Assembly: GCA_020696385.1 (NCBI GenBank)
Contig: JAEHCQ010000005.1
Span: 72,311-136,310 of the forward strand
Direction: 5' to 3'
From: Methanobacteriota archaeon
GTDB taxonomy: Archaea; Thermoplasmatota; Thermoplasmata; SG8-5; JAGLSY01
DNA: 64,000 bases
Part shown: positions 1-64,000 of the stretch, piece by piece
Numbering within the stretch: position 1 is the first letter of the stretch
How the letters are laid out: every line of letters begins with the position of its first letter
Notes under the pieces: model-generated
Databases searched by the model: none
Told to the model about the DNA's origin: nothing
Seen by the model: the letters and a program-made list of their open reading frames with translations, nothing else
Made by a program: the position numbers and the translations under genes

Positions 1-1
1 G

Positions 2-1210
2 CCTGAGGAAGGAGAGGATATCGAGCAGGAAGAAGAGAGAGAAGAATCCCTGCCAGAAGATGCTGACATGGAGGCCTTCACGGAACAGATCCTTGCAGAT
101 GAGGAATTCGAGGAAGAGATCATTGAGGAAGTGGAGCCAGAGCCAGCTATAGAGTTCACAGAAGAAGATGATCTTGACGTCATAGAGGATGAACTTGGAC
201 TCGACCTTCCCGAGGAATTGGGCGATGAGCCTGAACTCGAAGAACCTGAAGATCTGGAGATCCCTGAAGAGGTAGAGCCTGAAATGGAAATTGAAGAAGA
301 ACCATTGATGGAAGAAGCTACACTTGATGAGGACATTCCAATTGAAGAGCCTTTGGCAGAAGAGCCAGAGATCACGATAGATGAACCGCTTACAGAGGAT
401 GATCTGTCTGCTTCTTTCGAGGTAGATGAGCCAATTGAGGCTGAGCCTGAAATGGAAATTGAAGATGAAGCTCCACTTGAAGCAGAAATTGCAGATATCG
501 AGGAAGTTGTAGAACCAGAGCCAGTGGAGGCAGATATAGAAGAACCTGCCGAAGCCGAAGTTCTGGAAGCTGAGCCAGCCATCATGGAGGAACCTATCGA
601 GACAGAGTCCATCATGGAGGACACAACAGAAGTTGAAGAGCACATCGAATGTGCAAGTTGTGGCGCATCCCTTGAAACTGGTTCAACAGACTGCTTCCTT
701 TGTGGAGAGATCGTAGTTGCTGCAGCTCCAGAAACTGATGAATTACCTATCGAAGCAGATACTGACATCCCTGATGTGGATGACGATATGGGTGCAGAGC
801 TTCCAACCGAGCATGAGGATCACAAGAAATGCCCAGGATGTGGAATATTCGTAGATCTGGATGCGGCAGAGTGTCCAGTATGTGACACACTATTCGATGA
901 GGCTGATGTTCCACAGGAGAACGGCATTGAGGTTCCAGTCATCGAGGCAGAGCCCGATATGAGCATTGAGGAATCCGCCGTTGTAGAGGCAGAGGAAGAA
1001 GAGCATATCGAGTGCTCGGAATGTGGGGCAAGTGTTGAATCAGATTCCACAGAATGCTTCCTATGTGGTGCCGAGCTTGCAGCTGTAGATGCAGAGGGAC
1101 TTTCAGACATATCTGATGATGGAGAAGAGAAGAAAGAATGCCCCGCTTGCGGAGCAATAGTCGGATCCTCAGATATCATATGCCCAATATGCGATGAAGC
1201 TCTTGTGTGA
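2..1210 (+). CDS. Very acidic low-complexity protein with four C-terminal CxxC...CxxC zinc ribbons (5'-partial)
   Basis: Frame is open from base 2. Strongly E/D/P-rich. Motifs CASCG..CFLCG, CPGCG..CPVCD, CSECG..CFLCG, CPACG..CPICD. Confidence 0.8.
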   Translation, partial: PEEGEDIEQEEEREESLPEDADMEAFTEQILADEEFEEEIIEEVEPEPAIEFTEEDDLDVIEDELGLDLPEELGDEPELEEPEDLEIPEEVEPEMEIEEEPLMEEATLDEDIPIEEPLAEEPEITIDEPLTEDDLSASFEVDEPIEAEPEMEIEDEAPLEAEIADIEEVVEPEPVEADIEEPAEAEVLEAEPAIMEEPIETESIMEDTTEVEEHIECASCGASLETGSTDCFLCGEIVVAAAPETDELPIEADTDIPDVDDDMGAELPTEHEDHKKCPGCGIFVDLDAAECPVCDTLFDEADVPQENGIEVPVIEAEPDMSIEESAVVEAEEEEHIECSECGASVESDSTECFLCGAELAAVDAEGLSDISDDGEEKKECPACGAIVGSSDIICPICDEALV

Positions 1211-1339
1211 ACTACCAGGCCATAAAAGACAGGAAGTTCCCATTCAAAGCCATTAGGCCAGCAAACTCATATCACAGCCCAGGATCACTCTGGTAAATTG
1301 AACATATCTTTTTATACCACCAGTTCTACGTCCGAACTG

Positions 1340-2167
1340 ATGGACACCCTATTGTTCCTGGTATCGGTTATAGGATTCTCTCCAGCTCTTGGAGTGGTAT
1401 GGTATAGCCTCAGGAAGTACGACCATCCTTATGTGAAAGGAACATGCTTCGATGATAGGCGAGTGTTCTTTCTTTTAGCCATTGGCATGGTGGCTGGTAC
1501 CATCCTTCTCATGATGGAAAGGCTGGTTTACCCGCTCTTCAAGGTCCCGATGGACGACGGAACCGTATATTTCAGCCCCCTCTGGTTCGTCGTGTTCTAT
1601 GTTGTCGCACTGGGGCTTGTGCACACACTGACAAAATATGTGATACTGAACTTCCCCTCCATTCAGGGCAGGATAGATTCTCAGTTCTACGGTGTGTCAC
1701 TTGGAGCCGGGATATCCGCAACCTGGATAGTTGGTTTCAGTTATATCCAGCTCACCGTGCAGGGTGGATCCAATGATATCGCGATCCTCACCTCACTGAT
1801 ATTGCTATCCTTGAACACAGCATTGATACATGCGTCGGTTGGCGCAGTTCTCGGTGTAAGCACTGCGAATAATGAGGGGATGAGAGGCATCATAGGCGGC
1901 CTTGTTCCGCATTTGATATTCGGTATGATGATGTTGCCATGGTTCTATTACGATGTCATCTGGTATACTCTTCTATTGGCAACACCCATCACCATCGTCA
2001 TCTACAGAGAAGTTTATCTGAACATAATTCCCAAGTCATTGCCTGAAGAGATCCAGCATGAGATCATGGAGAATAAGGCAAAGGCATTGAAAGCAAAAGA
2101 AGCTAAAGCAGAGGCAAAAGTAGAGACTGAAGCTGAAGCTGAAACAGAATTGGAAGAAACAGAATAG
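1340..2167 (+). CDS. Multi-pass membrane protein, PrsW-like topology with degenerate catalytic motifs
   Basis: About 7-8 hydrophobic segments. N-terminal PAL..VWY...YD pattern and LIHAS motif resemble PrsW; HTLTK sits where EExxK is expected. ATG at 1340 chosen. Confidence 0.55.
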   Translation: MDTLLFLVSVIGFSPALGVVWYSLRKYDHPYVKGTCFDDRRVFFLLAIGMVAGTILLMMERLVYPLFKVPMDDGTVYFSPLWFVVFYVVALGLVHTLTKYVILNFPSIQGRIDSQFYGVSLGAGISATWIVGFSYIQLTVQGGSNDIAILTSLILLSLNTALIHASVGAVLGVSTANNEGMRGIIGGLVPHLIFGMMMLPWFYYDVIWYTLLLATPITIVIYREVYLNIIPKSLPEEIQHEIMENKAKALKAKEAKAEAKVETEAEAETELEETE

Positions 2168-2223
2168 TCTGGATGTCCTGGATCAAGATTTTTCTGTATC
2201 AAGATATTGGGTTTTAGAAATTA

Positions 2224-3153
2224 TCAGTGAGAGATATACATCCCGCAATTGCTCTTGATCTGATTTTCCTCAACTTCTCCAATGCTTAGCAATACCTCGA
2301 AACCCAGTGCTTCGAATTCATCGATCAGCCTTTTCAAATTATGCTGATGTTCATGACCCTCCTCATCGATCAGACTTTCCAGCAGATTGGCCTTGGAATT
2401 GTTAGTTGGGTTGATAGGTGTCAGTTTGATCAGGAATTTGTCTGTTGGGAACATGTCCGCGATCTTATGGGGGCTGACGGGATATCCCTGAGCCATCGCA
2501 AAGTTAAGTGTCACTTTGCGGTCACCCTCTTTGCAGAACCTCTGGCCAAATTCAGATATCTGCTCCAGGCTCATTTTATTGATTGGCATGAGCTCATCAC
2601 GCTTTTCATCATCGGTCGTGTGGATGGAGAATTGCATCTGAAACTTGCCATCGGGATAAAGCTCGTCCTTGATCTCCAATAGCTCTTCGAAGAAGGGCCA
2701 GGCTCCTGCTGGAGCCACAGTCGATATGCACGGCAGAAGCCCGGGAGCATCCAGATGTTCCGGCAGCATTCTGAGAGTCTGAAGCACATTCGGATTGAGG
2801 GCGGGCTCGCCCATTCTGGCAAATTGGATCTTGAACTTTGGGACAGGTACTTTGCCATCCGGAAATCGCGTTCTTATCAGATAATCGATCTGAGCCAGCA
2901 TTTCCTCGGCTTCCAGTTTACCACTGTAATTACCACCCGCATCGCACATCCTACACCTCACCGGGCATCCGAATAGCGAGGAGATGATTATCACCCACTT
3001 CTCCTCCCTCGGGACAGGAGGCTGGATGGATTCTGCGAATTCAACAAGATAGGGATCTTTCACATTTGAGCCAGCGGTATCTTCTTCCTCTCGGAATCTC
3101 GCGACATACACCTTGGCCAGTCCCTCATTGCCGTGCTCGGATATTATTTTCAT
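2224..3153 (-). CDS. Radical SAM protein, RlmN/Cfr-like
   Basis: SSLFGCPVRCRMC (CX3CX2C), RMGEP motif, C-terminal SNCGM equivalent to RlmN ACGQL. Confidence 0.8.
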   Translation of the reverse strand: MKIISEHGNEGLAKVYVARFREEEDTAGSNVKDPYLVEFAESIQPPVPREEKWVIIISSLFGCPVRCRMCDAGGNYSGKLEAEEMLAQIDYLIRTRFPDGKVPVPKFKIQFARMGEPALNPNVLQTLRMLPEHLDAPGLLPCISTVAPAGAWPFFEELLEIKDELYPDGKFQMQFSIHTTDDEKRDELMPINKMSLEQISEFGQRFCKEGDRKVTLNFAMAQGYPVSPHKIADMFPTDKFLIKLTPINPTNNSKANLLESLIDEEGHEHQHNLKRLIDEFEALGFEVLLSIGEVEENQIKSNCGMYISH

Positions 3154-4052
3154 ATGATATCCTCCTGATTATCCGAGATACTTTCCAGAAATTTCATAAT
3201 GCCCATCGCGGCCTTGATACCGTCCCCGACAGCTATGCCCATTTGGCGATAACTGCCCTGCTGCACATCCCCCGCGATGTAGAGGCCCGGGAGTGCGTTC
3301 GCGCCCGTATCGCGTTGTAAGGGCACGATTAACTCATCGGATGGTCGCCTTCCAATGGCGACCAGTACGATATCTGCTTTTATCTGCATGTGGGGGCATT
3401 TGATAACCAGACGGCCTCCATGCATCTCGAAGGAGGCCGGATTACAATCCTGGTATATCTGGATACTTGGATCATTCTCTGCCCTTTCATAAAGCAAGGG
3501 CAGGCATCTTGGCTTGTCGGATCTCATCGCGATTCGAACACTGGCTCCCTTTTCGGAAAGATTGAGCGCATAGTCAAAGGCCGCGTCCCCGCCTCCGATG
3601 ACAACCACTTCCTTCCCGGAAATATTGTCTGGCAGGTCGGCTATCTCGTAAAAAAGATGCTTCCCCTCGATGATATCAGAGCCATCGAGGTCCAATTTGA
3701 GAGGAATAGTGCCAGTGGCGATAATAACAGTGCGGGCATCCAGTTCCTTAGGTTCGGGGTCTTCCAAGCGCACGCGGAACCCGACATCATTCCTTTCGAT
3801 GTCGGTCACTTCCGCCATCTCCACCTCGATATCCCATCTGGCAAGCTGGCCTTCCATCTCTTCCACCAGTTTCTTGCCAGGCAGTCCGTCAAAGCCAGGA
3901 TAGTTCTCCACAAGGTGGGCATTATGAAGAAGCCCACCAGTTCGCTTTCTCTCGAATATCTTGAATTTAATTCCCGCTCGTTTTAGAAAGACCGCGGCGG
4001 ATATTCCAGCCGGGCCAGCACCCACGATAATGGTGTCCAAGCTCTCGGTCAT
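3150..4052 (-). CDS. NAD(P)/FAD-dependent oxidoreductase, thioredoxin-reductase-like, lacking CxxC
   Basis: GAGPAG, ATG, GGGDAA and GLYIAGD motifs. LFYEIAD replaces the usual SYCATCD. Confidence 0.85.
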   Translation of the reverse strand: MTESLDTIIVGAGPAGISAAVFLKRAGIKFKIFERKRTGGLLHNAHLVENYPGFDGLPGKKLVEEMEGQLARWDIEVEMAEVTDIERNDVGFRVRLEDPEPKELDARTVIIATGTIPLKLDLDGSDIIEGKHLFYEIADLPDNISGKEVVVIGGGDAAFDYALNLSEKGASVRIAMRSDKPRCLPLLYERAENDPSIQIYQDCNPASFEMHGGRLVIKCPHMQIKADIVLVAIGRRPSDELIVPLQRDTGANALPGLYIAGDVQQGSYRQMGIAVGDGIKAAMGIMKFLESISDNQEDII

Positions 4053-4762
4053 TGGTCATCCTCCTCTATCTCCATCATCTCAATTATCTCGGAGGTTGTC
4101 ACAGGTACTGCGAAACCATCAGCCAGTGTTCGTAAGGCCGACATGTGCAGTTCTTCAGTATCGGATGCTGTAGCATCGACCACCGCATAGACCTCCAGGT
4201 CCTGCATGAAGGCATCACGGCATGTTGATTCCACACATAGGTGGGTCTGCACGCCAGCTACTATTATTGAGCGGATTCGCATACCTGCCAATACAGAGGC
4301 CAGTGCCGTCCCTTTAAAGGCACTGTATCTTGATTTTCGTATCACCAGCTCATCGCCTTCCGGCTGCAGCTCGGGAGCTATCTGGCTCATTGTATCTGAG
4401 CCCCGGAGAACATCACCCCACCAGCGGCCCATTATTCCGGGTTCCTCGTCATCTGTGAGGGCATGTCGGGTGTAGATCACCGACATGTCATTCTGCCTGG
4501 CTATTTCGATCAACCGGGCAATATTAGGCAGAATCGCCTTCGAGGTTGGAACGAAGGCATGGCATTTTTCATCCAAAAAGAAGGACTGGCAGTCGATTAT
4601 AAGAAGAACTGAATTACTTTTATCCAGGGCGAATCTCTTCTTCGCCCTGCAATAAGATTCCAGTTCGGATATCCACCCACTGGCCTTATCCTGAATATTG
4701 CCGAGATTAGCGTACTCCTCATCCTTAATGTATCCAATATCCTTGTCTGAAACCATGTACAT
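4049..4762 (-). CDS. Isochorismatase-family cysteine hydrolase
   Basis: LLIIDCQ (Asp), RKSRYSAF (Lys) and GVQTHLCVEST (Cys) triad. Confidence 0.9.
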   Translation of the reverse strand: MYMVSDKDIGYIKDEEYANLGNIQDKASGWISELESYCRAKKRFALDKSNSVLLIIDCQSFFLDEKCHAFVPTSKAILPNIARLIEIARQNDMSVIYTRHALTDDEEPGIMGRWWGDVLRGSDTMSQIAPELQPEGDELVIRKSRYSAFKGTALASVLAGMRIRSIIVAGVQTHLCVESTCRDAFMQDLEVYAVVDATASDTEELHMSALRTLADGFAVPVTTSEIIEMMEIEEDDQ

Positions 4763-4917
4763 TCCTTCATGGTTTCCTGGTTTAGGGAGCTGGAAACTCT
4801 AAAACATTGCTCCGTATCCAGGGGTAAAATGAAACGGGTTAAAATATATTTTGGATAATATGAGGTGCGGATAAGTTTTAACTATCAATTCCACCATCAC
4901 ATCTGGAGAGTGACCAA

Positions 4918-6702
4918 ATGGCAGTAAGTTATCAGAACAAATATCTATCAATTGACTTGACAAGTGGAACAGTGGAAACAGGGGAGCCAGACCCCGCCGA
5001 GCTAGAGAAATTCCTCGGCGGCAAGGGCCTTGGCCTATCCCTGCTTTGTAAACTAGATACATCCACGGATGCGCTGGATCCTGATAATCCAATGATATTC
5101 CTTACTGGCCCGCTCACAGGCACGACCATGACCACATCCAATCGGTCATGCATTGTCACACGCTCTCCACTCACAGGCGGCTTCCTGGATTCCCATGCTG
5201 GAGGAAAATATGGAACCGCGATCAAGGGTGCTGGCTATGATTATATAATTATCAAGGGCAAGTCTCAAAAACCAGTCTATATCCACGTGACTCCCGAAGG
5301 AACCGAGATACTGGATGCAGATGGATTATGGGGAAAGGGATGCTTCGAGACAGAGGACATCATCAAGGAATCCTATCCAAAGGCAGAGATCGCCAGCATA
5401 GGACCGGCTGGCGAGAATCTTGTTAAATTCGCCTGCATCAGCACCGACAAATCGCGTCAGTTCGGCCGCGGAGGAACCGGGGCTGTCATGGGCTCGAAGA
5501 ATCTTAAAGCACTTGTCATCGAGGGCAGGGAACTTACAAATTATCACAATTCTGACAAGTTCAGGGAGCTATCGAAGACCCTGACGAAAGACGTACTGGC
5601 ACATCCAGGCAAGATCAAAAGAAATGACCTCGGCACCATGATGTGGGTGCGCATGGGGCATGAAGATGGACATTTCCTGCCAACCCGTAATTTCCAGAAG
5701 GGACAGTTCGATGGCTATGAGGGCATAACCTCCGAGGCGATGAAAAATGAACTCGGAGGATGGAAGAACACTGGATGTTTCAATTGTGCCATCCAGTGCT
5801 CGAAGGTCGCCGTCTGGGACGGCTATGAATTCGAGGGCCCAGAGTACGAGACAACGGCCTACCTAGGATCTGGCTGCGAGATAGGGGATGCCAAGGCGGT
5901 CGCGAAGGCCAATTACATGTGCGATGATCTTGGCCTGGATACGATCTCCGCAGGTGTTACGATATCCTTCGCGATGGAGGCTGCTGAGAAAGGGCTCCTG
6001 CCAGAGGAAGATAATGCCAGCATCAAATTCGGCAGCATTGAGAGCCTGCATGAGACCATACGGAAAATTGCATATCGTGAAGGCATCGGCGACATACTGG
6101 CTGAGGGCACACGCCTTGCCTCCAGAAAAATAGGCAAGGGCAGTGAGTATTTCGCCATCCAGATAGGCGGAATGGAACTGAGCGGTGTGAACCCACTGGG
6201 CAGTTATTCCATGGCACTGGCACTGGCGACATCGGACTTCGCCAGTCATACAAGATTATGGAGTTGCTCGGATGAGATGGCGGGCAACCTGGAACTGGAC
6301 ACGCTGCCGAATTATATTGCGGCTGGCCAGGATGATGTCAATATACGAAATTGCTTGATAGCCTGCGATTTCCTACCCTTTGGACTTGACAGGCTGGCTC
6401 CTCTGGTGGAAGAAGCTACTGGCTTCAGGACAACGAAGGAAAGCCTGCTTGCAATTGGTGAGAGGGTGCATAATCTGGCCAGAGAATACAATATGAGAAC
6501 TGGTCGGACGCATGATGATGATATCCTGCCAGGGAGATTCCACGAGGAAGAATCTATCGCGGGTCTGATGAATGGGCAAAGGATCTCTAAAGAATTCTTC
6601 GAAAGCCAGCTTCAGGATTATTACAAGCTCAGAGGTTGGGATGATAAAGGCAGACCGACCAGGGAGACCATGGAAAAGGCTGATCTTGGCTCATATATTT
6701 GA
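4918..6702 (+). CDS. aor: Aldehyde:ferredoxin oxidoreductase family (W/Mo-bispterin) enzyme
   Basis: FLGGKGLG, IGPAGENLV, GRGGTGAVMGSKNLKA, CxxCxxxC, GPEYET, DDLGLDTIS, YYKLRGWD. Confidence 0.92.
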   Translation: MAVSYQNKYLSIDLTSGTVETGEPDPAELEKFLGGKGLGLSLLCKLDTSTDALDPDNPMIFLTGPLTGTTMTTSNRSCIVTRSPLTGGFLDSHAGGKYGTAIKGAGYDYIIIKGKSQKPVYIHVTPEGTEILDADGLWGKGCFETEDIIKESYPKAEIASIGPAGENLVKFACISTDKSRQFGRGGTGAVMGSKNLKALVIEGRELTNYHNSDKFRELSKTLTKDVLAHPGKIKRNDLGTMMWVRMGHEDGHFLPTRNFQKGQFDGYEGITSEAMKNELGGWKNTGCFNCAIQCSKVAVWDGYEFEGPEYETTAYLGSGCEIGDAKAVAKANYMCDDLGLDTISAGVTISFAMEAAEKGLLPEEDNASIKFGSIESLHETIRKIAYREGIGDILAEGTRLASRKIGKGSEYFAIQIGGMELSGVNPLGSYSMALALATSDFASHTRLWSCSDEMAGNLELDTLPNYIAAGQDDVNIRNCLIACDFLPFGLDRLAPLVEEATGFRTTKESLLAIGERVHNLAREYNMRTGRTHDDDILPGRFHEEESIAGLMNGQRISKEFFESQLQDYYKLRGWDDKGRPTRETMEKADLGSYI

Positions 6703-6851
6703 GCTTGTTAGAGATCTGGCATAGAATAATGCCTTTGGAGTTTGTACAGGTCTCACAAAATATGAAAATGTACTTTTAATGTATGAATATTCGATATATT
6801 TATATACGGATAATACACAGCTTTATATATTCAATTGTTAATTCAGGCGTG

Positions 6852-7091
6852 ATGATGATCAGAGATGGTTATTATGGACGGGATAGCGACCATATTTTAT
6901 TTGATATTGTAAAAGATCGTATGCTTAGGTCCGACCTATCCAGTTCAGAAAATCATCCCCGAATGGAAACAACCGAGATCGGCATGCTTTACCTGAAGTC
7001 CTTCCTGAACAACCTTGAGGAGAAGGGAATGGGAGACAAGGATTATTCTCTCGCATTGGCAAAGGCATTTTTGACATCCGTGGCCGCATAA
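6852..7091 (+). CDS. Small hypothetical protein
   Basis: Short ORF downstream of a TATA-like tttatata. Start uncertain, no family recognised. Confidence 0.5.
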   Translation: MMIRDGYYGRDSDHILFDIVKDRMLRSDLSSSENHPRMETTEIGMLYLKSFLNNLEEKGMGDKDYSLALAKAFLTSVAA

Positions 7092-7197
7092 GAACTGTCT
7101 GGCATTTGTCTCAGACAGTTAACTAAGAGCATAACAATTGACAATCAATCTTTAGTTAAAATTATATATCCTACTGACTTCCCACATCAAAGGTGAT

Positions 7198-8247
7198 ATT
7201 ATTACTCTCAAGATAGCGATCATAGGATGCGGTGTTGTAGGCCAGGGACTCATGAAGATACTTCGTGACAAGAAAGAATTTTTGAAAGAGAGATACGGAT
7301 TCGATGCAGAGGTCGTGGCCATATCCGACAAGTTCAAAGGCTCGATACTGGTCAAGGATGGAATTGACCTGGATGCCCTTATCAAACACATGGAAAGCAC
7401 CGGCAAGGTGGATGGATTCGAGGCCACTGGCGCCATAACTGGCCTGGAGCCAATCGAGACCATCAGACAATCCGGAGCAGACATTATTGCAGAAGCTTCT
7501 TTCACAGACATCAAAACAGGCGAGCCAGCAACTTCCCATGTCAGAGAAGCACTGGGAAGCGGAAAGCATGTCGTGACAACGAACAAGGGACCAGTTGCCT
7601 TGTTCGTGAGAGAATTGGAGACATTGGCAAAACAGAACAATGTCCAGTTCAGATACGAGGGCGCGGTAATGTCCGGAACTCCCATCTTCAACCTTATCGA
7701 ATTCTGCCTCGCTGGAAATGATATCCGCGAGGTTAAAGGAATCCTCAATGGAACAACCAACTTCATCCTCACTAAAATGGAAGAGGATGACATGGCATAC
7801 GAGGATGCACTGACACTTGCTCAGAGTCTCGGATATGCAGAGGCAGACCCAACCGGCGATGTGGAAGGATACGATGCACTGGCCAAGGTCATGCAATTAT
7901 CCAATATTGTTCTTGGTGGAAGTCTGACCGAAAGCGATATTGAGCGCGAGGGAATAACTGGCATCACATCAGATATGATTAAAGCCGCAGCTTCGGAAGG
8001 CATGAGGTACAAGCTCATTGGATCAACACGAAAAGAGGGCGGTAAGATAATCGCCTATGTGAAACCGGTCAAGATGCCACTCAGTGACCCGCTGGCAGGA
8101 GTAGGCGGTGCGATAAACGCCCTCACATTCAGTTGTGACCTATCCGGTGATGTTACTATTCAAGGGCCGGGCGCAGGTCAGATGGAAACTGGATTCGCAT
8201 TGCTCATTGACATACTGGCCATAAACTCGGCTGTCAACTGTTGCTGA
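7198..8247 (+). CDS. hom: Homoserine dehydrogenase (probable ATT start)
   Basis: KIAIIGCGVVGQG Rossmann motif lies upstream of the first ATG. Also HVVTTNKGP, GILNGTTNFIL, GYAEADPTGDVEG, GPGAG. Confidence 0.92.
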   Translation: MITLKIAIIGCGVVGQGLMKILRDKKEFLKERYGFDAEVVAISDKFKGSILVKDGIDLDALIKHMESTGKVDGFEATGAITGLEPIETIRQSGADIIAEASFTDIKTGEPATSHVREALGSGKHVVTTNKGPVALFVRELETLAKQNNVQFRYEGAVMSGTPIFNLIEFCLAGNDIREVKGILNGTTNFILTKMEEDDMAYEDALTLAQSLGYAEADPTGDVEGYDALAKVMQLSNIVLGGSLTESDIEREGITGITSDMIKAAASEGMRYKLIGSTRKEGGKIIAYVKPVKMPLSDPLAGVGGAINALTFSCDLSGDVTIQGPGAGQMETGFALLIDILAINSAVNCC

Positions 8248-8384
8248 ACTCCGAGCACCAGGATATACTATACAGAATGGAGATCATGCTTCGATCCGAT
8301 AGCCAATTAGAATAGATATCAATAAAGGGATTTAGGGCATAATGTTAATAATGTACCTGTCAATGGACACAAGGAGGAATGTGG

Positions 8385-9362
8385 ATGAATATTCTGATAG
8401 TTGAAGATTATGAGCCGTCGATAGACAAGCTGGGAGCGATCTTGACCAAAGCAGGTCATGAGGTCATGTCCGCCAAGAATGGAAATGACGGACTTGAGAA
8501 ATACAGAAAGGACGTGTATGATGTCGTATTCATGGACTGGACACTCCCTGACATGGATGGAAACAGGCTTGCCAGTGATATGCGTGATACCGATACAATG
8601 AGACAGAGGAATTCCTATCTCATCATGACCACTGGAAGGTCCAAAAAACATGATATGTTGGAGGCCATGGAGGCTGGCATTGATGATTTCATGCTCAAGC
8701 CCTATGATAAGGCAGTTGTAATGTCCAGGTTGACCATTGCCAAGCAGATAATGGATGCCAGGGATAATAAGACAGTCGGAGCCCCAGATATCATGGACAT
8801 ATTCGAGAAGGAGCATGAGCTGGTCAGCAGGGTGACTGGCATAATGGAGATGACATACAATATGCTGGATGAATCACGCCCCATACCCCAGAAACTCCTG
8901 ACATGGTGCACATCCTCTGCTTTCCTTTTGGACTTCCAAGTGCATGAGAGGAAAGAGGATTTCTATATCGAAAGATTCATTGAAAGAGCCAAGGAAGAGC
9001 ATGGCAAGACCTCGGAATTATTTTCCAGATCGTCAATGGCACAGATAATGAAGGAGCATGAGATAATCAAGAGGCTCCTCATAAATATGCAGAAGACCAT
9101 CAATAATAAGAATACTGATGGAGAATTTGACATACAGAAATTAATGAAATTCATTGGCCAGTATGTGGAATTGATAAGAATGCATAAGGCCCGTGAGGAC
9201 GATATCTTCTTCCCCTTTACGATGAGATATCTAAATGATGATGATATCGAGTATTTGAAGGGTGAGTTCCAGAAGATAGACGAGAAGGTGGGCATTGAAA
9301 AGATAGATGCCAGGATTAAGACACTGGGTCACCTTGAGGACGTCCTAAAGATCAAGGTATGA
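8385..9362 (+). CDS. Response-regulator receiver fused to a hemerythrin-like (HHE) domain
   Basis: REC: ILIVED, FMDWTLPDMDG, DDFMLKP. C-terminal EHE, HERKED, EHE and HKAREDDIFFP. GGAGG upstream. Confidence 0.85.
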   Translation: MNILIVEDYEPSIDKLGAILTKAGHEVMSAKNGNDGLEKYRKDVYDVVFMDWTLPDMDGNRLASDMRDTDTMRQRNSYLIMTTGRSKKHDMLEAMEAGIDDFMLKPYDKAVVMSRLTIAKQIMDARDNKTVGAPDIMDIFEKEHELVSRVTGIMEMTYNMLDESRPIPQKLLTWCTSSAFLLDFQVHERKEDFYIERFIERAKEEHGKTSELFSRSSMAQIMKEHEIIKRLLINMQKTINNKNTDGEFDIQKLMKFIGQYVELIRMHKAREDDIFFPFTMRYLNDDDIEYLKGEFQKIDEKVGIEKIDARIKTLGHLEDVLKIKV

Positions 9363-9447
9363 ACCAATCCAAGATTTGATTAATGTCTTCCCAAGCATTT
9401 ATCCATCTCCACTAATCGTTAAGTAAGATGGAGTATTTTCCAGTTCT

Positions 9448-10452
9448 ATGAAGGCCGACATCAATGGGAATATAGAGGATATAAGAGCAGTGTGGATGGA
9501 AGGAAAAACCGTCCAGATGATCGAGCAGAGACTACTTCCACATAAACTTGAGATATTCACTGCCAGGACAGTGGACGAGGTATGTTATTCCATAAAGGAA
9601 ATGGTTACTCGCGGTGCTCCAGCAATAGGTGTCACAGCAGCCTACGGCATGGCACTGGCAGTTCTCACAGGCGAAGATATTGATGATGCAGCAAAGAGAT
9701 TGAAGGCCACACGCCCCACAGCATACGACCTTTTTCATGCTGTGGATCACATGCTGGACAAACTGGCTAATGGCGAGGAAGCTGTTAGCGTGGCAGAGGA
9801 ATATGCAAACTCCATCGTGGAAAAATGCAGGCTGATCGGAGAATATGGTGAGCCACTAATACCAGATGGAGGAGTTGTTCTCACACACTGCAATGCAGGT
9901 GCACTGGCCACCGTGGACCACGGGACCGCACTCGCACCCATGAGAGCGGCCCATAACAAAGGAAAGAAGATCTTTGTGTTCGCGGATGAAACGCGCCCCA
10001 GACTTCAGGGCGCGGCATTGACATCCTGGGAACTGGTGCAGGAAGGCATTGACCATGCGATAATCGCTGACAATGCAGCTGGCCATTATATGCTGAGAAA
10101 GGAGGTCGACCTGTGCATAACAGGAGCAGACAGGATAACAGCCAATGGAGACTTTGCCAATAAGATAGGGACCTATGAGAAGGCGGTTGTGGCAAAGGAG
10201 AATGGGATACCGTTCTATGTAGCGGCTCCTGTGAGCACATTTGATTTCAACCTGGCATCTGGTATGGACATCCCAATTGAAGAGAGAGATCAAGACGAGG
10301 TAAGGATTGTCAATGGCGGGCTTATCTGCCACAAGGACGCGAAAGCCAGGAATCCTGCTTTCGATGTCACACCAGCTAAATTCGTAGCTGGCTTCATAAC
10401 CGAGATCGGTGTGTTGAAACCGGATGAGATCCACAAGTTAAAAGTAAAGTGA
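9448..10452 (+). CDS. mtnA: S-methyl-5-thioribose-1-phosphate isomerase
   Basis: RGAPAIG, TRPTA, LTHCNAGALAT, DETRPRLQG, NKIGTY, NPAFDVTP. Confidence 0.93.
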   Translation: MKADINGNIEDIRAVWMEGKTVQMIEQRLLPHKLEIFTARTVDEVCYSIKEMVTRGAPAIGVTAAYGMALAVLTGEDIDDAAKRLKATRPTAYDLFHAVDHMLDKLANGEEAVSVAEEYANSIVEKCRLIGEYGEPLIPDGGVVLTHCNAGALATVDHGTALAPMRAAHNKGKKIFVFADETRPRLQGAALTSWELVQEGIDHAIIADNAAGHYMLRKEVDLCITGADRITANGDFANKIGTYEKAVVAKENGIPFYVAAPVSTFDFNLASGMDIPIEERDQDEVRIVNGGLICHKDAKARNPAFDVTPAKFVAGFITEIGVLKPDEIHKLKVK

Positions 10453-10583
10453 GAAAGATCAACTCAGAAATGGGTAGATATTAGAAAACTTCTTAATAAG
10501 CCAGAGACTTATGCGACTGTATTAACCATTGTTAATAAGAACGTTAATATTTAATAATAGTTAACATATTCACAATCGATAAT

Positions 10584-10850
10584 ATGGCGAGCGAAGTGTA
10601 TCAACTGGTAGAGAAAGAACTTGATTTTTTAGGTGACATACTTTGTGCCGGAATAATCAAAAAAGGATTGAGCAAGGTTCCGGCATCTCCGGATGATGCC
10701 TGTGTCGATGACATGATGATGGCATTGGACCTCCACATAAAAACAGCTCTGGTAACTTTTGTAGGTGTAGATGAGGCAAATTTGAAGATCCTCAACCTGA
10801 AAAAGAAACTGGCAGGCCTCAATGGCGGAGGTGTTTCCAATGGAAGCTAA
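10584..10850 (+). CDS. Small hypothetical protein (88 aa)
   Basis: Clean ORF after an AT-rich promoter region; overlaps the start of the next gene. Confidence 0.7.
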   Translation: MASEVYQLVEKELDFLGDILCAGIIKKGLSKVPASPDDACVDDMMMALDLHIKTALVTFVGVDEANLKILNLKKKLAGLNGGGVSNGS

Positions 10851-11925
10851 AGAGTTCCTTAAAAATCCAATGATCCTTCTTCTTATCATTTTTGGGATAA
10901 TATCTACAATTGTGTATCTGGGTATTCCCGAAGACAGTGACAATTTCATTTCCATGACCTACCTTGTCTACCTTGCCTCAACATACATCAGCACAGTGAT
11001 GTTGTTCTATGTCGTCAAATTCTATGGTACGAAGAGCTTTGAGGGGAAGGTCTGGCTACTAATCTCAGTAGGTATGCTCCTTTGGGCTCTGGGTGAGACC
11101 ATTTGGTATTACTACGATGCAGTTGCTGGAGTGGATCCGTTTCCATCCATTGCGGATGTGGCCTACATTGTCGCCTATCTGCCAATTGCATTCGCCTTCA
11201 TCTATAAGGCGAAGTTCACAAAGGCAAAGTTCGATATGAAAAAGACCGCGGCGATCGCCATAATTCTAATTCTCATAGCCTTGCCCACAGCGATATATGT
11301 CGCAGGCCCGATATTGGCTGATGAAGGTGTTCTGGACATGGATGGAAATGCTATGGACGATGCCCCCTATTATTACTTCATGACTGCCGAAGATGGCGTG
11401 ATGCCAGATACTTTCATTGTGGCTGATGAAGAAGTTTATGACGTTGCCGTCAATGCGACCATCGTGATGGAGCTGGACCCAAGTGTTGATATTGACAGTG
11501 TGGAGGAGATGTTCGGCCTCTATGATATTGACTGGGAATACATTGATGGAACATTCGAATGGAATGGGACCACTGTGACATTCACACCTGACGAAGCACT
11601 TGAGCCAGGCGCGGAATATGAAGCCGAGGTTTACATCGGATATGGTTCATTGGAAAAAGGCATAAGTCTGCTATACCCCATGCTTGACCTGGTATTGCTG
11701 GCCTTCGCGTTGTTCATCGCATTCTACTGGGGCTCATCTGTATCTGGTGGGTGGTACATTGTTTCCATCGCTATTGCTCTCACCACATTGGCTGATATTG
11801 GCTTTACTTTCTTGGATTGGCAGGGATTATCCTTCCCGCCTATGGATCTTCTATGGGTGGCCAGCTACCTGGCCTTCGCCATGGGCGGAATATACCAGAA
11901 GATGCTGCATGAATCATTCATGTAA
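10840..11925 (+). CDS. Membrane protein: sensor-like multi-TM domain with an inserted acidic Ig-like domain
   Basis: LWALGETIWYYY..DPFPSIADVAY TM motif; inserted segment WNGTTVTFTPDEALEPGAEY. GGAGGTG before ATG 10840. Confidence 0.7.
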   Translation: MEAKEFLKNPMILLLIIFGIISTIVYLGIPEDSDNFISMTYLVYLASTYISTVMLFYVVKFYGTKSFEGKVWLLISVGMLLWALGETIWYYYDAVAGVDPFPSIADVAYIVAYLPIAFAFIYKAKFTKAKFDMKKTAAIAIILILIALPTAIYVAGPILADEGVLDMDGNAMDDAPYYYFMTAEDGVMPDTFIVADEEVYDVAVNATIVMELDPSVDIDSVEEMFGLYDIDWEYIDGTFEWNGTTVTFTPDEALEPGAEYEAEVYIGYGSLEKGISLLYPMLDLVLLAFALFIAFYWGSSVSGGWYIVSIAIALTTLADIGFTFLDWQGLSFPPMDLLWVASYLAFAMGGIYQKMLHESFM

Positions 11926-11991
11926 AGGATCTGGACAATCAAAAGATCCGCATACAAAACAATATGGACAATTCAATTCATAATAGAGGTA

Positions 11992-12050
11992 GAGCCGGAT
12001 AAGTTGTCAGGAATTAAGTAAATCAGTGATCCTCTAGCCTTTACCGGCTC
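11992..12050. other. Intergenic imperfect hairpin, candidate small structured RNA
   Basis: GAGCCGG(ATAAG) pairs with (CTTTA)CCGGCTC, with inner AGGA/TCCT pairing. Confidence 0.4.
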
Positions 12051-12137
12051 CAGTATTATTATACGTGTCTTGTCCTTATAATACTTTTGGATGAATAATC
12101 CAGCTTTTGTAACTTTGGATGAGCCTTCCATTTCCAC

Positions 12138-12152
12138 AATAACCTTTTAAAC
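12138..12152 (+). promoter_or_regulatory. Putative BRE/TATA promoter of nop5 (leaderless)
   Basis: aataaccTTTTAAAc about 28 bp upstream of ATG 12180. Confidence 0.5.
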
Positions 12153-12179
12153 AATCAGGTTTATCATCGCCCTGATATC

Positions 12180-13373
12180 ATGAAGCTGGTAACTACCTGG
12201 TTTGGCGTTTTCATCCTGGATGAGGACGAAATAGTCGAGAAGATCCTATTCCCCAAGGAAGCAGAGGAGATCGCCAAGAGGATGAAGACCATCCAGAACA
12301 AGCGCATACTGGCCGAAGAAGAAGAAATGGCTGGTGGCAAACAGGTGTTCGTCTTCGATGAAAGGCTGGTCATGATCGGAGAGATGTTATTTGACAATCC
12401 ACCCTTTATTTCACCAGATGACCATGATTTTTCCAGCCAATTACTAAATCAAGCAATGATAATAGTCGGCAAGGACATGGTCAGAACCAGTGGTTCTCCC
12501 GACCAGCAAATACTCCAGGCCATAAGGGCGATGGATGACTTTGACAAAACCATCAATCTTCTTTCAGAAAGATTGCATGAATGGCATGAGATCAATTTTC
12601 CAGAACTATCAAAGCTGGTCTCTGAAAAGGATTATTTCAATTTAATAGCCGAGCATGGCGACCGTGAGAGCATTCTGGCCAACTCCAAGATAGATATCCC
12701 GGATTCAATGGGCTCGGAGATAGAGCCAGAGGATGCCGAGGCCATGAAGATGATGGCCGGTAATATCCTGAAGGCGATTGAAACCAGAGAGGATCTGGAG
12801 AAGTTCGTTCAGAAACGCATGGAGGCCTTCGCACCCAATACAACTCAGATTGCTGGCCCTCTGATAGGGGCCCGATTGATATCTCTTGCTGGCAGCATGG
12901 AAAAATTGGCAAAAATGCCGACCAGTACAGTTCAGATACTGGGAGCTGAAAAAGCATTCTTCAAGCACATTAGGGAGAAGGTCAACCCACCAAAACACGG
13001 GATCATTTTCCAGAATCCCGTGATACACCGCGCTCCATACTGGCAGAGAGGGAATATATCCCGGGCATTGTCAAGTAAGATATCCATGGCCGTGAAAGTT
13101 GATTTCTTCGGCGATGGAAAGATGATCGCCGATGAATTGCAAAAGGACCTGGAAAGAAAAGTGGCGGAGATAAAGAAGAAGTATCCGGAAGCTCCTGCAA
13201 AGAAGAGGAATCCAACTCCAAGCCACAGAACGGGGCAGAAGCCAGGAGGACGCCCTGGTGGAAATAGACAGGGCGGGCATGACAATCGCAGGGACAGTAG
13301 AGGTGGTGGCGATAGGAGAAAAGGACAGTCTGGCCAGGGTCGAAAGTATGATTCCAGGCGCAAGAAGAATTGA
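12180..13373 (+). CDS. nop5: Box C/D RNP protein Nop5 (Nop56/58 family) with G/R-rich tail
   Basis: ERLHEW..NFPEL, APN..IAGPLIGARLIS.AG, QILGAEKAFF, PPKHGIIF, WQRG. Confidence 0.93.
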   Translation: MKLVTTWFGVFILDEDEIVEKILFPKEAEEIAKRMKTIQNKRILAEEEEMAGGKQVFVFDERLVMIGEMLFDNPPFISPDDHDFSSQLLNQAMIIVGKDMVRTSGSPDQQILQAIRAMDDFDKTINLLSERLHEWHEINFPELSKLVSEKDYFNLIAEHGDRESILANSKIDIPDSMGSEIEPEDAEAMKMMAGNILKAIETREDLEKFVQKRMEAFAPNTTQIAGPLIGARLISLAGSMEKLAKMPTSTVQILGAEKAFFKHIREKVNPPKHGIIFQNPVIHRAPYWQRGNISRALSSKISMAVKVDFFGDGKMIADELQKDLERKVAEIKKKYPEAPAKKRNPTPSHRTGQKPGGRPGGNRQGGHDNRRDSRGGGDRRKGQSGQGRKYDSRRKKN

Positions 13374-13516
13374 GCTTTAGGACGATCCACTCCAGTTTCA
13401 CTCACCTATTGGTCAATATACAGCCGGTATTTTCAAGTAGAGCTTTGCATAGTTCCAAAAGCTTAATTACCTTCAAGGTATTTCCAAAATATAATCCGAG
13501 CGAGGGAAGTGAGTTC

Positions 13517-14563
13517 ATGAGAGCTACAAAGAAAGACATGGGGCCAGGTGGAAGAGACAGCATATTCTTCAAGCAGAATTTGGACAGACCGTCCAATCCA
13601 GGGCAGATATCATACTACCCACCGGAACCTTCTGATGACCTGAAGAAACAGGTGAAGAAGGACAAGACTGGCGGGATAGTATTCTACGTCATCGGATTCG
13701 TAATCACGATGATGGGACTCGGGGCCGCTCTTAGTGATTCAGCAGACTTGGAAGTATATTCCGTGCTGATACCCGTATGTTTGATCATCGGGCTTTTGGC
13801 CGCTTTCTTCTATCTTTACAATAACAATGTCGCTCTGGCAAAGCTTTCACGCACTTTGCCATTGATCCTGATGGTTGCCCTACTTCTTCTTTACATCGTG
13901 GGGATCATTGGCGCGGTCATGAGCCTTGCCTCACTAGGCGGAGGTTTTGATGAACCTCAGATGCCAGATAATCCATCTCCAGAGCAGATCGCGGAATATG
14001 AGAACCTGATGGATCAATACGATCAGGACATAGAGGACATGATGAACGATATCCAGGATGGATTCGATGACCTCATGAACAGTTTACTGGCTCCTGCCTT
14101 TTTCTTCATATCAGCAGGTCTTGTAATAGCAAGAGCCGGCGGAACTCAATTATGGACATCTACAAGGATCGTTCATCAGTATATGCCAGCCACCATAATT
14201 CTGGAAGCTCCATTTGAAGCAACTGTAGCTATGCCAGTAGCAGCTGCTTCACCAGTAATAGCAACAGCACCAACAGTTGCACCTGCACCCGCTGCAGCTC
14301 CACCAGAAGACCCATGTTCAAAATGCGGACAGCCAATGAGCTTCATAGAGGAGTATGGCAGATTCTACTGTTATTCATGTCAGGATTACGAACCACTGCA
14401 AGCATCGGCAGAGCCAGCAGCAACCCCAACTGCCCCAGCTCCTATTGTTGAGGAGGAGCCAGCAGAGCCAGAAGGCCCAAAATGCAAGCATTGCGAGGGT
14501 GAATTAGAACATATTGAGGAATACGACAGATCATATTGCTATGATTGCAAAAAGTATGACTGA
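13517..14563 (+). CDS. Membrane protein with A/P-rich linker and two C-terminal zinc ribbons
   Basis: About 4 TM segments; CSKCG..EEYGRFYCYSC and CKHCE..EEYDRSYCYDC. Confidence 0.75.
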   Translation: MRATKKDMGPGGRDSIFFKQNLDRPSNPGQISYYPPEPSDDLKKQVKKDKTGGIVFYVIGFVITMMGLGAALSDSADLEVYSVLIPVCLIIGLLAAFFYLYNNNVALAKLSRTLPLILMVALLLLYIVGIIGAVMSLASLGGGFDEPQMPDNPSPEQIAEYENLMDQYDQDIEDMMNDIQDGFDDLMNSLLAPAFFFISAGLVIARAGGTQLWTSTRIVHQYMPATIILEAPFEATVAMPVAAASPVIATAPTVAPAPAAAPPEDPCSKCGQPMSFIEEYGRFYCYSCQDYEPLQASAEPAATPTAPAPIVEEEPAEPEGPKCKHCEGELEHIEEYDRSYCYDCKKYD

Positions 14564-14616
14564 ACATTCAATGCCAGCATAACTGCCAATCAGTAATCTC
14601 AAACCAAATAGATAGA

Positions 14617-15633
14617 TCATTCTTGATCAAATGGGTTGATGATGAGATTCAGGTCTGCGCCACAATTCTTGCATTTGCCATTGTTATGCAATAACTTGAT
14701 GACATGATATCCGATCCTCTTGATAGCTATCTGGCCGCAATCGGGACAGTAGGTGCTTTCTTCATCCCTCTGTGGCACATTTCCCATGTACACGAACTTG
14801 ACCCCGGCTTCCTTGGCTATCTTGTATGCCCTTTCAAGTGTCTTGACAGGTGTTCGCCTTATGTCCAGTGCCTTATAGTCTGGATGAAATGCAGAGAAGT
14901 GAAGTGGGGTATCGGCTCCAAGCTCATCCATCACCCATTGAGTGTATCGACCCAGCTCTTCCGGGCTGTCATTCCTTCCAGGTATGAGCAATGTGACAAG
15001 CTCGATATGGATCCCAAGCTCCTTGGCCAGCATGCATGTGTCCAGAACTGGTTGCAGTCGAGCCTTGGAATATTTTCTATAAAATTCATCTGTGAAGGCC
15101 TTCACATCTATGTTCATCGCATCCAGATGTGGTGACAACTCTCTCATGGCCTCTTCCGTGATGTAGCCATTGGTAACATAACTGGTTGCAAGGCCTGCTT
15201 GATGCGCCTGTTTGCATCCATCCAGCATGAACTCGTACCAGATGGTCGGCTCATTGTATGTCCATGAAACACTCTGGCAGTCATATTTCTCTGCCAGAAG
15301 AGGAACTTCAATGGGGGTTATTCGCTTCAATCCTCTTGTGCTGAACTGCTGGGATATCGAGAAGTTCTGACAGAAATCACATCTGAAATTACATCCAATA
15401 CTGCCAAATGAAAATGCTCTGGTGCGGGGCATGAAGTGATTGAGCGGTTTCTTCTCTATAGGGTCAGGTCCCATAGAGGATACCAGGCCATAACTGGATG
15501 CAATGAGAACATTTTTATTATTCTCCCTCACACCGCATATGCCTGACTTTCCATTGGGGATCTTACATCGGTGGGAGCAGAGACTGCATTCGATATTCCC
15601 ATCCTCCAATAACTTCCACATCCTCGCCTCCAT
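14617..15633 (-). CDS. amrS: AmmeMemoRadiSam system radical SAM enzyme
   Basis: CSLCSHRC..GICGVREN, DPIEKKPLNHF, GCNFRCDFCQNFSISQ, TYNEPT, TYCPDCG. Confidence 0.9.
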   Translation of the reverse strand: MEARMWKLLEDGNIECSLCSHRCKIPNGKSGICGVRENNKNVLIASSYGLVSSMGPDPIEKKPLNHFMPRTRAFSFGSIGCNFRCDFCQNFSISQQFSTRGLKRITPIEVPLLAEKYDCQSVSWTYNEPTIWYEFMLDGCKQAHQAGLATSYVTNGYITEEAMRELSPHLDAMNIDVKAFTDEFYRKYSKARLQPVLDTCMLAKELGIHIELVTLLIPGRNDSPEELGRYTQWVMDELGADTPLHFSAFHPDYKALDIRRTPVKTLERAYKIAKEAGVKFVYMGNVPQRDEESTYCPDCGQIAIKRIGYHVIKLLHNNGKCKNCGADLNLIINPFDQE

Positions 15634-15634
15634 C

Positions 15635-16570
15635 TCATCGCCCCCTGAAATGTTCATAGCCCTTGTCTTCCAGAACGATATGCTGGCCACCGGATGAGAT
15701 GTGCACGATACTATCATCGACCACCCGACCAATTGGAGTCACCTTGGTTCCAGCCAGGCCATTTGATGAAATGGATCCCAGCTTCTTAGGGTCTGCGGTG
15801 AACAGAAGCTCGAACTCCCCACCCAGATGAAGACATTTCTGTTGGTCCTCATCAGATAATCCACCAATAAAAGGAATGCTTTCCATATCCAGCTCGAAAC
15901 CCACATTACCAGCCTTCTTCAGATGATGGATCGACGTGCTCAATCCATCAGAAAGATCAATGCAGGATGTCACGGCCCCGCTCTGTGCCAGCATCTGTCC
16001 TTCCCGAACTCTGGGCTGAACTCTTAGAAGGGATTCAATATCCAATTCGGCCTTTGTCTTGTACCAACCGAGTTGGCTTCCCAGCTCCCCGGTGAGGAAT
16101 ACTATATCACCAGGTTTCGCCCCGCTTCGCCTCATGATATCTTTCTTTCCGACCAGCCCCAGCGCGGTTCCAGTAATGCTGATAGTATCATTTTCCTTGG
16201 TATCTCCACCGAGGACCCTGGCTCCATGTGCCTTACAGCAATCGTCTATTCCTTTGGAAATATCATCAAGAAAGTCAATGTCCATGTCCGTAGGCAGACC
16301 CAGGGCGAATAGCATGCCCAGGGGAAATCCACCCATACTGGCAATATCACTCAGATTGATAGCTGTCACATACCATCCAATAAGCCAACCACGAGTTCCA
16401 TCGGGTATGTGTGTTCTCTGATTGATCATATCAGTTGTGGCAAGCAGGTATTCTTTTCCAAGATCCACCATCGCACAATCATCGCCGATCAGCATCTGGC
16501 CATCGGGATCGAATGTCTCCATAAGTTTTAGGATAGCCTGTTTTTCCCCCATATCGCCTAGGATGGTCAT
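15635..16570 (-). CDS. thiL: Thiamine-monophosphate kinase
   Basis: IGDDCA, NLSDIASMGG, LGGDT, IDLSDGL, GGEFELLFT, GYEHF. Confidence 0.92.
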   Translation of the reverse strand: MTILGDMGEKQAILKLMETFDPDGQMLIGDDCAMVDLGKEYLLATTDMINQRTHIPDGTRGWLIGWYVTAINLSDIASMGGFPLGMLFALGLPTDMDIDFLDDISKGIDDCCKAHGARVLGGDTKENDTISITGTALGLVGKKDIMRRSGAKPGDIVFLTGELGSQLGWYKTKAELDIESLLRVQPRVREGQMLAQSGAVTSCIDLSDGLSTSIHHLKKAGNVGFELDMESIPFIGGLSDEDQQKCLHLGGEFELLFTADPKKLGSISSNGLAGTKVTPIGRVVDDSIVHISSGGQHIVLEDKGYEHFRGR

Positions 16571-16659
16571 TGACTGGATAATGTAAGAGGATGATAAATA
16601 ATTTGTCAGCCTGGCAAACATTTAAATAAAGACAATCTTATAATTGTGTTGGTGAAAGT

Positions 16660-17763
16660 ATGGTTCAGGCAAGAAAGGTCAGACCGAAGTTCTTTCGGAA
16701 AAGATCGCAGAAGCCCTTCGAGCTAAGGCAAGAGGAAGTTGGCTCCCCCCCAGGCACACTGCTGCCATCCAGATTTCCTCGAAAGGAAAAGGCCAAGATC
16801 ACGATAATCGATTATTCACAAGATGAGTACAATGAATCCACGACCTACGATGTGGAGGATTGTGCCAAATACAAGGATTCCAAATCAGTCACATGGATAA
16901 ACATCGACAGCGTGGATGATGTGAACACTCTATCCAAACTTGGAGAGTATTTTAATGTACATCCACTGGCATTGGAAGATATCCAGGATACGGACCAGAG
17001 ACCAAAACTGGAGGAATATGATGACCTATACCTCATCGTGACAAAGTTGCTGAGGTTCAGGGATATAATCGTCAGTGAACAGGTCAGCATGCTTCTTGGC
17101 AAGAAATATGTGATCACTATCCAGATGACGGAAGAGGATTGCTTCGATCCTATCAGAGATCGTCTAAGAAGCGGGACTGGGAGGATAAGATCAATGGGCC
17201 CGGATTATCTCGCATATTCCTTAATGGATGTACTAACTGATGAATATTACCCGATACTTCAGATATATGGAGATGAGCTTGAAAGACTTGAGGACACTGT
17301 CTTCAAAGATCCTCGACCTCACATGCTTCAGAAGATCCAAAGAGGAAAAAGAGATCTCCTGCTTATTCGAAGGTCCATCTTGCCAAATCGTGAGATCCTT
17401 GGCAAGCTGATGAGAGACGATGAAACTGGCCTGATAGCCGAGTCCACCAAAAGATATCTCAGGGACTGCCAGGACAATACCATCCAGATAAGTGATATCA
17501 TCGAGACATACAGAGATATGAGCTCATCACTTCAAGACCTGTATCTATCCAGCATAAGCCACAGGATGAACGAGGTCATGAAGGTCCTTACCATCATTGC
17601 CACGATATTCATACCTCTAACTTTCATCACCGGTCTTTATGGAATGAACTTCGATGCCATGCCAGAGCTTCACTGGGAATGGGGATATTATGCTTCACTA
17701 ACGGCCATGTTTATGGTATCAATATCCATGCTGATATACTTCAAAAGGAAGAGATGGCTTTAA
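16660..17763 (+). CDS. corA: Magnesium/cobalt transporter CorA
   Basis: HPLALEDI, QRPKLEEY, MNEVMKVLT, YGMNF..MPEL. Confidence 0.95.
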   Translation: MVQARKVRPKFFRKRSQKPFELRQEEVGSPPGTLLPSRFPRKEKAKITIIDYSQDEYNESTTYDVEDCAKYKDSKSVTWINIDSVDDVNTLSKLGEYFNVHPLALEDIQDTDQRPKLEEYDDLYLIVTKLLRFRDIIVSEQVSMLLGKKYVITIQMTEEDCFDPIRDRLRSGTGRIRSMGPDYLAYSLMDVLTDEYYPILQIYGDELERLEDTVFKDPRPHMLQKIQRGKRDLLLIRRSILPNREILGKLMRDDETGLIAESTKRYLRDCQDNTIQISDIIETYRDMSSSLQDLYLSSISHRMNEVMKVLTIIATIFIPLTFITGLYGMNFDAMPELHWEWGYYASLTAMFMVSISMLIYFKRKRWL

Positions 17764-17805
17764 GTCAAAGGGAAATAATGCCTGCTCGAAAATGGAGATG
17801 TCATT

Positions 17806-18246
17806 GTGAATTCAGATCGATACACGAACTTGATCAGATACAATAGGCTCAAACTGCTTTTTTCAAGAGTGCTTTTCATATCTGGCGCTTTCTTTTTATT
17901 GCTCGATTTATATTTTATTTTTAATATAAAATATTGGGAATTAAATATATTGTGGATGAACTTCTTATTGGGGTGTGCTCTGGTAATATTATCCTTCTCA
18001 AGCAAGCTGGGTCGTATGTTCAAGTCCTTCAGAAAGTCTGTGAACCCTTACACAAGAAAAGGAGATTGCAATGAATGCGGTACATGCTGTCGCCTTCCAG
18101 TCCCATGCCTTTTCTTCTTCGGGAATCGCTGTCTCATCCACAAAATAAGGCCAAAGCAATGCAAGGAATTCCCGGACGAACCGAAACAACTGGTCAGCTA
18201 TAAATGTGGATATTATTTTGATAAAGATGATAGTGCCCGCGAATGA
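17806..18246 (+). CDS. Two-TM protein with a YkgJ-like CxxCxxCC cysteine cluster
   Basis: CNECGTCC..C...CLIH..RPKQC..FP. AT-rich 5' half. Confidence 0.65.
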   Translation: MNSDRYTNLIRYNRLKLLFSRVLFISGAFFLLLDLYFIFNIKYWELNILWMNFLLGCALVILSFSSKLGRMFKSFRKSVNPYTRKGDCNECGTCCRLPVPCLFFFGNRCLIHKIRPKQCKEFPDEPKQLVSYKCGYYFDKDDSARE

Positions 18247-18335
18247 TTTATATCAACTATAATGTTCGATTCATAGACATCATAAAAGAGCATATCAGCC
18301 CAAATATTATTAAGCAAAATGCCAATGGTCTTCCA

Positions 18336-20159
18336 ATGACCATTATCAAGGTTCTTGACAATGATACAATTGACAAAATTGCTGCTGGCGAGGTTATAGA
18401 AAGGCCAGCCTCTGCTGTGAAGGAACTGGTAGAGAACTCCCTGGACGCAGGTGCGAAGGAGATAGATATAAAGATACTAAGCGCGGGCAAGAAACTAATT
18501 CAGATAGTGGATGACGGCCAGGGCATGATGCCGGAAGATGCGGAACTGGCATTCCAAAGACATGCGACATCCAAGCTGTCAAGCATCGATGATCTTGACA
18601 CCATAGCCACCATGGGATTCCGGGGTGAGGCACTTTCCAGTATCGCATCTGTTTCCGAGGTGACCATAGCCACAAGGCATGAGAGCCAGGATTCCGGAAC
18701 AAGAATTGTGTTCCGGAACGGTAAGGTCATCGAAAAAGGAGAGCTGGGCATGGATACTGGGACCAGCATCAAGATCGCGAACCTCTTCTCCAATGTTCCA
18801 GCCAGACTTAAATTTCTAAAGAGCGACAGAGTTGAAATGTCGCATATCATCAAGGTGGTCACCGAGAGAGCGCTGGCCAATCCGGATGTGTCCTTCACCC
18901 TGCAGAATGGAGAAGTTGAGATTCTCAATTGCAGGGCCAGCCAGCATCTGGAAGATAGGTTCCTTGACATATTCGGGAGAAAAGCAGCGAAGGCCAGCGT
19001 GAAGATAGACGCTGGCCATGATGATCCAATATCGGTCCACGGCATACTGGCCAAACCAGAGATCAGCAAACCATCCAAGGACGATCTGCACATATTTATC
19101 AACCTGCGCCCGATATCTGATCGCATACTGGCTGCAGCTGTTGCTGATGGTTATGCAGGTATGCTGATGAAGCATCGGCATCCAGTTGGCGTTGTCTTCA
19201 TCCAAATGCCGCCGGACAAGGTGGATATCAATGTCCATCCAACAAAGAAGCAGGCGAAGTTCTCGGATCCGAAACCGATAGCCAGCCTTTTGAAGAAGGC
19301 TGTCGCGGATGCCCTTGGAAACACCGACCTGATCAGAGAGGTCGGTGGTGACTTCCAGCGTACACTGGAATCCAGAGCTTATGTAAGCCAGCCGCCAGAA
19401 CAGAAAAAGAGAACTGGCAGAGATATGTCCGTAAGTTCTGCCGGAGTTCGCCCTATCGCGTCACGTCCTTCAACCCACTGGCCACCAAAACCCACACCCG
19501 CCCAGCCCCATCTTTTCGAAGAAGATGCAAACAGTTCAGGACAGGAAAATTGTGAAGACCATGAAGTTCCAGGATCCAGATCCATGCCTTCGATGGTTCC
19601 GATCGGCCAGATCCTGGAGACCTACATACTGGCACAGAGCGGTTCAGATCTTCTTATCATCGACCAGCACGCGGCACATGAGCGCGTGATGTTGGAAAGG
19701 CTTCGGAATGCGGACATAAAGATCGCCCAGCAGAAGCTCATCACACCCCTCACACTTGAATTGAGCCCACGCGAGAGGGAATTGGTGGATCATTATAGGC
19801 AGATCCTGGAAGATGCTGGCTTCACCATCGAGCCCTTTGGCAGAACCACCTATCTTGTGCGAGCGGTCCCGGTCTTCAGCGGAAGCCTGGAGGAGCCGGA
19901 GAATATCCTGGCCATGGTGCAGGAACTGGTTGATCTCGGCAAAGCGAGATCAATAGAGACAAAACGCGATGAGATACTGCAACTCATCGCCTGCCACTCG
20001 TCCATTCGCGCAGGTGAGAAGCTAAGCATCAGCCGGATGAAACGGCTGATAAGTGAGATGCATGAGCTGGACAATCCCTTCAATTGCGCACATGGAAGGC
20101 CGACGATAATCAAGATGACGGATAGAGATCTTGAGAAGATGTTCAAGCGGATCGTTTGA
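18336..20159 (+). CDS. mutL: DNA mismatch repair endonuclease MutL
   Basis: IAAGEVIERPASAVKELVENSLDAG, GFRGEAL, DQHAAHER, ACH, CAHGRP. Confidence 0.96.
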   Translation: MTIIKVLDNDTIDKIAAGEVIERPASAVKELVENSLDAGAKEIDIKILSAGKKLIQIVDDGQGMMPEDAELAFQRHATSKLSSIDDLDTIATMGFRGEALSSIASVSEVTIATRHESQDSGTRIVFRNGKVIEKGELGMDTGTSIKIANLFSNVPARLKFLKSDRVEMSHIIKVVTERALANPDVSFTLQNGEVEILNCRASQHLEDRFLDIFGRKAAKASVKIDAGHDDPISVHGILAKPEISKPSKDDLHIFINLRPISDRILAAAVADGYAGMLMKHRHPVGVVFIQMPPDKVDINVHPTKKQAKFSDPKPIASLLKKAVADALGNTDLIREVGGDFQRTLESRAYVSQPPEQKKRTGRDMSVSSAGVRPIASRPSTHWPPKPTPAQPHLFEEDANSSGQENCEDHEVPGSRSMPSMVPIGQILETYILAQSGSDLLIIDQHAAHERVMLERLRNADIKIAQQKLITPLTLELSPRERELVDHYRQILEDAGFTIEPFGRTTYLVRAVPVFSGSLEEPENILAMVQELVDLGKARSIETKRDEILQLIACHSSIRAGEKLSISRMKRLISEMHELDNPFNCAHGRPTIIKMTDRDLEKMFKRIV

Positions 20160-20254
20160 TAATATACATCATGTGCATCATATGCATCATATATCTACAC
20201 AATAAACGAAAACTTTAATATCAACAATAATATTCATCCAATTGGAAATGCCAA

Positions 20255-20932
20255 ATGCCTGACAACGATGATCCTAATAAGCTGAGCCAAAACAATAATA
20301 GTGATGATAAGCCAAAAGAAGATTTCTCCAAGAGGCTTGAACGCTGGGATATGTACGCTGATATCTCGGATGTTGGATCCATATCCAGACGTTATTTTGT
20401 CATGAACGCCTTTGATGGCGCATTGACCATGCTGGGAGTTGTTATTGGAGCCAGCATGGCTCCCGAAGCCGTTGACCCGCTGTTCATAATACTAGCAGGT
20501 CTTTCCGGAGCTTTCGCCATGTGCATATCCGGAATAAGCGGCGCGTACATGACTGAAAGCGCGGAGCGTGAAAGAGAGATAAAGTCATTGGAGCGAGCGA
20601 TGCTTTGTAAACTGGATGATTCCATACATAAAGAAGCCTCGAAATTCGCAACCATCCTTACATCACTTGTGGATGGTTTCAGCCCAGCACTGGCCGCCCT
20701 CATAGTTATCAGCCCCTTCTTCATGGTCAATATAGGCTGGATGACGATGGACATGGCTTTCCCCATCTCCATTTCCCTGACCATGCTTGTACTTCTTATC
20801 CTGGGACTTTACCTCGCCAAGATATCAGATCAGAGCCTGGCAAAATACGGATTGAGAATGCTTATCGTGGGTCTTGTGACCGCCCTGATGTGTGCCTTGG
20901 TGGCAATAGCCCTCGGTGCTCCGGCAGTTTAG
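20255..20932 (+). CDS. VIT1/CCC1-family membrane protein (putative Fe/Mn transporter)
   Basis: RRYFVMNAFDGALT, SGAYMTESAER, five TM segments. Confidence 0.75.
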   Translation: MPDNDDPNKLSQNNNSDDKPKEDFSKRLERWDMYADISDVGSISRRYFVMNAFDGALTMLGVVIGASMAPEAVDPLFIILAGLSGAFAMCISGISGAYMTESAEREREIKSLERAMLCKLDDSIHKEASKFATILTSLVDGFSPALAALIVISPFFMVNIGWMTMDMAFPISISLTMLVLLILGLYLAKISDQSLAKYGLRMLIVGLVTALMCALVAIALGAPAV

Positions 20933-21147
20933 AGATATCGATTATGCCAGACAGCAAAAAATCATTAAATAACATCACTCATTAATAATTGTTAAACGAC
21001 GTTACGATTGTTCGAAGGTTGTACCAAACCGTATATAAACACCGGGTATCATATAGTTGATTAGAGGCTTTTATCTATTATTCTGCCCACATAATAGAGC
21101 CCCTTCGCGGGGTAGCCTCCTCCATTCTCCTTTATTCAAGGTGTACT

Positions 21148-22194
21148 ATGAGGAAATTGGTTACGTTCGGAATAGTAAGTCTTCTTATCATATCCAGCCT
21201 ATTGCTTCTTTCAAGTTCTGTTATCATTGGCCAGGAGGAATATGTACCTCGCTCCAATGATTATTCATATTATGAAGTGGCGGTCGATCCACCAGACGGC
21301 CAAATAGCCTATCCAGTCATCAATTATTCGGTTTCACGCAACTCGGCCTTTGTTTCATTATTCGATGAAATAGGCATGGATAATTTCGGCGCTGGCCAGG
21401 ATTATATAGAGAACTACACAACATATTCGCACGAGGATGAATATGGTTCCCTTGTCATCCACGAGTCGCCAACCACAGCCATCGAGTTCGATTCGGATGT
21501 GGAGAACAGCCTGTATTTCACACTATCCAGAGAGACAGGCGCATTGAAAAGCGGGAATTCCGTCCTTGTTGGTAACGAGGACGTTAGCGGGACCTTCATA
21601 ATGCAGGGAGATGCAAGAGCCAATATCCTGGGAAGAACACTCACATTCACCCTGGGAGATGGTGGCAGGGTGATCTTCAGAGCCAGTCCGGAGGGAGAAG
21701 CCGTGATAGGTGAGGCTATATCCGACGGAAAGGTAGGTGGCGAGATATTCATTTCAGATGACGGTTACAGTCTGCTGGAGGACATCGTGGCCTTTGACGG
21801 TCTCACGATGCAGACGATAGCCGCAGATCCCGAGATAGACCTGAAGGTCGCGGGGGAACTGGAAGGCGGCAGTGTGATCGTCGTCCACGTGGATAAAGAG
21901 ATACTGAAATTCGATTCCATCGAAGACATGGGTGTCCAGGTAGATGGAATTTATATCAAACAGGGAAATGGCCTCAGCGAGACCCTTTATGAGGACGGAG
22001 ACGGCCATGTTTACTTCATCACGGAGAACGAATACGGATACGATGTAGTAATATATCTTTCACATTTCTCAGATCATATGATAACAATAGGAAGTGCGGA
22101 GCAAAGTATTGGAATAGATGGGTATGCTACCTTTTTATCGGCGCTTGCGATGGTGGGCATCGCCGCCGTTGCCTTGATCTACAACAGAGATTGA
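21148..22194 (+). CDS. Secreted, C-terminally anchored acidic hypothetical protein
   Basis: N-terminal signal/TM, HFSDH motif, C-terminal TM. Confidence 0.75.
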   Translation: MRKLVTFGIVSLLIISSLLLLSSSVIIGQEEYVPRSNDYSYYEVAVDPPDGQIAYPVINYSVSRNSAFVSLFDEIGMDNFGAGQDYIENYTTYSHEDEYGSLVIHESPTTAIEFDSDVENSLYFTLSRETGALKSGNSVLVGNEDVSGTFIMQGDARANILGRTLTFTLGDGGRVIFRASPEGEAVIGEAISDGKVGGEIFISDDGYSLLEDIVAFDGLTMQTIAADPEIDLKVAGELEGGSVIVVHVDKEILKFDSIEDMGVQVDGIYIKQGNGLSETLYEDGDGHVYFITENEYGYDVVIYLSHFSDHMITIGSAEQSIGIDGYATFLSALAMVGIAAVALIYNRD

Positions 22195-22809
22195 GGCCTC
22201 AGCCAGATCCTCTTTATTGGGTCTACCATGCTTGCAATACAACCGTACTACATCCCTAGCTAGAGCCATAGCTCCAGGTCGGAATAGCATATGGGATGTT
22301 ACCTTTATCTTGTAAATATATAATTTGTACTTGCCGATCTCCAGATCCCCATAGACCCTGAACTCATCGTCTGGATCGGCATAAAAAGCCTCGGCCTTGG
22401 TAGTGCGCCCGAGATTGATGGATACCTTGACAAGAAGTTCATTGAAATATCTCGTCCAGAGAGTGCTGATATCCTCGACAAGAGCTTTATTCTTCCTCTT
22501 GTCATCGACCTCGATGCTCATGACCTGGATGCAAGTATCGCCGATCATGATCTCATCCCCTATCCTGAGCTCATGGCCAATCGGAAGCTCCACGGTGGTC
22601 TTTGTGGATTCCTCGAGCCTGCTGATGATAGTTCGAATTGACACCAACTTGGGGATCTCCACATCCAGATCAAAGCCCTTCTCACACTTCGAGCATTTGA
22701 GAACGGCCTTAACTATGTGCTTGCCAGACATTCTGCTCTTGATAACTCTACAGATAGATTCCTCGCCGCAGAAAGTGCATTTGGCATACAGGGATGATGG
22801 TATCTCCAT
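22135..22809 (-). CDS. HVO_0476-like zinc-finger protein
   Basis: N-terminal CTFC..CSKC; C-terminal A.ARDVVRLY pattern typical of this archaeal family. Confidence 0.7.
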   Translation of the reverse strand: MEIPSSLYAKCTFCGEESICRVIKSRMSGKHIVKAVLKCSKCEKGFDLDVEIPKLVSIRTIISRLEESTKTTVELPIGHELRIGDEIMIGDTCIQVMSIEVDDKRKNKALVEDISTLWTRYFNELLVKVSINLGRTTKAEAFYADPDDEFRVYGDLEIGKYKLYIYKIKVTSHMLFRPGAMALARDVVRLYCKHGRPNKEDLAEASISVVDQGNGGDAHHRKRR

Positions 22810-22847
22810 GTTACGGGTGATTCGAAAGGGGTTTAAAATGGCTTCTA

Positions 22848-23489
22848 TCACTCAAGGCTCTTTAATATCTCCATCGCCGCAGCCTTTGGGTCCTCAGCAT
22901 TGTAGATACTCCTTCCCACAATTATGAAATCCGCTCCCGCGTCGATTGTTGCCTTGGCAGATCCACCCTGAGCCCCAACTCCCGGGCTCAGTATCAGAAG
23001 ATCTTCGACGATAACACGCAACTGGCTGATCCTTTCTGGCCTGGTAGCTGGCGCTATTATTCCGGTCGCTCCAACATCGAAGGCTCGCCTTGCCATGACA
23101 TCCGCCACTGGTTTTATGAACCACTTCGCACCTGGATGGCTCATCTCGGCCACCACATAAACGTCTATTCCATCCGCGGCCTTGATACAGGCTTCCATTG
23201 AATCCATGCCAACAAATGCATGGATTATAACTCCACTGGCTCCTGCCTTGACCACTTGCTCCACTATCAGACGGCTGGTATTGTCAATATCCGCGATTTT
23301 GAAGTCGCAGATAACGGGCCCAAACTTTGCTATCTCGGTAACGATCTCCATCCCACAGCTGAGTACCAGAGGATAATTGATCTTGTAGGCATCCACCATT
23401 CCTTCCAGATTGGCAGCTACCTTCAAGGCTTTCTCTCTCTCCAGCATATCCATGGCGACTATCAGTCTTGTGCGTGGTGTCAGGGTCAT
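22848..23489 (-). CDS. pyrF: Orotidine-5'-phosphate decarboxylase
   Basis: LIVAMD, DFKIADIDNT, EMSHPG, PATRPER, SPGVGAQGG, IVGRSIY. Confidence 0.95.
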   Translation of the reverse strand: MTLTPRTRLIVAMDMLEREKALKVAANLEGMVDAYKINYPLVLSCGMEIVTEIAKFGPVICDFKIADIDNTSRLIVEQVVKAGASGVIIHAFVGMDSMEACIKAADGIDVYVVAEMSHPGAKWFIKPVADVMARRAFDVGATGIIAPATRPERISQLRVIVEDLLILSPGVGAQGGSAKATIDAGADFIIVGRSIYNAEDPKAAAMEILKSLE

Positions 23490-23549
23490 GCCAGAGCATA
23501 ATGTGAGAAAGATATAAAGATTTACGGTTTGCCACGATATCACTCAGGC

Positions 23550-23564
23550 AAAAGGTTTTTTATC
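23550..23564 (+). promoter_or_regulatory. Putative BRE/TATA promoter of thiC
   Basis: aaaaggTTTTTTATc about 25-30 bp upstream of ATG 23587. Confidence 0.45.
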
Positions 23565-23586
23565 CCGCCCTGTATTGAGGGCTTCG

Positions 23587-24861
23587 ATGACCATAATGGC
23601 AGAGGCGAAATCCGGCATCACCGACCTCATCAGGCAGGTGGCCGCGGACGAGAAGATGGACCCAGAAAAATTGCGCAGGGCAGTAGCGGCTGGCTACGTT
23701 GTTATTCCCAATAACCCCATACACAACCCCATTCCAAAAGGTATCGGAGAAGGGTGCAGCATCAAGGTGAATGTGAACCTTGGCACATCCGAGGATTGTA
23801 TGGATGTGGAAGAGGAGCTGGAGAAAGCTCGAGTCGCAATGAAATTCGGAGCAGATGCCATCATGGATCTGAGCACCGGAGGAGATGTGGATGCGATCCG
23901 CGCCCGCATCATGAAAGAAGTTAATATTCCGATCGGAACGGTTCCGATTTACCAGGCGGGATTGGAGATGGCCAGGAAATGCTCTGTCGTGGATATGACA
24001 GAGGATATGATCTTCAATGGCATCGAGAAGCATGCGAAGGACGGCGTGGACTTCATGACGGTTCACACGGGCATAACCAAGGAAAGCATAGGCCGATTGA
24101 AGAAATGCGGCCGACTTACAGACATAGTCAGCCGTGGCGGCTCCTTCCTGACAGCGTGGATACTTGCCAATGACATGGAGAACCCCCTTTACGAGAATTT
24201 CGATTATCTACTGGAACTGGCTCAGAAATACGAGTTCACCCTCAGCCTGGGAGATGGGCTGAGGCCAGGCAGTATTGCTGATGCGACCGATGGTCCTCAG
24301 CTCCAAGAGCTCATCATCCTGGGCGAGTGCGTCCAGAGAGCCCGCGAGGCAAATGTACAGACAATGGTTGAAGGCCCTGGTCATGTCCCGCTCAATCAAA
24401 TAGAGGCAAATATGATCATCGAGAAGACCATATGCAAGAACGCACCCTTCTATGTTCTGGGCCCGTTGGTAACAGATATCGCACCCGGATACGACCACAT
24501 CGTGGGAGCGATCGGGGGCGCACTGGCTGCCTACCATGGCGCGGATTTCCTGTGCTATGTGACTCCTGCTGAACATCTATGTCTTCCAAATGTTGAGGAT
24601 GTCAAGATCGGAACTATCACCAGTAAGATAGCGGCTCACGCGGCCGATGTCGCGAAAGGTCGCGGTATGGAGCGCGATAATGCAATATCTCAGGGCAGGA
24701 AGGATCTTGATTGGGAAGCGATCTACAAGAATTCCATCGATCCAGAGCATGCTCGCAAGAGGCGCGGAGACAGAGAGCCAGGAGAAGAGGATGTCTGCTC
24801 GATGTGTGGGGAATATTGTGCGATTAAATTGATCAAAGAACATATGGATGATGAAATTTAA
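23587..24861 (+). CDS. thiC: Phosphomethylpyrimidine synthase
   Basis: KVNVNLGTS, MDLSTGG, GTVPIYQ, VSRGGS, SLGDGLRPG, EGPGH, C-terminal CSMCGEYC. Confidence 0.95.
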   Translation: MTIMAEAKSGITDLIRQVAADEKMDPEKLRRAVAAGYVVIPNNPIHNPIPKGIGEGCSIKVNVNLGTSEDCMDVEEELEKARVAMKFGADAIMDLSTGGDVDAIRARIMKEVNIPIGTVPIYQAGLEMARKCSVVDMTEDMIFNGIEKHAKDGVDFMTVHTGITKESIGRLKKCGRLTDIVSRGGSFLTAWILANDMENPLYENFDYLLELAQKYEFTLSLGDGLRPGSIADATDGPQLQELIILGECVQRAREANVQTMVEGPGHVPLNQIEANMIIEKTICKNAPFYVLGPLVTDIAPGYDHIVGAIGGALAAYHGADFLCYVTPAEHLCLPNVEDVKIGTITSKIAAHAADVAKGRGMERDNAISQGRKDLDWEAIYKNSIDPEHARKRRGDREPGEEDVCSMCGEYCAIKLIKEHMDDEI

Positions 24862-24873
24862 TCGAACAATATT

Positions 24874-24898
24874 GAGCTTGTTGCAAAGCAACATGCTC
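24874..24898. other. Hairpin between thiC and its duplicated 3' end
   Basis: GAGCtTGTTGC-aaa-GCAACAtGCTC. Confidence 0.75.
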
Positions 24899-24900
24899 CC

Positions 24901-24948
24901 TATTGTGCAATTAAGCTGATAAAGGAACATATGGATGAAGATAAATAG
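24901..24948 (+). pseudogene. Duplicated 3'-terminal fragment of thiC (YCAIKLIKEHMDEDK*)
   Basis: Matches 24814-24861: 12 identical residues with 5 synonymous codon changes. Confidence 0.85.
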
Positions 24949-24960
24949 ATAGCCTGGCTG

Positions 24961-25098
24961 TAATATTATAATATAATAATATAAATGCAATTATATTAGA
25001 GTTTTATATTAAAACAAATATATTGACATAAAAATATTATATTGTATATAAATATAATGTGTATGCATATAATTATCAAATAAGTATTAACAATAAAA
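24961..25098. other. Extremely AT-rich intergenic tract between convergent genes
   Basis: About 140 bp with very few G/C bases. Confidence 0.7.
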
Positions 25099-26130
25099 TC
25101 ATCCAGTGATGATCTTCAGATATTCGCCTTCCGTCATCATATCTATGCCATCAACTATTATCGAACACTTCAACATCAACAGATCGATATGATGGTGGCA
25201 TGACCATGTGGCGCCTGTCTTCTCGTGGTATGGATCTCCAAAGGCCACATGTATCGTTGGCAACTTCTCATCCTGAAGGATATTACCAACTATCTTCTCA
25301 AGGAATATATTGGTGCCTATGCCAAGCTCTCCAACCCTGGATGCACATGGCTCGCTATTGATGTACTTTGTGAAATCCTCAAGAAGTTCCTTGTTCTCAC
25401 ACTCGCAATAGGTGACATATGATCCACCATCCCGGGTCTCGACATCTATGATCAAAGGAGTCTCGGAGAAATCAACGATCTCATTGTATTTCTCGCCAAG
25501 CCAGTCACCAACCGTACCATCGACCACAAGTCTACCCTCAAGGGTAAGTGGAGCCGTGAATACCTCACCGGATGGGAGATTATCCCATTCTCCGGTCTTG
25601 GTGACCACGCCGGAGCATGGTATCCATTTCATTGAAGGATCCAGCCTTGCAATGAAGTCCGTACCTGCAGGTGATGTGACGCGTATCTCATCCGCATCCT
25701 TCACCATCCTGTAGACATTTTCAGTGATCTTCTGGACCACTTCATAATCAACACACATGCCGGATTCCATTATTTCATTGGAAACACCGACCATGTGCGC
25801 ATGTCGTGCTTTGGCCTTTATAAGTTTTAAGAAGGGTTCCCTGAGTGTTGCCAATTCCCCTTCACGGGCACCAGCAACGAAAAAAGTGACGGTTGCCTTC
25901 AATATTGCCTCTCTAAGTCCGTCTGGCATCTGTTTAAGAGGGCGGCCTCCATAAGATGGTAGGTCCACATTGAAAAATCTGACATGGTTGGTTATCTCGA
26001 GAGATGCCTTTCTGAGCGCGATACCAATATCCTTACTATCCTCGTCAGCAACTATAAGGACATAATCCTCTGGCTTCACGACCATACACTTTTCGACAGC
26101 GATCTTTGCACCTTGCTCAATAGGAACCAT
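25099..26130 (-). CDS. Aminopeptidase, M29 (aminopeptidase T-like) family
   Basis: SPAGTDF, NLPSGEVFTAP, GELGIGTN, LQDEK..TIHVAFG, HIDL. Confidence 0.88.
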   Translation of the reverse strand: MVPIEQGAKIAVEKCMVVKPEDYVLIVADEDSKDIGIALRKASLEITNHVRFFNVDLPSYGGRPLKQMPDGLREAILKATVTFFVAGAREGELATLREPFLKLIKAKARHAHMVGVSNEIMESGMCVDYEVVQKITENVYRMVKDADEIRVTSPAGTDFIARLDPSMKWIPCSGVVTKTGEWDNLPSGEVFTAPLTLEGRLVVDGTVGDWLGEKYNEIVDFSETPLIIDVETRDGGSYVTYCECENKELLEDFTKYINSEPCASRVGELGIGTNIFLEKIVGNILQDEKLPTIHVAFGDPYHEKTGATWSCHHHIDLLMLKCSIIVDGIDMMTEGEYLKIITG

Positions 26131-26269
26131 CAGTCTTCCGTAAAATGGAACTAATATATAACACTTCCACCAAACAATTTTATAGTCGCCAGGCATAAAT
26201 AATAATATTAACAATATTAAGGAATATGGGATAATTTTAAATCGTTTTCCGGGATGTACAATTGATATT

Positions 26270-26641
26270 ATGCCACCACTTGGATTGATGACCTATGGAT
26301 ATGACGAAGGATCTGCAAAGAACGTCCAGAGCATGCTGGAAGCCATGCTGGGCTCAGAAATTGTGATCATCGGGGCATCGAATAAGGATGATACACTCGT
26401 CAGCCAGATACTGGAAGAAGGTCCGAATTCATCCACTTTTGAAGATCATCAGAATAAGATGTTGATGCTCCTTGGATTCGATGATGAGCAGGTCAAGATA
26501 CTATTGAAGAATTTCCCAAAAAAGGAGCGGCCTATATTTTGTGGGTTGACCGATGAGAACATCAAATGGGATATGAAATATTTGATGAAGCATCTTCTGG
26601 AAGAAAAGAAATACTGGGAATCGCAGGGAAAGCGCAACTGA
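26270..26641 (+). CDS. DUF3783-like protein
   Basis: C-terminal PIFCGLTDENIKW....L..HLLEE pattern. Confidence 0.7.
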   Translation: MPPLGLMTYGYDEGSAKNVQSMLEAMLGSEIVIIGASNKDDTLVSQILEEGPNSSTFEDHQNKMLMLLGFDDEQVKILLKNFPKKERPIFCGLTDENIKWDMKYLMKHLLEEKKYWESQGKRN

Positions 26642-26702
26642 TCGAACTGATCGGTAATGAATTTCAACTCATCCGTTCCAGGCCTATTTTTCAGACAATG
26701 GC

Positions 26703-27557
26703 TTATTCAATAGGCAGAGTTTCTTCAGGATCCTCAGGCGGTTGGCCAACCGCTTGTGGCTGTTGCGGTTGTTGTGGCTGCTGCGGTTGGGCTGGTTGAA
26801 TGGGTTGAGTAGGTTGATCAGGTCTTTGATACATCGGCTGCTGGTATGCTTGCGGGTTAACAGGTTGTTGTGCCATGGGCGGATGCATGGGTTGAAGCGG
26901 GTGCGCCTGCTGCTTTTCCTTTTTCTTTCGGTCATTGTATATCGCGATGACAACAATAACGACCAGTATCAGAAGACCGATACCTCCCATGATCACCAAT
27001 CCATCCACAAGACCATCAAAGGGATCGTCCAACCAAAAATCTGCATTTGCATATTCAAAGGTCATATCCACTACAACCACACCCACAGAGTTTGCATCAT
27101 CAGGGGTGATAGCACAATTTCGATTGTCAATGATTATGAATATCGCATCATCAGGCATATCGTAATAATTCTCCGAGGTCTCAAACTCATAATTTATACG
27201 AACACGGGACACATCTTCCACGGATCCTGGCTTGTATGATATCGCTCTTGGCTCGGTATCATTATCAGAAGGTGAATAATCCCCATAATAGTATGTGGAA
27301 TATGGGTAAGCATTATCTACCTGATTATAGGACATGACATAAACATCGATATTTCCCCCATCGGTCACTGTTATATTGATCCATACTTCGCCATATTCCC
27401 AGGCATCATACGGGCCAGCCACATAGAAGCTATCATCACCGATGTAAATGGTATCTCCTTCAACTGGCTGGGCGGATGAATTACCAGATATTACAATACC
27501 TATTGAAGCACTTATTATCAAAGCAAGCACGATATAACTATAAATTCTTCCCTTCAT
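26703..27557 (-). CDS. Membrane-anchored protein with a Q/P-rich C-terminal tail
   Basis: Signal peptide, acidic ectodomain, TM, KKKEK stop-transfer, PQQ repeats. Confidence 0.75.
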   Translation of the reverse strand: MKGRIYSYIVLALIISASIGIVISGNSSAQPVEGDTIYIGDDSFYVAGPYDAWEYGEVWINITVTDGGNIDVYVMSYNQVDNAYPYSTYYYGDYSPSDNDTEPRAISYKPGSVEDVSRVRINYEFETSENYYDMPDDAIFIIIDNRNCAITPDDANSVGVVVVDMTFEYANADFWLDDPFDGLVDGLVIMGGIGLLILVVIVVIAIYNDRKKKEKQQAHPLQPMHPPMAQQPVNPQAYQQPMYQRPDQPTQPIQPAQPQQPQQPQQPQAVGQPPEDPEETLPIE

Positions 27558-27691
27558 GAAGGAATATCACATAATAGAGATATAAGCCTTTGGAATAAAT
27601 GGGAATAACCTGAATATAGGCAAATGATGGATCTGAAAACTCAGCTCGGTTAAACCATCGGCCAGCTCCATGAAATTATGTTCGGGATTGC

Positions 27692-27915
27692 TTAGAATTT
27701 CTTAGATATCTCGTCCAGCACACTCTCGAATATAGCCATTCCATCCCCGAGTCCAGTTGGGAATGCTCTTGTCCAGTCCGGGTGCATTTCCCTGTCCATA
27801 ACTCTCTCCGGGTGCGGCATCATTCCAAACACATTACCCTGCGGATTACAGATACCAGCCACATTCTTTTCGGAGCCATTTGGATTCCAGAGATACCCGG
27901 CATAACTTCCATCGG
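27692..27915 (-). pseudogene. Duplicated 3'-terminal ~224 bp of purQ
   Basis: Aligns without gaps to 28017-28240. By manual alignment 17 codons differ: 13 synonymous, 3 missense, and a TGA/TAA stop swap. Confidence 0.92.
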
Positions 27916-28016
27916 AAGCCTTTTCTTTTATCCTCGCTGTGCTGGCCGGGCTCCAAAAGAACAAGTATTCCATTGCAAAAGAAAACTCGCCCGGCGCTGC
28001 TCGCTCGGAGATCTAC
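27916..28016 (-). repeat. Structured ~100-bp spacer between purQ and its duplicated 3' end
   Basis: Interlaced inverted repeats GCCGGGC/GCCCGGC and TTTTCTTTT/AAAAGAAAA, plus a second TTGTTCTTTT tract. Confidence 0.6.
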
Positions 28017-28850
28017 TCAGAATCTTTTCGATATCTCGTCCAGCACACTCTCGAATATAGCCATTCCATCCCCGAGTCCAGTTGGGAATGCTCTTGTCCA
28101 ATCTGGATGCATTTCACGATCCATAACTCTCTCAGGGTGCGGCATCATACCAAACACATTACCCCGTGGATTACAGATGCCAGCCACATTCTTTTCTGAG
28201 CCATTTGGATTCCAGGGATACCCGGCATAACTGCCATCGGGATCGACATATGAGAATACAAGCATGTCTTTCTCAGCCAGCTTTTTGTAAGCGATATCAA
28301 CTTCCGCTGAAGGGAAGATAAGCTTCCCTTCAGCGTGAGCAGATGGACACATCAGAACATCGCCCTCTGGTATCTTGGAAGTGAACATGCAATTACCCTT
28401 GTTCTCATGCTTCAGAAGTGTTGGTCGGCATTCGAATCTGGAAGAATCATTGGTAGTCAAAACTGCCTGAGGAACATCGGCCATTATCTCATCGAAGCCA
28501 GGTAGCAGACCCAGTTCGACCAATACCTGGAAGCCATTGCAGATCCCAAGGACAGCCTTTCCTTCATTCACAAAGGCTTTCAGATCATCCTTCAATCCAG
28601 CCTTCATACGAGCTGCCCATATAGCACCAGCACGAACATAATCACCGGATGAAAAGCCACCAGGGATCATCAGAATATGATAATCAGCCAAGCTTCTCTT
28701 CTCATCATCAGTGACATCCTGGCCGAGAAACTGTTTAAGGTGCACGATCTCTGGTTGTGCGCCCAGTCTCTTGAATGCCTGGAATGACTCCTGCTCGCAA
28801 TTGGTTCCCTCTATCCTCAGAACGCAGACTTTGATATCCTCGATGTTCAT
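28017..28850 (-). CDS. purQ: Phosphoribosylformylglycinamidine synthase glutaminase subunit
   Basis: EGTNCE, PGGFSSGDY, LGICNGFQ, AHAEG, NPNGS, GMMPHPER. Confidence 0.96.
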   Translation of the reverse strand: MNIEDIKVCVLRIEGTNCEQESFQAFKRLGAQPEIVHLKQFLGQDVTDDEKRSLADYHILMIPGGFSSGDYVRAGAIWAARMKAGLKDDLKAFVNEGKAVLGICNGFQVLVELGLLPGFDEIMADVPQAVLTTNDSSRFECRPTLLKHENKGNCMFTSKIPEGDVLMCPSAHAEGKLIFPSAEVDIAYKKLAEKDMLVFSYVDPDGSYAGYPWNPNGSEKNVAGICNPRGNVFGMMPHPERVMDREMHPDWTRAFPTGLGDGMAIFESVLDEISKRF

Positions 28851-28937
28851 GGTAGATACTCCTATGTGGGGGTGAAATACGGCATAGGAATTAAGGGTTT
28901 TGATACCCCACCTGAAGCCAAGTGCGGGTTAGGGAGA

Positions 28938-30587
28938 TTATACGATCTTCTGCTTTTTTAATACAAGTATTAAGACGACTATTGCAAGTATTATACAAAT
29001 AACAATTAGAGCAGTATTGCTGCCATTACTGCTAGCCGGAGCATTGTATGGATCGGGATCTTCAAAATCAAGTATTCCATCATTATCATCGTCTGTGTCT
29101 TTATTGTTGCCTATCCCATCCCCGTCTGAATCTGTATCTTCATCAGGATTAAGTGGTAAAGCATCTAAGGAATCTATAACACCATCATTGTCATCATCGG
29201 TGTCCATCCAGTCTTGAGAATTAATTTCATCTCCATCTGGTGTTCTATCGCCATCACTGTCACGTGGATGTCTATCTCCATCTCTTGGATCAGTTCCCAA
29301 ATATTCCTCCCAGATATCCTTGAAGCCATCATTATCATCGTCTGGATCAGATGTATCTCCAATACCATCCCCATCAAAATCATCATCTGTTGGTCCTTCC
29401 AAATTGCCAGAGAACACATTATTCATGGTATTGGTAGCATTGGAGAAACTTAATACCATTCCACACAGATTATCTGATATTACATTATTCATAATTGCAG
29501 CTCCATCTGATAATATTAATGAGATCCCATACCAGGTATTATTGGATATCTCATTATCGAGGATACTGCATCTATCTGAACTCTGTAATGATACCCCATA
29601 ATATCTGTTTGAATTAATTATGTTTCTCTCGATAATAGTCAGATCTGAGTTAGAAATGGAAAGCCCATTTCCAAAGTCATTATCCGATATGTCATTATTT
29701 TTAATTTCATTACTATTGGAATTTTTGATTGATATCTGTATGGGGGCTGGATGGCTTGAGACTATATTTGAATGAGAGGCTACTATATCTATGTGTTCAA
29801 CAGTATTACCTGCTATGAGGTTATCATCAGACCCCTCTAATTTGATGCCTTGGCTCCTATAGTCTGAAGCAATATTGTTTTTAATGGTATTGTTGTTTGC
29901 TGAAATTAAATAAATACTAAATTCATTGTTAACAAAAGTATTGTTTTCAATAATATTATCATAACCTATGACTTTAATACCATTCCCAGAGCTCTCTGCT
30001 ATATTATTTAGTTTTATTATATTATGATTTCCTTGAGCCATAATACCATGATCACCTCTTTCACCGTCATCAACTCCATTGGAAGAGATTGTATTTTGAA
30101 TGATCTGAATATAATTTGAATTAGTCATACTTATCCCGTCCTTATTATTAGATGTGATCGAATTGTTAGTAATAGTGATATTATTCGAAAAATAAACTTC
30201 AATGCCAGCTCCATTATAATTAGAAGAAATGTTATTATTTTCAATTACTCCATTTTCAGTATTATAAAGATATAATCCAACATTTCCATAATACAGGCTA
30301 TCAATCCCACTTGCCTGATGCAAATAACAATCTCGAATTATAAAATGATCTGTAGTATTACCAATAAAAATACAGTCCCCTTTGCTGATTCCATTGATAT
30401 CAAATCCTTCAATTATCCATGGATTCAGTTGGGTGCCATTTCCTGGAAAACCTTTAATAGAGAATTCATAATTATTTTTTATTCTGATCGGTACATGGTC
30501 AGTATATCCTTCAGTTGGTTGCGGGATTACAATAAATACTGTAAAACACATCATTAAAATTATCACTGTTGATATAATCCTTTTCAT
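28938..30587 (-). CDS. Surface protein with NosD/parallel beta-helix repeats and Ca-binding TSP3-like repeats
   Basis: Signal peptide, GNGT..NPWIIE, many I.NN.I..N repeats, DxDxDG repeats, C-terminal TM. Markedly AT-rich relative to neighbours. Confidence 0.85.
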   Translation of the reverse strand: MKRIISTVIILMMCFTVFIVIPQPTEGYTDHVPIRIKNNYEFSIKGFPGNGTQLNPWIIEGFDINGISKGDCIFIGNTTDHFIIRDCYLHQASGIDSLYYGNVGLYLYNTENGVIENNNISSNYNGAGIEVYFSNNITITNNSITSNNKDGISMTNSNYIQIIQNTISSNGVDDGERGDHGIMAQGNHNIIKLNNIAESSGNGIKVIGYDNIIENNTFVNNEFSIYLISANNNTIKNNIASDYRSQGIKLEGSDDNLIAGNTVEHIDIVASHSNIVSSHPAPIQISIKNSNSNEIKNNDISDNDFGNGLSISNSDLTIIERNIINSNRYYGVSLQSSDRCSILDNEISNNTWYGISLILSDGAAIMNNVISDNLCGMVLSFSNATNTMNNVFSGNLEGPTDDDFDGDGIGDTSDPDDDNDGFKDIWEEYLGTDPRDGDRHPRDSDGDRTPDGDEINSQDWMDTDDDNDGVIDSLDALPLNPDEDTDSDGDGIGNNKDTDDDNDGILDFEDPDPYNAPASSNGSNTALIVICIILAIVVLILVLKKQKIV

Positions 30588-30649
30588 TTTTCCACCTCTC
30601 TTCCATGACGGCCATCCCTTAACTAGCTTATTAGTTGTGGGCATTCCTC

Positions 30650-30699
30650 CACTCGCATAAGTGAATCGAAAGTCTCACTTATATGACTTTCGTTGAGTG
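30650..30699. other. Interlaced inverted-repeat element (A-B-A'-B')
   Basis: ATAAGTGA/TCACTTAT and CGAAAGTC/GACTTTCG, enclosed by CACTC/GAGTG. Confidence 0.7.
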
Positions 30700-30708
30700 T
30701 ATTGGATT

Positions 30709-31461
30709 TCAGCTATTCTTATTCCCACCAGAACTGTCAGCCGCTATATGCAGGAAATTCTCAAGGTGGCTTGCCAGATATTCATTGTCGGTGAATCCGC
30801 AGGTCTCCAGATCCGGCGAAGCAATGAGCGCACTGTGACTGTCCACAATGACATCCGTCGCAATGAGGCCATTCTTCCGGGTCACATTCACATCGGGGAA
30901 CACCTTCTGGCCATGAGGCGTGAGAATGGTGATCACCACACCTCGCTTCTGCGCAGATACCACCTTCTTGTCCAGCTTCTGCCTGAACTCCGACATATTG
31001 GGTGTGGACATCATGAAAGTCTCTGTCGCTTTGTCCAGCATCTCACTTATCCTATCGATGACCTTTGTTTTTCCAGTTATCGTGTAAATGAGCTGGGGCA
31101 TGCCCTGCTCCTTCAGAATCTCTCGAATGGACTCCAACTTGCTGAAAGTATCCTCGAGGCGGGTGATTATCTGCCCACCTATCTTCCGGGGTTCCTCGGG
31201 TCGGTATAATCGAGGCCTACCCTCACCAGCATGGGCGAAGCCCTTTTCTTCAAGGGTATCGAGAACTTTGTAAGCCGAAGTTCTCGGTATCTGGGCCGTT
31301 GTCGCAATGGTATCCGCATCCGATACGCCATGCGCGACAAGTGCGATGTACGCCCGGGCCTCATAATCCGACAGACCCAGTAATGCCAAATCGGCAGATA
31401 TTAGTCGATATTCCTCCATGAGGGTTTCATTGCTCTGGCTTATTACATCCACGATATCCAT
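30709..31461 (-). CDS. TrmB-family transcriptional regulator
   Basis: LGLSDYEARAYIAL, IPRTSAYKVLDTLEEKG, GRPRLY. Confidence 0.92.
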   Translation of the reverse strand: MDIVDVISQSNETLMEEYRLISADLALLGLSDYEARAYIALVAHGVSDADTIATTAQIPRTSAYKVLDTLEEKGFAHAGEGRPRLYRPEEPRKIGGQIITRLEDTFSKLESIREILKEQGMPQLIYTITGKTKVIDRISEMLDKATETFMMSTPNMSEFRQKLDKKVVSAQKRGVVITILTPHGQKVFPDVNVTRKNGLIATDVIVDSHSALIASPDLETCGFTDNEYLASHLENFLHIAADSSGGNKNS

Positions 31462-31533
31462 AATATTACCTTTGTCGCGGTTATCGCTACAAAACACTTA
31501 AGTCTTTTCCTTAGATATACATTAGTGATTCTT

Positions 31534-33084
31534 ATGATAATAAAAGCAAGCACTTTAAAGACGGGATTGCCTAAGAAGACACCCTCTATTTGTCCAGAAT
31601 GTAAGAAGATCATTACGGCAGATATTTTTGAGAGGGATGGGAAAGTCATAATATCCAAGACATGTGAAGAACACGGCTTCTTCGAGGATATCTATTGGTC
31701 AGATGTCGAGCTATATCACAAAGCTCAAACATGGGCCTATGATGGTATCGGTGTGGAAAATCCAGCACTGCCAGTCAAGGACGGTTGTCCCTTTGATTGT
31801 GGTCTTTGCCCATCCCATACCAGCCACACTTCATTGGCTAATCTTGATCTTACCAACAGATGCAATCTGAAATGCCCGATCTGTTTTGCGAATGCGAATG
31901 ACGCAGGCTATGTCTATGAGCCGACCTTCGACCAGGTAGTTTCCATGATGGAGACCCTGAGAGCGGAGAAGCCAGTTCCTTGCACAGCCATTCAATTCGC
32001 TGGCGGAGAGCCAACCATATACCCACAGCTCTTCGAGGTCATTGCCAAAGCTAGAGATCTGGGCTTTGCCCAGATCCAAATAGCCACCAATGGTCTGAAG
32101 ATGGCCAGAGAGCCCGGCTTCACAAAGAAAATGCAGGATGCTGGCATGCATACGATCTATCTTCAATTCGATGGTCTTCGCGAGGAGAACTACATTGCAG
32201 CCAGAGGTGTCCCTCTCCTTAAGGATAAGCTGGCAGCCATAGAGAGTTGCAGGATCGGCGACGAGAACATGTCCATCGTTCTTGTTCCAACTATCATCAA
32301 TGGAATTAATGATGACCAGGTTGGCGAGATCGTCAAGTTCGCCATCGAGAACCGCGATGTCGTTAGGTCGGTTAATTTCCAGCCAGTTGCTTTCACAGGT
32401 CGTATCGATCAGGATGAGAGGCTGGCAGGTCGTTTCACACTTCCAGACCTGGTTGACAGAATGGGAGCACAAACTGGCATAACTAATAAAGACGATTGGT
32501 TCCCAGTTCCAGTCGTCACTCCTGTATCCGAGTTCATGTCCGTTATCTCTGGCGAGCCAAAGGTAGCCTTCACACCACATCCGAATTGTGGACTGGCAAC
32601 ATACATATTCATAGACAAGGATGGCAACTCCACACCGATAACAAGATTTGTGGATGTGGAAAACCTGATGAGGGAGATCTATGAACTGGCTCACAAGAGC
32701 GAAGGGAAGAAAATGATGCTTCCTGTGAAGCTAAAGGCATTCGATGTTATCAAGAAGCATTTCCACGCAGACAAAGCACCAGAGGGACTCAATGTTACCA
32801 AGTTCCTCAAGCTGCTACAAGCGGCCATGTCAACAGACACAAAAGATTCACTGGCTGACTTCGCATGGGACATGATGATGATCGGCGGAATGCATTTCCA
32901 GGATGATTATAATTATGACATCGAGAGAGTGAAGAGATGCGTCATCCACTATGTCACACCAGATAATCTCATCATACCATTCTGCGCCTATAATGGCGGG
33001 CCAACCTACAGGACAGAAGTTGAAAAGAAGCACTCCATACCAAACGACGAATGGAGGGCCAGGCACGGCGGTGAAGGGCTATGA
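31534..33084 (+). CDS. tes: Tetraether lipid synthase (Tes / GDGT-MAS, radical SAM)
   Basis: N-terminal CPEC..C..H, GCPFDCGLC..H, TNRCNLKCPICFA, C-terminal RCVIHY..IPFCAYN. Context with ferredoxin and GGR. Start uncertain. Confidence 0.88.
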   Translation: MIIKASTLKTGLPKKTPSICPECKKIITADIFERDGKVIISKTCEEHGFFEDIYWSDVELYHKAQTWAYDGIGVENPALPVKDGCPFDCGLCPSHTSHTSLANLDLTNRCNLKCPICFANANDAGYVYEPTFDQVVSMMETLRAEKPVPCTAIQFAGGEPTIYPQLFEVIAKARDLGFAQIQIATNGLKMAREPGFTKKMQDAGMHTIYLQFDGLREENYIAARGVPLLKDKLAAIESCRIGDENMSIVLVPTIINGINDDQVGEIVKFAIENRDVVRSVNFQPVAFTGRIDQDERLAGRFTLPDLVDRMGAQTGITNKDDWFPVPVVTPVSEFMSVISGEPKVAFTPHPNCGLATYIFIDKDGNSTPITRFVDVENLMREIYELAHKSEGKKMMLPVKLKAFDVIKKHFHADKAPEGLNVTKFLKLLQAAMSTDTKDSLADFAWDMMMIGGMHFQDDYNYDIERVKRCVIHYVTPDNLIIPFCAYNGGPTYRTEVEKKHSIPNDEWRARHGGEGL

Positions 33085-33251
33085 TCGTGGTAGATCCACG
33101 AATTTGTCTCCATTGCGCACAATGCGTGGGAACATGCCCTCATATGGCACTCGAATTGAATGACATGCATATCGAAGTGAATGAGAATTGCAAATCCTGT
33201 AAATGGTGTGTTATATCATGCCCAGTAGGTGCGCTCACACTGGAGGCCTGA
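33081..33251 (+). CDS. 2x[4Fe-4S] ferredoxin (56 aa, not in ORF track)
   Basis: MIVVDPRICLHCAQCVGTCPHMALELNDMHIEVNENCKSCKWCVISCPVGALTLEA*. ATGA overlap with the tes stop. Confidence 0.93.
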   Translation: MIVVDPRICLHCAQCVGTCPHMALELNDMHIEVNENCKSCKWCVISCPVGALTLEA

Positions 33252-33253
33252 AG

Positions 33254-34447
33254 ATGGACGACGAATATGATGCAGTAATTGTTGGAGCTGGCCCAGCTGG
33301 CTCCCATACAGCAAGATTTGCGGCCGAGGGCGGAGCCAAGGTGCTTATCATCGAGAAGAGACAGGAAGTTGGCAGCCCAATAAGATGTGCTGAAGGTGCC
33401 GCCAGGCGATCCCTGGAAGAGGCTGAGGTCATTATCAATCCCAAGTGGGTGTCAGGCGAAATGGATGGAGCAATGATGATCGCCCCCAACGGAAACTTCC
33501 TGGTTGTTGACGAAGCGAGAGCTGGCAATGAGGTTGGCTACGTTGTGGAGCGAGATCTATTCGACCAGGATCTGGCAAAGGTAGCTGTTCAGCGCGGAGC
33601 CGAGCTTGCACTGAAATGCGCATGCACAGGCCTTCTGAAGGATGAGAACGGCAAGATATGCGGTGTCAAGATCAATCACATGGGCGAGGAAAAGGAGATC
33701 CGATCCAAGCTTGTGATCGGGGCTGACGGTCATGAATCTATGATCGGCAGATGGACCGGACTTGCTCCAAAGCTGGAAAAGAACGATATCATCTCTGGAT
33801 TGCAATATCGCATGACCAACCTAGATATTAACCATAAGTTCGTACAATTCTTCCTGACCTCGAAATACGCCCCCGGTGGATATATCTGGATATTCCCAAA
33901 GGATGAGAATACCGCCAATGTGGGTATCGGGATAGTGCTGAGCAAGATAACTCACAAAGGCCATCTCAAAGAGCTCCTGGACGGATGGATCGCCTCACAG
34001 CCCAAGATCGCCCAGGGCGATATAATCGAGATCGTTGGCGGAGGTATTCCGGTTGGAACGCCACTGGATTCCAATGTCATGGATGGCTTGATGCTTGTCG
34101 GTGATGCTGGAAGGCAGACCGATCCGATAACTGGCGGAGGGATCGGTAATGGATGCCGTGCTGCCAGGATCTGTGGTAAGACCATAGCCGCGGCTGTCAA
34201 GGCCAATGATTTCAGCAAGGAATTCTTGCAGATATACGAAACTGGCTGGAGGGAAATTCTTGAGGAAAGGCTTTACCGGAACTGGATGGCGAAGGAAGCA
34301 TGTCTTAACCTTGATGACGATGTCTTCAATAAGATAATAACCACACTGGATGAGGTCGGCATCGAAGAGGTGAATGTCTTCAACCTACTGGTTGTTATTA
34401 AGGAAAAGCATCCGGAATTGGTCGAGAAGTTCCAAGACCTTATCTGA
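33254..34447 (+). CDS. Digeranylgeranylglycerophospholipid reductase (GGR)
   Basis: GAGPAG, PIRCAEG, APGGYIWIFPK, VGDA....PITGGGI. Confidence 0.92.
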   Translation: MDDEYDAVIVGAGPAGSHTARFAAEGGAKVLIIEKRQEVGSPIRCAEGAARRSLEEAEVIINPKWVSGEMDGAMMIAPNGNFLVVDEARAGNEVGYVVERDLFDQDLAKVAVQRGAELALKCACTGLLKDENGKICGVKINHMGEEKEIRSKLVIGADGHESMIGRWTGLAPKLEKNDIISGLQYRMTNLDINHKFVQFFLTSKYAPGGYIWIFPKDENTANVGIGIVLSKITHKGHLKELLDGWIASQPKIAQGDIIEIVGGGIPVGTPLDSNVMDGLMLVGDAGRQTDPITGGGIGNGCRAARICGKTIAAAVKANDFSKEFLQIYETGWREILEERLYRNWMAKEACLNLDDDVFNKIITTLDEVGIEEVNVFNLLVVIKEKHPELVEKFQDLI

Positions 34448-34472
34448 TGTAAGGAAATAAGAAAGCAAAATA

Positions 34473-34515
34473 CCAGCCGAGTAGATAATCTCGGCTGGCT
34501 TCTTTTCATTTTTCT
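34473..34515 (+). terminator. Hairpin plus T-rich tract between convergent genes
   Basis: CCAGCCGAG-8nt-CTCGGCTGG followed by cttcttttcattttt. Confidence 0.6.
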
Positions 34516-34522
34516 CGAATCA

Positions 34523-35830
34523 TCATGAACTGATCTTGATCTTCTGTCTTACAGCGGTCTTCGATTTGCTCTTGTTCTTTATCCTGTCCCCAAATGCAAT
34601 AGCTGCAAAGCCCGCGAAGAGGTATTGGGCAGGTATGGCTGTGGCCATCGCCACACTTGGCGGCGGTGGTGGCGGCGGTGGTGGCGGAGGCGGGACCGTC
34701 AGTCCCGGGACCGGCATGGCCGAAGGGGAAATTGGCATGGGTGATTTCAATGGTGCGGGTGGAGCCTGAACAAATATATTGCCATAGAATATGCAGGCAA
34801 GATCGTACATATTCCTGTCCACCTCTAACTGGTCCTCAGGATCAAAGGAAAAGGTCTCGATCATACCTTTTCCATATCTGAAATATGAAGCGAATAGTAT
34901 TTGGCTGTCATAGGCATCCGCATATACCACAGGTTTAACCCCCTCATATCCGGGGGTCATGGCCACAACATTGCTTGTAGTGACATTCACGGTAGTGGGG
35001 CCGGCGTACTGTGTCGGCAATTCACCAGTATGATTGAACTGTGCAGTGAACTCTATATTCTCATTTAGTGTCATTACACCGAAGCAACCAGGGAATATCG
35101 ATGGTAGGTCCCTCATTGCTTTTCCTATGAAAACAAAATTCTTTCCATTGGACGCCGCAGACTTTATTCCCATCATGAGATCGGGGTTCATATCCCCATT
35201 GGCTCCCGGATTCTCTATGATGATCAGATCATGATCGGCCAGGTCCACATCCGGGTCCAGATGCCATATTTGCTTGGATTCGTATGGGATCATCATTTCC
35301 TGGAGAAGTTGTTTTGAAAAGCTGTGTTGCATGTAATCCTCATCTTCTCTGCCAACCACCAGAACATTTGTGGCCCTCTCGATAATGTACACACGATCCG
35401 AAACGAACACTGAAGTGACACTATGCAAAGTGACGCTGGGGAATTTTTTCATCACATCTGCCACCAGCGAGGCATTGTGGTCCATGAGAAGTATGGGGCC
35501 TCCAGAGTAATTGGCACCAGCGGGAAATTCATCGGTTTGAATGATCGTGTCAGGTGGTCCTATAAGCCTATAGCACAATGTGTCATTTCTCAGAAGTGCG
35601 TGGACCAATCCGAAGCTCTTTATGATATCATTCTGCTTCTCATCCATCGGGATGACAAGGGCTCCGGCAGGAAATGGGATCATTTCATATTGTTCCCTAA
35701 CTATAAACGGGCTCGCGGCCTGGGCTGGTGTTGCGGAGATCTGAATGAGCAGGATCATGACAATGAAAATTCCCAAAGTGATCGGCAGGAACTTTGTTAT
35801 TTTTTTATGCTTTGTCTTACCCAGTGTCAT
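34523..35830 (-). CDS. Secreted hypothetical protein with a 12-proline run and C-terminal hydrophobic/basic tail
   Basis: Signal peptide ending AQA, FPAGALVIPMD motif, P12 tract. Confidence 0.75.
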   Translation of the reverse strand: MTLGKTKHKKITKFLPITLGIFIVMILLIQISATPAQAASPFIVREQYEMIPFPAGALVIPMDEKQNDIIKSFGLVHALLRNDTLCYRLIGPPDTIIQTDEFPAGANYSGGPILLMDHNASLVADVMKKFPSVTLHSVTSVFVSDRVYIIERATNVLVVGREDEDYMQHSFSKQLLQEMMIPYESKQIWHLDPDVDLADHDLIIIENPGANGDMNPDLMMGIKSAASNGKNFVFIGKAMRDLPSIFPGCFGVMTLNENIEFTAQFNHTGELPTQYAGPTTVNVTTSNVVAMTPGYEGVKPVVYADAYDSQILFASYFRYGKGMIETFSFDPEDQLEVDRNMYDLACIFYGNIFVQAPPAPLKSPMPISPSAMPVPGLTVPPPPPPPPPPPPSVAMATAIPAQYLFAGFAAIAFGDRIKNKSKSKTAVRQKIKISS

Positions 35831-35953
35831 GTATAATGTACCCACATTTGAATCGACCACTATATTATAAACATTTCTGGACATAATGGCTATTGTATGT
35901 CATGTTCTACAACATACAATATATTTATCTATCACATTTCATTTAGCCCAGCT

Positions 35954-38900
35954 ATGTGGCTGCGAAAGGTAACCTGCATTTTCATCATATTGGCGGTTAT
36001 GCTATCTGGCTTTCAAATAAGTGTCGGCCAGGAAAATGATCTGAACCAAGATGATGACACCCCTATTACCTTCCGTTGCGCCATTGATAGAATATATAAC
36101 ACCAATCCTCTCGAGGAAGACAAGGTCAGCTGGAAAGCGCTCGGTCTCGTTTACGAGGGAGCCACAAAGTATAACCTGGAAACCGGCCGCCTTGACCCGT
36201 ATATAGCGGTTGGCTCTGCCAATGAGTCACGCAAATCTTCAAACATAACCTGGGAAGATTGCACTGTGGACAACTTCGGCTACAGCAAAAAGATCCTCTG
36301 GGAGAATCAGAGCAAGCCGGAGATGATCATCTTCTATGATTTTGAGAACGTATACTGGCATGATGATGTGCAGATGAGCATACGTGACATCATGTTCTCC
36401 TTCCATGCCCATGCAACTTCCCAGTACTCATCTCTTGGACATCCACTGATAGATGAAAATAACTATTCAGTAGATCAATGGATGTCAATCAACATCATCT
36501 GGGAATCGGATGATTCATCCAAGGCCGCGTTGAAATTCGTTTTGCAGAAACCGTACTACAGTGTCTTCTTGCATTATCTCTCATTACCCATCCTACCCTA
36601 TCACATTTGGGGGAGCAAGGTAGGCAACCAGCAAGAAGATGGAACCAGGATCTGGTATGATGAAGATTACGACAGTTCCTTGAATGGCACTGCCTGGAAA
36701 CCAACACTAGCTAAATCTTGGAGTAATGGCCAGCCCATCGGGAGCGGCCCTTTCAAGTGGGGAGAATTAGAGGAAGATAGGTTAACTTTAGTCACGTGGA
36801 GGAAGCATTTTTACAAATCCGGATACAAGTATGACGACCTGGCATCCCAACCTAATATCGATGAGATTTCTTTCAGATTTTATAATAGACGGGATCAAGC
36901 GATATCAGACTTGGAAAACAACGATATTGATTACATAGGATGGACCATGGATGAATCTGATCTCAATCAGTTTTCGAGGGATCCTGATCTGGAGTTCAAT
37001 TATCTGAAAGGTGCAGTGATGGTTGATATAATATACAATATGAGAAAGAAGTCATTTGGATACGATTTGAAGTGGCCAGCATCAGGCATCGATCTCGGGA
37101 AACCCCTCAGAAGGGCCATCGCCCATTGCGTGGATAATGAGGCAATAAATTCTATGACTGATTTCGCCACCGAAGGAGAAAATTTAGGCTTGTTCTATAA
37201 TTGGAATAATATCTCTGCTCCGCGATATGCGTTCGACCCCAATGAAGCAGTGAGTATTCTGAAAAAAGCGGGGTATCTGCTGGAGAACTCGTCATCGCCT
37301 CCTGGAAATGGTAATTGGTGGCTCAATCCTGATGGCACCACTATAGGCAGTAGCCTTGACGGCACAATAGAGCTACTTATTTCCAGGCAAGAACAGGATC
37401 AATTGATGTTCCAGATCGGCACTATGGTAACCCAAGAGTTGAGAAAAATCGGGATTAACATAGAGCTTGTTCCACTGGAAACTGGTGAATTATGGGGGAG
37501 GATCTTCGCCGGAGAATTTGATATGTGCGTTGTGGCACAGGATTATGAGACCCCCATCGATATACTGACTGTGCCCGTTTATTACCCTCATTTATATAAT
37601 AAGCCGCCCAGAATTATCCAATACACCACCACCTATGACAGTAGTCCTTCTCCGAAAAATGGGGCAAATAATGTCGACCCAGATCGAGCACGTTTACGCG
37701 TTTTCGTATCTGACCCTGACGGAGACCCTATAACTGTCAGATTCTATAATTCTATAACCCAGAAACTAATAGGAACAGACATAATCTATTGGGATACCGA
37801 GGAGGGTGTTCAAGCTAGTGTCTGGTGGCCCGATCTCAAAGGCCACACTGATTACTCCTGGTATGTCATTGCGAATGATACGTTTTCCAAGGTACAATCA
37901 CAAACCTGGAGTTTCACCACCAAGACCGGAACCCGAGGAGGTTCTTCTGTCGAAGTAGAGGGTTTTCCGGACATATACCTGAAAAGACCTGAAAATTATT
38001 TCTTCAGCTCTTTCCATTCTGATAATATATACGATGGTTCAAACCTCTACGGGTATCAGAATGCATCGTTTGACCGGTTAATAGAGGATGCCATGTTTTC
38101 AATTGATAGAGATGTGGAAATTCAGCTTGCCCGAGATGCAGTCACTGCCCTGGCATATGATCTACCGAAGGAGCATCTGTATTATCAGTACAAATACGAA
38201 GTTCACAGGTGCGATACCTTTGTGAACTACATCGACGACGGCTCCGGCTCTCTTCTGAACCCCAGATCCATAGCCAGGATAAGGCCCCCTGAGAAGAACC
38301 AAATGAATGTCCGCTTCACCACGATACCTCTCCTAACCATATCGGATTACATGTCCCTGGTGAGAGTGAGAGTAACCGACCAGCACGGGAGATCCATCAG
38401 CGATGCACAGGTCACCATGGGGTCCTCATCAGGAAACTTATCCGCATACAGCGGGCTGACTGATGAGCAGGGCTACTTCACCACCGTCTTCACCGCGCCC
38501 AATGTTCTCCCCGGGACGAACTCATCCAACGGAACGCCTGTGATGGTATCTATATTGCCCGTATCAAAGGAAGGCTACCTGGATGCAGCAGGTAGGGAAT
38601 CGGCAATACTGGTATACCCGGAAAACTACGTAACTCTCTATGTCGAAGCCAATGCTGAAACGGATGTGATAGAGGACCGCATCTCCACCAGCCAGGCAGG
38701 GCACACCGACATTCGTGTCAGAGTCACCGACCAGCATGGAAACCCCGTTGCCAGTGCGTCGGTCATAGTCGAGCTTGATGGTGCACGGATGTTCCTGGAC
38801 CCTCCAAACGGGACCACGGATTACCAGGGATATCTCAAGCTGAAGATAACCGCCACCGAAGTGAATGAGACCGAGGAATGCAGGATCACCATAAGAGCCT

Positions 38901-39088
38901 CCAGGGACGGGTTCCTGGATGGTCAGCAACAGATCACACTGACGATATTGCCCGTCGATTTGACTGTTTACACCATCACGACACAGAACAATAGCTGGCT
39001 CATCATCATGCTCGTGGGATCCGCCGCTGCTTTGGCAGTGGCGGCATTTGTCTTATCGAAGAGAAAGAAGAGAAAGAAAAAAAGTTGA
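35954..39088 (+). CDS. Family-5 (peptide/nickel) ABC substrate-binding protein with Ig-like domains and C-terminal TM anchor
   Basis: WHD....SIRDIMFS, ILPYHIW, PIGSGPFK, LRRAIAH, YQNASFD. Big_1-like VRVTDQHG repeats. Confidence 0.85.
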   Translation: MWLRKVTCIFIILAVMLSGFQISVGQENDLNQDDDTPITFRCAIDRIYNTNPLEEDKVSWKALGLVYEGATKYNLETGRLDPYIAVGSANESRKSSNITWEDCTVDNFGYSKKILWENQSKPEMIIFYDFENVYWHDDVQMSIRDIMFSFHAHATSQYSSLGHPLIDENNYSVDQWMSINIIWESDDSSKAALKFVLQKPYYSVFLHYLSLPILPYHIWGSKVGNQQEDGTRIWYDEDYDSSLNGTAWKPTLAKSWSNGQPIGSGPFKWGELEEDRLTLVTWRKHFYKSGYKYDDLASQPNIDEISFRFYNRRDQAISDLENNDIDYIGWTMDESDLNQFSRDPDLEFNYLKGAVMVDIIYNMRKKSFGYDLKWPASGIDLGKPLRRAIAHCVDNEAINSMTDFATEGENLGLFYNWNNISAPRYAFDPNEAVSILKKAGYLLENSSSPPGNGNWWLNPDGTTIGSSLDGTIELLISRQEQDQLMFQIGTMVTQELRKIGINIELVPLETGELWGRIFAGEFDMCVVAQDYETPIDILTVPVYYPHLYNKPPRIIQYTTTYDSSPSPKNGANNVDPDRARLRVFVSDPDGDPITVRFYNSITQKLIGTDIIYWDTEEGVQASVWWPDLKGHTDYSWYVIANDTFSKVQSQTWSFTTKTGTRGGSSVEVEGFPDIYLKRPENYFFSSFHSDNIYDGSNLYGYQNASFDRLIEDAMFSIDRDVEIQLARDAVTALAYDLPKEHLYYQYKYEVHRCDTFVNYIDDGSGSLLNPRSIARIRPPEKNQMNVRFTTIPLLTISDYMSLVRVRVTDQHGRSISDAQVTMGSSSGNLSAYSGLTDEQGYFTTVFTAPNVLPGTNSSNGTPVMVSILPVSKEGYLDAAGRESAILVYPENYVTLYVEANAETDVIEDRISTSQAGHTDIRVRVTDQHGNPVASASVIVELDGARMFLDPPNGTTDYQGYLKLKITATEVNETEECRITIRASRDGFLDGQQQITLTILPVDLTVYTITTQNNSWLIIMLVGSAAALAVAAFVLSKRKKRKKKS

Positions 39089-39124
39089 ACTCTTCGATGA
39101 TCATTCTTCTAATGAATTGGATGC

Positions 39125-39805
39125 TTAGATGTCCTCTTCTTCATCCTCATTCTTGACCCGATCTTCAATATCTTCCTTATCAAGTCCCTTGTACCCCAGC
39201 GCGATAATGTATATCTCCGAGCTGGCACTTCTTGAAGCAATGGGAGAATGGCGTTTCGCCATTCTAAATCTTGTTCGGATCTCTTTATGGAAGAAATCAT
39301 GGGTCATGTCCCCATCAAAAACCTTGACAACATAGCCACCACCAGGCCTCAGATACTTCTCTGCAAAGGACAATGAAAGCTCTGCTAATTCTATCGATAC
39401 CGCGTGATCCATACTGTAATTTCCACTTATATTAGGGGACATATCTGAAATGACAACATTGATCTTGATATCTTTCTCTCGCTCCTTTGCCAGGATATCG
39501 TCGATCATCTTTTTCACGCGCTCGGACTTGGCATTCCCCCTGATGAGATGGACATTCTTAATCGGTTCGATGGGTTTCAGATCAATGCCTATCACCAGAC
39601 CCTCTTCACCAACAAGCTCCTTGGCCATTTGACACCAACCACCCGGATTGGCTCCGAGATCGATCACGATATCGCCCTCTTTAATTATGCGATATCTCTC
39701 GCACATCTGCCTGAGCTTGAAGGCCGCACGGCTCCTGTAATTCTCGGACTTTGCCTTTTTATAGAAATAATCACGTCTTCTATTAGCCTGCCAATTCTTT
39801 CCCAT
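39125..39805 (-). CDS. rlmE: 23S rRNA Um2552 methyltransferase RlmE/RrmJ
   Basis: YRSRAAFKL, DLGANPGGW, SDMSPNISG, VKVF, SR..SSEIY. Confidence 0.94.
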   Translation of the reverse strand: MGKNWQANRRRDYFYKKAKSENYRSRAAFKLRQMCERYRIIKEGDIVIDLGANPGGWCQMAKELVGEEGLVIGIDLKPIEPIKNVHLIRGNAKSERVKKMIDDILAKEREKDIKINVVISDMSPNISGNYSMDHAVSIELAELSLSFAEKYLRPGGGYVVKVFDGDMTHDFFHKEIRTRFRMAKRHSPIASRSASSEIYIIALGYKGLDKEDIEDRVKNEDEEEDI

Positions 39806-39838
39806 ATCTCTAACTCCATTCCGCATCTTTCACTTTAT

Positions 39839-40426
39839 TCAAATACCCAATTTAGTCTGCTTCGTATCTATCACGAGATTACTCGCAGAGAACTTATTGA
39901 TTATAAAATGTAGTATCATATCATTTAATTCATCATCATACGTTCTTATTGATACATAGGCCGGGTCATTGTACCTGGTCTTGATACCCCGTTTGCTCAG
40001 GATCTTCTTGACCTCGGACCTTTCCTCACTGGATATTTTTTTAACACCATTGCCTGGATTTGTACCAATGCCAGCCCTTTCAAGTTCTTCAAGGAAGACT
40101 GGTCTTCGGAATAGCTTCTGGAAGCTGTAAACTGCGAATGCCATCCTGTCATCCTTATTCATGTCAAGATCTATACAATAGGAACCAATGGTCTCGTAAA
40201 TATCCATATCCACCTTGAGAGGGACTGAATATACCTTTGATGGAGGTATGTCCTTGGCCTTGACAACATTCAGATCCTCCATCGCTCTTAGGTATCCTGT
40301 CAAAATAAGGCGGTGTATGTCATAGCCCTCATCTTTGAGAAGTCGATGTAAGCTCGAAATAGATCTATCTTCACTTTTCAAAGAATCAAGGATTATTTCT
40401 TTGAATGTTTTGTCTGGGATGAACAT
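39839..40426 (-). CDS. Winged-helix-like hypothetical protein, putative regulator
   Basis: SISSLHRLL..HRLILTGYLRAMEDLNVV..PPSKVY pattern resembles wHTH. Divergent from nrdD. Confidence 0.6.
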   Translation of the reverse strand: MFIPDKTFKEIILDSLKSEDRSISSLHRLLKDEGYDIHRLILTGYLRAMEDLNVVKAKDIPPSKVYSVPLKVDMDIYETIGSYCIDLDMNKDDRMAFAVYSFQKLFRRPVFLEELERAGIGTNPGNGVKKISSEERSEVKKILSKRGIKTRYNDPAYVSIRTYDDELNDMILHFIINKFSASNLVIDTKQTKLGI

Positions 40427-40635
40427 CTGGTAACCAACATGGTAACAGACCTGATAATAAATAAAACCATCGGCCTTAAATCCTGTTACCAGACCTAGTT
40501 CAAAAATCTCTTTAAACCATAGATGTTATGACATGTTTCCACATCCCTGACATTATATTCTGTCACACGCACACTAAGAATATTAACTGTAGCCAGTGAC
40601 AAAATACAATGCCAGATTAAGGCAGGGAGGAGGCC

Positions 40636-40679
40636 GATACAACGTTCGTTGTATAATGATACAACAGCCGCTGTATAAT
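40636..40679. promoter_or_regulatory. Two tandem 22-bp semi-palindromic sites upstream of nrdD
   Basis: GATACAACgttcGTTGTATAAT and GATACAACagccGCTGTATAAT. Confidence 0.65.
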
Positions 40680-40696
40680 AGTGGAGGGTGTTCGTT

Positions 40697-42808
40697 ATGA
40701 AGCCAGCACAGACCAAGGAAGGAAGGAAATCTCAAGGAGGGATGGGAATTGGGAACCCGGAATCGACAGAGTTATCTCTGTTCGTGAGAACCTCTGATGA
40801 GGACATCAAAGGATGGGATAAAGCAAAGATCCATGATGCCCTCATAAAGGAAACTAGTATCAGTGAGGATGCGGCGTCCATTGTGGCAAGAGAGGTCGAG
40901 AAGCTTATTATCAATCTAGAACTGGATTATATCACAGCTCCCTTAATAAGAGAGTTGACCAATGCAAAATTGGTAGAGTATGGTCTAGCACAGATAAGAA
41001 AGCAACATACGAGACTCGGCGTCCCATTGTATGATGCAAGGCAGATCATCATAAGCCCGAACAAGGAAAATGCCAATGTCCCACATGGTCCAGAGGCAAC
41101 GAACCTCACCCTCGCAGAGAACATAAAGAAGGAATTCGCTCTGATAGAAATATTCGAACCATCTATCGCAGATGCTCACATGAAGGGTGAGATACACCTT
41201 CATGATCTGGGCATGATAGACAGGCCATATTGTAGTGGCCAGTCCATCGAATATGTGAAGAAGTTCGGATTGAATCTACCGGGAGCAATGTCCATAGCGA
41301 AGCCAGCCAAACATCCGGATGTTCTAATAGAACACGTTGTGAAGTTCTCGGCCGCTCTGCAGGGGCATTTCGCCGGAGCTATCGGATGGGATGCCTTCAA
41401 CCTCTTCCTGGCACCTTACCTGGAAAATGTAGATGATGTGAAAATGAAACAGCTTGCACAGATACTGGTGTACGAGTTCGCACAGCAAGCTGTCGCAAGG
41501 GGCGGTCAATCGATATTCAGTGATCTGAACCTCTATTGGGAAGTTCCCAAGCACTTTGAGAATGTGGAGGCAATAGGCCCAGGCGGAGTTAACCTGGGTC
41601 ATTCCTATGCCGAATACCTTCCCGAAGCGCAGAGGTTCGTAGATGCGCTGTTCGATGTCTATCTGGAAGGAGATGCCATGGGTCGCCCCTTCTTTTTCCC
41701 CAAGCCCAATGTGCACATGACGGAGAAATTCTTCAATAGTGATGGCCATGAAGAATTCCTGAACAAGATATGCACCGTGGCTTCCGAGAAGGGAAATACC
41801 TATTTCGTTTTCGACAGAGGGGACACAGCGAAGATCAGCGAGTGCTGCCGCCTGACATTCAAACTGGAGCAGGGAGATCTGGAAGATGCAAAGACACCCT
41901 GGAAGATGAGATACTCCGCTATTCAGAATGTGACGATCAACCTTCCGAGGATAGCCTATGAGGCGAATATGGACGATGCAAGGCTCTTCGAGCTCATTAC
42001 GGAGAGGATCGAGCTCGTTGCCAATGCTCATGTGAGGAAAAAAGATTTCATCGTAAAACTCCTGGGAATGGGCAAATACGGTCCGCTATCATTATTGGCG
42101 ATGGAATTGGACGGGGAACCATATTACAGAATGCACAGAGCCACCTTCCTGGTTGGAATGCTGGGTCTGAACGAGATGGTGCAGTTCCATACTGGTGATC
42201 AGATGCATGAGAACAAGGATGCGCTGATGTTCGGCCTGAAGATAATCGCTTACATGAACAAGGAGGCCGAAAGAATTGGGGAAAAATACGGCATAAAGAT
42301 GCCACTGGAGCAAACCCCGGCAGAATCAACCGCCTACAGGATGGCAAAATTGGACATGAAATACTACCCACTCCAGGCACCCACCACGATAAGAGGTGAC
42401 AAGAGCACTGGGGAGATATACTACACAAATTCCACTTACATGAATGTGGGAATTGAGCAGAATCCAATTGATAAGGTGAAGAAAGAGGGATTATTCCACC
42501 CCCTGATAGAAGCAGGAGCACTTACCCATGTCTGGCTGGGAGAAAGTAAACCCAATCCGGACAGTCTTGCCAATTTTGTGAAGAAGACGATGTGGAATAC
42601 CCAGAACACGCAGATAGCCTTCAGTCCAGAGTTCACATCATGTCTGGATTGCGGGAGGACCATGAGAGGGCTGAGTGAGGCGTGTCCCAAATGCTCTTCA
42701 TTGAATGTGGAAGGCATAACGAGGGTGACAGGCTTTTTCTCCAAAGTGGGATCATGGAACAAGGGCAAGACCGGGGAGCTGAACGATAGGTTCAAAGCAG
42801 ATATTTAG
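40697..42808 (+). CDS. nrdD: Anaerobic (class III) ribonucleoside-triphosphate reductase
   Basis: ATP-cone, HLHDL..PYC, SECCRL, TINLPR, TPAEST, YYTNS, zinc site CLDC..CPKC, RVTGF glycyl-radical motif. Confidence 0.95.
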   Translation: MKPAQTKEGRKSQGGMGIGNPESTELSLFVRTSDEDIKGWDKAKIHDALIKETSISEDAASIVAREVEKLIINLELDYITAPLIRELTNAKLVEYGLAQIRKQHTRLGVPLYDARQIIISPNKENANVPHGPEATNLTLAENIKKEFALIEIFEPSIADAHMKGEIHLHDLGMIDRPYCSGQSIEYVKKFGLNLPGAMSIAKPAKHPDVLIEHVVKFSAALQGHFAGAIGWDAFNLFLAPYLENVDDVKMKQLAQILVYEFAQQAVARGGQSIFSDLNLYWEVPKHFENVEAIGPGGVNLGHSYAEYLPEAQRFVDALFDVYLEGDAMGRPFFFPKPNVHMTEKFFNSDGHEEFLNKICTVASEKGNTYFVFDRGDTAKISECCRLTFKLEQGDLEDAKTPWKMRYSAIQNVTINLPRIAYEANMDDARLFELITERIELVANAHVRKKDFIVKLLGMGKYGPLSLLAMELDGEPYYRMHRATFLVGMLGLNEMVQFHTGDQMHENKDALMFGLKIIAYMNKEAERIGEKYGIKMPLEQTPAESTAYRMAKLDMKYYPLQAPTTIRGDKSTGEIYYTNSTYMNVGIEQNPIDKVKKEGLFHPLIEAGALTHVWLGESKPNPDSLANFVKKTMWNTQNTQIAFSPEFTSCLDCGRTMRGLSEACPKCSSLNVEGITRVTGFFSKVGSWNKGKTGELNDRFKADI

Positions 42809-42842
42809 TGATCACTAATCATATATCACGATTAACTCCCCC

Positions 42843-42893
42843 TTTTTTTTTGTAAACTGAGAGCGCGGGCTCGCGCTCTCGTTTACAAAAAAA
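42843..42893. terminator. Long hairpin with T/A flanks (bidirectional terminator-like or repeat element)
   Basis: T-run-GTAAAC(T)GAGAGCGCG-ggct-CGCGCTCTC-GTTTAC-A-run. Second hairpin CCTTGGC/GCCAAGG at 42908-42929. Confidence 0.65.
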
Positions 42894-42947
42894 GTAAGAT
42901 TGAATATCCTTGGCAGCTTACGGCCAAGGGCAGGGCATCAACCCCAA

Positions 42948-42986
42948 TTAAATTGATTTGCATTGAAGCAGAGCATCGCCGATCCC
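42948..42986. repeat. 39-bp direct repeat, copy 1
   Basis: TTAAATTGATTTGCATTGAAGCAGAGCATCGCCGATCCC, identical to 43413-43451. Confidence 0.95.
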
Positions 42987-42995
42987 AAAGACAGT

Positions 42996-43370
42996 CTAAT
43001 CAAACCCCTTTGCAAAGAATATCACAAATGATATCATGCCCATTATCATGCTTGGCCATATCAAGGTAACCATCAAGAATAATGAGCCTATCAAAGCGAC
43101 ATCATACCTGTCCTTCTTATATGCAATAAATGCAAATGACAATGCCAGTAAACTAAATATCACTGAAATAAAAGCACATGGTTGATTGGTCTCAAAAAAA
43201 CCACCGCCTATCATTCCCATACCTGCATCATTATCCTCCTGAATTGGATCATGATATAATATTGAATATGTGAGAGAGAATAATGAGCCAATGATAAGAA
43301 GTGCAAGCCCTAATTTGATAATAGGATTGAACTTATCTATTCGTTTAGATAATGATTTTTTATTCTGCAT
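42996..43370 (-). CDS. AT-rich small membrane protein between direct repeats
   Basis: 124-aa ORF with 3-4 TM segments; AT-rich composition. Confidence 0.7.
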   Translation of the reverse strand: MQNKKSLSKRIDKFNPIIKLGLALLIIGSLFSLTYSILYHDPIQEDNDAGMGMIGGGFFETNQPCAFISVIFSLLALSFAFIAYKKDRYDVALIGSLFLMVTLIWPSMIMGMISFVIFFAKGFD

Positions 43371-43412
43371 CGATTACAAATCCCCACGGCTCTAGTAAAT
43401 AGCAATCCCAAG

Positions 43413-43451
43413 TTAAATTGATTTGCATTGAAGCAGAGCATCGCCGATCCC
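43413..43451. repeat. 39-bp direct repeat, copy 2 (overlaps hairpin 43444-43468)
   Basis: Identical to 42948-42986; continues into CCGATCCCG-7nt-CGGGATCGG. Confidence 0.95.
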
Positions 43452-43487
43452 GAATTAAACGGGATCGGTTGGCTAGACGTCTGGACA

Positions 43488-43715
43488 CTACTTAATAGTC
43501 GCGAACTGAAGTAGAACATTCATTCCCTTCAGTTTCTTCTGGACCTTGTCCACGAAATCAATGACCTGGGTAGGAACGATGTCCTTTCCCTTCCAATCAT
43601 ATACGAAATCATGGCTTCCAAGTGTTGTATTGAAACCAAGGTCGATCAGAGTATTCGTGACTTCTGAAGCAAGACCGCCATCGCTGTTCAAGGTAACTGT
43701 AACATATGTTTTCAT
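43488..43715 (-). CDS. Small hypothetical protein (75 aa)
   Basis: Clean ORF with AGGAGG Shine-Dalgarno; last gene of the aglB run. Confidence 0.8.
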   Translation of the reverse strand: MKTYVTVTLNSDGGLASEVTNTLIDLGFNTTLGSHDFVYDWKGKDIVPTQVIDFVDKVQKKLKGMNVLLQFATIK

Positions 43716-43735
43716 TTTTGATCCTCCTTATTACT

Positions 43736-44542
43736 TTACTTCCTCTTCTTTCCAGATGATGATTTCTTTCCAGACATCTTACCATTGATGATCACCATTC
43801 CGAAAAATAGCGCAGTTATGCCTAATATGATGTATAGCGTGGCTGACATATTGCTGCCTTCGACATAGAACTTGTCGTTTATCTCGATGTCACCCATGCC
43901 GGGGTCTGTTATGCCATCATCATTGACATCCACCAATACAGTGGATGTATGCCATCCATCTGCGATCTCCTCAGATACCCATTGGGAGCTCATCTTTGTG
44001 GAACCTCCGGCTGGCAGGTAGGCCAATGTATCAGTTGATATCAGATCATCATCAACATAGAACTCGACAGTTGCATTTCTTATATCCACATCTCCGGAAT
44101 TGAAGATCTCGGCAGATATGACTATTGGCTCAATGACCTTTATCTCGAATTCCCTGACATACCATAGTGCGCCAGATGGAGATGTTACATTGATTATCAT
44201 GACCATATCGCCAATATTTGACATGGCTCCTATGTTCGCACTGAATGTGTCATTTCCGGAAGTCAGATTACCTGCGATCGGTTCGATCTCCAGTGGTGAA
44301 GCTCCTGTTATGTTATCTGCATCGATATGGACACTGTATGCCCAGTTACGATCCTGTGGGTCCATCAGAGTGATCTCGTAGTTGGATGTACTATCCTGTG
44401 CCAGAATATCAGAACCTCTAACATGTATCCTTATATCATCCACATTTCCTTCAGCAGATACCACGGATCCCAGAAGGACCATGCTGATGAAGGTGAATGC
44501 GACGATCAAATGGACATACTTACCGCCGATCATCTTAACCAC
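43736..44542 (-). CDS. CARDB-domain membrane-anchored protein
   Basis: Signal peptide, ISAEIFNSGD...ATVEFYVDD motif, C-terminal TM plus basic tail. Overlaps the aglB stop. Confidence 0.8.
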   Translation of the reverse strand: MVKMIGGKYVHLIVAFTFISMVLLGSVVSAEGNVDDIRIHVRGSDILAQDSTSNYEITLMDPQDRNWAYSVHIDADNITGASPLEIEPIAGNLTSGNDTFSANIGAMSNIGDMVMIINVTSPSGALWYVREFEIKVIEPIVISAEIFNSGDVDIRNATVEFYVDDDLISTDTLAYLPAGGSTKMSSQWVSEEIADGWHTSTVLVDVNDDGITDPGMGDIEINDKFYVEGSNMSATLYIILGITALFFGMVIINGKMSGKKSSSGKKRK

Positions 44543-47500
44543 CTCTTCTTCTTCATAACATAGAACATTAATAGACCAAAGGAGACCGCGATGATAGTGA
44601 TCACCCCTCCGACTATTGGATCCTCTGTTGATGTGTCATATACGGAATCACCAGATATTGTGATGTTCCCATCATCCATGGATATCACAGGGTATGATAC
44701 AGACAAACTCTCTGAGTCAAATACGGAAGTATCCTTCAGGGAATTGGTTCCGATCACAAGAGAAACAGTCCTGAATGGATTATCGCTTATCTGTTCCAGA
44801 ATAACTGGTATGGTAGCCTTGCCCAGAGCAGGTATCGATACATTGAATACCTCGGTTCTATCATCAGACAGGTCACCTATTGTGTTTCCGAATGTGACAT
44901 TCCAACCATTGGTCCTCAATTCCTCTAAGTTGACGATATAAGCTGTCACATCATCATTATCATTACCAATATTGCTGATATCGACATTCCATTTCAATGA
45001 TCTACCGTCCATGGTAAGAGGTGTGGATGAATATCCAACTTCCAATCCATATGTCTGCTTGATAGAGACATCCAGATTAGTAGTCCTCTGAAGTCCCGGG
45101 CTCTTGGATGAAGCGACCGTGACAATGACCGGATCATGATTGACCAGGGAATCTTCTGTCACTGTGAACTTCGCGGTGAATGTGTACTTGTCACCAAAGT
45201 CGATCTCCACCCTTGGCTCTGATACTGAAGGAGACCAATCAGATCCGCCTCCATTTATCAACAGGTCATAGGTATCTGGAGCATTGCCAAGATTCTCCAC
45301 TGTGATCTCATATTCAACAACTGTTGTTGGAGATACAACTCCAGTGAACAATGGTTTTGAAGATATTGAAAGGTCAAAGACCTCCACCTTTTCCATAGGC
45401 AAGTTCCTTCGTAGATCATCCACAAGCTCGACCTGTGTATCAAGAGCGTATAAAACATCGATGTCGTTCTCGACATTGGTGAGCTCGCCTATCACATCAT
45501 AAGTCCCCTCGGGGAGCCAGATATTATAGTGACCATCAGCCTCTGTCGTGATGTTTATGCTACCATATTCACTATGGAAGTCAAGCATTGTCGCCTTGTT
45601 CTGATTAAGGTTGAAATAAACCTCACCAGAAAGACCATATCCCTCTTCCAATGATATATTCAATATTATCGTATCATATACACCAAAGTTGACGGAATCC
45701 ATGTATGCGTCATTTGTCTCGGAATTGTGAACATATACAACATATGAACCTGGAAGGACCAATGTTTCATAATGTCCATTGGCATCAGAGGTCACATGAT
45801 ATGTGTTATCCTCAGATCTAAAGGTAATATCAGTGCCGACATTGCTAGTAGCATCATCAACAAGTGTGATATTTCCTGAAAGATCAATGAAGAATTCCTC
45901 TCTTTGTAAGGTCAGATCCTTTTCAGCCATTGTACCAGCCATTGTGGAGACAGTGACATTACTGGTACTGTCATCCGCATTGAGGTAATATTCGTAAGCT
46001 GTTGTACCTGCTTCCTCCTGATAGCTTATGAATCCAATGTCGACCCTGTAATTCTTTCCACTAACAAGATATACGGAATATTGCGAATTCTCATCAGTCA
46101 TAGTAAAGATAGGATCATCATTTGACAGATCTGTGAACATTACTTCATGCCCTTCGAAGGTATCAGTTCCATAAGAGACCAGACCAGACAATTCAAATGC
46201 TGGTTTTAGCGATATGGGTAATTCAGACATGGCAGATATATTGAACACGTCACATTCCATGTATATGTCCTCTCCATCCGCATAGTGTGCCTGTATGATG
46301 TAATCACCAGGTACAAGGTATAGATCCATGCCCCCTACGTCAATATCTGCCCCCATGAACTCGGGACCTGTGAAAGAAATGTTTCCTGCGATCGAAGCAC
46401 CTTCGATCAGAAGCTCAGTATTGAATTTGACCCTTTCCTTGACGGTCAAGTTCATCTTGATGCTTGAGCCTGTGTTCAGGCCGGTGTACATGACGAATTC
46501 ATCATCGATCTGCAAGATCACGGTGTCATTGTCCTGCGTGATATTCTTCTCTATATTGACCGCGTACACGCCCGGAACAAGCTTGGCTGTGAATGTTCCA
46601 TCAGTCTCCATCTGAACAGTAGTATCAATTCCACCATCTGCAACAGCAGAAGTGAATTGGATCATGGCATTCTCACCAAGAAGCAATTCATCATCCTGGT
46701 AAATCACACCATCTACAGATACCATTTCAGGAACCATCTCTTCGATGAATGAAGCTGCCACCATCTGTGTGTGGGACATGCGTCCAAGATCTATTGAATG
46801 ATATCCGGTTTTGACTGCTTCGATCGTGTAATAAACATTGGTATAAAGTGATCTATTGGATATACCCAAAGAGTCAGTGACAGAAGTTATCACCTGGCCA
46901 TTGTCCAGTTTGTAATATATGACAACACCCTCAAGACCTTCTCCTTCCTGAGCGAAGCCATCGCCATCTATGTCTCTGTATATGACCATCGTATTCTCAA
47001 AGGCCTCTGCCAGAGATATTGGAAGATCATCATTGTTTGAATTAAAGGTCTGGCGAGATGCATACACAAATTCGCTAGAGTCATAGACCGCTGAAGAATA
47101 TACATCATATATTCCGGGTGGTACATTTATGCTGAAGGTTCCCTCATCATTGCTGATAGCGGTGAGGAGGAAATCATCATCCACGGACTTGATGTATACG
47201 GCCTGATTGATACCTGGCTGGTCTACATCTGTTCGTGAGACCTCTCCTTTGACCTTCACACCATCTACCAATTCGATGTCCAAGGCCATATTATTGAATA
47301 GCTCCATTCGTGAAGAGTATACATATTCCTTATCTCCGACAGGATAGCTGCAGTAAAGCATACTGACACCCACGCCGAGATTAGCATCGAAGTATCCATC
47401 ATCATCTGTCACCAGAAGAACATCATACTGATCACCGCCACCGAAGGTCACCCTTAGATTGGCCTGAGAAGCTGCTTTGCCACCAGGAAGTGATATTGTT

Positions 47501-50500
47501 CCCTGTAGTATTATTGAATCTTCCAGGGTCAAAGTTATTGTATTGTTCTCAAGGTACTTGATCTCTGTTGAGGTCAATTGACTTGCCTGGCCTTCGTATG
47601 TGGCCTGGATAAGATAATCACCATACAGAAGATTGTCGAACTCAAAGGATCCATTATCACCAGATATTGTGAATTTGGATTCTTCATTTCTAATCCATAT
47701 CTCAACTTCAGCTCCGATGACAGGCTCACCCTCTGGTGTATTGACTGTACCGGCCAAAGGCGTTGGCTCAAGTCCCCATTTACCCTCATTAGGTCCAGAA
47801 ACATAGGCCTGGCTAAGAGTTGTGATAGGCCTTCCTGCATATGATATTTCAATAGAAGCTGACCCAGGTACGAAATTATCGACCATGAGTCTTCCGTACT
47901 CATCTGTGGTTCCAGTGATACTCATCTCAAGATCATTGCTTGTTATAGTAACCTCTGCGCCCACCATAGCCTCATCATCCGCGGCTATGAAGGAGCCATC
48001 ATCGTTATTATCCCAGTAGACCATTCCATCAATGGAGGCACTTGGTATGACAACATCATGATTGATCAGATAGTCATATACGCCATCTCCATTCTTATCT
48101 ACTTTCTCTCTCATGGCCTGGTAATCCTCAATAAACATCTTTGTGGAGTTCAATTCAGAGCCGATGAGCGTCAATGGATTGAGCTCTCCATATGATACTG
48201 TGACCTTGATATCATCATATGGTACGATAAGTGAGTATTTGCCGTCCACATCAGTGGTCACCGTGTGATGAGGTATGTCGAAGTTATCATGGACTGTTAC
48301 ATGAGCGCCTTCAACAGGAGTTCCATCATCCAGGGTGACTGTACCACTGACTATGGCTCCATCGTAGTATTTCAAGATCATAACACCCTGATACATGCTG
48401 GATCTATCGCTTAGATCAGATATTCCATTTCCAGACAGCTGTTTTTCATAGGCATCCCAGAATTCAGTTGCCTCCCAGGCATCTGTGTGGTTCTGTATCT
48501 CACTCATACTGTATGGGTTCCAATAAGCAGTTCTGTGCTCCAGTTTGAAATGAGTCATGTTCCAAGCAGGCATGATAGGTGTTTCGGTCATGCTTGGGCT
48601 GACAGCAGGTATTCCACCATCTTCATTGGTCATTCCAACGTCTTCACCACTGTATCCTACAAAGGCCTTGTAAAGCATTGAATTGTAGAACATATCCTGG
48701 TATGCGATCTTGTATGGATTGGTTGGATCCAGGTTAACATCAGGTGGTACATCGCTGAGATCATATTCACCGCCGAATTCTCCAACTGCCTTTATCTGCC
48801 AGAAATCATATGGCTGATTACCTTCATCGCCACCTGTTATTCTGTGATCTGAAAGTTTTGCAGGCGCGTAGAAGATACCTGTGTTCTGTGCACTGAATGG
48901 GAATAATCTACTGTCTATTGCGAAGTATCTTATTGAATCTCCAGTAAGATCAGTAATATCACTATATAGAGATACTATCTCATCCAAGTCAAGGTTCTGT
49001 GTGATCTCTCCCCTGATAGCAAGATATCTTGCATTTGCAGACTGTATCACATCATCCCTTGGACTGTAAACATCAGGATTGGCCCATATCATTTCTTTGT
49101 AATCATCAGGGTTATCCAGCATATCCGCGATCCTATTGGAATCCAGACCATATGAATCGAGAAGAGTTATCATCTCAGGGGTCATCTGGGAATTACGATC
49201 GGACAGATCACCAAATCGATCTGCCTCTATTAACCTCGTGATAAGAAGACCTATGGCATCTGCCTCGCCCTGAGCCATTATGAAATTACCCGCCAACTGA
49301 TGACCACCTAAGAAGTTATCAGCAACTGTAGGGTGCTTACCTTCATTCACAGCCTCGAAACCATAATCCCACCAGCTAAGGTATGCTGGCCTGTCCTCAG
49401 GTGGATATATATCCGCATCCTGAGTTGCCAACCAATCATATGCTGCCGGGTAATATTTACTGTTCAATGGCAAGGAATATCCAAAGGCTCCAAAGTACCA
49501 GTTAGTTCCATTGACCGCATCGTAGGATTCTGGCTGCAGGAACAATGGCATGGTCTCATACACTTGTTTATCATAATCCAATTTTGTCTCATATGGTATA
49601 CCAGCATCAATTCCGGTCCATACATTTGGTAGAATTATGAAGAAGGCGAGGAATAGAACCCCAGCCACAAATGATATCTTGCTTTTCCTGATTATGAGTA
49701 GTAGTACAATATCAATAAAGAGCATGGCGCCGAGAATGAAAGCATGTGTTGCGGTTGTCAATTCCCAGTTACCGATGACAAAGCCATACATGTAGACCAG
49801 TGCCCCACATATTGGGACCAATAAGGCCAACAGATAGTATGTCCTGTTCGGGTTCAGCTCTGCAATTGTGTTCATAAGCAATACCGAGACAAGTCCAAGT
49901 ATTCCAACTACCAGAATAGCCATGGCAATTCCGATATTTGTGGAAAGACCGGCTACCACAGCCAACAATACCGCACCAGATATCAATAACCAGATCCTGA
50001 AGCTCTTGGGGATCGGGGCACTTACGAGACGCTTCTGCGTTTCAATGAACTCTCTGAAGTCAAGCTTCTCGATTATCAAAGCGGTTACCCATGCTGCTGT
50101 TACGGCAAACACAGGAGCTGCATTGAACATGAAACGAGCTGCGTTTATGGCCATGTAAATAGATGTCGCGGTCCATACCAGCATGAAGATATAATCGAAC
50201 TTCATGCGCTTTGGCAACTGATACGCTGCCCATGCAACACCAATAAAGGAAAGCCAGAAGGTCATAAGACCGAAAGAAAGTGCAAGGTTACTGAATGGTG
50301 GTGCTTGCGCCTCTGCAATGGTCTCATACTGCTTGTTCCTTACAAAGTATCCAGCTCCACTTGCTACCGCATTCATTATGGTATCATATGTTTCGGGTAT
50401 TGCCAGTTTCATGACGAATACTGTAATTATTGCAAGAACCAAAGAACCTGCTATGACCAATAGCCATGGAAGCTTCCTGGTGACCACCAATACCGCTCCT

Positions 50501-51744
50501 ATGGCCACAGCGGCCAGGAGTATGTATGTGGGAGTATCGAACCAGCTAGCTATCTGCAGTGATTGATAATAATACGGATATACTAACAGAAGTGCCAGAC
50601 CGACCGATATGAAATAGATCATGAGAACACCGAGAGAATCGACATTCCTCAGCCTGTCCATAAGCAACTGGATCAGAAGGTATACAGTCAATATAACAAT
50701 GACATAAGCATAACCTTTCCAGGTCAATGCAACGGCTGCCAGTGAAATAGCTGCCAGCATTGCGAATAGTATGGAATTTTTATTACTACGTATGAGATCT
50801 GGAACTCCGTCCCTGATCTGGTCCATTTTCATCCAGTCTTTGACCCATGTCTTCTCCTTCAGACCCTTCAAGGATTTCAAGAAGAAATAGAAGGTCAAAA
50901 CAATGAAGAATAGAGCGAATGCGTCGTGATCAGCGTTAGTAAGGACACTACGTTGAATATGACCAGGCATGATAGCCAGCAGGAAGGCGGCGATATAACC
51001 GGTCTTCTTGCCAAATACCTCACTGGCCAATAGATATGTAGGTACGATGGTCAAGGCACCCCAGAAAGCAGTTGAGAATATGAAGACATACCAGGTAGCT
51101 TCATAGTTATCTCCTCCAAAGAAAGGAGTTAGAGCTATGCCTCCGAGATAGACAGACCAGTCATAGAGCGGAGGACGTGGGTTCCTTGTGCCTACGGGAT
51201 AATTAAGCATATCATCCCAAAACCAAAGATCACCGGTTTCCTGAGCATTGGTGATCACAAAGTGGTGGTAATAGGAATCAGACCCACCAGATAGCAGAAA
51301 GCCATCTTCTGTGGCTGGTTCTAAACCAAAATATGCTCTCATGAACATTCCCAAAGAGAATATCACCATCAATAGCATTATCGTTTTCCAGTTCTTATCG
51401 AACCAGGAGCCCTGCCACTTGAGATTTAGGTTCATTGGCTTCTTCGCGGTCTCCTTTGCTGGTTTGGAATGCCCTTCGTCATAGTGCTTGGTCTTGAGCT
51501 TCTTCACTCCCCGTGGGAGATCTGGCTCTTCTGGCATTTCCTCGCCTGACTCGATCCCATTGTCATCCCCTGTGTTTGAAGCTGCCTTGTTCTTGAGCTT
51601 CTTCTTTTTCTTCAGGGATGGCTCTGGGCTGGATTCTTGAACCGTGGATTCAACAATAGTATCCTCGGTCTGCTCAGGTATCTCAACAACATCCGGCGCA
51701 TCAATAACGTCAGATGTATCCTCAATTTTCTTTTTAGTAGACAT
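44530..51744 (-). CDS. aglB: Oligosaccharyltransferase AglB/STT3 with very long C-terminal beta-sandwich extension (2404 aa)
   Basis: DSYYH, RPPLYD, DHD, TIAE, WWDYG motifs. Repeated G.V....G.P..GA.V / TD..G.Y carboxypeptidase-regulatory-like units. C-terminal TM. Confidence 0.9.
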   Translation of the reverse strand: MSTKKKIEDTSDVIDAPDVVEIPEQTEDTIVESTVQESSPEPSLKKKKKLKNKAASNTGDDNGIESGEEMPEEPDLPRGVKKLKTKHYDEGHSKPAKETAKKPMNLNLKWQGSWFDKNWKTIMLLMVIFSLGMFMRAYFGLEPATEDGFLLSGGSDSYYHHFVITNAQETGDLWFWDDMLNYPVGTRNPRPPLYDWSVYLGGIALTPFFGGDNYEATWYVFIFSTAFWGALTIVPTYLLASEVFGKKTGYIAAFLLAIMPGHIQRSVLTNADHDAFALFFIVLTFYFFLKSLKGLKEKTWVKDWMKMDQIRDGVPDLIRSNKNSILFAMLAAISLAAVALTWKGYAYVIVILTVYLLIQLLMDRLRNVDSLGVLMIYFISVGLALLLVYPYYYQSLQIASWFDTPTYILLAAVAIGAVLVVTRKLPWLLVIAGSLVLAIITVFVMKLAIPETYDTIMNAVASGAGYFVRNKQYETIAEAQAPPFSNLALSFGLMTFWLSFIGVAWAAYQLPKRMKFDYIFMLVWTATSIYMAINAARFMFNAAPVFAVTAAWVTALIIEKLDFREFIETQKRLVSAPIPKSFRIWLLISGAVLLAVVAGLSTNIGIAMAILVVGILGLVSVLLMNTIAELNPNRTYYLLALLVPICGALVYMYGFVIGNWELTTATHAFILGAMLFIDIVLLLIIRKSKISFVAGVLFLAFFIILPNVWTGIDAGIPYETKLDYDKQVYETMPLFLQPESYDAVNGTNWYFGAFGYSLPLNSKYYPAAYDWLATQDADIYPPEDRPAYLSWWDYGFEAVNEGKHPTVADNFLGGHQLAGNFIMAQGEADAIGLLITRLIEADRFGDLSDRNSQMTPEMITLLDSYGLDSNRIADMLDNPDDYKEMIWANPDVYSPRDDVIQSANARYLAIRGEITQNLDLDEIVSLYSDITDLTGDSIRYFAIDSRLFPFSAQNTGIFYAPAKLSDHRITGGDEGNQPYDFWQIKAVGEFGGEYDLSDVPPDVNLDPTNPYKIAYQDMFYNSMLYKAFVGYSGEDVGMTNEDGGIPAVSPSMTETPIMPAWNMTHFKLEHRTAYWNPYSMSEIQNHTDAWEATEFWDAYEKQLSGNGISDLSDRSSMYQGVMILKYYDGAIVSGTVTLDDGTPVEGAHVTVHDNFDIPHHTVTTDVDGKYSLIVPYDDIKVTVSYGELNPLTLIGSELNSTKMFIEDYQAMREKVDKNGDGVYDYLINHDVVIPSASIDGMVYWDNNDDGSFIAADDEAMVGAEVTITSNDLEMSITGTTDEYGRLMVDNFVPGSASIEISYAGRPITTLSQAYVSGPNEGKWGLEPTPLAGTVNTPEGEPVIGAEVEIWIRNEESKFTISGDNGSFEFDNLLYGDYLIQATYEGQASQLTSTEIKYLENNTITLTLEDSIILQGTISLPGGKAASQANLRVTFGGGDQYDVLLVTDDDGYFDANLGVGVSMLYCSYPVGDKEYVYSSRMELFNNMALDIELVDGVKVKGEVSRTDVDQPGINQAVYIKSVDDDFLLTAISNDEGTFSINVPPGIYDVYSSAVYDSSEFVYASRQTFNSNNDDLPISLAEAFENTMVIYRDIDGDGFAQEGEGLEGVVIYYKLDNGQVITSVTDSLGISNRSLYTNVYYTIEAVKTGYHSIDLGRMSHTQMVAASFIEEMVPEMVSVDGVIYQDDELLLGENAMIQFTSAVADGGIDTTVQMETDGTFTAKLVPGVYAVNIEKNITQDNDTVILQIDDEFVMYTGLNTGSSIKMNLTVKERVKFNTELLIEGASIAGNISFTGPEFMGADIDVGGMDLYLVPGDYIIQAHYADGEDIYMECDVFNISAMSELPISLKPAFELSGLVSYGTDTFEGHEVMFTDLSNDDPIFTMTDENSQYSVYLVSGKNYRVDIGFISYQEEAGTTAYEYYLNADDSTSNVTVSTMAGTMAEKDLTLQREEFFIDLSGNITLVDDATSNVGTDITFRSEDNTYHVTSDANGHYETLVLPGSYVVYVHNSETNDAYMDSVNFGVYDTIILNISLEEGYGLSGEVYFNLNQNKATMLDFHSEYGSINITTEADGHYNIWLPEGTYDVIGELTNVENDIDVLYALDTQVELVDDLRRNLPMEKVEVFDLSISSKPLFTGVVSPTTVVEYEITVENLGNAPDTYDLLINGGGSDWSPSVSEPRVEIDFGDKYTFTAKFTVTEDSLVNHDPVIVTVASSKSPGLQRTTNLDVSIKQTYGLEVGYSSTPLTMDGRSLKWNVDISNIGNDNDDVTAYIVNLEELRTNGWNVTFGNTIGDLSDDRTEVFNVSIPALGKATIPVILEQISDNPFRTVSLVIGTNSLKDTSVFDSESLSVSYPVISMDDGNITISGDSVYDTSTEDPIVGGVITIIAVSFGLLMFYVMKKKRWLR

Positions 51745-51923
51745 AGTTTCACCGAAATTCGACGGAATGTCCTTCTTCCGTTGTTCGAATGAATATATTT
51801 TTTTATTAATGGGTTATCGTCGCTGAAATATCCACTTTTATAAATACTTATGTATGATTTAGCAGTGTTATGGCATAAATATATCTATATATGGGTTATT
51901 TTAATTGAAAAAAACCAATTATG

Positions 51924-52637
51924 TCAGGGATTATTGGCGACAATATTGACATAAGCCGCCCATTTTCTGCTTTTCGGGGAAGAAGTGAGCAAACGATTAT
52001 CGATCTTGAAGGCCACACGAGACAATGCTCTTGTGATGCCTTTCAAAGGCCCAGGCATTCTTGGGACAATATGTGGCATGAGGTAGAAGGTTATGAAATG
52101 ATGATCGACCCTATCGGTCTTGAAATATCGTTTGACAACCTCTTCCAGATCATTGAAGGGAAGAGGTTTTTCGCCCTCATCATGGTGGGTGGTCGTTATT
52201 CTTTTCCTGACGATATTGGCAAAGGGATTACGATCCAAGGGTTCTTGGATGATCAAGAAACCACCTGGTCTCAGAACCCTTTTGATCTCCTTCAGTGCTT
52301 TATCCAGCTCATCTGGAACATGATGGAGCATCGCGTGAACCGTCACCAGGTCTGCGGAAGAATCCTTGAAAGGAAGATCCAATCCACTGCCAAGAATATG
52401 CCGAACATCATTATCTATGACTCTTGGCTCAAGATCTATGCATACGACCATGGCCTCGGGGTGGCTGGACCTTGCCTTGTTTCCAAAACTGCCGCTACCG
52501 CCTCCGATATCTATGATCAGATCAAGCTTCTCGCATCTGGCAGATACTTCGCCCGGTACACTATTAAGTGCCTTCCAACCCATTCGGTTAACCTCTGGGT
52601 CCACGTTCCAATCTACTTCCATTGTATCTATACTCAA
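51924..52637 (-). CDS. Class I SAM-dependent methyltransferase
   Basis: IIDIGGGSG, LPFKDSSADLV, LHHV, EIKRVLRPGG. Confidence 0.88.
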   Translation of the reverse strand: MSIDTMEVDWNVDPEVNRMGWKALNSVPGEVSARCEKLDLIIDIGGGSGSFGNKARSSHPEAMVVCIDLEPRVIDNDVRHILGSGLDLPFKDSSADLVTVHAMLHHVPDELDKALKEIKRVLRPGGFLIIQEPLDRNPFANIVRKRITTTHHDEGEKPLPFNDLEEVVKRYFKTDRVDHHFITFYLMPHIVPRMPGPLKGITRALSRVAFKIDNRLLTSSPKSRKWAAYVNIVANNP

Positions 52638-52768
52638 GGCAGTGGAACCTAATAAATATATTTATATCTACCCCATAAATAATAATAACATAAATAATGA
52701 TGATAATAATATTATACCACTAACAATAGGTTTTTATTCTCCCTGTATAATGAGGGTTCGGTGTTTAT

Positions 52769-53473
52769 TTGTCAGATAAGCCAAGAATAAAAACATACAT
52801 CCAGGGTTTGGATGAGCAATTGAATGGTGGGGTTCCAGTAGGGCACGTTTGCCTAGTATCTGGAATGCCAGGTACTATGAAATCTTCTGTTACCTACAGC
52901 ATACTCCATAACAATGCAAAGCATGGTGGAAAGAAAGGTCTTTACATTTCACTTGAGCAGGGCCGTGACTCTTTGATAGAGCATATGGATGGCCTTGGAA
53001 TGCCCAATGAAGAGGTTGATGGGTTAGTCAATATCGTTGATATCGGTTATCTCAGATTGAACATGGATACCTCATCTGAACAACAGAGCTGGATGCGAAT
53101 ATTCAAGATGTACGCGGAAAACCTCCATGTCAGCAATGAATACGAGATACTGATATGCGATTCATTACCTGTTCTGGAATTACTGGCAGATGTTGATAAT
53201 CGCCGAGCGGAATTATTCCATTTCTTCGGCTGGCTCAGGGAACTTGGTGTCACCACCTTCCTTATAGCCGAGGCATCGGATCAAGCAAATGTCGTGCATG
53301 ACGAAGACTTCCTGGCAGACGGTATCATCAGGCTGAGAAAAGAGCAGATGGGATACGATGTCAGCAGGCAGATCGTCATTGACAAGATGAGGACGACCAA
53401 ACACAATACTGGTTACTTCAGTCTGATGCTCGATGGAGAGCCCTTCTCGATAACACGTGTTATCGGGGATTGA
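52769..53473 (+). CDS. KaiC/RAD55-family single-domain ATPase
   Basis: GLDEQLNGG, GMPGTMKS Walker A, YISLEQ, ICDS, ADGII, KMR. Confidence 0.9.
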   Translation: MSDKPRIKTYIQGLDEQLNGGVPVGHVCLVSGMPGTMKSSVTYSILHNNAKHGGKKGLYISLEQGRDSLIEHMDGLGMPNEEVDGLVNIVDIGYLRLNMDTSSEQQSWMRIFKMYAENLHVSNEYEILICDSLPVLELLADVDNRRAELFHFFGWLRELGVTTFLIAEASDQANVVHDEDFLADGIIRLRKEQMGYDVSRQIVIDKMRTTKHNTGYFSLMLDGEPFSITRVIGD

Positions 53474-53544
53474 AGCCTCTCGAAATAGCCTATTAAAATT
53501 GATTGATTAGCCTCGGCTCTGTTAATCAAATGAGCTATTCTGTT

Positions 53545-56433
53545 TCATTTGATATAGATCCCTGGCTTGAATGGAAATGCCCCATCTTTCTTGTTCTGAG
53601 GATCATCGATATTTGACTCATCGGCCTGATAGACATGGACTTCGCAATTGAATTCCTTTTTTAGGAATTCCTTTGCGGATTTCAGAATGGTGCTTTCATT
53701 CAATCCCTCTGACACCCATTTCTTGTCAGAGTCTGAGAATTTCATGGCATTCTTCATAAGCCGCTTGCCGAATGAGCTAAGTTCCTTCGCACGAGCTTTA
53801 AGGTCGGCATCAGCCATTGCCAATTTCATAAGCTGGCCCATATTTATCCGGCCATTCTCCAATAGATCAAGGCCAAGTGAGAAATACTTAGTCTTATAAT
53901 CTGGTAAAGTGTAAATGCAGATCTTGGATGGGCTTATCTTCGTCATTTTTATTATGCCATTGATATCAGCCAGAACATCCTTCACATAATTCTCTGAAAG
54001 GAGTTTGCCCTCATTCATATCGAACTCACTGGCCTCGGGGAAGCTGGCCACCGATACAAGACCATCATTTCCAAGCGTCTCCCACAGCTCTTCAGACATA
54101 TGTGGTGTGAAAGGAGCCATGAGGCGTGTCCAGGCCCCCAGAACTTTCTTAATGAGTTCTGGGTTATTTCCTCCACGCCTCGTGTACCATTTCAGATCCG
54201 ACATGATCTCGAAGAATATACGATTGGAAGCCTCTCTCAATTCGAACCTGTCGAGCGAGTCCCTGACATAGGCGACATTATTGGACATTCGCGAGCTCAG
54301 CCAGCTGTCTAGATATTCATCTGACTCACCCTTGATGTCCATCAGATCATTGGCCAGATTCCAGACGCGGTCCATCCTCTGCCTGCTATTGTGGACATTG
54401 GCCTCATCCCACTCCACATCCACGAAAGGATTGGCGATGTGTGAATAGTAAAGTCGCATGCCATCCACCGTGAATTTGCTGGCTGCATTCGGGATCGGCT
54501 CGGCTCCACCCTTGGACTTACTCATTTTACCGCTCTTTCCAGATATCCACCAGTTGACCAGAATTCCCTGTGGCCAGTCCTTTTCCGGCATGATGGCCAC
54601 GTGATTCATCAGGAAGAGCGGAAAGTGCACGGTCATGTGCTCCTTGCCACCCAGATTGATGTCCAGAGGATACCAGTAATTGAAATCCTCGCGCACCCTA
54701 TTTAGGGTTTCAACAGATATTCCAGTGGTTTCACTCACACTGGCATTATCTCCGTTTCCGAGGAAGACGAAATTGAAGAATATATCATTCAACTGCTCTT
54801 CTTTTATCAGGCCAGCATTAATATAAGGAGATATTATATAAAAAGCAGAATATAAAGTAGAATCCGATATTGGCTCGATTATCCAGCGATCGTCCATTGG
54901 CAGTCTTGTACCCAGCCAATTTCCAAGTCTGGCACATGCTCTCTCCTTGAACCAATCGAGAGCCCCGGGCATGTTTTCCTGGTAATCCTGTGGCAGGATG
55001 TTCATCTTGGGGACAAAGGCCTTGGCGGCTTCCGTAACCTTCTCATTACCATAATCGATGAACCACTGGTCCGGTATCTTCTTCATGATGACCTTTTCAC
55101 CACATCTGCAGATGACTGGCTCTGAAAGATCGTGCATGATATCCGCTACACCGAGGTCAAGCATCATTTCTTTAACCTGATCCTTGGCAATACTGACAGT
55201 CAAGCCAGCATATTCCCCGCAGATATCGCGCATGACGCCAGTGTGGAAGCCAGACTTGTAGATCTCCTTGGTGGCCTCTTCCAGCCTTGGGTCATTTTGA
55301 TCGGTGATGTTCATTTTTTCTACTATCTCGACACCTGGATTGTCTCCATAGCCCTTGGATTTGATTATCGGAATTGGCTCAATGGCCTTGACCATCGCAT
55401 TGTCGATACCGAACTTCTCACAAGTGGCAGGATCATTGGCCAGGTCCACCAGAGCGATCCAATCATATGGAGCGTCTGAAGGGACGCTCGTAACAAGGCC
55501 AGTACCATAATCAGGGTCTGTGAAGGATGATGGTAGAATAGGAATTTCACGCTCGATGACCGGAGCCGTCACTATCTTGCCGATAAGCTCGGTGGCCGGA
55601 ACTTTTCCAATGACCTCCACATCGTCCTTTTGGAAGCTCAGTTTCTCGGCCCCTTCCGGACTCACAATCCACACCTCGCCATCAACTCTGGCTCGGACAT
55701 ATTCCACATCTGGATTGGCCCAGAAATTCGTCTGGCCATATACCGTTTCTGGCCTGAGCGTGGCAGCTATCACGAACTCATCGCCCATCTTGAATTTAAG
55801 AAGTGTCCACTCCTGCTTCTCCGCATTCCCACCCTGAGAGATATCGGTCTCCGAAGCATCCACAGCAACTGGTCCGCAATTAAGACATGCGGAGCCAAAG
55901 TATGGCTTCTGGATAAGCATCCCGGCCTTGTCCAGTTTCCTGAACTGCCACTGGATGAATTTCTGGTATCCGGGGTCGATAGTGGTTGTGAAACAATCGT
56001 AACTGGCTAAGAATCCAAACTTCTTCCAGTAATCGTCAATGTAGATCTGGCTGAAGAATTTGACAACCTCAAGAGGGTCCTTCAGTCTTTCAAGATCTTC
56101 ATCACTGCATCCATTGGCCTTCAGCATATTGATATGATCTGGAATATTCCTCTCGATCTTCCTGGAGAAGGCCGGGGCTATATTGCCAGATGGGTGAGCG
56201 CCAACAGGAAAAAGCACATTGTAGCCGTCCATGCGCTTGTACCTGGTTATCACATCGGAATACGTGTAACCGCGCATATGTCCCACATGCAGATAGCCGG
56301 ACATTCCAGGGTAGGCGAACATGAGGAAGAATTTCTTTTGGTCTGGCACTGGCTGGGGGTGGCATATATCCGAATCAAACCACTTTTTCTGCCATTTGGC
56401 CTCCACTTCGGAAGCAATGTAATCTCTTTCCAT
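53545..56433 (-). CDS. leuS: Leucine--tRNA ligase (archaeal type)
   Basis: HVGH, ATLRPET, GTGLVTSVPSDAPYD, KMSKS, C-terminal PFKPGIY. Confidence 0.95.
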   Translation of the reverse strand: MERDYIASEVEAKWQKKWFDSDICHPQPVPDQKKFFLMFAYPGMSGYLHVGHMRGYTYSDVITRYKRMDGYNVLFPVGAHPSGNIAPAFSRKIERNIPDHINMLKANGCSDEDLERLKDPLEVVKFFSQIYIDDYWKKFGFLASYDCFTTTIDPGYQKFIQWQFRKLDKAGMLIQKPYFGSACLNCGPVAVDASETDISQGGNAEKQEWTLLKFKMGDEFVIAATLRPETVYGQTNFWANPDVEYVRARVDGEVWIVSPEGAEKLSFQKDDVEVIGKVPATELIGKIVTAPVIEREIPILPSSFTDPDYGTGLVTSVPSDAPYDWIALVDLANDPATCEKFGIDNAMVKAIEPIPIIKSKGYGDNPGVEIVEKMNITDQNDPRLEEATKEIYKSGFHTGVMRDICGEYAGLTVSIAKDQVKEMMLDLGVADIMHDLSEPVICRCGEKVIMKKIPDQWFIDYGNEKVTEAAKAFVPKMNILPQDYQENMPGALDWFKERACARLGNWLGTRLPMDDRWIIEPISDSTLYSAFYIISPYINAGLIKEEQLNDIFFNFVFLGNGDNASVSETTGISVETLNRVREDFNYWYPLDINLGGKEHMTVHFPLFLMNHVAIMPEKDWPQGILVNWWISGKSGKMSKSKGGAEPIPNAASKFTVDGMRLYYSHIANPFVDVEWDEANVHNSRQRMDRVWNLANDLMDIKGESDEYLDSWLSSRMSNNVAYVRDSLDRFELREASNRIFFEIMSDLKWYTRRGGNNPELIKKVLGAWTRLMAPFTPHMSEELWETLGNDGLVSVASFPEASEFDMNEGKLLSENYVKDVLADINGIIKMTKISPSKICIYTLPDYKTKYFSLGLDLLENGRINMGQLMKLAMADADLKARAKELSSFGKRLMKNAMKFSDSDKKWVSEGLNESTILKSAKEFLKKEFNCEVHVYQADESNIDDPQNKKDGAFPFKPGIYIK

Positions 56434-56516
56434 CAGAACAGGAGAAATGGAAATCGCTAAAAAAGGTTGCTATCGTAAGATTATTAAGTACAGAGAACAA
56501 TATTGTATATGATAAT

Positions 56517-56825
56517 ATGGCAAAAAAAGAAGACACCCAGCAGGAATTGATCGTGCTCAAGAGGGATGCGGAGTTCATCCTATCATGCCTCGAACCCTTC
56601 AAAGAGGGATTTGTTTCAGGGTACTCATGGGGCAGACTTCCACGCGAGAACTTGAAGAAGATAATCGAGCTCTACAATGACATACTGGCCAAGGCACAGA
56701 AACTGCAGAAGTCCGAGAAGACCATACAGGGACTGAAGCCAGTTGACATCGATGATTTTAATGAATTCGACCTGCTGATAAACGTGGCCATGCTGAATAA
56801 TCATATTATCATCAATGACCTATAG
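56517..56825 (+). CDS. Small hypothetical protein (102 aa)
   Basis: Clean ORF divergent from leuS, with upstream TATA-like ttattaag. Confidence 0.7.
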   Translation: MAKKEDTQQELIVLKRDAEFILSCLEPFKEGFVSGYSWGRLPRENLKKIIELYNDILAKAQKLQKSEKTIQGLKPVDIDDFNEFDLLINVAMLNNHIIINDL

Positions 56826-56852
56826 GGTACAAGAACATTTTGAATTCAAGCA

Positions 56853-57015
56853 TGCCCCGTCTGAATGACAGTATACTGTCATCTGGAGGGCGGGGTACTC
56901 CCAGTGTTTTCTCAGTGAGTGACAGTTACAATGTACCAGTGGGAAGATTACCCACTCGCAGATTTGAGCGAGTGGTCAATTCAAACCCCGGTTGGAGTCC
57001 AACGATGGCCGGGGT
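56853..57015 (+). other. Multi-hairpin intergenic element (candidate ncRNA or MITE-like repeat)
   Basis: Four or more stems, including the perfect palindrome ATGACAGTATACTGTCAT. G-U pairs favour the + strand. Confidence 0.5.
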
Positions 57016-57046
57016 CCTTATCCACACCCGGCTCAACAAACCCATC

Positions 57047-58588
57047 CTACTTCTTCACCTGATATATCACATCTATAACAGTGCCATCTCTGTACGCGAT
57101 AATGGCAACAACCCGATCGGTATAATTCGGCTCGGGTGCTTTTCCGCCTGCTTTCTGCTCCGCTATCCTGGCCAGGTCCTGAATGTCTATCACATTCAGG
57201 TTTGCTTCTTTTGCCATTTCTATCATGTCATCCCGCAGAGGGTTTATCGCGATGCCAGCTTCCGTAACTATGGCATCGATGGTTTCTCCCGGCGTTGTTA
57301 CATTCGTCACCTTGTCCATGACGATCGGCCAGTTCTTCCTGTGGGTGGGGCAGGTGATCACAGTCATCTTCGAGCCAGCAGCGACATCCTGATGACCGCC
57401 AATTCCGTGTAGTAGATAGCCGTCAGAGTGGGTGTTCACATTGACATTAAAGTCGGTATCAACTTCTGTCGCACCCAGGAAAGCCAGATCCACCATATTG
57501 ACCAGCTGGCCTCTATTGAAAGGATTGGCGTAAAAGTCAGGCTCAATTTCGTGATGTTTTGGATTGGAATTGAGTGATTGGATGCTGGGGATATCAAAGC
57601 TCTGGGTGTCCAGTATCTTCTCGATGAGCCCCTCTTCCAGCATCTTGACGATATGGCCAGTTATTCCGCCATGGGCGAAACCGGCCTTGATATTCTTCTT
57701 CTTCATCTTTTCGCGGATGAAGTCGAGGGCGGCCAGTGATATTCCTCCAGCTCCTGCCTGGAAGGAAAAGCCATTCTTGATCACGCCACAAGCATCAGCT
57801 AACTCGACAGTTTGTCGCGCGATGTCCAGACGCATTGGATCTGTGGTCGGCTGCATGGTGCCAGTTGCGATTCCCTCGGGGTCTCCAATTGAATCGACCT
57901 TCACCACCCAGTCAACATAAACTTGAGAAATTACCGGGGGCATGACCGGATATGGCTGAATATTATCTGTTACGACGACCGTGTTCTTCGCGTATCGAGA
58001 GTCAGCCAGAGCATAACCCAGGGGCCCACAAGCGGACTTACCTTCTCTTCCATTCGCATTGCCGTATACATCGGCAATGGGAGCTGCGACGAAGGCCGTG
58101 TCGATCTTCAGCGCGCCTATGTGGATGGCGCGAACTCGACTGCCATGTGATCGGAGAATTGCGAGGTCGTGCATCTTTCCCTCAGATACAGTTCGACCCA
58201 CCGGGCCATTCATACTGCCCTCGATGGACGATATGGTGCCGTTCTCTATCATCTTCACTATGGGTTCATGTACAGAGAATAAAGCGCTCTGTGCCAGCTT
58301 AAGACCCTTTAGACCGCGTTTCTGGGCCACATCCATCACCATATTGATGACATGATCGCCGTTCCTCAGGTGGTGGTGGAAGGATAAGCATGCGCCGTGG
58401 GTGATGCCGCATTTGTCAAATGAATCATCTATGCTGGATACCATTTTATCAGGTGCATAGCTGGTGGGCTTCAGGGGCAGGGGGACCTTCCAGCCCCTGG
58501 CATGCCTCTCAAAAGCTCCCTTATAAGGTACAAGATGTCTTCCTCCGACTAATGACGGTATTTCCCTGCCTACTGCATTGACTGGCAT
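57047..58588 (-). CDS. citF: Citrate lyase alpha-subunit-like citrate CoA-transferase (paralog 2)
   Basis: NAVGREIP, SFHHHLRNGD, RSHG.R, SFQAGAGG, GATEVDTDFNVNV, GGHQDVAAG, YRDGTVID. Confidence 0.9.
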   Translation of the reverse strand: MPVNAVGREIPSLVGGRHLVPYKGAFERHARGWKVPLPLKPTSYAPDKMVSSIDDSFDKCGITHGACLSFHHHLRNGDHVINMVMDVAQKRGLKGLKLAQSALFSVHEPIVKMIENGTISSIEGSMNGPVGRTVSEGKMHDLAILRSHGSRVRAIHIGALKIDTAFVAAPIADVYGNANGREGKSACGPLGYALADSRYAKNTVVVTDNIQPYPVMPPVISQVYVDWVVKVDSIGDPEGIATGTMQPTTDPMRLDIARQTVELADACGVIKNGFSFQAGAGGISLAALDFIREKMKKKNIKAGFAHGGITGHIVKMLEEGLIEKILDTQSFDIPSIQSLNSNPKHHEIEPDFYANPFNRGQLVNMVDLAFLGATEVDTDFNVNVNTHSDGYLLHGIGGHQDVAAGSKMTVITCPTHRKNWPIVMDKVTNVTTPGETIDAIVTEAGIAINPLRDDMIEMAKEANLNVIDIQDLARIAEQKAGGKAPEPNYTDRVVAIIAYRDGTVIDVIYQVKK

Positions 58589-58636
58589 TTAATTTATCTC
58601 CATTTATTAAATTGTTAATATATTATTGCGCATATA

Positions 58637-59443
58637 TTATTTATATTCATCTGGCAGATCGCATTCATCAGGCCCATCATAATCGTGTTCTGATGAGTAC
58701 ATCTTGCGCATTGGCCTCTCACGACTCATCTCCTCATAGGCTTGGGCCACGAGGCCAGCAGTTCTCCCCATTAGGAAAAATGCCTTGCCCAGACGGTGAT
58801 CGAAGCCCATATCGGACATAACGGCGGCGATAGCCCCATCCACATTGATGGGTAGCTTGCGACCAGTCTGTGATTCCAATTCCACCTCAATAGCCTTGGA
58901 GAGCTCCACATGCTTGTCAGCGATCTCGTATTCCGCGGAAAGCGCGAACAGCTTTCCGGTCCTTGGATCCGACGTATGAACTCTGTGGCCGAAGCCTGGT
59001 AATCTCTTTTTCTGTTCTCGGGATTCGGCAACTATCTGCCTGGCGACCTCGGTTATTTCGAGGTCCTCTCCATTCGCCCTGATGACACCTTCCTGAAGAA
59101 GGAGCGCGCCCTTTTCGATAGCTCCACCGTGAACATCGCCAACTGCCATGATGCCAGCGGCTACCGCGGTTGGGAGCGGGACACCGGAAGAAGCGACGGT
59201 ACGCGCCGCCCTTGCTGAAGGCGGCGTTATCCCGTGATCGATGGATGATGTAAGAATAGCATCCATCATCTTTCCCTCATTCTCTGTTGGCATCCTGCCG
59301 CTCAGTATCAGAAATACATTGTGAGAGAAGGGCACATTGCCGATAAGATCCTCCTGCCTGTAGCCACGAGTTACGATATGATTGGGTTTGACAGTGGTTA
59401 TGCCAGTCTTCCAAATTGGGTCATCTTCTGCCAAGAAGCTCAA
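58637..59443 (-). CDS. Citryl-CoA lyase (citrate synthase/ACL C-terminal family)
   Basis: WKTGIT, IDHGITPPS, HGGA, PGFGHRVH..DPR, INVDGAIA. Confidence 0.85.
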   Translation of the reverse strand: MSFLAEDDPIWKTGITTVKPNHIVTRGYRQEDLIGNVPFSHNVFLILSGRMPTENEGKMMDAILTSSIDHGITPPSARAARTVASSGVPLPTAVAAGIMAVGDVHGGAIEKGALLLQEGVIRANGEDLEITEVARQIVAESREQKKRLPGFGHRVHTSDPRTGKLFALSAEYEIADKHVELSKAIEVELESQTGRKLPINVDGAIAAVMSDMGFDHRLGKAFFLMGRTAGLVAQAYEEMSRERPMRKMYSSEHDYDGPDECDLPDEYK

Positions 59444-60981
59444 TCCTCCCTTTTCACTTCGCGGACCACATCGGTCACGGTCCCATCTCTGAACTTGATC
59501 ACACCAACGAATTTATCCGTGTACTCAAGTGGCTCGGGAGCGCCAGTGATATCATAGGCCATGTCCCTGAGAGCCTCAATTGGCTTTGGATCGAACTCAG
59601 CCAGGAGCTTCCAAAGGTCCTGCCTTTTCGGGTTAATTGTAATACCCTGGTCTGTCGCGATCACATCCACGCATTCGCCAGGTGTTGTTACAGTTGTTAC
59701 CGAATCCCTCACGATGGGATTCGTTTTCCTGACTATCGGAGTTGTTATGAAAGTGACCTTCGAGCCAGCAGCCGCATCTGGATGTCCTCCACTGCCGTGC
59801 AGGAGAAGTCCATCCGAGTGCGTGTTCACATTCACATTGAAGTCCACATCCACCTCTGTGGCTCCCAGGAAACAAGCGTCCTGCTGATGGGTTATGCAAC
59901 CTCTTGAATGCGGATTTCCAAAGTGATAGTGCGATACCTCGACATGATCTGGATCGTTCAGAAGTGAATCGATGGCCGGAATATCGAATGCCTGGGCATC
60001 CAGTATCTTTCTCAGCGTGCCACCGTGAAGCATGTCCACCACCTGGCCGGTTATCCCACCCATGGCGAAACTGCCCACGACGCCTTTCTCCAGCATCCTC
60101 TCATGAAGGAACTTGACAACTGCCAGTGACATTCCACCGGCTCCCGCCTGGAAGGAAAATCCATCTTCCAGCTGGCCGATGGCATCCATCGCATCCACAA
60201 CCTGCTGAGCGATCTTAAGGCGTACAGGATCTTCTGTGATCTTCATCGTGCCAGTGGCGATTCCCTTTGGATCTCCAATATTGTCCACATTGACAACAAA
60301 GTCCACCTGATGCTCCGGAATACTAATTGGAGTGCATGGGTATGGCTGAAGATTATCCGTGATTATCACAACTCTGTCAGCGAACCAGGAGTCTGCTATT
60401 GCGAATCCCATTGGCCCGAACTTCGACTCACCCAGTACACCATTGCAGTTACCGGAATCATCAGACCCGGAGGCTGCGAGGAAGGCAACGTCAATGTGCA
60501 TATTGCCTCTTTCCAGATCAAGAGTTCTTGCACCATGTGTCCTGATGACAACTGGCTCGACGCATGGATTCTCCGATATGTACTTCCCGAGGGGACCATT
60601 CAAATTACCCTCAAAGCTGGTGACAACACCGTTCTTGATGTGCTCGACAAGTGCTTCTGTGTGAATTGCAAAAACAGATGAATGGCGCATTCCGATATTC
60701 TTGATGCCTTTCCTGGCGATCTCCTCCAGCACCATGGCGACGACATAGTCCCCATTCCTCAGGTGATGGTGAAATGAAATATTCATCCCGCTCTTCAAGC
60801 CAGACTTGTCAATTGCCTCGGATATTGATGATAAAAGCTTCTTCTTTCCAGGATGGCTAGACCATATCTTCCTTGCTATGGCATTGCCCCTCGGTGTTGT
60901 TGCAAATGCTCCTTTAAAGGGCTCCAATTCTATACTGCCTATCTTCTCAGGGATCTCCCTGCCAAGCGCGTTCATTACCAT
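59440..60981 (-). CDS. citF: Citrate lyase alpha-subunit-like citrate CoA-transferase (paralog 1)
   Basis: NALGREIP, SFHHHLRNGD, RTHG.R, SFQAGAGG, GSGGHPDAAAG, FRDGTVTD. Confidence 0.9.
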   Translation of the reverse strand: MVMNALGREIPEKIGSIELEPFKGAFATTPRGNAIARKIWSSHPGKKKLLSSISEAIDKSGLKSGMNISFHHHLRNGDYVVAMVLEEIARKGIKNIGMRHSSVFAIHTEALVEHIKNGVVTSFEGNLNGPLGKYISENPCVEPVVIRTHGARTLDLERGNMHIDVAFLAASGSDDSGNCNGVLGESKFGPMGFAIADSWFADRVVIITDNLQPYPCTPISIPEHQVDFVVNVDNIGDPKGIATGTMKITEDPVRLKIAQQVVDAMDAIGQLEDGFSFQAGAGGMSLAVVKFLHERMLEKGVVGSFAMGGITGQVVDMLHGGTLRKILDAQAFDIPAIDSLLNDPDHVEVSHYHFGNPHSRGCITHQQDACFLGATEVDVDFNVNVNTHSDGLLLHGSGGHPDAAAGSKVTFITTPIVRKTNPIVRDSVTTVTTPGECVDVIATDQGITINPKRQDLWKLLAEFDPKPIEALRDMAYDITGAPEPLEYTDKFVGVIKFRDGTVTDVVREVKRED

Positions 60982-61166
60982 TTTCAGACACCTCGATCAT
61001 TATTGCATCCTGCATGCGTATCATGTGCATACGGGCATATGAAAGGTGAATGATAACTCGTATTATTAAAGGTAATGTTGGAAGTAAATAAATAGCATGA
61101 GCTTCAGAAATTGACAGTTTCATAAGTAATCATTAATAACTTGCAAGGAGTTCAAGTGCTGGTGAT

Positions 61167-62390
61167 TTGATAAGCGACCTATCCTCTCTGGTAGTTGCCG
61201 CCATTCTGGCATTTGCCGCACCTCTTATTTGTGAAAGACTTAAGATACCAATTGTAGTTGGCGAGATAATCTTCGGTCTGGCAGTAGGTCTTATTGCATT
61301 CGCCGCCCTGGAATTCTACGATATCAGTATTCTCGAATCTTCAGCTTCTCTCGAATTCCTGGCTCTTATCGGTTTCATCTTCCTGATGTTCCTGGCTGGC
61401 CTGGAGATCGATTTCGAGATCCTTCAGGAACAGGGCATTAAATCCCTGATATACGCGATCATGATATTCGGTTTCACCCTGGCCATATCCTATTTCATAG
61501 TCAGTGCCTTGAGCATATCCGAAGATCCCTTTTTCATGTCCCTGGTCCTCAGCACAACTTCTGTAGGCGTGGTATTGCCCACGCTGAGGGAAACCGGCCT
61601 TAGCAAAACGAAGGCCGGCCAGACAATCATACTATCAGCCATTGTGGCTGATTTCGCCACGATGATACTCCTGACCTATTATGCAATTGGCATGACCATC
61701 GATGTTACTGGCCCTGGAGCCATGATGCCTCTGATATTCATCTTCTTCATCGTATCACTATTCTTCACCATACATCTGGCAGGCAGATTGGCCATCTGGC
61801 ACTTCCCAAATACCCTGGTAAAGTTCTTCTCTCAGGATGATGCCACCGAGATGGGAGTTCGGGCTTCCATCGCCATCCTTTTCATCTTCGTGGCAATGTC
61901 CCAGACCATTGGAGGAGAGGCCTCCACCAGCATAGCCATTCTTGGGGCTTTCATGGCCGGTGCTGTGATATCATTCACCTTTACGAAACAGGCTATACTC
62001 GAAAAGAAATTGTTCGGACTGGGCTTCGGATTTCTCATACCCTTTTTCTTCATACATCTTGGAATCTCATTCGACTTCCAAAGCATACTGGAAGGCACAG
62101 ATCTTCTTGGATTAATGCTCGTGTTCCTGGCAATTGCCTTTGCAGTGAAGCTGATACCATCTCTATTTCTACTGCCCACCTTCAAGGCCCGCAATACACT
62201 GGCCATCGGATTCCTGCTGGCATCCCGACTCAGCTTGATAATAGCAGCTGCTGAAATTGGTCGCGAGCTTGACATAATTGATGAGTCCATGAGAAGCGCA
62301 CTTATTCTTGTGGGGATCACAACCAGTATCGTCTGCCCCATGATATTCAGAAGAATTTACAAGCCAGGCGTAGAGGAGGCGATCTCGTGA
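61167..62390 (+). CDS. Cation:proton antiporter (CPA2 family)
   Basis: IPIVVGEI, LMFLAGLEID, STTSVGVV, LGAFMAG, IPFFF; about 12-13 TM segments. Confidence 0.9.
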   Translation: MISDLSSLVVAAILAFAAPLICERLKIPIVVGEIIFGLAVGLIAFAALEFYDISILESSASLEFLALIGFIFLMFLAGLEIDFEILQEQGIKSLIYAIMIFGFTLAISYFIVSALSISEDPFFMSLVLSTTSVGVVLPTLRETGLSKTKAGQTIILSAIVADFATMILLTYYAIGMTIDVTGPGAMMPLIFIFFIVSLFFTIHLAGRLAIWHFPNTLVKFFSQDDATEMGVRASIAILFIFVAMSQTIGGEASTSIAILGAFMAGAVISFTFTKQAILEKKLFGLGFGFLIPFFFIHLGISFDFQSILEGTDLLGLMLVFLAIAFAVKLIPSLFLLPTFKARNTLAIGFLLASRLSLIIAAAEIGRELDIIDESMRSALILVGITTSIVCPMIFRRIYKPGVEEAIS

Positions 62391-62439
62391 GATCGACACA
62401 GAAAGCGATCTTCATTAGTTCACCACGGGGGGTGAAATA

Positions 62440-63807
62440 ATGAACAAGGTGATAATCGTAGGGGCGGGAGACACTGGCCAAGCAGTCAAGCACAGGATTA
62501 AAAATTCGGTTCTTGTCGATGCGGATCCAGGCAAGGTCATCATGCTCAGCCGTGAACATCCGGACTGGAAGATCATCGGAGGAGATGCATCCGACCCCAA
62601 TGTGCTGAAGACCGCGGGATTAGAAAATACTGAATACCTTTTAATAACCACGAATAAGGATTATTTCGCCCAGAAAATAGCTATGACTGCGAAGAAGGTG
62701 AATGACGATATCAAGATGATCTCGGTACTTCATGACATAAAGAATTTCCATGATCTCCGGGAGGCTGGCATTGAACATCTGATCTCACCCATCAGCGAGA
62801 CCATTGACGCGATACTTGGTCAATTGATACCAGTGGGCGAGAATATCACCGAGATCGCCATCACACAACATTCCATCGCACTGGGCAAGACCATCATGGA
62901 TGTCGAGCTTCCGCAGGATACCATCATTGGAGCTGTATTGAGAGGTCATCATCTTATCAGGCCAGAGGCGAATACCATCCTCCAAAAGGGCGATGTGATA
63001 TCACTGGTCAGTCTGGGGCATCTGGAGGCCGATGTGGTAGATGCAATAAGTGGTGACCACAAGACAGTGGTGCCATTGGACAATTTCTTATGTCTTCTGA
63101 AAGACGAAAATGATCTGATGATACTGGATGAGGTTCTTCATCTGGCATCTCGAAGTGTGGCCAAATGCAGGTTCATTTTCCCGGAATCCCTTATCAGTTC
63201 CAGAGAATTGATAGAAAAGAAAGCGAAGGATCACGGAGTCGAGATCACTTGTGAATCCTATATGGGAAATATCCTGGAAAAATTCGCCAGCCAGGCACGA
63301 GAATTGGATGCAACCACTTCCAATCCCCTGATCATACTACCACAGAGAAAACTCAGTCTTCTTAAATATCATCTGCCAGCAAAATTCCTTGAGAACCTGA
63401 TAATAGAAATTCCATTCCCCTTCTATATTCCAAAATCCATGCAGTACAAGAAATTCGACCGCGTGCTTCATTTCATAACAGATCAGCATCATGATGGACT
63501 ATGTGCCAGTTGCGCTGTTGGGATGGCCAGGGTCAATGATGTGCCAATAAAATCCCTTGTCTTACACAATCCGGAGAACACCTATGCGGAAGAGATCCTC
63601 ATCCACACAAAGAGGATAGCCAAGGTGTATGGGATTGATGTCGTGGAAGAGGTCATTGAAGGCAATCCGACTTTGGAATTCATTCAAGATGTCCGAAGCA
63701 CTGCCAACCAGTTAGTGATAATCAACTGGGAGTGTTCGACTTTGAGGCGGGACATTATGAGAAAGATCATTAACGAGGCTAATGCCAGTGTGCTATTGAT
63801 GAAATAA
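62440..63807 (+). CDS. TrkA/RCK N- and C-domain regulatory subunit with C-terminal USP-like region
   Basis: IIVGAGDTG, GDASDP.VL..AGL, RCK_C GKTI....LP, EGNP...; adjacent to the antiporter. Confidence 0.8.
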   Translation: MNKVIIVGAGDTGQAVKHRIKNSVLVDADPGKVIMLSREHPDWKIIGGDASDPNVLKTAGLENTEYLLITTNKDYFAQKIAMTAKKVNDDIKMISVLHDIKNFHDLREAGIEHLISPISETIDAILGQLIPVGENITEIAITQHSIALGKTIMDVELPQDTIIGAVLRGHHLIRPEANTILQKGDVISLVSLGHLEADVVDAISGDHKTVVPLDNFLCLLKDENDLMILDEVLHLASRSVAKCRFIFPESLISSRELIEKKAKDHGVEITCESYMGNILEKFASQARELDATTSNPLIILPQRKLSLLKYHLPAKFLENLIIEIPFPFYIPKSMQYKKFDRVLHFITDQHHDGLCASCAVGMARVNDVPIKSLVLHNPENTYAEEILIHTKRIAKVYGIDVVEEVIEGNPTLEFIQDVRSTANQLVIINWECSTLRRDIMRKIINEANASVLLMK

Positions 63808-63933
63808 GAAGATAAAATACCAACCCAGCCTTGCCAATTGCCAAAGCATACCTCATCGATATGGTATATCTCGACATAATTTCAACAGATAGAAACTTTT
63901 TATAGCCCATTGACATATATATGTTCGATAATC

Positions 63934-64000
63934 ATGACATCATCCTATCTTGATGACGACGACCGGGTATTTTACGGTGGAGAGAAATCGAGCGAATCCT
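63934..64000 (+). CDS. Start of a CDS truncated by the window edge
   Basis: ATG about 30 bp after a TATA-like tttttata; open to the end of the window. Confidence 0.45.
   Translation, partial: MTSSYLDDDDRVFYGGEKSSES

Follow-up and report, generated by a model that had tools for sequence, protein, structure and literature searches.

The REP elements of bacteria, which are associated with RAYT Y1 HUH transposases, are simple palindromes without a long target duplication. In fungal mitochondria, homing-endonuclease cassettes in atp6 bring along a foreign gene tail, and the old tail is left downstream. To our knowledge, the protection of mRNA 3' ends in archaea is poorly understood. ENE-type elements are known in transposon RNAs of plants and fungi, and the parts of a 2026 review drawn on here mention none in archaea (PMC13541005). 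The insert that follows purQ in the archaeal genome studied here belongs to a family of small, non-coding, structured mobile elements. The best explanation as a whole, which is considered reasonably probable, combines this element family with the duplication of gene tails within one lineage and the spread of the resulting alleles by homologous recombination.

The window, i.e., the whole stretch of 64,000 nucleotides that was analysed, contains three loci in which a sequence is followed by an insert and a second, direct copy of that sequence. These loci had been reported in an initial annotation, and a repeat search of the window recovered all three pairs at the noted places. The overall idea of the annotation, a recurrent architecture with a common type of insert, is partly supported. 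The architecture recurs far beyond the three loci, being present at 29 of the 40 copies of the element in the source genome. A genome-wide scan for repeated gene-end fragments, which the annotation had proposed, was carried out as a self-comparison of the 2.28-Mb genome and gave 103 pairs of local direct repeats (length ≥35 nt, identity ≥80%, gap ≥5 nt, both copies within 4 kb). In many of these pairs, one copy abuts the stop codon of a long ORF, so the pattern in the window is more than chance. The type of insert is not shared: the thiC, purQ and nrdD-downstream loci are three different things, with the multi-copy element at purQ only, a unique hairpin at thiC and an ORF cassette at the third locus.

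At purQ (Pfam GATase_5, E 2.3e-68), which is read from the minus strand, two copies of 225 nt with 92% identity (27691-27915 and 28016-28240) are separated by a spacer of 100 nt. The gene-side copy, X1 (28016..28240), includes at its end the stop codon in use (28019-28017). It is followed by the structured element (27916..28015, minus strand), which has a 7-nt leader after the stop, an outer helix P1 (28008-28003 with 27937-27932), a helix P2 (27997-27989 with 27951-27944), two U-rich strands (27985-27977 and 27965-27955) and an A-rich tail (27929-27919). The displaced copy, X2 (27691..27915, also on the minus strand), has kept its own stop and runs on without a break into the native downstream sequence. 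The copies differ in 18 codons, 14 of them synonymously (the stop counted) and four non-synonymously, in agreement with the mostly synonymous differences described earlier. A gene-fragment ORF (27692-27973) is also present at this locus, and annotation pipelines could miscall such short ORFs.

At thiC and nrdD, as at purQ, long direct repeats enclose an insert, but the cargo is a different one. In thiC (Pfam ThiC_Rad_SAM, E 6.9e-189), the repeat search aligned 24814-24854 with 24901-24941 (41 nt, 85% identity), and direct reading extended both copies to the stop codon, confirming the 48-bp copies and the 39-bp hairpin spacer of the initial annotation. The working copy (24814..24861) ends with TAA, the spacer (24862..24900) forms a stable hairpin outside the multi-copy family, and the displaced copy (24901..24948) ends with TAG, all on the plus strand. 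No second locus with this hairpin was found in the source genome, and the related genome G001 has a related, longer hairpin after both thiC tail copies; the spacer is a locus-specific hairpin within an older tandem duplication. The third locus had been placed downstream of the aglB operon with a 39-bp repeat. The gene upstream is instead an anaerobic ribonucleotide reductase, nrdD (Pfam NRDD, E 1.2e-140), none of the seven neighbouring ORFs tested is an oligosaccharyltransferase, and the repeat measures 48 nt with 94% identity. Its left copy (42942..42989) is cut off within a hairpin that the right copy (43407..43454) has whole, and the right copy is colinear with a single copy in the congener G002. 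The insert between them (42990..43406, minus strand, 417 nt) carries an ORF of 124 aa (42996-43370) without a Pfam family, and neither insert nor ORF gave a match in G001-G004.

Profile searches of the source genome gave 41 hits for the 5' module of the purQ-type element and 48 for its 3' module, which were paired into 40 elements of 93-220 nt, all non-coding. Related genomes of the same order also carry the element, and among the genomes searched the family was found only in those of Thermoplasmata-type archaea. No matching family was found in Rfam, and a full-text search of the literature gave no description of the element or of its insertion pattern. The element breaks assemblies, and in fragmented genomes many copies are located at contig ends.

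The element has a conserved fold, which consists of the outer helix P1, which keeps a tandem G.A/A.G in mid-helix, followed by a covarying P2 of 8-9 bp that encloses a U-rich internal loop closing on a variable apical hairpin. The 3' A-rich tail pairs with the U-rich strand on the 3' side of the loop, resulting in a pseudoknot. Covariation in an alignment of 47 copies (A1) supports both helices and the tail-to-loop pairing. In this alignment, 88.9% of the cells are paired compared to 65.6% in shuffles (reached by 0 of 500 shuffles, with the relatedness of the copies uncorrected), 137 cells are changed on both sides compared to 44.7, and controls with slid alignments gave 22-46% paired. The tandem G.A is kept in 36-37 of the 47 copies. 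The complementarity of the tail to the U-rich 3' strand is 9.96 for matched and 8.59 for mismatched combinations (0 of 2000 permutations, relatedness again uncorrected), and the covarying tail types perhaps come from five or six subfamilies. For the purQ copy, the nested fold is not stabler than shuffles (z = +0.55; 141 of 200 fold as well). The defining feature of ENEs, a U-rich loop between helices that pairs with a downstream A-rich tract, is present in the element. The second U strand is compatible with a parallel, Hoogsteen-type reading, with a small excess of matches (9.36 vs 8.68), and an ENE-like triple helix is a candidate structure for the element.

The element is found in the sense of the preceding gene, mostly 0-24 nt past a stop codon or tRNA 3' end. 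In the 29 copies with a flank repeat (score above the best of 30 shuffles plus 8), a second gene-tail copy of 17-313 nt follows the element; no flank repeat was detected for the other 11 of the 40. For 20 of the 29 copies, the preceding feature is an ORF of 45 aa or more, with a stop-to-element distance of -4 to 48 nt (at most 10 nt in 11 of the 20), and for four it is a tRNA. The genes adjoining elements are ordinary ones, PEPCK, proteasome alpha and an M50 peptidase among them. In other genomes, 10/15, 10/19 and 5/10 of the copies that could be tested likewise have flank repeats. The distance from the end of X1 to the element is 0-53 nt, and X2 starts at most 10 nt from the element in 26 of the 29 cases, which bears out the earlier remark placing the end of the structured element at the joint with the second copy. 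Some microhomology is present at this joint: the host 12-mer before the duplication matches the element end at 4.23 of 12 positions, compared to 3.08 at control positions (n=48, Wilcoxon p=1.5e-4), with 11, 8 and 7 of 12 at individual sites.

This placement bears on the possibility of RNA-templated insertion, in which two RNAs, the element RNA and the 3' portion of an mRNA or pre-tRNA, would serve as templates, and DNA synthesis would switch between them at the 3' end of the element. What is duplicated would in this case be the 3'-terminal part of a transcript. All copies located after an ORF or tRNA have the sense of that gene, and orientation is mixed along contig C11, so the direction of the element follows genes and not replication. 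The position just past stop codons or tRNA ends, the A-rich 3' tail, the variable length of the duplication and the microhomology at the 3' joint also speak for RNA templating, as does the start of X2 in the T-loop at tRNA loci, where positions 56/57 show substitutions or an added base (three loci, manual reading). Archaeal tRNAs are modified in the T-loop around these positions. However, the T-loop is also a classic crossover site of integrases, and the tRNA copies keep a gene-type 3' end, not CCA. In addition, the reverse transcriptase family RVT_1 was not found in the source genome or in any of four genomes of the genus (assemblies 74-94% complete), and it was detected in 5 of 31 relatives and in 2 of 18 element-positive genomes, all of them incomplete assemblies. 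RNA-templated insertion is considered quite improbable.

The initial annotation had stated that no integrase, reverse transcriptase or HUH gene is present in the window. This holds for the window, while the source genome has a single-copy Y1 (HUH-type) transposase gene, with orthologues across the order, and four tyrosine-recombinase hits, three of them over the Pfam cut-off and all of them outside the inserts. The Y1 transposase is a weak candidate for the enzyme of the element. Its gene adjoins an element in one of the Y1 loci of 12 genomes, namely in the source genome, where the element lies about 270 nt downstream; no element was found within about 1.5 kb of the gene in the loci of the 11 others. 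The gene is present in 13 of 18 element-positive genomes and in 5 of 13 element-negative ones. No TnpB was found. With the tyrosine recombinases in the genome, the copies could also be remnants of integrase-driven islands, X1 and X2 being attL and attR and the element the residue of a decayed island. Inserts flanked by direct repeats of gene or tRNA 3' ends, including tandem arrays at one tRNA, would suit such an origin. It is nevertheless very improbable, in view of the same conserved non-coding unit of 93-220 nt at about 40 different targets, repeat lengths of 17-313 nt, ragged junctions, the absence of an integrase beside the copies inspected and the lack of any match to the pattern in viral contigs.

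Empty sites, for which the initial annotation had suggested looking in close relatives, were found in both directions. L024 and L030 are filled in G002 and clearly empty in the source genome, L023 and L028 are filled in G002 and empty in the source genome by an alignment gap, and purQ and two other sites of the source genome are empty in G002. Since filled sites differ between congeneric genomes, the element is mobile. All genomes used are metagenome assemblies, and the junctions were read from assembled sequence. The source genome consists of 50 contigs with N runs, and two exact duplicates flank such runs, as might be expected if two strain alleles had been stitched in tandem. However, the N-flanked duplicates are 100% identical and lack the element, whereas the element cases are 72-100% identical and share the covarying insert. 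Orthologous junctions also recur in separately assembled related genomes, and the repeats end at stop codons. The chance that the pattern is an assembly artefact is considered minimal.

The differences between X1 and X2 are distributed over codon positions 1:2:3 as 16:12:67 in the source genome and as 4:1:12, 9:4:25 and 3:2:3 in three other genome sets (sum 16:7:40), which confirms the synonymous bias noted at the outset. They are arranged in mosaic blocks, with identical blocks of 98, about 150, 66 and 63 nt within otherwise diverged pairs. The mosaic blocks indicate that one of the two copies has, in some part at least, evolved as a functional gene end in a different lineage, and to that extent the earlier view that the copies evolved as tails in different lineages stands; the joining of two wholly independent tails by an illegitimate event does not fit the long identical blocks. 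The mosaic, mainly third-position differences fit homologous recombination with diverged lineages, from which alleles carrying the element would have been imported, and the identical blocks fit a preceding duplication within one lineage and later homologous exchange, with crossovers inside the repeat.

A rather unlikely alternative is tail capture, in which a foreign unit of gene tail, 3' UTR and element enters by homologous recombination within the gene on the left, and the 3' end of the element is joined illegitimately inside the resident tail on the right, so that the copies differ from insertion on. The synonymous bias, the ragged 3' ends of the element and the microhomology at its joint with X2 would be explained by such an event. 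The same is true of C48:76499, where eight residues and the stop are encoded twice with about ten base changes, too little identity for a homologous crossover (manual reading). The 0-53 nt between X1 and the conserved 5' end of the element have no match in the DNA downstream of X2, which also agrees with tail capture; a simple target duplication abutting both ends is thus not directly seen, and the target duplication is tentatively read from two young cases that need small indels. Tail capture would, however, require later gene conversion for the long identical blocks in diverged pairs and, at each of dozens of loci, an illegitimate joining event of its own that involves the same end of the element. 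At purQ, 11 sites in the left zone of X1 can be polarised with G002, and 9 of them match it (another four give no information); for the right end of X2, the match is 3 of 3. This succession of different, identical and different blocks, in which the native character is on X1 at the left and on X2 at the right, corresponds to two homologous crossovers in a pre-existing repeat, a pattern that duplication within one lineage followed by homologous exchange would give. At C33:252804, the right end of X2 and the downstream DNA match G002; C11:577183 has the opposite polarisation, with the right end of X1 resembling G002.

In the favoured account, duplication within one lineage followed by allele exchange, the element would be joined through its 3' end, aided by short homology, to a site inside a gene tail, yielding a long target duplication and leaving the gene intact. 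Element-bearing alleles would then pass between diverged lineages by ordinary homologous recombination. Divergence of the intergenic DNA would probably confine the crossovers to the coding tail, which is conserved and present twice. The two copies would thereby become mosaics of donor and resident that differ at synonymous sites. As RNA, the element probably forms a cap or terminator of the 3' UTR. If this account holds, this would be a prokaryotic mobile-element family that protects host genes by duplicating their ends, with a covariation-supported candidate triple-helix-type 3'-end RNA structure in archaea, and the duplicated ends would record interspecies gene flow at dozens of loci. It counts against this account that displaced copies have remained coding-like for longer than it easily allows; in the thiC X2 of two species, for example, the 12-codon core has four synonymous and no non-synonymous changes (manual count).

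A bolder reading, unlikely as it stands, is that of an archaeal counterpart of the ENE/A-tract triple-helix RNA cap, spreading without a dedicated transposase, by a template switch that copies in the element and recopies the gene end. Stretches rich in purines close to the 3' ends of transcripts, or of nascent DNA, would be contacted by the U-rich clamp and the 3' tail, the switch would be RNA- or DNA-templated, and the gene tail would be restored automatically with each insertion. Together with its tail copy, the element would provide portable homology by which gene ends are carried from species to species.

The element shares features with several known systems. Small size, non-autonomy, multiple copies and presence/absence polymorphism are common to MITEs; this class was rejected because terminal inverted repeats are lacking (5' CCGAGC... 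and 3' ...GGCTTCC are not inverted copies, by inspection of 12- and 47-copy alignments) and the duplications span 17-313 nt instead of a short fixed length. An IS200/IS605-derived (PATE-like) origin, which would imply insertion 3' of a fixed tetra- or pentanucleotide without target duplication, was rejected on the absence of conserved bases before the 5' end and of TnpB and on the long duplications, and a diversity-generating retroelement on the absence of RVT_1 from the genome and on differences that affect all bases, not just the adenines of one copy, and lie at third codon positions. REP elements and BIMEs are likewise short, structured, multi-copy and extragenic, just after stop codons, and a Y1 transposase is present here too, but it adjoins the element in only one of 12 genomes' loci, and REPs are simple palindromes without the long duplications of the archaeal element. 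Integrative elements that replace a gene or tRNA 3' end also leave 3'-end direct repeats, an intact gene and tandem arrays at tRNAs; they carry an integrase, whereas the archaeal insert is free of ORFs, with about 40 targets and variable repeat length. SINE-like elements inserted by target-primed reverse transcription have in common with it the A-rich 3' end, variable target duplication, 3'-joint microhomology and non-autonomy, and differ in that its hosts are prokaryotes of a genus without detected reverse transcriptase. As with the atp6 cassettes, the resident C-terminal coding piece persists as a relic after its replacement by a foreign one that has diverged synonymously, but the archaeal element has no endonuclease gene and is genome-wide instead of single-locus. 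With the ENE and A-rich-tract triple helices of PAN, MALAT1 and transposon ENEs, it shares a U-rich internal loop between stems that pairs with an A-rich tract; those systems are eukaryotic or viral, whereas the present element is archaeal.

Gene-tail duplication is real in this archaeon and is larger in extent than the three loci (thiC, purQ and a region "downstream of the aglB operon") from which the initial annotation had proposed a tail-replacement system. When the source genome (2.28 Mb, 50 contigs) was compared with itself, 103 local direct-repeat pairs were found (at least 35 nt, at least 80% identity, a gap of at least 5 nt and both copies within 4 kb), in many of which one copy terminates at the stop codon of a long open reading frame (ORF). 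The purQ spacer (27916-28015, minus strand) belongs to one family with other gene-oriented spacers, a small folded non-coding repeat unit that is referred to here as the element. When its 5' and 3' modules were used in profile searches, 41 and 48 matches were obtained, respectively, and pairing these yielded 40 elements, 93-220 nt in length; one 43-nt module pairing is a fragment. The longer elements carry additional hairpin modules in the apical loop. Nested in this loop in long-form elements, for example at G000:C33:252804-252993 (G000 being the source genome), is another family of repeats, composed of paired hairpin modules (TTTAAATGCG...CGCATTTATTTT, then ATCAAGC...GCTTGAT). Its modules also stand alone at G000:C11:13678-14095, next to a duplicated tRNA 3' end (108 nt, 98%).

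A direct repeat between the upstream and downstream flanks, scoring more than 8 units above the best of 30 shuffles, was detected for 29 of the 40 elements. The gene-side, working tail copy (X1) ends 0-53 nt from the conserved 5' end of the element, and the displaced copy (X2) starts no more than 10 nt from its 3' end in 26 of the 29; of the other three, C11:577183 results from mis-pairing of modules, and by eye X2 abuts the element there too. Twenty of these elements lie behind an ORF of at least 45 aa in their own orientation, with the stop codon -4 to 48 nt before the element (within 10 nt in 11 of the 20), and four lie behind tRNA genes; the remainder form tandem arrays or have no assigned gene. 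Orientation is mixed along contig C11, indicating that it tracks the local gene and not the replication strand. The adjoining genes are ordinary and encode a class-I glutamine amidotransferase, an ARMT1-like phosphatase, an M50 peptidase, UPF0179, an Fe-S protein, PEP carboxykinase, proteasome alpha and a disulphide oxidoreductase. Flank repeats were also observed in other genomes, with 10 of 15 testable copies in the congener G002, 10 of 19 in G001, G003, G007 and G018 pooled, and 5 of 10 in named Thermoplasmata-type MAG records.

Two exact 78-nt duplicates (100%) around runs of 9 and 98 N (G000:C33:249596-249760 and G000:C46:8135-8389, both outside the window) look like scaffolding or gap artefacts and are unlike the element-linked repeats, being exact, with N between the copies and no element. 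In fragmented relatives (loci L221, L233, L235, L248 and others), a large number of element copies are located right at contig ends. It seems that the element breaks short-read assemblies, so that copy numbers in these relatives are lower bounds.

Within the window, which corresponds to positions 72311-136310 of contig C46, a repeat search and direct reading recovered the duplicated stretches at all three loci. At thiC, the search gave a 41-nt pair (24814-24854 and 24901-24941, 85%), which direct reading extended to the stop codons TAA and TAG, giving 48 nt for each copy and a 39-nt spacer. The purQ pair is 225 nt long (27691-27915 and 28016-28240, 92%). The identities of both genes are backed by Pfam, and for the 93-aa ORF found in displaced purQ, the match is confined to the final 59 positions of the purQ domain. 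The third pair (42942-42989 and 43407-43454, 48 nt, 94%) gives no support for the "aglB operon" label: the gene upstream encodes an anaerobic ribonucleotide reductase (nrdD), and none of the seven neighbouring ORFs tested is an oligosaccharyltransferase. Near this locus, a 1063-aa ORF (35897-39088) is a family-5 solute-binding protein with Ig-like domains and not AglB, and large beta-helix, CARDB and NosD surface proteins are found at 28938-30644 and 43736-44542.

The spacers of thiC and nrdD fall outside the family to which the purQ spacer was assigned. The thiC spacer forms a stable hairpin (z = -5.47, 0 of 200 shuffles as stable), which is unique in the genome: as a candidate repeat-family member, its 25-nt hairpin recovered only itself when up to 5 changes were allowed. 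In G001, a related, longer hairpin follows both thiC tail copies, which makes this a tandem duplication of tail plus hairpin, and the thiC genes of G002 and G003 have one tail and lack such a hairpin. The displaced thiC tail of the source genome is in frame with thiC at a spacing of 87 nt, with no in-frame stop in the spacer, and read-through of the TAA would append 29 residues repeating the C-terminus (24859-24948). This frame is probably due to chance, because the second copy in G001 is out of frame. Read-through translation was rejected as what keeps X2 coding, given this G001 copy and the 325-nt spacing at purQ, which is also out of frame.

At nrdD, a 417-nt segment with a 124-aa ORF lies between the repeats. 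This ORF matched no Pfam family, and its atlas scores (0.85 or lower) are leads only; the segment had no match in G001-G004. The repeat is single in G002 and colinear with the right-hand copy of the source genome. The same intergenic region of G002 (L175, G002:C22, about 95930-96110) contains its own insertion of ~140 nt between copies of a 21-nt stretch (AACTCCCCC, a T run and GTA), and repeated modules are found downstream of nrdD in G001. In this lineage, long direct repeats thus commonly enclose inserts, and the cargo is of several kinds. Two further inserts without the element were observed, one of 1.1 kb inside a 437-codon reverse-strand reading frame with 68-nt repeats (94%; G000:C33:119419-120657) and one of 103 nt between copies of a tRNA 3' end with its T-rich trailer (G000:C48:33013-33180).

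The tail copies differ mostly at synonymous sites, as had been claimed for thiC and purQ. In purQ, 18 codons differ, 14 of them synonymously, and across the 20 ORF-linked loci of the source genome, 64 synonymous and 20 non-synonymous codon differences were counted. By codon position (1:2:3), these differences are distributed as 16:12:67, and as 4:1:12, 9:4:25 and 3:2:3 in the other genome sets. This third-position bias speaks against X2 being a decaying relic, because a relic beside a constrained gene should change far more at first and second positions. A diversity-generating retroelement was likewise rejected as the source of the differences, since these involve all bases and lie at third codon positions, and the genome has no reverse transcriptase domain (RVT_1).

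The differences are also clustered, with identical runs of 98, about 150, 66 and 63 nt adjoining segments that are 15-35% different. In purQ, two differing zones enclose an identical one: on the left, X1 has the G002 state at 9 of 11 polarisable sites (four more are uninformative), and at the right end all 3 sites show this state in X2. At C33:252804, it is again the right end of X2, with the DNA that follows, that matches G002; the right end of X1 carries five private, mostly synonymous changes. These two patterns are expected from two homologous crossovers inside a pre-existing duplicated tail, with the element-bearing allele imported from a diverged lineage; the divergence of the copies would then reflect homologous exchange between lineages. 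C11:577183 polarises in the opposite direction and fits this model only if a G002-like donor is assumed. On contig C50, the tRNA-Phe copies flanking an element differ by compensatory T-stem changes, and both look like working alleles. At two other tRNA targets (G000:C44:61900-62600, L192, and G000:C11:632335-632551), the displaced 3' halves begin in the T-loop and, compared with the intact tRNA, have positions 56/57 changed or an extra base (A to G, or an extra C or T); modified RNA may have been copied here, or the halves may just have diverged.

The duplication itself may have arisen by joining of the element via its 3' end inside the gene tail. This end is ragged and halts at various points of ...GGCTTCCGGGGG. 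Direct counting of junction microhomology was uninformative because the true 3' end of the element cannot be fixed independently, and a test against control positions was used instead. The 12 host bases before the duplication share 4.23 identities with the element's own end vs 3.08 at control positions (one-sided Wilcoxon p=1.5e-4, n=48, a number inflated by some orthologous pairs), and single joints reach 11, 8 and 7 of 12 identities.

Presence of the element is polymorphic, and empty sites, for which a comparison with close relatives had been proposed, occur in both directions between the source genome and G002. In G002, purQ has one tail and no element, and two other sites filled in the source genome are empty; at L024 and L030, the element is present in G002 and the site is empty in the source genome. 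L023 and L028 have the same appearance, judged by alignment gap. The window stretch 58589-58642 (G000:C46:130899-130952) appears empty, and the orthologous place in G002 (L023) holds an element without a detectable flank repeat. The source-genome site matching L024 contains three to four decaying tandem copies of the last 15-18 nt of the gene and no element; these copies look like footprints of earlier rounds. At a locus read as argF from sequence, the element of the source genome has a 63-nt internal deletion compared with a nearly identical G002 contig.

A DNA search of 31 related genomes recovered the element from 18, with a single exception members of the same order. A one-genome-per-species scan gave real element modules in 17 of the 118 pattern matches listed, all 17 in records titled Thermoplasmata, Methanomassiliicoccales or Methanobacteriota archaeon; the scan was too loose, the remaining 101 being chance matches, mostly bacterial, and the matches listed give no range for the element. 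No exact match to a 23-base element pattern was found in viral contigs.

Of the enzyme classes proposed for a genome-wide search, reverse transcriptase was, as far as the searches reach, absent from the source genome and three congeneric ones (the domain occurs in 5 of 31 relatives), tyrosine recombinase gave four matches, elsewhere in the genome, and HUH is represented by a single IS200-like Y1 transposase gene (143 aa; L209, G000:C50:510-3857). TnpB was not found. Downstream of the Y1 gene come a tRNA-Phe and an element, after which the transposase tail is repeated (81% identical, 313 nt) along with an entire second tRNA-Phe; intron-like inserts also distinguish these tRNAs. Of 31 relatives, 18 have Y1 orthologues, mostly one to three each, and the gene is present in 13 of 18 element-positive vs 5 of 13 element-negative genomes. 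In the loci checked in 11 other genomes, Y1 has no element within roughly 1.5 kb. This co-occurrence is weak and the adjacency is not conserved; as driver of the element, Y1 is at most a candidate. Joining followed by homologous exchange does not account for the closeness of the element to stop codons, for the long persistence of coding character in displaced copies, or for the enzyme, if any, that moves the element.

The fold of the element was examined in an alignment of 47 copies from several genomes. The outer helix, P1, pairs the 6 nt preceding GAGCAG with the 6 nt behind CAGCRCA, and the inner helix, P2, of 8-9 bp, lies directly inside it. In P1 and P2, 88.9% of cells are paired vs 65.6% in column shuffles (none of 500 shuffles as high), both sides have changed in 137 cells vs 44.7 in shuffles, and covariation is seen in 12 of 13 pairs; sliding the partner by 1-3 columns lowers pairing to 22-46%. 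Tandem G.A/A.G in the middle of P1 is retained in 36 and 37 of the 47 copies. Two U-rich strands surround a variable hairpin, all within P2, and an A-rich tail follows P1. Complementarity links the tail to the 3' U-rich strand, and both change jointly between subfamilies: the longest Watson-Crick run averages 9.96 in matched vs 8.59 in mismatched pairs (0 of 2000 permutations, shared descent ignored). The 5' U-rich strand shows a slight excess over chance in its match to the tail in parallel register (9.36 vs 8.68; 0 of 5000 permutations, shared descent again ignored).

The nested fold of the purQ copy has no unusual thermodynamic stability (z = +0.55). Rfam gave nothing at the gathering score in the entire window and three weak, chance-level matches around the purQ element at E values up to 10. 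No paper on such an element was found among titles and abstracts or in passages of a 2026 review (PMC13541005). If it has a function at all, the element may act as an RNA. In this respect, a known system offers a comparison: ENE/A-tract triple-helix elements have been described in viral, nuclear and transposon RNAs (2026 review, PMC13541005). A triple helix in the present element is hypothetical, and the likeness, as judged from its sequence, is one of layout, with a U-rich internal loop between stems and a downstream A tract common to both.
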